A stretch of 45,258 nt of DNA from Basidiobolus meristosporus CBS 931.73 (GCA_002104905.1 MCFE01000686.1:1-45258); one strand, 5' to 3'. Shown: positions 1 through 45,258, counted from the first letter of the stretch. Notes: a model not told the origin generated them from the sequence alone. Program-made: numbers and translations.

Positions 1-137
1 GCTATCTCTATATAAACTCCTTTGAACACTATCAATAAAGCATCAACCTTTTACCGGTTCATCAACTATTCAGATAACCTCTCTGATTCGTATTGGACAT
101 CCTCCGGTCCTCCTCCGCTTGCCCTCGATTCATAACA
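1..137 (+). mobile_element. LTR (distal part, cut by window start) of Ty3/gypsy insertion E1
   Basis: Matches the last 137 bp of the 310-bp LTR (e.g. 42137-42273), ends TCATAACA; 11 bp upstream of tRNA-Arg(ACG). Confidence 0.96.
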
Positions 138-148
138 ATATGCTATAA

Positions 149-221
149 GGGCGTATGGCCAAATGGATAAGGCGCCTGACTACGGATCAGGAGATTCCAG
201 GTTCGATCCCTGGTATGCTCG
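149..221 (+). tRNA. tRNA-Arg(ACG)
   Basis: Cloverleaf; CCTGA-CT-ACG-GA-TCAGG; GGTTCGATCC. Confidence 0.97.
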
Positions 222-429
222 TTATTTTGCAACCAACATTTTGTAGTCTACAACTATGAGAAAATGTTACATGCAATGAATCAATGAAATACCATTGAAG
301 GAGAGGTCAATTCATCAAGTGTGCCGAGTTCTTAGTCACAAAAGCATAACGTTGGTGAATAAAATATTGGCTTATCTAGCCAAACATAGAGTGTACTTAG
401 TCAAGAACGTATTTAAATTCAAAAAGGTT

Positions 430-501
430 TTCCCCATCGGGGAATCGAACCCCGGCCGTCTCGGTGAGAGCGAGAAATCCTAACCACTGGACCAATGAGG
501 A
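430..501 (-). tRNA. tRNA-Glu(CTC)
   Basis: Cloverleaf; TCTCG-CT-CTC-AC-CGAGA. Confidence 0.97.
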
Positions 502-795
502 CTTGTTGATGATACTACTATATGTTTATCTCTTACTGAACTCGCCATAGTAATAGCACTTACCTAGGCTTAGTGCAAACCGATTGCTACATTGTGAATC
601 TGGGCGTGTGCCTCCCAGTTGGAATCTTGCATTTTAGACCATCAATTCTATATCAAAACAGTAAGATACTCCGGAAGCAACGCAACTTAAGAGTGTATGT
701 ATTCGCATACCTCGCATACCAAGGGTTAAGAAGTGTGTAAAGTAGATGCCCTTTGCACATTACTAAATAAGCAAATATTTGTATGTTATCGAACA

Positions 796-869
796 GCTCG
801 CATAGCTCAGTTGGTTAGAGCGTGGTGCTAATAACGCCAAGGTCGCAGGTTCGACCCCTGCTGTGAGCA
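796..869 (+). tRNA. tRNA-Ile(AAT)
   Basis: Cloverleaf; TGGTG-CT-AAT-AA-CGCCA. Confidence 0.97.
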
Positions 870-1042
870 AATTTCCTTTTTCGTTTTTTCCTTGCTAACT
901 CATTTCCCTCAAGTTATCGTCGAAATAGATACATACACAAGTGTACTTTCACAAAGTTGTTGTTTAGTGGCTTTGTTATATTGTATGCTGATAAACACTT
1001 GGTAGAAATATACAGTTTATTCTTTATTTTATCGTAACTAAT

Positions 1043-1114
1043 TCTCAGATAGTATAGTGGTAAGTATCCCCGCCTGTCACGCGGGAGACCCGGGTTCAAT
1101 TCCCGGTCTGAGAG
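1043..1114 (+). tRNA. tRNA-Asp(GTC)
   Basis: Cloverleaf; CCCGC-CT-GTC-AC-GCGGG; T-run terminator. Confidence 0.97.
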
Positions 1115-1291
1115 CTTTTTACATGCCACTCTAAGTATAGTAGTATAGGCAGTAGCAATATTTTATTACTCGATAACCCGTTTATTTGAAAATACATAGA
1201 TAATGTTTTTACAACAGTATTTCTGCCTCATATATATATATATACATGTATGTGCCTCCGTTTGCATCTTGGCCCATAGTTATAGGATATG

Positions 1292-1362
1292 GATCTTTAC
1301 TGGGAATCGTACCAAAGATTTCACCCACACAAAGAGCGAGTATACCGCCAAATCCTCAAGGC
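1292..1362 (-). pseudogene. Decayed tRNA-Pro-like relic (also 6519-6589, 11746-11816)
   Basis: 31/47 identity by hand over the best-aligned part to tRNA-Pro of array B; same Asp-Ala slot and strand. Confidence 0.7.
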
Positions 1363-1473
1363 AATACCACCCTAACAAGATGCACAATACACTATCGGTC
1401 ATTTTACAAAAGTCCTCAAGAATACACCAGTACCTAGCAATATCACCACTACTCCAGAAAGCCTAATATAAAT

Positions 1474-1546
1474 GGGGGTCTAGCTCAGATGGTAGAGCGC
1501 TCGCTTAGCATGCGAGAGGCACTGGGATCGATACCCAGGTCCTCCA
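1474..1546 (+). tRNA. tRNA-Ala(AGC)
   Basis: Cloverleaf; CTCGC-TT-AGC-AT-GCGAG. Confidence 0.97.
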
Positions 1547-1663
1547 TTTTTGCCATGTTGCAGTAAAGAATTTTAATATTTGCAGCAATGCTATTTTCCA
1601 TTCGCTCAAAGCCATTCATTTATATTTATCTCGGGCATCAAAAAACTGTTAAAGTGTGTAAAA

Positions 1664-1735
1664 AGGACGCAGGCGGATTTGAACCACCGACCTATTGATC
1701 TGCAGTCAATTGCTCTACCACTGAGCTATACGTCC
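1664..1735 (-). tRNA. tRNA-Cys(GCA)
   Basis: Cloverleaf; ATTGA-CT-GCA-GA-TCAAT. Confidence 0.97.
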
Positions 1736-1859
1736 GTTACTTGGAGGGCTAATATTATACAGATTCACATATCCATGAATGCAACAATGATCTGTCAATC
1801 TCATCAATTGCCGTTTGAAAAGTAAATCGATCAAAAGCGGATCAAGGCAAAAGTATAAG

Positions 1860-1932
1860 CACCCAACGTGGGGGTCGAACCCACAACCTTGAGATTAAGA
1901 GTCTCACGCTCTACCGATTGAGCTAGCCGGGC
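1860..1932 (-). tRNA. tRNA-Lys(CTT)
   Basis: Cloverleaf; TGAGA-CT-CTT-AA-TCTCA. Confidence 0.97.
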
Positions 1933-2209
1933 CACGTGGCTGTATGTGTAAAAGCTTAGTTATATTCCTTTTGTTTGCTTGAAAAGACCTGCGACCATTA
2001 ATGCATAGCATAAAATCATACCACCTATATAGACATATATACTTCATCCCAAGGGATTTTCGAATATCTACGATATTTCACTGTGTGAAACAGACACCCA
2101 GAGCATGGTACTGCATATATTAGGAGAACCTGAGGTATAGAATCACCGCACAATTGTTGTTTTGTAATGCATAGTAACAACACAGAGTAAAAAAAATATC
2201 AAAAGAAAC

Positions 2210-2282
2210 TGCTCCCTGCCAGGATCGAACTGGCGACCTTCAGATTATGAGACTAACGCGCTGCCAACTGCGCTAAGGAAGC
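2210..2282 (-). tRNA. tRNA-Met(CAT), elongator
   Basis: CT-CAT-AA loop, G1:C72, TTCGA T-loop. Confidence 0.96.
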
Positions 2283-2451
2283 ATGTATACCGGGGATATC
2301 TTATATCAATATATTACAAGCTCCAGACTATTTTGCGTGATTTAATACCCCACGGTAGGGTAGCAATAATCATTCAGGAGGTACAACATTGTGCCAGCAA
2401 AATTCAAACAACATTAAAAATGAGCCTTTACAACGTAGTTGAATGCAAAAG

Positions 2452-2523
2452 TTCCCCATCGGGGAATCGAACCCCGGCCGTCTCGGTGAAAGCGAGAAAT
2501 CCTAACCACTGGACCAATGAGGA
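2452..2523 (-). tRNA. tRNA-Glu(TTC)
   Basis: TCTCG-CT-TTC-AC-CGAGA. Confidence 0.97.
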
Positions 2524-2866
2524 ATACATGAAAACATTCTAACTACAATGCTGTGTTAATGTGTAAGTGTAATGTTGCACAGCAGTTCGATCGTTAATAC
2601 ATCCCTTTGCTAGGTCTATTTCGCATGATGAAAATTGCACCCTTGGCAGTACAATAAGTTATTGTGTGTGAGTGCTTAGAAGCCTCTGGTCAAGGTAAAG
2701 GCTTCTAGCATATACGGCAAGTTCTTGGGCAAGATTTGATTGCGGATTCTGTAAAGAGAAGCAATAAGTATACATATTCTTCAACTCCTATTTAGTATTC
2801 ACACATTTTCATGGTATAAATGTAATAGCGACACTCATACATTTGAGGAGTCAGCAAAAGATTAGA

Positions 2867-2938
2867 TAGCAGCGAGAGGTTTCGATCCTCCGACCTCGGG
2901 GTTATGAGCCCCGCGCGCTTCCTCTGCGCTACGCTGCT
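2867..2938 (-). tRNA. tRNA-iMet(CAT), initiator
   Basis: A1:T72, GGG/CCC anticodon stem, ATCGAAA T-loop (eukaryotic initiator hallmarks). Confidence 0.97.
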
Positions 2939-3179
2939 TTGTTGAATATCTAAGACAAAGACGCCCCTTTGACCCTTTGGTAGGACTGTATTACAATCTG
3001 ATATTTTGACTGTGCCCATGCACGCATACCTCCAGTTTAAATAGTATACAAACTGTAACCATTCAAAAGGGTATGATTCACACCTCTGAAATGGCTCTTC
3101 CTACACAATCCTATAAAACACATGTCAAGCAACAAAAGACTCTTGATGCCGACCAGTAATCAGTACAAAAAGAGAAAGC

Positions 3180-3253
3180 CACCCCCGGTGGGACTCGAAC
3201 CCACAATCCTCAGATTAGAAGTCTGATGCCTTATCCAATTAGGCCACGGGGGC
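3180..3253 (-). tRNA. tRNA-Arg(TCT)
   Basis: TCAGA-CT-TCT-AA-TCTGA. Confidence 0.97.
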
Positions 3254-3412
3254 ATTTCGTTCTTGTTCCCTTTGTTTTGCGTATAGATGTAAACTAAATG
3301 AAGTACTATCCGGTGATTCCCTTGTGACTCTAGTGACTGTATTCTTATGACCGTCCAAATTTCTGCCAAACCTTAGCCAATTTTAAGTAACATTGGCTAA
3401 AAAAATAAAAAT

Positions 3413-3485
3413 TGCCGTCTCTGCGGATCGAACGCAGGACCTTCAGAACTTCAGTCTGACGCTCTCCCAACTGAGCTAAGACGGC
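3413..3485 (-). tRNA. tRNA-Phe(GAA)
   Basis: TCAGA-CT-GAA-GT-TCTGA. Confidence 0.97.
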
Positions 3486-3723
3486 TATACATTTGCTTGA
3501 ATATTGAGTATGAATTAGTTGGCTAATAGTGTAAGATAGTGTCATCACTACCTTGGGCAAGCCCTGTTTGCCTTAGTATCTGCAATACATCCCGTAGTCA
3601 TGGCATACTCTGGATAATAGTTATTTTAATGAATCGCAGTAACCCGTATGGATTTTGTACTACTTAGCCCCTTTGTAACTACTAAGGAGATATATCTGAT
3701 CAAGATTTGGTTGCAAGCGTATT

Positions 3724-3797
3724 GCTCTTGTGGCGCAATTGGCTAGCGCGTCTGACTGTTAATCAGGAGGTTGGTGGTTCAAGCCCACCCAGGAGCG
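3724..3797 (+). tRNA. tRNA-Asn(GTT)
   Basis: TCTGA-CT-GTT-AA-TCAGG. Confidence 0.97.
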
Positions 3798-4018
3798 ATT
3801 ACCTTTTGCTTGAAGCTTTAGCACTCCCTTTTTTGCCATTCGGCTGGAAACGGGTTAGGAGTCTGGGGTATATTTGTATGTGCCACACACATGTTACTGT
3901 CAACTATCTATTTTAATGAATGTACTTGAATACTGAAGCGAAGAGCTGCACCGCCATTATCCAAGGAGTAAAACTCAAAACTTCTCAGCCAACTAATGTA
4001 GCTGGGACAAAACAAGAC

Positions 4019-4104
4019 TCCGAACACCCGGATTTGAACCAGGGACCTAAAGATTGCTATGGTAACACTACAGTCTTCCGCTCTACCAACTGAGCTATGT
4101 TCGG
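4019..4104 (-). tRNA. tRNA-Tyr(GTA) with 13-nt intron (4055-4067)
   Basis: GAAGA-CT-GTA-G then TGTTACCATAGCA insert at canonical 37/38 position. Confidence 0.95.
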
Positions 4105-4204
4105 GAGTTCACGGGAGTGGGAACCAATATCAATGATAGACTAGATGTTTCAAATAATTGCAGCATTCCCATACATTCCTTTATAACATCTGGAACGTGA
4201 AAAT

Positions 4205-4287
4205 GGAGAGATGGCCGAGTTGGTCTAAGGCGTCACGTTAAGGCCGTGATCTCTTCGGAGGCGTGGGTTCGAATCCCACTCTCTTCA
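4205..4287 (+). tRNA. tRNA-Leu(AAG)
   Basis: TCACG-TT-AAG-GC-CGTGA; long variable arm. Confidence 0.96.
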
Positions 4288-4538
4288 TTAGTTTTTGCGC
4301 TCTTCTTTTTCCCGGTATTTCTCTTGACCTTTGGGATGTACACCACCGGTGATCAGGTAGAGCAACAATTTTATGACATGGCCACTTCACTATATGGATA
4401 GCCACTATGATTATGCTCAGTTTAGGCATTGATATGATTGATTTGCCCGCACAGCATTGATGGATATCTTGGCAAATCCCCACGCATACAAAAAAAACCA
4501 GCAGCAGCACCTACATTCAAGTAGAGCCGTTGGCAAAA

Positions 4539-4611
4539 TGCCTTCTGCCGGAATTGAACCAGCGACCTTCTGCTTACTAGGCAGACGCTCTGCCAACTGA
4601 GCCAAGAAGGC
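4539..4611 (-). tRNA. tRNA-Thr(AGT)
   Basis: TCTGC-CT-AGT-AA-GCAGA. Confidence 0.97.
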
Positions 4612-4712
4612 AATATGTCTGAGCGCACTAGATGGGCTCTATGAGGAAAATACCTAAGCAAGAGTCTTATTCTATAAAGCTATTTGGGGTGATAAACTGA
4701 TGTAGCACCAGA

Positions 4713-4779
4713 GCCATGATGTCAGAAGGTAGGGCGGCATGATTGTGCGCAACAACGATAGGTTCGAATTGCAGTTGGA
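4713..4779 (+). pseudogene. Possible decayed tRNA-His-like relic (also 9940-10006, 15167-15233)
   Basis: GCCATGAT...TTGTG-CGCAACAAC...GGTTCGAAT resembles eukaryotic tRNA-His(GTG) as recalled from memory; stems broken. Confidence 0.4.
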
Positions 4780-5178
4780 CATACCCTACGGAGTGGCTAA
4801 CCAGATGATAAACCGTAAGGCGGTTATGCCAAAAGTTTTGGCAGCCAGCAGTGTTGTTTTGAGGGGCAGTTTAGCCTTGATATTTTGCATTGATTAACTA
4901 ACCCTAATCAAAGGAGGAAACATGCACATTCCTGGAGCTTCGGGTATATGACTCGGCCATCCAAGTCCTTTTTCTGTTTTGTCAGCTTTATGGTGAGTAA
5001 GGTAAGAAGCAACACCTGCGTCCAAGCAGGCACATAACTCCTACTCTTGCCATTCCCAGCAAAACAGCAACGATACAGTAAGCCAGATGCAGCTAGCCAA
5101 CAAAAGAATGAAACGTATTATCTCATACGTCAAAGTATTGCTCAAAGAAAGGAAATCGCAAAGACACCTACAGCAAAA

Positions 5179-5249
5179 TGCATACTCGGGGAATCGAACC
5201 CCGGTCTACCGCGTGGCAGGCGGTAATTATACCACTAAACCAAGTATGC
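5179..5249 (-). tRNA. tRNA-Gly(GCC)
   Basis: ACCGC-CT-GCC-AC-GCGGT. Confidence 0.97.
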
Positions 5250-5375
5250 AATTACAATAGGGGGGCGGAAAGGTAGTTCATGATAACATTCAGGGGAAGC
5301 AGTGCGCAACTTTGGATGTCACCACCAAAGGCTAAAGAGATTCATAGTCTACCAGCTGGCAAGTATATGCTATAA

Positions 5376-5448
5376 GGGCGTATGGCCAAATGGATAAGGC
5401 GCCTGACTACGGATCAGGAGATTCCAGGTTCGATCCCTGGTATGCTCG
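5376..5448 (+). tRNA. tRNA-Arg(ACG)
   Basis: Copy in unit A2. Confidence 0.97.
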
Positions 5449-5656
5449 TTATTTTGCAACCAACATTTTGTAGTCTACAACTATGAGAAAATGTTACATG
5501 CAATGAATCAATGAAATACCATTGAAGGAGAGGTCAATTCATCAAGTGTGCCGAGTTCTTAGTCACAAAAGCATAACGTTGGTGAATAAAATATTGGCTT
5601 ATCTAGCCAAACATAGAGTGTACTTAGTCAAGAACGTATTTAAATTCAAAAAGGTT

Positions 5657-5728
5657 TTCCCCATCGGGGAATCGAACCCCGGCCGTCTCGGTGAGAGCGA
5701 GAAATCCTAACCACTGGACCAATGAGGA
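5657..5728 (-). tRNA. tRNA-Glu(CTC)
   Basis: Copy in unit A2. Confidence 0.97.
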
Positions 5729-6022
5729 CTTGTTGATGATACTACTATATGTTTATCTCTTACTGAACTCGCCATAGTAATAGCACTTACCTAGGCTTAG
5801 TGCAAACCGATTGCTACATTGTGAATCTGGGCGTGTGCCTCCCAGTTGGAATCTTGCATTTTAGACCATCAATTCTATATCAAAACAGTAAGATACTCCG
5901 GAAGCAACGCAACTTAAGAGTGTATGTATTCGCATACCTCGCATACCAAGGGTTAAGAAGTGTGTAAAGTAGATGCCCTTTGCACATTACTAAATAAGCA
6001 AATATTTGTATGTTATCGAACA

Positions 6023-6096
6023 GCTCGCATAGCTCAGTTGGTTAGAGCGTGGTGCTAATAACGCCAAGGTCGCAGGTTCGACCCCTGCTGTGAGCA
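6023..6096 (+). tRNA. tRNA-Ile(AAT)
   Basis: Copy in unit A2. Confidence 0.97.
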
Positions 6097-6269
6097 AATT
6101 TCCTTTTTCGTTTTTTCCTTGCTAACTCATTTCCCTCAAGTTATCGTCGAAATAGATACATACACAAGTGTACTTTCACAAAGTTGTTGTTTAGTGGCTT
6201 TGTTATATTGTATGCTGATAAACACTTGGTAGAAATATACAGTTTATTCTTTATTTTATCGTAACTAAT

Positions 6270-6341
6270 TCTCAGATAGTATAGTGGTAAGTATCCCCGC
6301 CTGTCACGCGGGAGACCCGGGTTCAATTCCCGGTCTGAGAG
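6270..6341 (+). tRNA. tRNA-Asp(GTC)
   Basis: Copy in unit A2. Confidence 0.97.
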
Positions 6342-6700
6342 CTTTTTACATGCCACTCTAAGTATAGTAGTATAGGCAGTAGCAATATTTTATTACTCGA
6401 TAACCCGTTTATTTGAAAATACATAGATAATGTTTTTACAACAGTATTTCTGCCTCATATATATATATATACATGTATGTGCCTCCGTTTGCATCTTGGC
6501 CCATAGTTATAGGATATGGATCTTTACTGGGAATCGTACCAAAGATTTCACCCACACAAAGAGCGAGTATACCGCCAAATCCTCAAGGCAATACCACCCT
6601 AACAAGATGCACAATACACTATCGGTCATTTTACAAAAGTCCTCAAGAATACACCAGTACCTAGCAATATCACCACTACTCCAGAAAGCCTAATATAAAT

Positions 6701-6773
6701 GGGGGTCTAGCTCAGATGGTAGAGCGCTCGCTTAGCATGCGAGAGGCACTGGGATCGATACCCAGGTCCTCCA
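6701..6773 (+). tRNA. tRNA-Ala(AGC)
   Basis: Copy in unit A2. Confidence 0.97.
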
Positions 6774-6890
6774 TTTTTGCCATGTTGCAGTAAAGAATTT
6801 TAATATTTGCAGCAATGCTATTTTCCATTCGCTCAAAGCCATTCATTTATATTTATCTCGGGCATCAAAAAACTGTTAAAGTGTGTAAAA

Positions 6891-6962
6891 AGGACGCAGG
6901 CGGATTTGAACCACCGACCTATTGATCTGCAGTCAATTGCTCTACCACTGAGCTATACGTCC
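6891..6962 (-). tRNA. tRNA-Cys(GCA)
   Basis: Copy in unit A2. Confidence 0.97.
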
Positions 6963-7086
6963 GTTACTTGGAGGGCTAATATTATACAGATTCACATATC
7001 CATGAATGCAACAATGATCTGTCAATCTCATCAATTGCCGTTTGAAAAGTAAATCGATCAAAAGCGGATCAAGGCAAAAGTATAAG

Positions 7087-7159
7087 CACCCAACGTGGGG
7101 GTCGAACCCACAACCTTGAGATTAAGAGTCTCACGCTCTACCGATTGAGCTAGCCGGGC
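7087..7159 (-). tRNA. tRNA-Lys(CTT)
   Basis: Copy in unit A2. Confidence 0.97.
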
Positions 7160-7436
7160 CACGTGGCTGTATGTGTAAAAGCTTAGTTATATTCCTTTTG
7201 TTTGCTTGAAAAGACCTGCGACCATTAATGCATAGCATAAAATCATACCACCTATATAGACATATATACTTCATCCCAAGGGATTTTCGAATATCTACGA
7301 TATTTCACTGTGTGAAACAGACACCCAGAGCATGGTACTGCATATATTAGGAGAACCTGAGGTATAGAATCACCGCACAATTGTTGTTTTGTAATGCATA
7401 GTAACAACACAGAGTAAAAAAAATATCAAAAGAAAC

Positions 7437-7509
7437 TGCTCCCTGCCAGGATCGAACTGGCGACCTTCAGATTATGAGACTAACGCGCTGCCAACTGCGC
7501 TAAGGAAGC
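7437..7509 (-). tRNA. tRNA-Met(CAT), elongator
   Basis: Copy in unit A2. Confidence 0.96.
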
Positions 7510-7678
7510 ATGTATACCGGGGATATCTTATATCAATATATTACAAGCTCCAGACTATTTTGCGTGATTTAATACCCCACGGTAGGGTAGCAATAATCAT
7601 TCAGGAGGTACAACATTGTGCCAGCAAAATTCAAACAACATTAAAAATGAGCCTTTACAACGTAGTTGAATGCAAAAG

Positions 7679-7750
7679 TTCCCCATCGGGGAATCGAACC
7701 CCGGCCGTCTCGGTGAAAGCGAGAAATCCTAACCACTGGACCAATGAGGA
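7679..7750 (-). tRNA. tRNA-Glu(TTC)
   Basis: Copy in unit A2. Confidence 0.97.
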
Positions 7751-8093
7751 ATACATGAAAACATTCTAACTACAATGCTGTGTTAATGTGTAAGTGTAAT
7801 GTTGCACAGCAGTTCGATCGTTAATACATCCCTTTGCTAGGTCTATTTCGCATGATGAAAATTGCACCCTTGGCAGTACAATAAGTTATTGTGTGTGAGT
7901 GCTTAGAAGCCTCTGGTCAAGGTAAAGGCTTCTAGCATATACGGCAAGTTCTTGGGCAAGATTTGATTGCGGATTCTGTAAAGAGAAGCAATAAGTATAC
8001 ATATTCTTCAACTCCTATTTAGTATTCACACATTTTCATGGTATAAATGTAATAGCGACACTCATACATTTGAGGAGTCAGCAAAAGATTAGA

Positions 8094-8165
8094 TAGCAGC
8101 GAGAGGTTTCGATCCTCCGACCTCGGGGTTATGAGCCCCGCGCGCTTCCTCTGCGCTACGCTGCT
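8094..8165 (-). tRNA. tRNA-iMet(CAT), initiator
   Basis: Copy in unit A2. Confidence 0.97.
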
Positions 8166-8406
8166 TTGTTGAATATCTAAGACAAAGACGCCCCTTTGAC
8201 CCTTTGGTAGGACTGTATTACAATCTGATATTTTGACTGTGCCCATGCACGCATACCTCCAGTTTAAATAGTATACAAACTGTAACCATTCAAAAGGGTA
8301 TGATTCACACCTCTGAAATGGCTCTTCCTACACAATCCTATAAAACACATGTCAAGCAACAAAAGACTCTTGATGCCGACCAGTAATCAGTACAAAAAGA
8401 GAAAGC

Positions 8407-8480
8407 CACCCCCGGTGGGACTCGAACCCACAATCCTCAGATTAGAAGTCTGATGCCTTATCCAATTAGGCCACGGGGGC
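8407..8480 (-). tRNA. tRNA-Arg(TCT)
   Basis: Copy in unit A2. Confidence 0.97.
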
Positions 8481-8639
8481 ATTTCGTTCTTGTTCCCTTT
8501 GTTTTGCGTATAGATGTAAACTAAATGAAGTACTATCCGGTGATTCCCTTGTGACTCTAGTGACTGTATTCTTATGACCGTCCAAATTTCTGCCAAACCT
8601 TAGCCAATTTTAAGTAACATTGGCTAAAAAAATAAAAAT

Positions 8640-8712
8640 TGCCGTCTCTGCGGATCGAACGCAGGACCTTCAGAACTTCAGTCTGACGCTCTCCCAACTG
8701 AGCTAAGACGGC
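8640..8712 (-). tRNA. tRNA-Phe(GAA)
   Basis: Copy in unit A2. Confidence 0.97.
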
Positions 8713-8950
8713 TATACATTTGCTTGAATATTGAGTATGAATTAGTTGGCTAATAGTGTAAGATAGTGTCATCACTACCTTGGGCAAGCCCTGTTTGCCT
8801 TAGTATCTGCAATACATCCCGTAGTCATGGCATACTCTGGATAATAGTTATTTTAATGAATCGCAGTAACCCGTATGGATTTTGTACTACTTAGCCCCTT
8901 TGTAACTACTAAGGAGATATATCTGATCAAGATTTGGTTGCAAGCGTATT

Positions 8951-9024
8951 GCTCTTGTGGCGCAATTGGCTAGCGCGTCTGACTGTTAATCAGGAGGTTG
9001 GTGGTTCAAGCCCACCCAGGAGCG
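8951..9024 (+). tRNA. tRNA-Asn(GTT)
   Basis: Copy in unit A2. Confidence 0.97.
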
Positions 9025-9245
9025 ATTACCTTTTGCTTGAAGCTTTAGCACTCCCTTTTTTGCCATTCGGCTGGAAACGGGTTAGGAGTCTGGGGTATAT
9101 TTGTATGTGCCACACACATGTTACTGTCAACTATCTATTTTAATGAATGTACTTGAATACTGAAGCGAAGAGCTGCACCGCCATTATCCAAGGAGTAAAA
9201 CTCAAAACTTCTCAGCCAACTAATGTAGCTGGGACAAAACAAGAC

Positions 9246-9331
9246 TCCGAACACCCGGATTTGAACCAGGGACCTAAAGATTGCTATGGTAACACTACAG
9301 TCTTCCGCTCTACCAACTGAGCTATGTTCGG
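9246..9331 (-). tRNA. tRNA-Tyr(GTA), 13-nt intron
   Basis: Copy in unit A2. Confidence 0.95.
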
Positions 9332-9431
9332 GAGTTCACGGGAGTGGGAACCAATATCAATGATAGACTAGATGTTTCAAATAATTGCAGCATTCCCATA
9401 CATTCCTTTATAACATCTGGAACGTGAAAAT

Positions 9432-9514
9432 GGAGAGATGGCCGAGTTGGTCTAAGGCGTCACGTTAAGGCCGTGATCTCTTCGGAGGCGTGGGTTCGAA
9501 TCCCACTCTCTTCA
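9432..9514 (+). tRNA. tRNA-Leu(AAG)
   Basis: Copy in unit A2. Confidence 0.96.
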
Positions 9515-9765
9515 TTAGTTTTTGCGCTCTTCTTTTTCCCGGTATTTCTCTTGACCTTTGGGATGTACACCACCGGTGATCAGGTAGAGCAACAATTTTA
9601 TGACATGGCCACTTCACTATATGGATAGCCACTATGATTATGCTCAGTTTAGGCATTGATATGATTGATTTGCCCGCACAGCATTGATGGATATCTTGGC
9701 AAATCCCCACGCATACAAAAAAAACCAGCAGCAGCACCTACATTCAAGTAGAGCCGTTGGCAAAA

Positions 9766-9838
9766 TGCCTTCTGCCGGAATTGAACCAGCGACCTTCTGC
9801 TTACTAGGCAGACGCTCTGCCAACTGAGCCAAGAAGGC
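9766..9838 (-). tRNA. tRNA-Thr(AGT)
   Basis: Copy in unit A2. Confidence 0.97.
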
Positions 9839-10405
9839 AATATGTCTGAGCGCACTAGATGGGCTCTATGAGGAAAATACCTAAGCAAGAGTCTTATTCT
9901 ATAAAGCTATTTGGGGTGATAAACTGATGTAGCACCAGAGCCATGATGTCAGAAGGTAGGGCGGCATGATTGTGCGCAACAACGATAGGTTCGAATTGCA
10001 GTTGGACATACCCTACGGAGTGGCTAACCAGATGATAAACCGTAAGGCGGTTATGCCAAAAGTTTTGGCAGCCAGCAGTGTTGTTTTGAGGGGCAGTTTA
10101 GCCTTGATATTTTGCATTGATTAACTAACCCTAATCAAAGGAGGAAACATGCACATTCCTGGAGCTTCGGGTATATGACTCGGCCATCCAAGTCCTTTTT
10201 CTGTTTTGTCAGCTTTATGGTGAGTAAGGTAAGAAGCAACACCTGCGTCCAAGCAGGCACATAACTCCTACTCTTGCCATTCCCAGCAAAACAGCAACGA
10301 TACAGTAAGCCAGATGCAGCTAGCCAACAAAAGAATGAAACGTATTATCTCATACGTCAAAGTATTGCTCAAAGAAAGGAAATCGCAAAGACACCTACAG
10401 CAAAA

Positions 10406-10476
10406 TGCATACTCGGGGAATCGAACCCCGGTCTACCGCGTGGCAGGCGGTAATTATACCACTAAACCAAGTATGC
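10406..10476 (-). tRNA. tRNA-Gly(GCC)
   Basis: Copy in unit A2. Confidence 0.97.
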
Positions 10477-10602
10477 AATTACAATAGGGGGGCGGAAAGG
10501 TAGTTCATGATAACATTCAGGGGAAGCAGTGCGCAACTTTGGATGTCACCACCAAAGGCTAAAGAGATTCATAGTCTACCAGCTGGCAAGTATATGCTAT
10601 AA

Positions 10603-10675
10603 GGGCGTATGGCCAAATGGATAAGGCGCCTGACTACGGATCAGGAGATTCCAGGTTCGATCCCTGGTATGCTCG
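10603..10675 (+). tRNA. tRNA-Arg(ACG)
   Basis: Copy in unit A3. Confidence 0.97.
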
Positions 10676-10883
10676 TTATTTTGCAACCAACATTTTGTAG
10701 TCTACAACTATGAGAAAATGTTACATGCAATGAATCAATGAAATACCATTGAAGGAGAGGTCAATTCATCAAGTGTGCCGAGTTCTTAGTCACAAAAGCA
10801 TAACGTTGGTGAATAAAATATTGGCTTATCTAGCCAAACATAGAGTGTACTTAGTCAAGAACGTATTTAAATTCAAAAAGGTT

Positions 10884-10955
10884 TTCCCCATCGGGGAATC
10901 GAACCCCGGCCGTCTCGGTGAGAGCGAGAAATCCTAACCACTGGACCAATGAGGA
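10884..10955 (-). tRNA. tRNA-Glu(CTC)
   Basis: Copy in unit A3. Confidence 0.97.
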
Positions 10956-11249
10956 CTTGTTGATGATACTACTATATGTTTATCTCTTACTGAACTCGCC
11001 ATAGTAATAGCACTTACCTAGGCTTAGTGCAAACCGATTGCTACATTGTGAATCTGGGCGTGTGCCTCCCAGTTGGAATCTTGCATTTTAGACCATCAAT
11101 TCTATATCAAAACAGTAAGATACTCCGGAAGCAACGCAACTTAAGAGTGTATGTATTCGCATACCTCGCATACCAAGGGTTAAGAAGTGTGTAAAGTAGA
11201 TGCCCTTTGCACATTACTAAATAAGCAAATATTTGTATGTTATCGAACA

Positions 11250-11323
11250 GCTCGCATAGCTCAGTTGGTTAGAGCGTGGTGCTAATAACGCCAAGGTCGC
11301 AGGTTCGACCCCTGCTGTGAGCA
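11250..11323 (+). tRNA. tRNA-Ile(AAT)
   Basis: Copy in unit A3. Confidence 0.97.
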
Positions 11324-11496
11324 AATTTCCTTTTTCGTTTTTTCCTTGCTAACTCATTTCCCTCAAGTTATCGTCGAAATAGATACATACACAAGTGTAC
11401 TTTCACAAAGTTGTTGTTTAGTGGCTTTGTTATATTGTATGCTGATAAACACTTGGTAGAAATATACAGTTTATTCTTTATTTTATCGTAACTAAT

Positions 11497-11568
11497 TCTC
11501 AGATAGTATAGTGGTAAGTATCCCCGCCTGTCACGCGGGAGACCCGGGTTCAATTCCCGGTCTGAGAG
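11497..11568 (+). tRNA. tRNA-Asp(GTC)
   Basis: Copy in unit A3. Confidence 0.97.
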
Positions 11569-11927
11569 CTTTTTACATGCCACTCTAAGTATAGTAGTAT
11601 AGGCAGTAGCAATATTTTATTACTCGATAACCCGTTTATTTGAAAATACATAGATAATGTTTTTACAACAGTATTTCTGCCTCATATATATATATATACA
11701 TGTATGTGCCTCCGTTTGCATCTTGGCCCATAGTTATAGGATATGGATCTTTACTGGGAATCGTACCAAAGATTTCACCCACACAAAGAGCGAGTATACC
11801 GCCAAATCCTCAAGGCAATACCACCCTAACAAGATGCACAATACACTATCGGTCATTTTACAAAAGTCCTCAAGAATACACCAGTACCTAGCAATATCAC
11901 CACTACTCCAGAAAGCCTAATATAAAT

Positions 11928-12000
11928 GGGGGTCTAGCTCAGATGGTAGAGCGCTCGCTTAGCATGCGAGAGGCACTGGGATCGATACCCAGGTCCTCCA
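11928..12000 (+). tRNA. tRNA-Ala(AGC)
   Basis: Copy in unit A3. Confidence 0.97.
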
Positions 12001-12117
12001 TTTTTGCCATGTTGCAGTAAAGAATTTTAATATTTGCAGCAATGCTATTTTCCATTCGCTCAAAGCCATTCATTTATATTTATCTCGGGCATCAAAAAAC
12101 TGTTAAAGTGTGTAAAA

Positions 12118-12189
12118 AGGACGCAGGCGGATTTGAACCACCGACCTATTGATCTGCAGTCAATTGCTCTACCACTGAGCTATACGTCC
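12118..12189 (-). tRNA. tRNA-Cys(GCA)
   Basis: Copy in unit A3. Confidence 0.97.
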
Positions 12190-12313
12190 GTTACTTGGAG
12201 GGCTAATATTATACAGATTCACATATCCATGAATGCAACAATGATCTGTCAATCTCATCAATTGCCGTTTGAAAAGTAAATCGATCAAAAGCGGATCAAG
12301 GCAAAAGTATAAG

Positions 12314-12386
12314 CACCCAACGTGGGGGTCGAACCCACAACCTTGAGATTAAGAGTCTCACGCTCTACCGATTGAGCTAGCCGGGC
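12314..12386 (-). tRNA. tRNA-Lys(CTT)
   Basis: Copy in unit A3. Confidence 0.97.
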
Positions 12387-12663
12387 CACGTGGCTGTATG
12401 TGTAAAAGCTTAGTTATATTCCTTTTGTTTGCTTGAAAAGACCTGCGACCATTAATGCATAGCATAAAATCATACCACCTATATAGACATATATACTTCA
12501 TCCCAAGGGATTTTCGAATATCTACGATATTTCACTGTGTGAAACAGACACCCAGAGCATGGTACTGCATATATTAGGAGAACCTGAGGTATAGAATCAC
12601 CGCACAATTGTTGTTTTGTAATGCATAGTAACAACACAGAGTAAAAAAAATATCAAAAGAAAC

Positions 12664-12736
12664 TGCTCCCTGCCAGGATCGAACTGGCGACCTTCAGATT
12701 ATGAGACTAACGCGCTGCCAACTGCGCTAAGGAAGC
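12664..12736 (-). tRNA. tRNA-Met(CAT), elongator
   Basis: Copy in unit A3. Confidence 0.96.
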
Positions 12737-12905
12737 ATGTATACCGGGGATATCTTATATCAATATATTACAAGCTCCAGACTATTTTGCGTGATTTAAT
12801 ACCCCACGGTAGGGTAGCAATAATCATTCAGGAGGTACAACATTGTGCCAGCAAAATTCAAACAACATTAAAAATGAGCCTTTACAACGTAGTTGAATGC
12901 AAAAG

Positions 12906-12977
12906 TTCCCCATCGGGGAATCGAACCCCGGCCGTCTCGGTGAAAGCGAGAAATCCTAACCACTGGACCAATGAGGA
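12906..12977 (-). tRNA. tRNA-Glu(TTC)
   Basis: Copy in unit A3. Confidence 0.97.
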
Positions 12978-13320
12978 ATACATGAAAACATTCTAACTAC
13001 AATGCTGTGTTAATGTGTAAGTGTAATGTTGCACAGCAGTTCGATCGTTAATACATCCCTTTGCTAGGTCTATTTCGCATGATGAAAATTGCACCCTTGG
13101 CAGTACAATAAGTTATTGTGTGTGAGTGCTTAGAAGCCTCTGGTCAAGGTAAAGGCTTCTAGCATATACGGCAAGTTCTTGGGCAAGATTTGATTGCGGA
13201 TTCTGTAAAGAGAAGCAATAAGTATACATATTCTTCAACTCCTATTTAGTATTCACACATTTTCATGGTATAAATGTAATAGCGACACTCATACATTTGA
13301 GGAGTCAGCAAAAGATTAGA

Positions 13321-13392
13321 TAGCAGCGAGAGGTTTCGATCCTCCGACCTCGGGGTTATGAGCCCCGCGCGCTTCCTCTGCGCTACGCTGCT
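13321..13392 (-). tRNA. tRNA-iMet(CAT), initiator
   Basis: Copy in unit A3. Confidence 0.97.
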
Positions 13393-13633
13393 TTGTTGAA
13401 TATCTAAGACAAAGACGCCCCTTTGACCCTTTGGTAGGACTGTATTACAATCTGATATTTTGACTGTGCCCATGCACGCATACCTCCAGTTTAAATAGTA
13501 TACAAACTGTAACCATTCAAAAGGGTATGATTCACACCTCTGAAATGGCTCTTCCTACACAATCCTATAAAACACATGTCAAGCAACAAAAGACTCTTGA
13601 TGCCGACCAGTAATCAGTACAAAAAGAGAAAGC

Positions 13634-13707
13634 CACCCCCGGTGGGACTCGAACCCACAATCCTCAGATTAGAAGTCTGATGCCTTATCCAATTAGGCCA
13701 CGGGGGC
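13634..13707 (-). tRNA. tRNA-Arg(TCT)
   Basis: Copy in unit A3. Confidence 0.97.
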
Positions 13708-13866
13708 ATTTCGTTCTTGTTCCCTTTGTTTTGCGTATAGATGTAAACTAAATGAAGTACTATCCGGTGATTCCCTTGTGACTCTAGTGACTGTATTCTT
13801 ATGACCGTCCAAATTTCTGCCAAACCTTAGCCAATTTTAAGTAACATTGGCTAAAAAAATAAAAAT

Positions 13867-13939
13867 TGCCGTCTCTGCGGATCGAACGCAGGACCTTCAG
13901 AACTTCAGTCTGACGCTCTCCCAACTGAGCTAAGACGGC
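13867..13939 (-). tRNA. tRNA-Phe(GAA)
   Basis: Copy in unit A3. Confidence 0.97.
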
Positions 13940-14177
13940 TATACATTTGCTTGAATATTGAGTATGAATTAGTTGGCTAATAGTGTAAGATAGTGTCATC
14001 ACTACCTTGGGCAAGCCCTGTTTGCCTTAGTATCTGCAATACATCCCGTAGTCATGGCATACTCTGGATAATAGTTATTTTAATGAATCGCAGTAACCCG
14101 TATGGATTTTGTACTACTTAGCCCCTTTGTAACTACTAAGGAGATATATCTGATCAAGATTTGGTTGCAAGCGTATT

Positions 14178-14251
14178 GCTCTTGTGGCGCAATTGGCTAG
14201 CGCGTCTGACTGTTAATCAGGAGGTTGGTGGTTCAAGCCCACCCAGGAGCG
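14178..14251 (+). tRNA. tRNA-Asn(GTT)
   Basis: Copy in unit A3. Confidence 0.97.
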
Positions 14252-14472
14252 ATTACCTTTTGCTTGAAGCTTTAGCACTCCCTTTTTTGCCATTCGGCTG
14301 GAAACGGGTTAGGAGTCTGGGGTATATTTGTATGTGCCACACACATGTTACTGTCAACTATCTATTTTAATGAATGTACTTGAATACTGAAGCGAAGAGC
14401 TGCACCGCCATTATCCAAGGAGTAAAACTCAAAACTTCTCAGCCAACTAATGTAGCTGGGACAAAACAAGAC

Positions 14473-14558
14473 TCCGAACACCCGGATTTGAACCAGGGAC
14501 CTAAAGATTGCTATGGTAACACTACAGTCTTCCGCTCTACCAACTGAGCTATGTTCGG
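14473..14558 (-). tRNA. tRNA-Tyr(GTA), 13-nt intron
   Basis: Copy in unit A3. Confidence 0.95.
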
Positions 14559-14658
14559 GAGTTCACGGGAGTGGGAACCAATATCAATGATAGACTAGAT
14601 GTTTCAAATAATTGCAGCATTCCCATACATTCCTTTATAACATCTGGAACGTGAAAAT

Positions 14659-14741
14659 GGAGAGATGGCCGAGTTGGTCTAAGGCGTCACGTTAAGGCCG
14701 TGATCTCTTCGGAGGCGTGGGTTCGAATCCCACTCTCTTCA
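14659..14741 (+). tRNA. tRNA-Leu(AAG)
   Basis: Copy in unit A3. Confidence 0.96.
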
Positions 14742-14992
14742 TTAGTTTTTGCGCTCTTCTTTTTCCCGGTATTTCTCTTGACCTTTGGGATGTACACCAC
14801 CGGTGATCAGGTAGAGCAACAATTTTATGACATGGCCACTTCACTATATGGATAGCCACTATGATTATGCTCAGTTTAGGCATTGATATGATTGATTTGC
14901 CCGCACAGCATTGATGGATATCTTGGCAAATCCCCACGCATACAAAAAAAACCAGCAGCAGCACCTACATTCAAGTAGAGCCGTTGGCAAAA

Positions 14993-15065
14993 TGCCTTCT
15001 GCCGGAATTGAACCAGCGACCTTCTGCTTACTAGGCAGACGCTCTGCCAACTGAGCCAAGAAGGC
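14993..15065 (-). tRNA. tRNA-Thr(AGT)
   Basis: Copy in unit A3. Confidence 0.97.
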
Positions 15066-15632
15066 AATATGTCTGAGCGCACTAGATGGGCTCTATGAGG
15101 AAAATACCTAAGCAAGAGTCTTATTCTATAAAGCTATTTGGGGTGATAAACTGATGTAGCACCAGAGCCATGATGTCAGAAGGTAGGGCGGCATGATTGT
15201 GCGCAACAACGATAGGTTCGAATTGCAGTTGGACATACCCTACGGAGTGGCTAACCAGATGATAAACCGTAAGGCGGTTATGCCAAAAGTTTTGGCAGCC
15301 AGCAGTGTTGTTTTGAGGGGCAGTTTAGCCTTGATATTTTGCATTGATTAACTAACCCTAATCAAAGGAGGAAACATGCACATTCCTGGAGCTTCGGGTA
15401 TATGACTCGGCCATCCAAGTCCTTTTTCTGTTTTGTCAGCTTTATGGTGAGTAAGGTAAGAAGCAACACCTGCGTCCAAGCAGGCACATAACTCCTACTC
15501 TTGCCATTCCCAGCAAAACAGCAACGATACAGTAAGCCAGATGCAGCTAGCCAACAAAAGAATGAAACGTATTATCTCATACGTCAAAGTATTGCTCAAA
15601 GAAAGGAAATCGCAAAGACACCTACAGCAAAA

Positions 15633-15703
15633 TGCATACTCGGGGAATCGAACCCCGGTCTACCGCGTGGCAGGCGGTAATTATACCACTAAACCAAGTA
15701 TGC
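15633..15703 (-). tRNA. tRNA-Gly(GCC)
   Basis: Copy in unit A3. Confidence 0.97.
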
Positions 15704-15829
15704 AATTACAATAGGGGGGCGGAAAGGTAGTTCATGATAACATTCAGGGGAAGCAGTGCGCAACTTTGGATGTCACCACCAAAGGCTAAAGAGATTCATA
15801 GTCTACCAGCTGGCAAGTATATGCTATAA

Positions 15830-15902
15830 GGGCGTATGGCCAAATGGATAAGGCGCCTGACTACGGATCAGGAGATTCCAGGTTCGATCCCTGGTATGCT
15901 CG
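15830..15902 (+). tRNA. tRNA-Arg(ACG)
   Basis: Copy in partial unit A4. Confidence 0.97.
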
Positions 15903-16110
15903 TTATTTTGCAACCAACATTTTGTAGTCTACAACTATGAGAAAATGTTACATGCAATGAATCAATGAAATACCATTGAAGGAGAGGTCAATTCATCAAG
16001 TGTGCCGAGTTCTTAGTCACAAAAGCATAACGTTGGTGAATAAAATATTGGCTTATCTAGCCAAACATAGAGTGTACTTAGTCAAGAACGTATTTAAATT
16101 CAAAAAGGTT

Positions 16111-16182
16111 TTCCCCATCGGGGAATCGAACCCCGGCCGTCTCGGTGAGAGCGAGAAATCCTAACCACTGGACCAATGAGGA
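16111..16182 (-). tRNA. tRNA-Glu(CTC)
   Basis: Copy in partial unit A4; LTR begins 11 bp upstream of its 5' end. Confidence 0.97.
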
Positions 16183-16193
16183 CTTGTTGATGA

Positions 16194-16503
16194 TGTTATG
16201 AATCGAGGGCAAGCGGAGGAGGACCGGAGGATGTCCAATACGAATCAGAGAGGTTATCTGAATAGTTGATGAACCGGTAAAAGGTTGATGCTTTATTGAT
16301 AGTGTTCAAAGGAGTTTATATAGAGATAGCCTCGGAGGGAGAGCTTCCGATAACGTAGGGCAAGCTTCCAAAAGGAGGGTTCAAGATGTATTAAATAACG
16401 TGTGTATCACTGAGTGCGATTGATCGTCTGTGTGGAATTCCAGGTGTTCGATCAGTAGTGTTCAAGTGATCGGTAGTGACTAGTTAGGATTTAAATCATA
16501 ACA
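16194..16503 (-). repeat. 3' LTR (310 bp, TGTTATGA...TCATAACA)
   Basis: Matches other LTRs; 8-bp terminal inverted repeat. Confidence 0.97.
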
Positions 16504-16514
16504 TACTCCCACAC

Positions 16515-19031
16515 TTAAAGAGGTTCTTCTCCTGAAGAGTCCTGTCTATCGGACTTGTAATACCAGTATTTGGTTGGTGGTGTCATTGGGTTTTTTAGCT
16601 GTGCTTCCTTTAGTCGGTCTCTATGCACTAGGTCCTCCTTTACTTTACCTGACATGTCTGCGAGTTGAAATGTATTGAAGGGCATTTCTCTTGTGATAAT
16701 AAAGGGTCCAACCCAATGTGGTTCTAGTTTTAGCCTACTTTCATTTCGGACTAATACAAGTTTTCCCAAAGTTAAGGGTTTTGTTACCACTGTTTTGTTG
16801 TACTGTTCTTTCATCTTCTCTGCTTGTCGTTTTAAATTCTTGATGGCATCATGTCTTGCATGTCCTAATTCTTCCAGTTCCCTTGTTCTGAATTCTGCCA
16901 AGTCTTTTTGGTTCTTTAAGTCCCAGATGTATGGTGGTAAGGTATCACCTGGGATTCTTGGATGTGTACCATACACTAGGTAGAAGGGGGACTTTTGTGT
17001 TGCTGAATGGACTCTAATACGACAGGCAAAGAGTGCTTGATGTACAAATTCATCCCACTTATGTTTGGCTCCTTTGACATAAGTAGTCAGCATCTTCCCA
17101 AAGAGTCCATTGAACCTCTCTGTGACCCCATTTGTTCTAGGGTGGTATGCTGATGTCTTCAAATGTCTAACCCCCATTATCTGAAGGTATTCTTTCAAGG
17201 TTTGTTCCAAAAAGTTTGCTCCTCTGTCAGACAGAATTTCACCTGGGCATCCAAACTGCATAAAGATTTCCAGGTAAAGGAATTTTGCAACATTTTTTGC
17301 AGTAGCTGCTGGCATGGCTTTTGCTATACACCACTTAGTGGTATGGTCAATTGCAGTTATGATCCACTTGTTCCCTCTTGAAGTTTCAGGCAATATTCCA
17401 ATGAAGTCAATTCCCCATCTGTAGAATGCTGGAACTGGAGTCAGTGGTTCTAATGGGGCATGTTCCTTGTTGTATGGTCTAGCCAGCTGGCACTCAGGGC
17501 AGGTCTTGAGGGTCTCAGCTATAAATTGTTTGAGTTTAGGCCACCAGGCTCTCCTTTTAGTTATTTCATAAGTTCCTTGGATGCCCAGATGTCCAAAGGC
17601 TTTATGATTCTTGATTATCATGTCACCTCTGTATACAAATGGAATATATGGTACAGGCCCTATTTCTTCCATGTGTCTGTAAAGTACCTCGTCTTCACCA
17701 TATGAGAAATTCTCTGCTTCTTTCTTAATCTTGACCCTTACTTCCTGTGATAAATCTTCTGGCATTGTCTGACTTGCCAAGTACTCTGGCATGTATTCTG
17801 GCCAGTCCAACTCATGATCTACCATTGATATATGTTGCCTTGAGAGTGCATCAGCAACTGTATTCTTTGGCCCAGGGAGGTAGTGGATTTTAAAATCAAA
17901 TTGTTGTAGTTCTTCAATCCATCTAGTTATTCTTCTGGATAATAGCTTCTGGGTGTGAATGTATCTTAGGGATGCATGATCTGTATATACCACAAAGTGT
18001 TTGCCCTCCAAGTAGCATCTCCACACTCTCAGACAATGTAGTATGGCATAGAGTTCTTTTTCATGGACTGGGTAGTTTTGTTCAGTTACTGATAGCTTTT
18101 TGGACTCATAAGCAACCGGGTGTTCTTTTTGAGTCAGTACCCCTCCAACAGCTAGATCTGAAGCATCAGTGTATACACAGAAAGGTTCTGAGAAATCAGG
18201 CAACTGAAGCACAGGGGTTTGGCATAGCTTTTCTTTCAGAGTTAGGAAAGCTGTCTCACAGTTTGGGGTCCATATATAGTCTTTCTCTTTTTTGGTCAAG
18301 TCTGTAAGGGGGGCTGCAATAGTTGCAAAGTCCCTGATGAATCTTCTGTAATATGATGCAAGTCCCAGGAAGGATCTCATTTCAGTGAGTGACTTTGGGG
18401 CTTCCCATTTCTGGATAGCATCTATCTTGGCTGGATCCATGTGTAGTCCTTTATCTGAGATTATGTGACCAAGGTATTCAACTGATCTGGTGAGGAATTC
18501 ACACTTAGGAAGTTGTGCATATAGCTTGTGCTTTTTTAGTATAGCCAGTACTGTCTTCAAGTGCTTCATGTGGTCATCCATGCTGGTACTATAGATCAGA
18601 ATGTCATCTAAGTAGACCAGGACAAATTTCTCTAAATATGGTTCCAGGATGCTATTCATGAGTGTCTGAAATGTTGCTGGGGCATTAGTCAGGCCAAAGC
18701 TCATCACAACAAACTCATAATGACCATATCTTGTGTTGAATGCTGTCTTAGAGGTGTCTTCAGGCTTAATTCTGATTTGGTGATATCCAGATGCCAGGTC
18801 TATTTTAGAGAATATCTTTGCCTTCCCCAGTTGGTCAAAGAGGGCATCAATTCTTGGTAATGGGTAGGAATTTCTGACAGTGATTGCATTTAGGGCCCTG
18901 TAGTCCACACAGAACCGTAGCTTCCCATCCTTCTTTGGAGCAAAGAGTACTGGAGCTCCCCATGGTGATTTACTGGGTTTTATCCAGCCTTTAGCCAGGT
19001 AGTCCTTCAATGTTTCCTTCAAAGTCTCCAT
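16515..19031 (-). CDS. pol: Truncated Pol (RT, RNase H, integrase), 838 aa
   Basis: YLDD, DAS/TDH, HHCC, D,D(35)E, GPF motifs; same as C-terminal 838 aa of the 1449-aa ORF; homology continues to ~19183 with 3 single-base deletions. Confidence 0.93.
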
Positions 19032-19348
19032 TTCCTTTGGGGAGAACTTATATGGGGCTCTGTTTCTTGGTTTATCATCTGTTACTTCTATGGCATGGTC
19101 AATCTCTCTGCTTGGGGTAGTGCAGGGATTCCTTGGGAAAAACCTCTTGAAACTCTGCTAACAAGGTCTGAGCCTGTCATTTGACACAGAAGTGACAAAT
19201 GACAGGCTCAAGACCTTGTTAGCAGAGTTTCAAGAGGTTTTTCCCAAGGAAATCCCTGCACTACCCCCAAGCAGAGAGATTGACCATGCCATAGAAGTAA
19301 CAGATGATAAACCAAGAAACAGAGCCCATATAAGTTCTCCCAAAGGAA

Positions 19349-21865
19349 ATGGAGACTTTGAAGGAAACATTGAAGGACTACCTGGCTAAAGGCTGGATAA
19401 AACCCAGTAAATCACCATGGGGAGCTCCAGTACTCTTTGCTCCAAAGAAGGATGGGAAGCTACGGTTCTGTGTGGACTACAGGGCCCTAAATGCAATCAC
19501 TGTCAGAAATTCCTACCCATTACCAAGAATTGATGCCCTCTTTGACCAACTGGGGAAGGCAAAGATATTCTCTAAAATAGACCTGGCATCTGGATATCAC
19601 CAAATCAGAATTAAGCCTGAAGACACCTCTAAGACAGCATTCAACACAAGATATGGTCATTATGAGTTTGTTGTGATGAGCTTTGGCCTGACTAATGCCC
19701 CAGCAACATTTCAGACACTCATGAATAGCATCCTGGAACCATATTTAGAGAAATTTGTCCTGGTCTACTTAGATGACATTCTGATCTATAGTACCAGCAT
19801 GGATGACCACATGAAGCACTTGAAGACAGTACTGGCTATACTAAAAAAGCACAAGCTATATGCACAACTTCCTAAGTGTGAATTCCTCACCAGATCAGTT
19901 GAATACCTTGGTCACATAATCTCAGATAAAGGACTACACATGGATCCAGCCAAGATAGATGCTATCCAGAAATGGGAAGCCCCAAAGTCACTCACTGAAA
20001 TGAGATCCTTCCTGGGACTTGCATCATATTACAGAAGATTCATCAGGGACTTTGCAACTATTGCAGCCCCCCTTACAGACTTGACCAAAAAAGAGAAAGA
20101 CTATATATGGACCCCAAACTGTGAGACAGCTTTCCTAACTCTGAAAGAAAAGCTATGCCAAACCCCTGTGCTTCAGTTGCCTGATTTCTCAGAACCTTTC
20201 TGTGTATACACTGATGCTTCAGATCTAGCTGTTGGAGGGGTACTGACTCAAAAAGAACACCCGGTTGCTTATGAGTCCAAAAAGCTATCAGTAACTGAAC
20301 AAAACTACCCAGTCCATGAAAAAGAACTCTATGCCATACTACATTGTCTGAGAGTGTGGAGATGCTACTTGGAGGGCAAACACTTTGTGGTATATACAGA
20401 TCATGCATCCCTAAGATACATTCACACCCAGAAGCTATTATCCAGAAGAATAACTAGATGGATTGAAGAACTACAACAATTTGATTTTAAAATCCACTAC
20501 CTCCCTGGGCCAAAGAATACAGTTGCTGATGCACTCTCAAGGCAACATATATCAATGGTAGATCATGAGTTGGACTGGCCAGAATACATGCCAGAGTACT
20601 TGGCAAGTCAGACAATGCCAGAAGATTTATCACAGGAAGTAAGGGTCAAGATTAAGAAAGAAGCAGAGAATTTCTCATATGGTGAAGACGAGGTACTTTA
20701 CAGACACATGGAAGAAATAGGGCCTGTACCATATATTCCATTTGTATACAGAGGTGACATGATAATCAAGAATCATAAAGCCTTTGGACATCTGGGCATC
20801 CAAGGAACTTATGAAATAACTAAAAGGAGAGCCTGGTGGCCTAAACTCAAACAATTTATAGCTGAGACCCTCAAGACCTGCCCTGAGTGCCAGCTGGCTA
20901 GACCATACAACAAGGAACATGCCCCATTAGAACCACTGACTCCAGTTCCAGCATTCTACAGATGGGGAATTGACTTCATTGGAATCTTGCCTGAAACTTC
21001 AAGAGGGAACAAGTGGATCATAACTGCAATTGACCATACCACTAAGTGGTGTATAGCAAAAGCCATGCCAGCAGCTACTGCAAAAAATGTTGCAAAATTC
21101 CTTTACCTGGAAATCTTTATGCAGTTTGGATGCCCAGGTGAAATTCTGTCTGACAGAGGAGCAAACTTTTTGGAACAAACCTTGAAAGAATACCTTCAGA
21201 TAATGGGGGTTAGACATTTGAAGACATCAGCATACCACCCTAGAACAAATGGGGTTACAGAGAGGTTCAATGGACTCTTTGGGAAGATGCTGACTACTTA
21301 TGTCAAAGGAGCCAAACATAAGTGGGATGAATTTGTACATCAAGCACTCTTTGCCTGTCGTATTAGAGTCCATTCAGCAACACAAAAGTCCCCCTTCTAC
21401 CTAGTGTATGGTACACATCCAAGAATCCCAGGTGATACCTTACCACCATACATCTGGGACTTAAAGAACCAAAAAGACTTGGCAGAATTCAGAACAAGGG
21501 AACTGGAAGAATTAGGACATGCAAGACATGATGCCATCAAGAATTTAAAACGACAAGCAGAGAAGATGAAAGAACAGTACAACAAAACAGTGGTAACAAA
21601 ACCCTTAACTTTGGGAAAACTTGTATTAGTCCGAAATGAAAGTAGGCTAAAACTAGAACCACATTGGGTTGGACCCTTTATTATCACAAGAGAAATGCCC
21701 TTCAATACATTTCAACTCGCAGACATGTCAGGTAAAGTAAAGGAGGACCTCGTACATAGAGACCGACTAAAGGAAGCACAGCTAAAAAATCCAATGACAC
21801 CACCAACCAAATACTGGTATTACAAGTCCGATAGACAGGACTCTTCAGGAGAAGAACCTCTTTAA
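19349..21865 (+). CDS. pol: Truncated Pol (RT, RNase H, integrase), 838 aa
   Basis: Same protein as left arm; synonymous differences at 20986, 21751, 21754. Confidence 0.93.
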
Positions 21866-21876
21866 GTGTGGGAGTA

Positions 21877-22186
21877 TGTTATGATTTAAATCCTAACTAG
21901 TCACTACCGATCACTTGAACACTACTGATCGAACACCTGGAATTGCACACAGACAATCAATCGCACTCAGTGATACACACGTTATTTAATACATCTTGAA
22001 CCCTCCTTTTGGAAGCTTGCCCTATGTTATCGGAAGCTCTCCCTCCGAGGCTATCTCTATATAAACGCCTTTGAGCACTATCAATAAAGCATCAACCTTT
22101 TACCGGTTCATCAACTATTCAGATAACCTCTCTGATTCGTATTGGACATCCTCCGGTCCTCCTCCGCTTGCCCTCGATTCATAACA
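21877..22186 (+). repeat. 3' LTR (310 bp), variant
   Basis: Substitutions at 21945, 21955, 22025, 22067, 22075. Confidence 0.96.
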
Positions 22187-22698
22187 CATGTATGCTAATT
22201 GTTGTGAATGTTCATCTTTATTGTTTGACGATGTCCATAGGATAGCTTCACAGCGGCAATAACCACAAAATAGCTGAATCCTTTGGGCAATATCATATGC
22301 ATACTATAGAATAATTAGGGGATATGCCTCTCTGTTCTTCTGGTTTAATCTCAAGGGAAAGGCTATTTAGGATAAGATTTACACTCTGATGGCAAAAACC
22401 AACGCCATTGCTGACTCCAACCAAGTACATGTATTGGCGGTTTGTACTTTGTTACCGTGTAGACGGAGTTGTTTTGTTAAGATATTGAGCTCCGGATTAT
22501 GACTTATCATGGTAGGTTCGGGAGGGGGAAACGGCTATCTTTTGGGTTAGTGCTCCTGAGAGTGACAAATCGCATCCATTATTTGTTTACTCTGGGAGTA
22601 TTTATAAATGTGAGGATTTGTGGTGCCATTATTCATATTCCAGAATTACTTTCAGTGGACGGTTTAGCGATTAGGAAGCTCTTAACTTTCTGGCCTTT

Positions 22699-23008
22699 TG
22701 TTATGAATCGAGGGCAAGCGGAGGAGGACCGGAGGATGTCCAATACGAATCAGAGAGGTTATCTGAATAGTTGATGAACCGGTAAAAGGTTGATGCTTTA
22801 TTGATAGTGTTCAAAGGAGTTTATATAGAGATAGCCTCGGAGGGAGAGCTTCCGATAACGTAGGGCAAGCTTCCAAAAGGAGGGTTCAAGATGTATTAAA
22901 TAACGTGTGTATCACTGAGTGCGATTGATCGTCTGTGTGGAATTCCAGGTGTTCGATCAGTAGTGTTCAAGTGATCGGTAGTGACTAGTTAGGATTTAAA
23001 TCATAACA
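22699..23008 (-). repeat. 3' LTR of E3
   Basis: 310 bp, next to PPT GTGTGGGAGTA (23009-23019). Confidence 0.97.
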
Positions 23009-23019
23009 TACTCCCACAC

Positions 23020-26000
23020 TTAAAGAGGTTCTTCTCCTGAAGAGTCCTGTCTATCGGACTTGTAATACCAGTATTTGGTTGGTGGTGTCATTGGGTTTTT
23101 TAGCTGTGCTTCCTTTAGTCGGTCTCTATGCACTAGGTCCTCCTTTACTTTACCTGACATGTCTGCGAGTTGAAATGTATTGAAGGGCATTTCTCTTGTG
23201 ATAATAAAGGGTCCAACCCAATGTGGTTCTAGTTTTAGCCTACTTTCATTTCGGACTAATACAAGTTTTCCCAAAGTTAAGGGTTTTGTTACCACTGTTT
23301 TGTTGTACTGTTCTTTCATCTTCTCTGCTTGTCGTTTTAAATTCTTGATGGCATCATGTCTTGCATGTCCTAATTCTTCCAGTTCCCTTGTTCTGAATTC
23401 TGCCAAGTCTTTTTGGTTCTTTAAGTCCCAGATGTATGGTGGTAAGGTATCACCTGGGATTCTTGGATGTGTACCATACACTAGGTAGAAGGGGGACTTT
23501 TGTGTTGCTGAATGGACTCTAATACGACAGGCAAAGAGTGCTTGATGTACAAATTCATCCCACTTATGTTTGGCTCCTTTGACATAAGTAGTCAGCATCT
23601 TCCCAAAGAGTCCATTGAACCTCTCTGTGACCCCATTTGTTCTAGGGTGGTATGCTGATGTCTTCAAATGTCTAACCCCCATTATCTGAAGGTATTCTTT
23701 CAAGGTTTGTTCCAAAAAGTTTGCTCCTCTGTCGGACAGAATTTCACCTGGGCATCCAAACTGCATAAAGATTTCCAGGTAAAGGAATTTTGCAACATTT
23801 TTTGCAGTAGCTGCTGGCATGGCTTTTGCTATACACCACTTAGTGGTATGGTCAATTGCAGTTATGATCCACTTGTTCCCTCTTGAAGTTTCAGGCAATA
23901 TTCCAATGAAGTCAATTCCCCATCTGTAGAATGCTGGAACTGGAGTCAGTGGTTCTAATGGGGCATGTTCCTTGTTGTATGGTCTAGCCAGCTGGCACTC
24001 AGGGCAGGTCTTGAGGGTCTCAGCTATAAATTGTTTGAGTTTAGGCCACCAGGCTCTCCTTTTAGTTATTTCATAAGTTCCTTGGATGCCCAGATGTCCA
24101 AAGGCTTTATGATTCTTGATTATCATGTCACCTCTGTATACAAATGGAATATATGGTACAGGCCCTATTTCTTCCATGTGTCTGTAAAGTACCTCGTCTT
24201 CACCATATGAGAAATTCTCTGCTTCTTTCTTAATCTTGACCCTTACTTCCTGTGATAAATCTTCTGGCATTGTCTGACTTGCCAAGTACTCTGGCATGTA
24301 TTCTGGCCAGTCCAACTCATGATCTACCATTGATATATGTTGCCTTGAGAGTGCATCAGCAACTGTATTCTTTGGCCCAGGGAGGTAGTGGATTTTAAAA
24401 TCAAATTGTTGTAGTTCTTCAATCCATCTAGTTATTCTTCTGGATAATAGCTTCTGGGTGTGAATGTATCTTAGGGATGCATGATCTGTATATACCACAA
24501 AGTGTTTGCCCTCCAAGTAGCATCTCCACACTCTCAGACAATGTAGTATGGCATAGAGTTCTTTTTCATGGACTGGGTAGTTTTGTTCAGTTACTGATAG
24601 CTTTTTGGACTCATAAGCAACCGGGTGTTCTTTTTGAGTCAGTACCCCTCCAACAGCTAGATCTGAAGCATCAGTGTATACACAGAAAGGTTCTGAGAAA
24701 TCAGGCAACTGAAGCACAGGGGTTTGGCATAGCTTTTCTTTCAGAGTTAGGAAAGCTGTCTCACAGTTTGGGGTCCATATATAGTCTTTCTCTTTTTTGG
24801 TCAAGTCTGTAAGGGGGGCTGCAATAGTTGCAAAGTCCCTGATGAATCTTCTGTAATATGATGCAAGTCCCAGGAAGGATCTCATTTCAGTGAGTGACTT
24901 TGGGGCTTCCCATTTCTGGATAGCATCTATCTTGGCTGGATCCATGTGTAGTCCTTTATCTGAGATTATGTGACCAAGGTATTCAACTGATCTGGTGAGG
25001 AATTCACACTTAGGAAGTTGTGCATATAGCTTGTGCTTTTTTAGTATAGCCAGTACTGTCTTCAAGTGCTTCATGTGGTCATCCATGCTGGTACTATAGA
25101 TCAGAATGTCATCTAAGTAGACCAGGACAAATTTCTCTAAATATGGTTCCAGGATGCTATTCATGAGTGTCTGAAATGTTGCTGGGGCATTAGTCAGGCC
25201 AAAGCTCATCACAACAAACTCATAATGACCATATCTTGTGTTGAATGCTGTCTTAGAGGTGTCTTCAGGCTTAATTCTGATTTGGTGATATCCAGATGCC
25301 AGGTCTATTTTAGAGAATATCTTTGCCTTCCCCAGTTGGTCAAAGAGGGCATCAATTCTTGGTAATGGGTAGGAATTTCTGACAGTGATTGCATTTAGGG
25401 CCCTGTAGTCCACACAGAACCGTAGCTTCCCATCCTTCTTTGGAGCAAAGAGTACTGGAGCTCCCCATGGTGATTTACTGGGTTTTATCCAGCCTTTAGC
25501 CAGGTAGTCCTTCAATGTTTCCTTCAAAGTCTCCATTTCCTTTGGGGAGAACTTATATGGGGCTCTGTTTCTTGGTTTATCATCTGTTACTTCTATGGCA
25601 TGGTCAATCTCTCTGCTTGGGGGTAGTGCAGGGATTTCCTTGGGAAAAACCTCTTGAAACTCTGCTAACAAGGTCTTGAGCCTGTCATTTGTCACTTCTG
25701 TGGTCTCTTGGATTTTGGCAAAGGCTATCATGTGCAACAGTTTGGGATTCTGTCTGATAGAGTGGGCAAACTGTTTCTTTGATATGGTGTGTTCTGGTGC
25801 ATTGCCTTTGTCCAGGGTTGGTTTGGGTGACAGATGATATTTTGCATCATCCTTGTTGATTACAACTTCCTGAGTCTGCCAGTTTATGTCAGGATTGTGC
25901 TTTCTTAGCCAAGTTTGTCCCACATTGATTTCAAAGTTGGCTTGGGGTATGATAATTGGGGAAATGGTGTCTTGGAAGTCCCTGATTTGTAAAGTCAAGG

Positions 26001-27369
26001 GTTCAGTCCTGCTGTTCACTATAATTGATTCCTTGGTGGCACAGAGGATGTGAATTGGGGGGCAAGGGATTGTTTGTAGCTTCATCTGATCAGCTACATC
26101 TTTTGAAATGTAGACATCAGTTGCTCCACTGTCAATGAGTACAGAGACACATTGGTTGTTGTTGAGAATCCCTGGGAGTTTCAGCATCTTTGGGGTAGTA
26201 TATAAGCTCTGAGTCCTCTGATACTCCTTAACAAGGCTGATTGTGTGCTCCTCCTCCTTAGTGGAGAGTTGGAATACTCTTTGTAATGGCCTCTTTGGGC
26301 ATTCATTGACTTTATGACCCTGTTCCTTGCAGTAAAAGCATAGTCCAAGCTTGAAGCATTCCTCTTTAGAAGGTCTTGGTGTGCTCTGCATAACATCTAG
26401 GTCCATAGGCTCCAGTGTGTGGGGGTAGTGTGCACCTTGTTCAGTGATTGGTTGACTACCAATAGGTATGTGGTTATTGGCTTTGAGGCCTGTAGTAGTT
26501 CTTGAGTGACCAATTCTGTGGTTGACAGCCCTTCTGAAGTGTATGGCATCATATCTTTCTGCCAGTTCCATAGCCTCTACTAGGGTTTTGGGGTCTTTGT
26601 ATTCAATTTCCCATCTAGTGTTGGATTTCAGGCCTCTTAGGTATTGCTCAAGTAGTTCAGTATCAGGCATGTTTTGAATTTCCATACTAAGCAAGTTAAA
26701 CTGCTCATTGTACTCTTGAACAGACTTGGCTTGAAAGAGTTTGGACAGTTTTTCTCTTGCCATTCTATCAGCATTGATAGGTGTAAACCTCTTTCTCAAT
26801 GCTTTAACAAAGTCAGCCCAGGAGGCTATGGGTGGAAAGATGCCCCTATTCATTCCTTGAATGTGAAGTTTCCACCACATGGTTGCTTCCTTTCTGAAAA
26901 GTGAACAGGCATAATGTACTTTGACTTCTTCAGAGTCATCTGAGAAGTATAGGTACTGCTCTACTTCAAATATCCAAGTCTCTAGAGTGGCAGTGTGTCT
27001 TTTGCCTTCAAAGATGTTGGGTTTCTGAAGTTTCAGATTTGTTGCTCTATATTGTTTTGTGAAGTCCAGAGAGCCTTGCCCATCTTCTCCAAGATTCAAG
27101 GAATTGGGAGGCACCGCAGGTCTTACAGATGAGGCTTCACCCTCTCTCTGTATACCTTGACCAGTAAACCATGATCTCTGGGTGTTCACAAAATGTAAAG
27201 AGTCCAAGTCTGTCTGCCTACCCATTCTTGGGTCCAGACTAGGGAGGGCCGCAGGCTCAGTTGTGTGGGACTGTCCTTGACCGGCTAACTCAGCAACTTG
27301 TTGTTCAAGACTCTCAATATAGGCCAACATTTCTTCTGAAGAGCTAAATTTTGGCTTTTCTTCACTCAT
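23020..27369 (-). CDS. gag-pol: Gag-Pol polyprotein, 1449 aa (CA, CCHC knuckle, PR, RT, RNase H, IN)
   Basis: [14 protein letters not shown] knuckle; LIDSGA protease; YLDD; DAS/TDH; H-H-C-C; IDF..SDRG..E; WVGPF; PR-RT-RH-IN order is Ty3/gypsy; no chromodomain seen. Confidence 0.98.
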
Positions 27370-27539
27370 TTTGTTTTTGGGTATTGTTTGATTTGCGGTA
27401 GGCGGGTGTGTTTACCAAGGGGGCTGGTTCTCTGGCAGAATTGACTGGGTACTGTTTTTTTTCTTTTTTTGAGTGAAACGGAGGGTTTCTCTGGGAGGTT
27501 GGGAGGGTCTCGGGCAGGTACGGAGGGTATCTCTGGACA

Positions 27540-27719
27540 ATTGGAAGAATATCTGGGAGATCGGAAGAGTTTCTGGGAGATCGGAAGAGTTTCTGGGAGA
27601 TCGGAAGAGTTTCTGAGAGATTGGAAAAGTTTCTGGGAGATCGGAAGAGTTTCTGAGAGATTGGAAAAGTTTCTGGGAGATCGGAAGAGTTTCTGAGAGA
27701 TTGGAAAAGTTTCTGGGAG
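27540..27719 (-). repeat. 20-bp tandem repeat x9 in 5' leader of E3
   Basis: Units CTC(C/T)CAGAAACT(C/T)TTCC(G/A)AT on element strand. Confidence 0.95.
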
Positions 27720-27753
27720 GTACGGAGGTTTTTGTTTTTTGGAGATCGGAGGT

Positions 27754-27765
27754 TCGCTGCTACCA
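27754..27765 (-). promoter_or_regulatory. Primer binding site, tRNA-iMet
   Basis: TGGTAGCAGCGA is complementary to the 3' 12 nt (incl. CCA) of array-encoded iMet. Confidence 0.95.
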
Positions 27766-27766
27766 A

Positions 27767-28076
27767 TGTTATGAATCGAGGGCAAGCGGAGGAGGACCGG
27801 AGGATGTCCAATACGAATCAGAGAGGTTATCTGAATAGTTGATGAACCGGTAAAAGGTTGATGCTTTATTGATAGTGTTCAAAGGAGTTTATATAGAGAT
27901 AGCCTCGGAGGGAGAGCTTCCGATAACGTAGGGCAAGCTTCCAAAAGGAGGGTTCAAGATGTATTAAATAACGTGTGTATCACTGAGTGCGATTGATCGT
28001 CTGTGTGGAATTCCAGGTGTTCGATCAGTAGTGTTCAAGTGATCGGTAGTGACTAGTTAGGATTTAAATCATAACA
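27767..28076 (-). repeat. 5' LTR of E3
   Basis: 310 bp, next to PBS; 10 bp from tRNA-Ile +1. Confidence 0.97.
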
Positions 28077-28086
28077 CTTTCAAGTT

Positions 28087-28160
28087 GCTCGCATAGCTCA
28101 GTTGGTTAGAGCGTGGTGCTAATAACGCCAAGGTCGCAGGTTCGACCCCTGCTGTGAGCA
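28087..28160 (+). tRNA. tRNA-Ile(AAT)
   Basis: Same body as array A gene. Confidence 0.97.
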
Positions 28161-28566
28161 TGTCTTTTTAAATGTTAAAGCGGTATGTTCTCATAAGCAA
28201 TTACATACTATTCTTTTATATGGATATATCAACTGCGTGTGCTAATTGCCGATTAACTTTATACTCCTCGCTCAGCCATGAATAAAAATCTGGTAGGAAA
28301 AGAACTATCATCATAGATACCCTTAGGAACCACTATTTGATCGAGTGTTACTTGTCAGCTCCAAGAACACTAGATCTCGTTATATTGTAGTCATCACCAG
28401 TAGATATATTTTTTAATAGGCCAGATAGCTGGTATTATTCATCGTTTTTGTTAAGACTGAGAAGGCATACGAAGATGCAATACTGTCAAGTCAATACCGC
28501 CAAGAGCAGGAGATATAGACATGAAGTGAAGTCTAGCTACATAACGTTCTGATATTCGTCATCTAT

Positions 28567-28638
28567 TCTCGGATAGTATAGTGGTAAGTATCCCCGCCTG
28601 TCACGCGGGAGACCCGGGTTCAATTCCCGGTCCGAGAG
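28567..28638 (+). tRNA. tRNA-Asp(GTC)
   Basis: Differs from array A by compensatory A5:T68 to G5:C68. Confidence 0.97.
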
Positions 28639-28982
28639 CTTTTTTTGGATTTCCTGTTTGCTTTCGAACCAAATTGAGAGTTCTACGAGTAAAGCCAGGC
28701 ATTGATGTGTTTGACATGTTAACTAGCAAGGCGCTCTCAAACCTAAATATCCAAAGTATACACGGTCTTATGGATTATTATTACACACTCGAAGCAATAT
28801 TGTTTTAGAAAGTAGTATTCATTTCTCATAATATTTTGGCCACCAAATAAAATCGCAAATACAATCAAGCCTTATGATACTTTGCAAAACTTATGTATAT
28901 CCATTTATCGTGCCTAAACTGGGTGGCTTAGCATTCTACCAAACAGATATACCATCCTTCTATCTAGTAGGATGCAGAAGAA

Positions 28983-29054
28983 GGGCTCAACTTGGAATTG
29001 AACCCAGGACCTCTCCCACCCTAAGGGAGGATTATACTACTAAACCATTGAGCC
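28983..29054 (-). tRNA. tRNA-Pro(AGG), possibly impaired
   Basis: CTCCC-TT-AGG-GT-GGGAG; G18A in D-loop and G51:A63 T-stem mismatch. Confidence 0.85.
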
Positions 29055-29143
29055 ACATATGCCACTTGGGCTAACGATTGCTTGTTTGGCATTGAAAAGA
29101 GTGGCATTTACAACCTAATCCAATGACGTTACATAATATACAT

Positions 29144-29216
29144 GGGGGTCTAGCTCAGATGGTAGAGCGCTCGCTTAGCATGCGAGAGGCACTGGGATCG
29201 ATACCCAGGTCCTCCA
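29144..29216 (+). tRNA. tRNA-Ala(AGC)
   Basis: Same body as array A. Confidence 0.97.
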
Positions 29217-29291
29217 CTTTTGCCAGGTATACTATATATTTTGCAAAATACAAACATAACAAACGTTAGAACAATAAAACAAATGGTAAAA

Positions 29292-29363
29292 AGGACGCAG
29301 GCGGATTTGAACCACCGACCTATTGATCTGCAGTCAATTGCTCTACCACTGAGCTATACGTCC
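29292..29363 (-). tRNA. tRNA-Cys(GCA)
   Basis: Same body as array A. Confidence 0.97.
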
Positions 29364-29444
29364 GTTAATTGACTAACCTTGATTGTTTGATTGTATATTT
29401 TCAAAATACAATAGGATACCGGTATAAAAATTGCAAAAGATATG

Positions 29445-29517
29445 CACCCAACGTGGGGGTCGAACCCACAACCTTGAGATTAAGAGTCTCACGCTCTACC
29501 GATTGAGCTAGCCGGGC
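29445..29517 (-). tRNA. tRNA-Lys(CTT)
   Basis: Same body as array A. Confidence 0.97.
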
Positions 29518-29692
29518 CACGTGGTTGTTAGGAATTGTTATCACTTAAATTCCAACATGTTAATGCGAATATGCTAAATCTTTGTCGTAGCGTTTAAACC
29601 TCTTACAAAAGTAAATGAAAAACAGTATACTTTGAATCCATCGGAAAAGGTTTCTCTGTATATTTTGCATGAGAATATCAAAAAAAGATATT

Positions 29693-29765
29693 TGCTCCCT
29701 GCCAGGATCGAACTGGCGACCTTCAGATTATGAGACTAACGCGCTGCCAACTGCGCTAAGGAAGC
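29693..29765 (-). tRNA. tRNA-Met(CAT), elongator
   Basis: Same body as array A. Confidence 0.96.
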
Positions 29766-29892
29766 AATTTCTTTGTGGTTGAGGCAATACATATATTAGA
29801 TTAAATATGTTGCGCCAAATAGTCAAGTGTTGTATTCGGCCCTAAAGCCATTGCTCTAAGGCTGTACAAACTCTGAAAATCAAAAGATAACC

Positions 29893-29964
29893 TTCCCCAT
29901 CGGGGAATCGAACCCCGGCCGTCTCGGTGAAAGCGAGAAATCCTAACCACTGGACCAATGAGGA
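29893..29964 (-). tRNA. tRNA-Glu(TTC)
   Basis: Same body as array A. Confidence 0.97.
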
Positions 29965-30102
29965 CTTGTTGGATTAGAAGCGGTATGCACTTCTATAACA
30001 AAAATAGCGGCGTTTTGCTCTGCCAAATAGAATATAGGATATTTCTTGAGCAGACGATTTGATTAACTACGGTCATCATTAGTTCTATGATGGAAAAGTT
30101 TA

Positions 30103-30174
30103 TAGCAGCGAGAGGTTTCGATCCTCCGACCTCGGGGTTATGAGCCCCGCGCGCTTCCTCTGCGCTACGCTGCT
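30103..30174 (-). tRNA. tRNA-iMet(CAT), initiator
   Basis: Same body as array A. Confidence 0.97.
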
Positions 30175-30365
30175 TGAACGTTTAACATGAATGAATTAGA
30201 CATATTATAGTGATTTACTGGCAGCAAAGCTTTGTAAAGCCGATGCCAGTTAACTATAGTCCAGAATAACCATACCAATCCAATAGATTAGATGACATAT
30301 AACACAACGAAAAAGTATTAGAACTGCCTTAACAACACATAAATATTACCAATCAAAGTAAAAAT

Positions 30366-30438
30366 TGCCGTCTCTGCGGATCGAACGCAGGACCTTCAGA
30401 ACTTCAGTCTGACGCTCTCCCAACTGAGCTAAGACGGC
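30366..30438 (-). tRNA. tRNA-Phe(GAA)
   Basis: Same body as array A. Confidence 0.97.
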
Positions 30439-30634
30439 TATACAATTTCCTTAACGAATGGTATCAACATATATGCTACCTTATTGAATCATTCAGTTCC
30501 AAATCCACCTATATATCTGTCACTCATGTATTGTATAAACGGAGTTAATATTAATTTCAAAGATTACTTGAATGTGGCTCATAGTGGTACCCTTTTAGCC
30601 CAGTCATTTGTCAGTAAGGTGTAAGCCTGTTGGC

Positions 30635-30708
30635 GCTCTTGTGGTGTAATTGGCCATCGAGTCGAGCTGTCAGCTGGAAAGTTGATGGCAATCTTTCCAA
30701 TATCCTTA
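30635..30708 (+). pseudogene. Decayed tRNA-Asn relic (also 40752-40825)
   Basis: 38/54 ungapped identity by hand to 3724-3777; B box destroyed; syntenic slot after Phe. Confidence 0.85.
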
Positions 30709-30836
30709 TTCAAGCCAAGGACATAGAGGCTACAACTCAGCAAGTTGTACTCGGGACTTGTGAGAAAAAGAACTGGCGTATGGGATAATGAGCGCCTCAA
30801 AAATATATTTTGTAAATTTAATCATCAATAGTAAAT

Positions 30837-30919
30837 GGAGAGATGGCCGAGTTGGTCTAAGGCGTCACGTTAAGGCCGTGATCTCTTCGGAGGCGTGGGT
30901 TCGAATCCCACTCTCTTCA
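30837..30919 (+). tRNA. tRNA-Leu(AAG)
   Basis: Same body as array A. Confidence 0.96.
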
Positions 30920-31160
30920 TTCCTTTTAATACCCTCACCATTTTCCAATCACACACGATAATACTATAGGAGATGACATTACTCCATTATTTATTATCAG
31001 TTTTTAATTTTTTTAGATACATTACGGTCGTCAGCAACTATGGGGCCGAAAACAAATAGGACGGATAGTTCTATTCAAAAGAAGTGAAACTTGTAAGAAT
31101 CAAACTCTAGGAGTTAAAAAGCTTTATAATGGGTTAAACTGGCTTAGAAAAGGAAAAAAA

Positions 31161-31233
31161 TGCCTTCTGCCGGAATCGAACCAGCGACCTTCTGCTTACT
31201 AGGCAGACGCTCTGCCAACTGAGCCAAGGAGGC
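31161..31233 (-). tRNA. tRNA-Thr(AGT)
   Basis: Two differences from array A incl. C5:A68 acceptor mismatch. Confidence 0.93.
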
Positions 31234-31765
31234 ATATACATGTAGGGTGGCGCTTAGTTAGCATATGTTTAAATGCTCATTCAACACCCCATAGGTTGCT
31301 CCCCTTTGTATAATACAGTATCGCAACTGTGGCCAGTGGAGTTAGAGCACTCTATTCGGGTACTATAGATAGGGGTTCGACTTACGACTGTCACTAGAGC
31401 TGGGGAGTTTGAATGTAGTGTCACTTCTAAACTGGTCATGCAAAATTTTTCGATATTCTGTTATGTTGTTTTTGGGCGCAGTCTGAATAAAATTGTTCTT
31501 GTTTCACTCGCCGACCCTAACCACCGACTCTGGGAGAGTATGGTGAAGGGATGATGAACTTTAGTTTGTAAGAGCCTTGGTATTCTAAGTAAATGAAGAA
31601 TATGGCAACATAGTTATCTCGAAGGACTACCACTTTTACCTTGGCAAGATAACCAGCTCCCACTTGAATCTGAATTTACAGTCTTCGTCTGTTATTAGAA
31701 GGTAAAGATAGAGGTTCTTGCAAGGGAACGAGTGAAGTGTAAAATTCTGTACTCTGGCTGCAAAA

Positions 31766-31836
31766 TGCATACTCGGGGAATCGAACCCCGGTCTACCGCG
31801 TGGCAGGCGGTAATTATACCACTAAACCAAGTATGC
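31766..31836 (-). tRNA. tRNA-Gly(GCC)
   Basis: Same body as array A; LTR 12 bp upstream. Confidence 0.97.
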
Positions 31837-31848
31837 GCTCAGTACTAA

Positions 31849-32158
31849 TGTTATGAATCGAGGGCAAGCGGAGGAGGACCGGAGGATGTCCAATACGAAT
31901 CAGAGAGGTTATCTGAATAGTTGATGAACCGGTAAAAGGTTGATGCTTTATTGATAGTGTTCAAAGGAGTTTATATAGAGATAGCCTCGGAGGGAGAGCT
32001 TCCGATAACGTAGGGCAAGCTTCCAAAAGGAGGGTTCAAGATGTATTAAATAACGTGTGTATCACTGAGTGCGATTGATCGTCTGTGTGGAATTCCAGGT
32101 GTTCGATCAGTAGTGTTCAAGTGATCGGTAGTGACTAGTTAGGATTTAAATCATAACA
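31849..32158 (-). repeat. 3' LTR of E4
   Basis: 310 bp. Confidence 0.97.
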
Positions 32159-32169
32159 TACTCCCACAC

Positions 32170-35100
32170 TTAAAGAGGTTCTTCTCCTGAAGAGTCCTGT
32201 CTATCGGACTTGTAATACCAGTATTTGGTTGGTGGTGTCATTGGGTTTTTTAGCTGTGCTTCCTTTAGTCGGTCTCTATGCACTAGGTCCTCCTTTACTT
32301 TACCTGACATGTCTGCGAGTTGAAATGTATTGAAGGGCATTTCTCTTGTGATAATAAAGGGTCCAACCCAATGTGGTTCTAGTTTTAGCCTACTTTCATT
32401 TCGGACTAATACAAGTTTTCCCAAAGTTAAGGGTTTTGTTACCACTGTTTTGTTGTACTGTTCTTTCATCTTCTCTGCTTGTCGTTTTAAATTCTTGATG
32501 GCATCATGTCTTGCATGTCCTAATTCTTCCAGTTCCCTTGTTCTGAATTCTGCCAAGTCTTTTTGGTTCTTTAAGTCCCAGATGTATGGTGGTAAGGTAT
32601 CACCTGGGATTCTTGGATGTGTACCATACACTAGGTAGAAGGGGGACTTTTGTGTTGCTGAATGGACTCTAATACGACAGGCAAAGAGTGCTTGATGTAC
32701 AAATTCATCCCACTTATGTTTGGCTCCTTTGACATAAGTAGTCAGCATCTTCCCAAAGAGTCCATTGAACCTCTCTGTGACCCCATTTGTTCTAGGGTGG
32801 TATGCTGATGTCTTCAAATGTCTAACCCCCATTATCTGAAGGTATTCTTTCAAGGTTTGTTCCAAAAAGTTTGCTCCTCTGTCAGACAGAATTTCACCTG
32901 GGCATCCAAACTGCATAAAGATTTCCAGGTAAAGGAATTTTGCAACATTTTTTGCAGTAGCTGCTGGCATGGCTTTTGCTATACACCACTTAGTGGTATG
33001 GTCAATTGCAGTTATGATCCACTTGTTCCCTCTTGAAGTTTCAGGCAATATTCCAATGAAGTCAATTCCCCATCTGTAGAATGCTGGAACTGGAGTCAGT
33101 GGTTCTAATGGGGCATGTTCCTTGTTGTATGGTCTAGCCAGCTGGCACTCAGGGCAGGTCTTGAGGGTCTCAGCTATAAATTGTTTGAGTTTAGGCCACC
33201 AGGCTCTCCTTTTAGTTATTTCATAAGTTCCTTGGATGCCCAGATGTCCAAAGGCTTTATGATTCTTGATTATCATGTCACCTCTGTATACAAATGGAAT
33301 ATATGGTACAGGCCCTATTTCTTCCATGTGTCTGTAAAGTACCTCGTCTTCACCATATGAGAAATTCTCTGCTTCTTTCTTAATCTTGACCCTTACTTCC
33401 TGTGATAAATCTTCTGGCATTGTCTGACTTGCCAAGTACTCTGGCATGTATTCTGGCCAGTCCAACTCATGATCTACCATTGATATATGTTGCCTTGAGA
33501 GTGCATCAGCAACTGTATTCTTTGGCCCAGGGAGGTAGTGGATTTTAAAATCAAATTGTTGTAGTTCTTCAATCCATCTAGTTATTCTTCTGGATAATAG
33601 CTTCTGGGTGTGAATGTATCTTAGGGATGCATGATCTGTATATACCACAAAGTGTTTGCCCTCCAAGTAGCATCTCCACACTCTCAGACAATGTAGTATG
33701 GCATAGAGTTCTTTTTCATGGACTGGGTAGTTTTGTTCAGTTACTGATAGCTTTTTGGACTCATAAGCAACCGGGTGTTCTTTTTGAGTCAGTACCCCTC
33801 CAACAGCTAGATCTGAAGCATCAGTGTATACACAGAAAGGTTCTGAGAAATCAGGCAACTGAAGCACAGGGGTTTGGCATAGCTTTTCTTTCAGAGTTAG
33901 GAAAGCTGTCTCACAGTTTGGGGTCCATATATAGTCTTTCTCTTTTTTGGTCAAGTCTGTAAGGGGGGCTGCAATAGTTGCAAAGTCCCTGATGAATCTT
34001 CTGTAATATGATGCAAGTCCCAGGAAGGATCTCATTTCAGTGAGTGACTTTGGGGCTTCCCATTTCTGGATAGCATCTATCTTGGCTGGATCCATGTGTA
34101 GTCCTTTATCTGAGATTATGTGACCAAGGTATTCAACTGATCTGGTGAGGAATTCACACTTAGGAAGTTGTGCATATAGCTTGTGCTTTTTTAGTATAGC
34201 CAGTACTGTCTTCAAGTGCTTCATGTGGTCATCCATGCTGGTACTATAGATCAGAATGTCATCTAAGTAGACCAGGACAAATTTCTCTAAATATGGTTCC
34301 AGGATGCTATTCATGAGTGTCTGAAATGTTGCTGGGGCATTAGTCAGGCCAAAGCTCATCACAACAAACTCATAATGACCATATCTTGTGTTGAATGCTG
34401 TCTTAGAGGTGTCTTCAGGCTTAATTCTGATTTGGTGATATCCAGATGCCAGGTCTATTTTAGAGAATATCTTTGCCTTCCCCAGTTGGTCAAAGAGGGC
34501 ATCAATTCTTGGTAATGGGTAGGAATTTCTGACAGTGATTGCATTTAGGGCCCTGTAGTCCACACAGAACCGTAGCTTCCCATCCTTCTTTGGAGCAAAG
34601 AGTACTGGAGCTCCCCATGGTGATTTACTGGGTTTTATCCAGCCTTTAGCCAGGTAGTCCTTCAATGTTTCCTTCAAAGTCTCCATTTCCTTTGGGGAGA
34701 ACTTATATGGGGCTCTGTTTCTTGGTTTATCATCTGTTACTTCTATGGCATGGTCAATCTCTCTGCTTGGGGGTAGTGCAGGGATTTCCTTGGGAAAAAC
34801 CTCTTGAAACTCTGCTAACAAGGTCTTGAGCCTGTCATTTGTCACTTCTGTGGTCTCTTGGATTTTGGCAAAGGCTATCATGTGCAACAGTTTGGGATTC
34901 TGTCTGATAGAGTGGGCAAACTGTTTCTTTGATATGGTGTGTTCTGGTGCATTGCCTTTGTCCAGGGTTGGTTTGGGTGACAGATGATATTTTGCATCAT
35001 CCTTGTTGATTACAACTTCCTGAGTCTGCCAGTTTATGTCAGGATTGTGCTTTCTTAGCCAAGTTTGTCCCACATTGATTTCAAAGTTGGCTTGGGGTAT

Positions 35101-35556
35101 GATAATTGGGGAAATGGTGTCTTGGAAGTCCCTGATTTGTAAAGTCAAGGGTTCAGTCCTGCTGTTCACTATAATTGATTCCTTGGTGGCACAGAGGATG
35201 TGAATTGGGGGGCAAGGGATTGTTTGTAGCTTCATCTGATCAGCTACATCTTTTGAAATGTAGACATCAGTTGCTCCACTGTCAATGAGTACAGAGACAC
35301 ATTGGTTGTTGTTGAGAATCCCTGGGAGTTTCAGCATCTTTGGGGTAGTATATAAGCTCTGAGTCCTCTGATACTCCTTAACAAGGCTGATTGTGTGCTC
35401 CTCCTCCTTAGTGGAGAGTTGGAATACTCTTTGTAATGGCCTCTTTGGGCATTCATTGACTTTATGACCCTGTTCCTTGCAGTAAAAGCATAGTCCAAGC
35501 TTGAAGCATTCCTCTTTAGAAGGTCTTGGTGTGCTCTGCATAACATCTAGGTCCAT
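32170..35556 (-). CDS. pol: Gag-Pol C-terminal part (NC, PR, RT, RH, IN), separated from gag by a 1-bp deletion
   Basis: Same protein as C-terminal 1128 aa of E3 ORF. Confidence 0.9.
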
Positions 35557-36518
35557 AGGCTCCAGTGTGTGGGGTAGTGTGCACCTTGTTCAGTGATTGG
35601 TTGACTACCAATAGGTATGTGGTTATTGGCTTTGAGGCCTGTAGTAGTTCTTGAGTGACCAATTCTGTGGTTGACAGCCCTTCTGAAGTGTATGGCATCA
35701 TATCTTTCTGCCAGTTCCATAGCCTCTACTAGGGTTTTGGGGTCTTTGTATTCAATTTCCCATCTAGTGTTGGATTTCAGGCCTCTTAGGTATTGCTCAA
35801 GTAGTTCAGTATCAGGCATGTTTTGAATTTCCATACTAAGCAAGTTAAACTGCTCATTGTACTCTTGAACAGACTTGGCTTGAAAGAGTTTGGACAGTTT
35901 TTCTCTTGCCATTCTATCAGCATTGATAGGTGTAAACCTCTTTCTCAATGCTTTAACAAAGTCAGCCCAGGAGGCTATGGGTGGAAAGATGCCCCTATTC
36001 ATTCCTTGAATGTGAAGTTTCCACCACATGGTTGCTTCCTTTCTGAAAAGTGAACAGGCATAATGTACTTTGACTTCTTCAGAGTCATCTGAGAAGTATA
36101 GGTACTGCTCTACTTCAAATATCCAAGTCTCTAGAGTGGCAGTGTGTCTTTTGCCTTCAAAGATGTTGGGTTTCTGAAGTTTCAGATTTGTTGCTCTATA
36201 TTGTTTTGTGAAGTCCAGAGAGCCTTGCCCATCTTCTCCAAGATTCAAGGAATTGGGAGGCACCGCAGGTCTTACAGATGAGGCTTCACCCTCTCTCTGT
36301 ATACCTTGACCAGTAAACCATGATCTCTGGGTGTTCACAAAATGTAAAGAGTCCAAGTCTGTCTGCCTACCCATTCTTGGGTCCAGACTAGGGAGGGCCG
36401 CAGGCTCAGTTGTGTGGGACTGTCCTTGACCGGCTAACTCAGCAACTTGTTGTTCAAGACTCTCAATATAGGCCAACATTTCTTCTGAAGAGCTAAATTT
36501 TGGCTTTTCTTCACTCAT
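35547..36518 (-). CDS. gag: Gag N-terminal part, frameshifted at G4 run 35571-35574 (G5 in E3; C5 in E5)
   Basis: Matches E3 Gag up to ...GAHYP then diverges. Confidence 0.9.
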
Positions 36519-36688
36519 TTTGTTTTTGGGTATTGTTTGATTTGCGGTAGGCGGGTGTGTTTACCAAGGGGGCTGGTTCTCTGGCAGAATTGACTGGGTA
36601 CTGTTTTTTTTCTTTTTTTGAGTGAAACGGAGGGTTTCTCTGGGAGGTTGGGAGGGTCTCGGGCAGGTACGGAGGGTATCTCTGGACA

Positions 36689-36868
36689 ATTGGAAGAATA
36701 TCTGGGAGATCGGAAGAGTTTCTGGGAGATCGGAAGAGTTTCTGGGAGATCGGAAGAGTTTCTGAGAGATTGGAAAAGTTTCTGGGAGATCGGAAGAGTT
36801 TCTGAGAGATTGGAAAAGTTTCTGGGAGATCGGAAGAGTTTCTGAGAGATTGGAAAAGTTTCTGGGAG
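36689..36868 (-). repeat. 20-bp tandem repeat x9 in 5' leader of E4
   Basis: Same as in E3 and E5. Confidence 0.95.
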
Positions 36869-36915
36869 GTACGGAGGTTTTTGTTTTTTGGAGATCGGAG
36901 GTTCGCTGCTACCAA

Positions 36916-37225
36916 TGTTATGAATCGAGGGCAAGCGGAGGAGGACCGGAGGATGTCCAATACGAATCAGAGAGGTTATCTGAATAGTTGATGAACCGGT
37001 AAAAGGTTGATGCTTTATTGATAGTGTTCAAAGGAGTTTATATAGAGATAGCCTCGGAGGGAGAGCTTCCGATAACGTAGGGCAAGCTTCCAAAAGGAGG
37101 GTTCAAGATGTATTAAATAACGTGTGTATCACTGAGTGCGATTGATCGTCTGTGTGGAATTCCAGGTGTTCGATCAGTAGTGTTCAAGTGATCGGTAGTG
37201 ACTAGTTAGGATTTAAATCATAACA
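36916..37225 (-). repeat. 5' LTR of E4
   Basis: 310 bp, next to PBS. Confidence 0.97.
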
Positions 37226-37605
37226 CTAAAACAAGATAAGTCACCTAACGAATCCATATAAAATCCTGATAACCTGTACCATTATTCGAGTGTTCTTTTT
37301 ACAGGATGCAGTAGCCACTACAAGATACCATTAAGCTAAGTAAAATAGAGCCAAGAAGATTAGGGGCCTACACGTATTTTTGGACGATTACAGACTGAAA
37401 ATCTGATATGATGGTCAAGGCTGAGCAGCAAAAGATAGGGATTGCTTCGAACCATACCGTTTCATAAACGACGGTTTAATGAATCTTATTTTCATATATG
37501 AATTGTTGAAAAAATTTACTGCTAAAAAGTGCGTGTTGTTTGCAAGGAAAGCATTGCCGGCAGAATTTCTCAGTAGATACAAATCTTAAAAATCCTAAAA
37601 AGGTT

Positions 37606-37677
37606 TTCCCCATCGGGGAATCGAACCCCGGCCGTCTCGGTGAGAGCGAGAAATCCTAACCACTGGACCAATGAGGA
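37606..37677 (-). tRNA. tRNA-Glu(CTC)
   Basis: Same body as array A. Confidence 0.97.
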
Positions 37678-38203
37678 CTTGTTACATGTATGCTAATTGT
37701 TGTGAATGTTCATCTTTATTGTTTGACGATGTCCATAGGATAGCTTCACAGCGGCAATAACCACAAAATAGCTGAATCCTTTGGGCAATATCATATGCAT
37801 ACTATAGAATAATTAGGGGATATGCCTCTCTGTTCTTCTGGTTTAATCTCAAGGGAAAGGCTATTTAGGATAAGATTTACACTCTGATGGCAAAAACCAA
37901 CGCCATTGCTGACTCCAACCAAGTACATGTATTGGCGGTTTGTACTTTGTTACCGTGTAGACGGAGTTGTTTTGTTAAGATATTGAGCTCCGGATTATGA
38001 CTTATCATGGTAGGTTCGGGAGGGGGGAAACGGCTATCTTTTGGGTTAGTGCTCCTGAGAGTGACAAATCGCATCCATTATTTGTTTACTCTGGGAGTAT
38101 TTATAAATGTGAGGATTTGTGGTGCCATTATTCATATTCCAGAATTACTTTCAGTGGACGGTTTAGCGATTAGGAAGCTCTTAACTTTCTGGCCTTTCAA
38201 GTT

Positions 38204-38277
38204 GCTCGCATAGCTCAGTTGGTTAGAGCGTGGTGCTAATAACGCCAAGGTCGCAGGTTCGACCCCTGCTGTGAGCA
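38204..38277 (+). tRNA. tRNA-Ile(AAT)
   Basis: Copy in unit B2; empty target site. Confidence 0.97.
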
Positions 38278-38683
38278 TGTCTTTTTAAATGTTAAAGCGG
38301 TATGTTCTCATAAGCAATTACATACTATTCTTTTATATGGATATATCAACTGCGTGTGCTAATTGCCGATTAACTTTATACTCCTCGCTCAGCCATGAAT
38401 AAAAATCTGGTAGGAAAAGAACTATCATCATAGATACCCTTAGGAACCACTATTTGATCGAGTGTTACTTGTCAGCTCCAAGAACACTAGATCTCGTTAT
38501 ATTGTAGTCATCACCAGTAGATATATTTTTTAATAGGCCAGATAGCTGGTATTATTCATCGTTTTTGTTAAGACTGAGAAGGCATACGAAGATGCAATAC
38601 TGTCAAGTCAATACCGCCAAGAGCAGGAGATATAGACATGAAGTGAAGTCTAGCTACATAACGTTCTGATATTCGTCATCTAT

Positions 38684-38755
38684 TCTCGGATAGTATAGTG
38701 GTAAGTATCCCCGCCTGTCACGCGGGAGACCCGGGTTCAATTCCCGGTCCGAGAG
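38684..38755 (+). tRNA. tRNA-Asp(GTC)
   Basis: Copy in unit B2. Confidence 0.97.
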
Positions 38756-39099
38756 CTTTTTTTGGATTTCCTGTTTGCTTTCGAACCAAATTGAGAGTTC
38801 TACGAGTAAAGCCAGGCATTGATGTGTTTGACATGTTAACTAGCAAGGCGCTCTCAAACCTAAATATCCAAAGTATACACGGTCTTATGGATTATTATTA
38901 CACACTCGAAGCAATATTGTTTTAGAAAGTAGTATTCATTTCTCATAATATTTTGGCCACCAAATAAAATCGCAAATACAATCAAGCCTTATGATACTTT
39001 GCAAAACTTATGTATATCCATTTATCGTGCCTAAACTGGGTGGCTTAGCATTCTACCAAACAGATATACCATCCTTCTATCTAGTAGGATGCAGAAGAA

Positions 39100-39171
39100 G
39101 GGCTCAACTTGGAATTGAACCCAGGACCTCTCCCACCCTAAGGGAGGATTATACTACTAAACCATTGAGCC
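39100..39171 (-). tRNA. tRNA-Pro(AGG), possibly impaired
   Basis: Copy in unit B2, same two lesions. Confidence 0.85.
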
Positions 39172-39260
39172 ACATATGCCACTTGGGCTAACGATTGCTT
39201 GTTTGGCATTGAAAAGAGTGGCATTTACAACCTAATCCAATGACGTTACATAATATACAT

Positions 39261-39333
39261 GGGGGTCTAGCTCAGATGGTAGAGCGCTCGCTTAGCATGC
39301 GAGAGGCACTGGGATCGATACCCAGGTCCTCCA
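39261..39333 (+). tRNA. tRNA-Ala(AGC)
   Basis: Copy in unit B2. Confidence 0.97.
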
Positions 39334-39408
39334 CTTTTGCCAGGTATACTATATATTTTGCAAAATACAAACATAACAAACGTTAGAACAATAAAACAAA
39401 TGGTAAAA

Positions 39409-39480
39409 AGGACGCAGGCGGATTTGAACCACCGACCTATTGATCTGCAGTCAATTGCTCTACCACTGAGCTATACGTCC
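39409..39480 (-). tRNA. tRNA-Cys(GCA)
   Basis: Copy in unit B2. Confidence 0.97.
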
Positions 39481-39561
39481 GTTAATTGACTAACCTTGAT
39501 TGTTTGATTGTATATTTTCAAAATACAATAGGATACCGGTATAAAAATTGCAAAAGATATG

Positions 39562-39634
39562 CACCCAACGTGGGGGTCGAACCCACAACCTTGAGATTAA
39601 GAGTCTCACGCTCTACCGATTGAGCTAGCCGGGC
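39562..39634 (-). tRNA. tRNA-Lys(CTT)
   Basis: Copy in unit B2. Confidence 0.97.
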
Positions 39635-39809
39635 CACGTGGTTGTTAGGAATTGTTATCACTTAAATTCCAACATGTTAATGCGAATATGCTAAATCTTT
39701 GTCGTAGCGTTTAAACCTCTTACAAAAGTAAATGAAAAACAGTATACTTTGAATCCATCGGAAAAGGTTTCTCTGTATATTTTGCATGAGAATATCAAAA
39801 AAAGATATT

Positions 39810-39882
39810 TGCTCCCTGCCAGGATCGAACTGGCGACCTTCAGATTATGAGACTAACGCGCTGCCAACTGCGCTAAGGAAGC
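39810..39882 (-). tRNA. tRNA-Met(CAT), elongator
   Basis: Copy in unit B2. Confidence 0.96.
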
Positions 39883-40009
39883 AATTTCTTTGTGGTTGAG
39901 GCAATACATATATTAGATTAAATATGTTGCGCCAAATAGTCAAGTGTTGTATTCGGCCCTAAAGCCATTGCTCTAAGGCTGTACAAACTCTGAAAATCAA
40001 AAGATAACC

Positions 40010-40081
40010 TTCCCCATCGGGGAATCGAACCCCGGCCGTCTCGGTGAAAGCGAGAAATCCTAACCACTGGACCAATGAGGA
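40010..40081 (-). tRNA. tRNA-Glu(TTC)
   Basis: Copy in unit B2. Confidence 0.97.
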
Positions 40082-40219
40082 CTTGTTGGATTAGAAGCGG
40101 TATGCACTTCTATAACAAAAATAGCGGCGTTTTGCTCTGCCAAATAGAATATAGGATATTTCTTGAGCAGACGATTTGATTAACTACGGTCATCATTAGT
40201 TCTATGATGGAAAAGTTTA

Positions 40220-40291
40220 TAGCAGCGAGAGGTTTCGATCCTCCGACCTCGGGGTTATGAGCCCCGCGCGCTTCCTCTGCGCTACGCTGCT
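40220..40291 (-). tRNA. tRNA-iMet(CAT), initiator
   Basis: Copy in unit B2. Confidence 0.97.
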
Positions 40292-40482
40292 TGAACGTTT
40301 AACATGAATGAATTAGACATATTATAGTGATTTACTGGCAGCAAAGCTTTGTAAAGCCGATGCCAGTTAACTATAGTCCAGAATAACCATACCAATCCAA
40401 TAGATTAGATGACATATAACACAACGAAAAAGTATTAGAACTGCCTTAACAACACATAAATATTACCAATCAAAGTAAAAAT

Positions 40483-40555
40483 TGCCGTCTCTGCGGATCG
40501 AACGCAGGACCTTCAGAACTTCAGTCTGACGCTCTCCCAACTGAGCTAAGACGGC
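40483..40555 (-). tRNA. tRNA-Phe(GAA)
   Basis: Copy in unit B2. Confidence 0.97.
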
Positions 40556-40953
40556 TATACAATTTCCTTAACGAATGGTATCAACATATATGCTACCTTA
40601 TTGAATCATTCAGTTCCAAATCCACCTATATATCTGTCACTCATGTATTGTATAAACGGAGTTAATATTAATTTCAAAGATTACTTGAATGTGGCTCATA
40701 GTGGTACCCTTTTAGCCCAGTCATTTGTCAGTAAGGTGTAAGCCTGTTGGCGCTCTTGTGGTGTAATTGGCCATCGAGTCGAGCTGTCAGCTGGAAAGTT
40801 GATGGCAATCTTTCCAATATCCTTATTCAAGCCAAGGACATAGAGGCTACAACTCAGCAAGTTGTACTCGGGACTTGTGAGAAAAAGAACTGGCGTATGG
40901 GATAATGAGCGCCTCAAAAATATATTTTGTAAATTTAATCATCAATAGTAAAT

Positions 40954-41036
40954 GGAGAGATGGCCGAGTTGGTCTAAGGCGTCACGTTAAGGCCGTGATC
41001 TCTTCGGAGGCGTGGGTTCGAATCCCACTCTCTTCA
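40954..41036 (+). tRNA. tRNA-Leu(AAG)
   Basis: Copy in unit B2. Confidence 0.96.
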
Positions 41037-41277
41037 TTCCTTTTAATACCCTCACCATTTTCCAATCACACACGATAATACTATAGGAGATGACATTACT
41101 CCATTATTTATTATCAGTTTTTAATTTTTTTAGATACATTACGGTCGTCAGCAACTATGGGGCCGAAAACAAATAGGACGGATAGTTCTATTCAAAAGAA
41201 GTGAAACTTGTAAGAATCAAACTCTAGGAGTTAAAAAGCTTTATAATGGGTTAAACTGGCTTAGAAAAGGAAAAAAA

Positions 41278-41350
41278 TGCCTTCTGCCGGAATCGAACCA
41301 GCGACCTTCTGCTTACTAGGCAGACGCTCTGCCAACTGAGCCAAGGAGGC
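41278..41350 (-). tRNA. tRNA-Thr(AGT)
   Basis: Copy in unit B2. Confidence 0.93.
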
Positions 41351-41882
41351 ATATACATGTAGGGTGGCGCTTAGTTAGCATATGTTTAAATGCTCATTCA
41401 ACACCCCATAGGTTGCTCCCCTTTGTATAATACAGTATCGCAACTGTGGCCAGTGGAGTTAGAGCACTCTATTCGGGTACTATAGATAGGGGTTCGACTT
41501 ACGACTGTCACTAGAGCTGGGGAGTTTGAATGTAGTGTCACTTCTAAACTGGTCATGCAAAATTTTTCGATATTCTGTTATGTTGTTTTTGGGCGCAGTC
41601 TGAATAAAATTGTTCTTGTTTCACTCGCCGACCCTAACCACCGACTCTGGGAGAGTATGGTGAAGGGATGATGAACTTTAGTTTGTAAGAGCCTTGGTAT
41701 TCTAAGTAAATGAAGAATATGGCAACATAGTTATCTCGAAGGACTACCACTTTTACCTTGGCAAGATAACCAGCTCCCACTTGAATCTGAATTTACAGTC
41801 TTCGTCTGTTATTAGAAGGTAAAGATAGAGGTTCTTGCAAGGGAACGAGTGAAGTGTAAAATTCTGTACTCTGGCTGCAAAA

Positions 41883-41953
41883 TGCATACTCGGGGAATCG
41901 AACCCCGGTCTACCGCGTGGCAGGCGGTAATTATACCACTAAACCAAGTATGC
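41883..41953 (-). tRNA. tRNA-Gly(GCC)
   Basis: Copy in unit B2; LTR 10 bp upstream. Confidence 0.97.
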
Positions 41954-41963
41954 GCTCAGTACT

Positions 41964-42273
41964 TGTTATGATTTAAATCCTAACTAGTCACTACCGATCA
42001 CTTGAACACTACTGATCGAACACCTGGAATTCCACACAGACGATCAATCGCACTCAGTGATACACACGTTATTTAATACATCTTGAACCCTCCTTTTGGA
42101 AGCTTGCCCTACGTTATCGGAAGCTCTCCCTCCGAGGCTATCTCTATATAAACTCCTTTGAACACTATCAATAAAGCATCAACCTTTTACCGGTTCATCA
42201 ACTATTCAGATAACCTCTCTGATTCGTATTGGACATCCTCCGGTCCTCCTCCGCTTGCCCTCGATTCATAACA
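41964..42273 (+). repeat. 5' LTR of E5
   Basis: 310 bp; TATATAAA 42145-42152, AATAAA 42170-42175. Confidence 0.97.
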
Positions 42274-42274
42274 T

Positions 42275-42286
42275 TGGTAGCAGCGA
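42275..42286 (+). promoter_or_regulatory. Primer binding site, tRNA-iMet
   Basis: TGGTAGCAGCGA 1 nt after LTR. Confidence 0.95.
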
Positions 42287-42320
42287 ACCTCCGATCTCCA
42301 AAAAACAAAAACCTCCGTAC

Positions 42321-42500
42321 CTCCCAGAAACTTTTCCAATCTCTCAGAAACTCTTCCGATCTCCCAGAAACTTTTCCAATCTCTCAGAAACTCTTCCGAT
42401 CTCCCAGAAACTTTTCCAATCTCTCAGAAACTCTTCCGATCTCCCAGAAACTCTTCCGATCTCCCAGAAACTCTTCCGATCTCCCAGATATTCTTCCAAT
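42321..42500 (+). repeat. 20-bp tandem repeat x9 in 5' leader, degenerate units continue to ~42560
   Basis: Three 40-bp dimers then three monomers. Confidence 0.95.
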
Positions 42501-42670
42501 TGTCCAGAGATACCCTCCGTACCTGCCCGAGACCCTCCCAACCTCCCAGAGAAACCCTCCGTTTCACTCAAAAAAAGAAAAAAAACAGTACCCAGTCAAT
42601 TCTGCCAGAGAACCAGCCCCCTTGGTAAACACACCCGCCTACCGCAAATCAAACAATACCCAAAAACAAA

Positions 42671-45258
42671 ATGAGTGAAGAAAAGCCAAAATTTAGCTCT
42701 TCAGAAGAAATGTTGGCCTATATTGAGAGTCTTGAACAACAAGTTGCTGAGTTAGCCGGTCAAGGACAGTCCCACACAACTGAGCCTGCGGCCCTCCCTA
42801 GTCTGGACCCAAGAATGGGTAGGCAGACAGACTTGGACTCTTTACATTTTGTGAACACCCAGAGATCATGGTTTACTGGTCAAGGTATACAGAGAGAGGG
42901 TGAAGCCTCATCTGTAAGACCTGCGGTGCCTCCCAATTCCTTGAATCTTGGAGAAGATGGGCAAGGCTCTCTGGACTTCACAAAACAATATAGAGCAACA
43001 AATCTGAAACTTCAGAAACCCAACATCTTTGAAGGCAAAAGACACACTGCCACTCTAGAGACTTGGATATTTGAAGTAGAGCAGTACCTATACTTCTCAG
43101 ATGACTCTGAAGAAGTCAAAGTACATTATGCCTGTTCACTTTTCAGAAAGGAAGCAACCATGTGGTGGAAACTTCACATTCAAGGAATGAATAGGGGCAT
43201 CTTTCCACCCATAGCCTCCTGGGCTGACTTTGTTAAAGCATTGAGAAAGAGGTTTACACCTATCAATGCTGATAGAATGGCAAGAGAAAAACTGTCCAAA
43301 CTCTTTCAAGCCAAGTCTGTTCAAGAGTACAATGAGCAGTTTAACTTGCTTAGTATGGAAATTCAAAACATGCCTGATACTGAACTACTTGAGCAATACC
43401 TAAGAGGCCTGAAATCCAACACTAGATGGGAAATTGAATACAAAGACCCCAAAACCCTAGTAGAGGCTATGGAACTGGCAGAAAGATATGATGCCATACA
43501 CTTCAGAAGGGCTGTCAACCACAGAATTGGTCACTCAAGAACTACTACAGGCCTCAAAGCCAATAACCACATACCTATTGGTAGTCAACCAATCACTGAA
43601 CAAGGTGCACACTACCCCCACACACTGGAGCCTATGGACCTAGATGTTATGCAGAGCACACCAAGACCTTCTAAAGAGGAATGCTTCAAGCTTGGACTAT
43701 GCTTTTACTGCAAGGAACAGGGTCATAAAGTCAATGAATGCCCAAAGAGGCCATTACAAAGAGTATTCCAACTCTCCACTAAGGAGGAGGAGCACACAAT
43801 CAGCCTTGTTAAGGAGTATCAGAGGACTCAGAGCTTATATACTACCCCAAAGATGCTGAAACTCCCAGGGATTCTCAACAACAACCAATGTGTCTCTGTA
43901 CTCATTGACAGTGGAGCAACTGATGTCTACATTTCAAAAGATGTAGCTGATCAGATGAAGCTACAAACAATCCCTTGCCCCCCAATTCACATCCTCTGTG
44001 CCACCAAGGAATCAATTATAGTGAACAGCAGGACTGAACCCTTGACTTTACAAATCAGGGACTTCCAAGACACCATTTCCCCAATTATCATACCCCAAGC
44101 CAACTTTGAAATCAATGTGGGACAAACTTGGCTAAGAAAGCACAATCCTGACATAAACTGGCAGACTCAGGAAGTTGTAATCAACAAGGATGATGCAAAA
44201 TATCATCTGTCACCCAAACCAACCCTGGACAAAGGCAATGCACCAGAACACACCATATCAAAGAAACAGTTTGCCCACTCTATCAGACAGAATCCCAAAC
44301 TGTTGCACATGATAGCCTTTGCCAAAATCCAAGAGACCACAGAAGTGACAAATGACAGGCTCAAGACCTTGTTAGCAGAGTTTCAAGAGGTTTTTCCCAA
44401 GGAAATCCCTGCACTACCCCCAAGCAGAGAGATTGACCATGCCATAGAAGTAACAGATGATAAACCAAGAAACAGAGCCCCATATAAGTTCTCCCCAAAG
44501 GAAATGGAGACTTTGAAGGAAACATTGAAGGACTACCTGGCTAAAGGCTGGATAAAACCCAGTAAATCACCATGGGGAGCTCCAGTACTCTTTGCTCCAA
44601 AGAAGGATGGGAAGCTACGGTTCTGTGTGGACTACAGGGCCCTAAATGCAATCACTGTCAGAAATTCCTACCCATTACCAAGAATTGATGCCCTCTTTGA
44701 CCAACTGGGGAAGGCAAAGATATTCTCTAAAATAGACCTGGCATCTGGATATCACCAAATCAGAATTAAGCCTGAAGACACCTCTAAGACAGCATTCAAC
44801 ACAAGATATGGTCATTATGAGTTTGTTGTGATGAGCTTTGGCCTGACTAATGCCCCAGCAACATTTCAGACACTCATGAATAGCATCCTGGAACCATATT
44901 TAGAGAAATTTGTCCTGGTCTACTTAGATGACATTCTGATCTATAGTACCAGCATGGATGACCACATGAAGCACTTGAAGACAGTACTGGCTATACTAAA
45001 AAAGCACAAGCTATATGCACAACTTCCTAAGTGTGAATTCCTCACCAGATCAGTTGAATACCTTGGTCACATAATCTCAGATAAAGGACTACACATGGAT
45101 CCAGCCAAGATAGATGCTATCCAGAAATGGGAAGCCCCAAAGTCACTCACTGAAATGAGATCCTTCCTGGGACTTGCATCATATTACAGAAGATTCATCA
45201 GGGACTTTGCAACTATTGCAGCCCCCCTTACAGACTTGACCAAAAAAGAGAAAGACTA
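42671..45258 (+). CDS. gag-pol: Gag-Pol polyprotein, partial (open at window end)
   Basis: ATG at 42671 (MSEEKPKF...), reverse complement of E3 ORF; absent from track because no stop is reached. Confidence 0.95.

Follow-up and report, generated by a model that had tools for sequence, protein, structure and literature searches.

The Saccharomyces cerevisiae element Ty3 is the standard textbook example of a retrotransposon that places its insertions with base-pair precision, and this precision has been ascribed to a chromodomain ruler. The targeting mechanism of Ty3 has been described, with this chromodomain (integrase residues 446-511) contacting Brf1, acting as the ruler and being essential for Ty3 (PMC8632968). 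[quoted passage not shown] 2009, PMC2699053). The Basidiobolus family described here is a new example of this known strategy, and the original prediction that its combination of traits might be undescribed is superseded by what is already on record for Ty3, Tj1 and other elements (PMC5911963, PMC4600332, PMC2699053). Our main reading, to which we give a probability of roughly 80%, is that of a young Ty3/gypsy family with an integration complex guided to the region in which Pol III starts on tRNA genes.

The window, by which we mean the whole 45,258-nt stretch of DNA that was analysed, holds 80 tRNA genes called by ARAGORN, together with copies of the element (Table 1), whose LTR ends, located by self-BLAST and junction read-out, lie at 137, 16194, 22186, 22699, 28076, 31849, 37225 and 41964. 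Both full copies in the window, E2 and E3, have LTR pairs that are 100% identical and are themselves 99.96% alike, with a 1-bp length difference that interrupts the E3 ORF and leaves a remainder of 1,128 aa.

Table 1. Coordinates of the tRNA arrays, element copies and element parts in the window
Feature	Position	Strand	Remarks
E0, final 137 bp of LTR	1-137	+	contig begins inside element; LTR end faces tRNA-Arg-ACG (149-221), gap 11 bp (137/149)
tRNA array A	138-16193		3.07 copies of 5,227-bp unit; 17 tRNA genes per unit; copies 100% identical
Initiator tRNA-Met in array A	2867-2938	-	3' end pairs with element primer-binding site
E1, palindromic copy	16194-22186		left LTR 16194-16503, right LTR 21877-22186; left LTR gap 11 bp to tRNA-Glu-CTC 16111-16182 (16182/16194)
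B-array spacer	22187-22698		identical to 37685-38197; begins CATG, predicted TSD of lost partner insertion
E2, full-length element, 5,378 bp	22699-28076	-	3' LTR 22699-23008; 5' LTR 27767-28076, gap 10 bp to tRNA-Ile 28087-28161 (28076/28087); TSD CTTT at 22695-22698 and 28077-28080
E2 ORF	27369-23020	-	1,449 aa
E2 primer-binding site	27754-27765		
E2 polypurine tract	~23009-23021		
Tandem repeat, 20-bp period	27469-27779	-	E2 leader, between primer-binding site and gag start codon
B-array unit, tRNA-Ile to tRNA-Gly	28077-31848		13 tRNA genes
E3, full-length copy, 5,377 bp	31849-37225	-	identical LTRs; 3' LTR gap 12 bp to tRNA-Gly-GCC 31766-31836 (31836/31849); TSD CTAA at 31845-31848 and 37226-37229
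Second B-array unit	37226-41963		contains empty Glu-CTC site (37606-37688) and empty Ile site (~38194-38203)
E4, 5' portion of copy, opposite orientation	41964-45258	+	truncated at contig end; 5' LTR 41964-42273, gap 10 bp to tRNA-Gly-GCC 41883-41953 (41953/41964)

The copy E1 was rejected as a normal element copy, being composed of two 3' halves (LTR plus ~2.7 kb each) fused head to head near 19185-19187, with flanks that derive from different arrays, the left from the tRNA-Glu-CTC of array A and the right from the B-array spacer. No Logan contig, from four DNA runs of one study, spans the palindrome junction at 19185, and contigs entering it from the right run on into normal element interior. 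Because contigs cannot prove absence, we describe E1 as a palindromic chimera without short-read contig support, i.e. as unsupported and not as disproved.

Measured from the LTR end to the mature tRNA 5' end, the five gaps in the window came out at the 10-12 bp that had been claimed for them; for the tRNA-Ile at 28087, the ARAGORN start lies one base too early, and the true start, GCTCGC, was taken from the A-array copy. The insertions E3 and E4, in paralogous units and in opposite orientations, struck the same tRNA-Gly paralogue at positions that differ by 2 bp. Other elements of the original prediction were likewise borne out on re-measurement, namely the 4-bp TSDs on both sides of E2 and E3, the identical LTR pairs and near-identical copies, and the reading of CATG after 22186: the DNA past this position, the right flank of E1, is identical to that of the second B unit from 37685 onward, and CATG therefore represents bases 8-11 upstream of the empty Glu-CTC site. 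Positions 9-12 bp upstream of a tRNA gene make up just 320 of the ~25,078 non-element positions in the window (1.3%), so that the chance of finding five out of five junctions there is ~3e-10.

A genome-wide map of junctions against tRNA calls had been suggested with the original prediction. Copies were located by an LTR search and two LTR-terminus pattern searches, flanks were scanned with ARAGORN and Rfam, and at 25 of the 31 insertion sites resolved a called tRNA gene has its 5' end 9-12 bp away from the LTR end. Outside the window, 20 further independent sites have this spacing, and their targets are Lys, Asp, Arg-CCG, Arg-CCT (two), Pro-CGG (two), Glu-TTC (two), Thr-CGT (four), Thr-AGT, Ser-AGA, Leu-CAG (three), Leu-CAA and one tRNA called by Rfam only. 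Two more sites lie 10 bp from tRNA-like DNA, which is a degenerate tRNA-like sequence in one case and a 27-bp tRNA-Ile 5' fragment in the other (C768). The remaining four of the 31 (C846, C16:11006, C534, C824) have no recognisable adjoining tRNA gene, and their flanks gave no match to 5S or U6 at Rfam gathering scores. Among them, C846 has a clean TSD (GAAT) yet no tRNA gene, and we counted it as an exception; a B-box-like stretch seen by eye ~11 bp off on its minus strand was dropped, as ARAGORN at a relaxed threshold called no tRNA there.

Matching 4-bp TSDs were found in 14 insertions, every one different, orientations divide 16:12, and no conserved motif was detected at -7 to -12 in 69 empty upstream regions, so that a 4-bp TSD and targeting by position, in both orientations and without a shared motif, hold genome-wide as they had been read from the window. 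The cDNA ends join cuts staggered by 4 bp and centred ~8-10 bp ahead of base 1 of the mature tRNA; insertion occurs regardless of orientation, local sequence or tRNA species and leaves the tRNA gene intact. The suggestion that a tRNA array serves as an rDNA-like safe harbour did not survive, since at 11 of the 20 outside sites, on contigs of up to 196 kb, there is no second tRNA gene within ~700 bp per side. Together with the two orientations and the many tRNA species, these sites argue that integration is directed to the region of the Pol III start: it is the tRNA gene that is targeted and not the array, an array-specialist restriction of the R1/R2 kind is not seen, and arrays are struck for the many targets that they offer and do not form a special niche. 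The 69 empty upstream regions also have an AT-rich, C-poor stretch at -28 to -33.

The full-length element (E2) has an identical pair of 310-bp LTRs, which start with TGTTATGA and end with TCATAACA, and a single ORF encoding gag-PR-RT-RH-IN. Pfam matches along the polyprotein are, in order, Ty3_capsid, RVP_2, RVT_1, RT_RNaseH, Integrase_H2C2 and rve, in agreement with the PR-RT-RH-IN order expected of the Ty3/gypsy family to which the element had been assigned. A 12-nt primer-binding site, starting 1 nt past the LTR, is complementary to the 3' end of initiator tRNA-Met, which probably primes reverse transcription, and a GGGAG-rich polypurine tract lies ahead of the 3' LTR. The element thus carries the features of Ty3/gypsy (Metaviridae) membership, i.e. 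TG...CA LTR termini, pol order, capsid, primer site, polypurine tract and short TSD. Its ORF is intact in 7/11 full copies, five of which encode the identical 1,449-aa protein, and LTR pairs are identical in 9/11; as already proposed, these identical LTR pairs and intact, identical ORFs point to a young, recently active family. The element was found in no RNA run.

The integrase aligns to that of Ty3 as far as the end of the SH3 domain. The alignment stops at Ty3 polyprotein residue 1444. We took this to be integrase residue 433, where the SH3 fold ends in PMC8632968; the element integrase continues for only 28 aa more. In an AlphaFold model the fold is NED-NTD-CCD-CTD, as in the integrases of PFV and Ty3, with no domain beyond the SH3 barrel, and Pfam found no match to the chromodomain PF00385 either in the element protein or among the fungal clade members listed; it is present in the hits from plants and algae. 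The element therefore lacks the chromodomain at the integrase C-terminus by which chromoviruses are recognised, and it cannot use the Ty3 mechanism without some modification. In each of the 18 clade members aligned, the SH3 domain is followed by an invariant Trp motif.

Tethering to the Pol III machinery is, by analogy with described elements, what we infer as the best explanation for such spacing. The integrase would be held by the factor complex on the internal promoter of the tRNA gene, with TFIIIB, as in Ty3, the likeliest partner, and contact might be made through the C-terminal domain, which is SH3-like, together with the short conserved tail and its invariant tryptophan, where we place it because the chromodomain ruler of Ty3 is absent. 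Given that the Pol III leader is usually ~10 nt (PMC5911963), the insertion window would correspond to the Pol III start site. It is conceivable, although in our judgement unlikely, that the tether is instead another part of the machinery (TFIIIC, or a polymerase subunit, as with Ty1 and AC40) and that the exact position depends on how the DNA from TFIIIB to the start is shaped or how accessible it is; TFIIIB is the presumed partner of all elements known to insert only a few bp from the start site, which speaks against another one. The missing Brf1-contacting chromodomain and the invariant Trp motif would fit this arrangement, as would the finding that, in Ty1, short peptides from the integrase C-terminus can be enough for targeting to Pol III (PMC7459421), whereas tethering of the Ty1 type spreads insertions over ~1 kb, as against 4 bp here (PMC5911963).

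An integrase that reads the DNA of the tRNA gene and not a protein, such as the A box at ~20 bp from the site of insertion, would account for the distance to the A box being as constant as that to the tRNA 5' end, and for the insertion next to the C768 fragment, which retains an A box only. We regard this as very improbable: at least 12 tRNA species with differing 5' sequences are targeted, no common motif occurs at or around the cut sites, both orientations are equally frequent, and at C768 a complete tRNA gene 27 bp further on would provide the B box for normal factor assembly. Reading of a distant motif is also not known from any retroviral-type integrase. Insertion without any targeting, i.e. 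random integration followed by selection against other sites, or insertions copied along with an array, is already refuted by the independent junctions. The tRNA arrays are indeed amplified in the Basidiobolus genome, and an old LTR with its tRNA-Thr occurs twice (C798 and C856), so some copies have spread by duplication; selection, however, cannot yield a 4-bp window, spacing is no different among insertions with 100% identical LTRs, more than 25 sites vary in their TSDs, flanks and tRNA species, and adjacent array units that are 99.95-100% identical are in some cases filled and in others empty.

Related elements in other fungi behave similarly. All four Entomortierella copies have a 4-bp TSD and lie upstream of tRNA genes (at 14, 15, 15 and 34 bp), and both copies read in Rhizopus delemar, where pol identity to the Basidiobolus element is 48%, lie 11 bp upstream. 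In a tree of elements from early-diverging fungi and of plant and algal chromoviruses, the elements of Basidiobolus, Entomortierella and Rhizopus form three deep branches of one clade (100/100) that stands apart from the chromoviruses, and tRNA targeting may be common to these relatives. The 2.5-kb flanks of single copies in the Absidia, Lichtheimia and Rotaria assemblies contain no tRNA gene; one copy apiece is too few, and we do not call these lineages non-targeting. Tentatively, and with more doubt than confidence, we suggest that a chromodomain-less Ty3/gypsy clade across Zoopagomycota, Mortierellomycota and Mucoromycota targets the Pol III start region, with a ~4-bp spread and 4-bp TSDs, by a structural solution other than that of Ty3, perhaps the SH3 domain and the short conserved Trp tail. 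If so, start-site targeting in fungi would either be far older than the yeasts or have been invented independently with a minimal targeting peptide.

The Basidiobolus family, young, apparently intact and equal to Ty3 in precision without a chromodomain, with similar relatives in three early-diverging fungal phyla, offers a natural comparison for learning which contacts an integrase needs in order to be directed to the Pol III start site, and bears on whether this strategy is ancestral or convergent in fungi. It also has a practical side, as tRNA clusters are interleaved with LTR elements because the element targets tRNA genes, and this interleaving is a cause of fragmented and chimeric assembly in the Basidiobolus genome.

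Among described systems, the Ty3/gypsy elements of Rhizopus oryzae/delemar belong to the same clade and share the position upstream of tRNA genes in the two copies read, but the published account is of co-localisation at chromosome scale only (PMC2699053), and in the literature searched no bp distance, TSD, integrase anatomy or mechanism is described for them. Tj1 of Schizosaccharomyces japonicus likewise has its insertions 5-11 bp ahead of the mature tRNA 5' end and fills up tRNA gene clusters (PMC4600332). It differs in its 5-bp TSD, in the stop codon between gag and pol, in its single orientation (16:12 in Basidiobolus) and in also targeting 5S genes, none of which were seen in the Basidiobolus flanks scanned. 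The integrase of the Dictyostelium element DGLT-A is likewise not known to carry a chromodomain. DGLT-A resembles the present family in its single gag-pol ORF and in inserting, in both orientations, ahead of tRNA genes (PMC5911963, PMC5006619), and differs in its looser window of 13-33 bp, in the lack of intact copies in D. discoideum and in its amoebozoan host. Ty3 itself has a 5-bp TSD where the Basidiobolus element has 4 bp, a +1 frameshift in place of one gag-pol ORF, and a vestigial chromodomain after the SH3 domain where the Basidiobolus element has 28 aa only; integrase identity is ~23%, and the hosts belong to different fungal phyla. The two nevertheless share the PR-RT-RH-IN order, the initiator tRNA-Met primer and the NED-NTD-CCD-SH3 integrase layout, and both integrate in two orientations, within a few bp of the Pol III start, without damage to the gene.

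The LTR-to-tRNA gaps that the original prediction read from the window (11, 11, 10, 12 and 10 bp) were all correct, the 4-bp target-site duplications (TSDs) CTTT and CTAA were found on both sides of their insertions, and the sequence past 22186 is, as had been claimed, that of the empty site from 37685 onward, so that the lost partner insertion would also have lain 11 bp from Glu-CTC. Since positions 9–12 bp upstream of a tRNA gene make up only 1.3% of the non-element positions in these dense arrays, the placement of five out of five junctions there is far beyond chance. In two units of 99.95% identity, the same tRNA-Gly is preceded by a copy of the element (E3 in one, E4 in the other), and because these copies are offset by 2 bp and lie in opposite orientations, they represent independent events. 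The observation was fully confirmed, and the spacing holds across the genome.

Searching the 89.5-Mb assembly (1,366 contigs) by BLAST with the LTR, and twice by pattern with its termini, identified 56 LTR starts and 47 LTR ends, and the fetched flanks were scanned with ARAGORN and Rfam. At 20 independent sites outside the window the LTR end lies 9–12 bp from the 5' end of a tRNA gene, namely Thr-CGT (four sites), Leu-CAG (three), Arg-CCT, Pro-CGG and Glu-TTC (two each), Lys, Asp, Arg-CCG, Thr-AGT, Ser-AGA and Leu-CAA (one each), and a degenerate tRNA detected by Rfam only (one); these counts refer to resolvable sites, several copies with one end running off the contig being left out. Four resolvable sites (on contigs C846, C534 and C824, and at C16:11006) are exceptions, and no tRNA was found in the C846 flanks despite a clean TSD, GAAT. 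On C494 the LTR stands 10 bp from a degenerate tRNA-like sequence, and at C768:4640-4680 (L018) it stands 10 bp from a 27-bp 5' fragment of tRNA-Ile and 37 bp from the full gene. This fragment is a duplicated tRNA-Ile 5' end, including the A box, located between the LTR and the complete gene.

Old solo LTRs (85–93% identity) show the same spacing as young copies, and the targeting habit is therefore not new. One old solo LTR (88–89% identity) with a tRNA-Thr-like neighbour occurs twice (L034 and L037; C798:52960-53270 and C856:44282-44592), with near-identical flanks, a segmental duplication later than the insertion. The tRNA is faced by the 3' LTR in 16 cases and by the 5' LTR in 12, and matching 4-bp TSDs were observed in fourteen insertions, no two alike. 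Five full copies carry mismatched 4-bp ends (L002, L008, L014, L016 and L001/L024; on C1346, C494, C16, at C1:146970 and on C1361); this points either to exchange, as expected between identical copies seated at different tRNA genes, or to joins or chimeras made in assembly.

No conserved base was present at -7 to -12 in 69 distinct empty upstream regions, taken from the tRNA genes of the window and from the fetched loci L001–L038; the sole signals were an enrichment in A at -1 to -3 and, counted from the mature 5' end, a stretch of AT-rich sequence poor in C between -28 and -33 (C only 3% at -28/-29). Taken with the occurrence of both orientations and the variety of tRNA species hit, the lack of a motif supports the earlier claim that targeting is positional rather than sequence-based. 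The AT-rich stretch may be an upstream promoter element, which an insertion would part from its gene. The notion of the arrays as an rDNA-like niche was not supported: at 11 of the 20 outside sites the flanking sequence retrieved (~700 bp to either side) shows no further tRNA gene, and it is the tRNA gene that is targeted, not the array.

The window is the whole of a small contig, with 80 tRNA genes by ARAGORN, and self-comparison resolved its layout. The B unit is a diverged paralogue of the A unit whose 14 tRNA genes follow basically the same order, and similar clusters recur on many contigs. Tandem tRNA arrays of this kind are known from Entamoeba (PMC2652664); a limited literature search returned no report of them in fungi.

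Layout of the window and features within it
Feature	Position	Strand	Basis or remark
LTR tail	1-137		self-comparison
Array A: unit of 5,227 bp carrying 17 tRNA genes, 3.07 copies	138-16193		self-comparison; copies 100% identical
tRNA-Met pairing with the primer-binding site	2867-2938		
E1, aberrant element	16194-22186		self-comparison
Array-B spacer, 512 bp	22187-22698		self-comparison
E2, full element	22699-28076	minus	self-comparison
Tryptophan-bearing integrase tail of E2	23023-23106	minus	polyprotein residues about 1422-1449
Leader repeat of E2	27469-27779	minus	same in E3 and E4
B unit	28077-31848		self-comparison
E3, second full element	31849-37225	minus	self-comparison
Second B unit	37226-41963		self-comparison
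E4, third element, 5' part	41964 to contig end	plus	self-comparison

The element spans 5,378 bp; its 310-bp LTRs start with TGTTATGA and end with TCATAACA, and a single ORF of 1,449 aa encodes, in order, a Ty3_capsid domain, an aspartic protease, reverse transcriptase (RT), RNase H, an H2C2 zinc domain and the integrase core. The primer-binding site begins one base past the 5' LTR, and 12 nt of it pair with the 3' end (plus CCA) of a tRNA-Met that starts AGCAGCG, as initiator tRNAs do. The leader, between this site and the gag start codon, is largely filled by a tandem repeat of 20-bp period, in which two unit variants alternate; its copy number varies in older copies (C1:146970, C703). LTR pairs are identical in 9/11 full copies, the ORF is intact in seven of these eleven, and five encode exactly the same protein, sequence evidence which shows, in line with the original prediction, that the family was recently active, though not necessarily at present; a search of RNA runs found none containing the element.

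E1 consists of two 3' halves head to head, with flanks from array A and array B, and three further inverted dimers occur (C670:12549-21221, C1:157443-163747 and C216:4413-10504), the four being built from either paired 3' halves or paired 5' halves, head to head inside the element. In four public DNA runs the E1 junction (19185-19187) was bridged by no contig, and contigs arriving at 19185 ran on into normal element interior. The palindromic copies probably arose as chimeras in long-read assembly, so the placement of arrays A and B side by side is insecure and may be artificial. Each of the two outer E1 junctions nevertheless remains good single-ended evidence of an insertion 11 bp from Glu-CTC.

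The closest full-length proteins (44–55% identity over RT to integrase) come from Calcarisporiella, Entomortierella, Rhizopus, Mucor, Lichtheimia, Absidia, Parasitella, metagenomes and Rotaria assemblies, and none of them has a chromodomain; plant and algal chromoviruses reach 36–41%. In a maximum-likelihood tree these relatives group together with 100/100 support, separately from the chromoviruses. All four copies read in Entomortierella parvispora have the 5' LTR upstream of a tRNA gene (14, 15, 15 and 34 bp; Leu-CAA, Leu-AAG, Ser-AGA and Asn), with 4-bp TSDs and a TGGTAGCA primer site, and in both Rhizopus delemar copies an LTR end lies 11 bp from a tRNA gene (Arg-TCT, Glu-TTC). With tRNA-adjacent copies in three deep branches, tRNA adjacency is suggested to be a clade-wide trait; single copies from Absidia, Lichtheimia and Rotaria, too few to judge those lineages, had no tRNA neighbour. 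The Rotaria elements (L042–L049), 51% identical in pol to the Basidiobolus family and nested in the fungal clade, adjoin animal-type genes (HSP90, SMG1) in bdelloid rotifer assemblies, with LTR pairs at 95–97% and no tRNA neighbour, and their occurrence possibly reflects horizontal transfer or contamination.

The best match to the C-terminal 449 aa is the Ty3 polyprotein in PDB 7q5b (E 1e-25), the alignment reaching Ty3 residue 1444; we take this position to correspond to integrase residue 433, where the SH3 fold ends. In Ty3 integrase the SH3 domain (369-433) contacts TBP, and the chromodomain (446-511) contacts Brf1 and downstream DNA and serves as the ruler (PMC8632968). Whereas Ty3 thus has a chromodomain after the SH3 domain, the Basidiobolus element has none: only 28 residues follow, and the ORF stops 11 nt ahead of the 3' LTR, leaving no room for one. 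An AlphaFold integrase model built from 18 clade members (mean pLDDT 76) comprises an N-terminal extension, zinc domain, catalytic core, long helix and SH3 barrel, and nothing further; structurally it comes closest to the PFV and Ty3 integrases. Approximately 11–19 residues past the SH3 domain, a tryptophan, often within WY.P..R, is invariant in 18/18 aligned members. The tail bearing it, predicted with moderate confidence (pLDDT 74–83) yet without secondary structure, is a putative targeting peptide.

[quoted passage not shown] Selection or copying of arrays as the source of this pattern is excluded by the independent junctions. Direct reading of the A box by integrase is unlikely. An intasome tethered to a factor complex on the tRNA gene would account for the position, and by analogy with Ty3 the partner would most likely be TFIIIB, with TFIIIC or a polymerase subunit as the rival tether. 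Given the missing chromodomain, contact must differ in detail from that of Ty3, the candidate contacts being the conserved tail and, as in Ty3, that of the SH3 domain with TBP. The original prediction of tethering to the Pol III machinery therefore stands well supported as to position, and the protein contacts are those we infer.

The Pol III-targeting LTR elements listed in a 2018 review (Ty3, Ty3p, Tj1, Tca8, Tyl3, Ylt1, Tyl6, DGLT-A and Skipper-2) all have ascomycete yeasts or dictyostelids as hosts, and Ty3 inserts 1–4 bp from the start site, itself ~10 bp upstream of the mature end (PMC5911963). Our literature search found no base-pair-level description of such targeting in early-diverging fungi. 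[quoted passage not shown] The Basidiobolus element is a new representative of an element type already known, in a further fungal phylum; its missing chromodomain and the way the habit is spread among early-diverging fungi are the features worth following.
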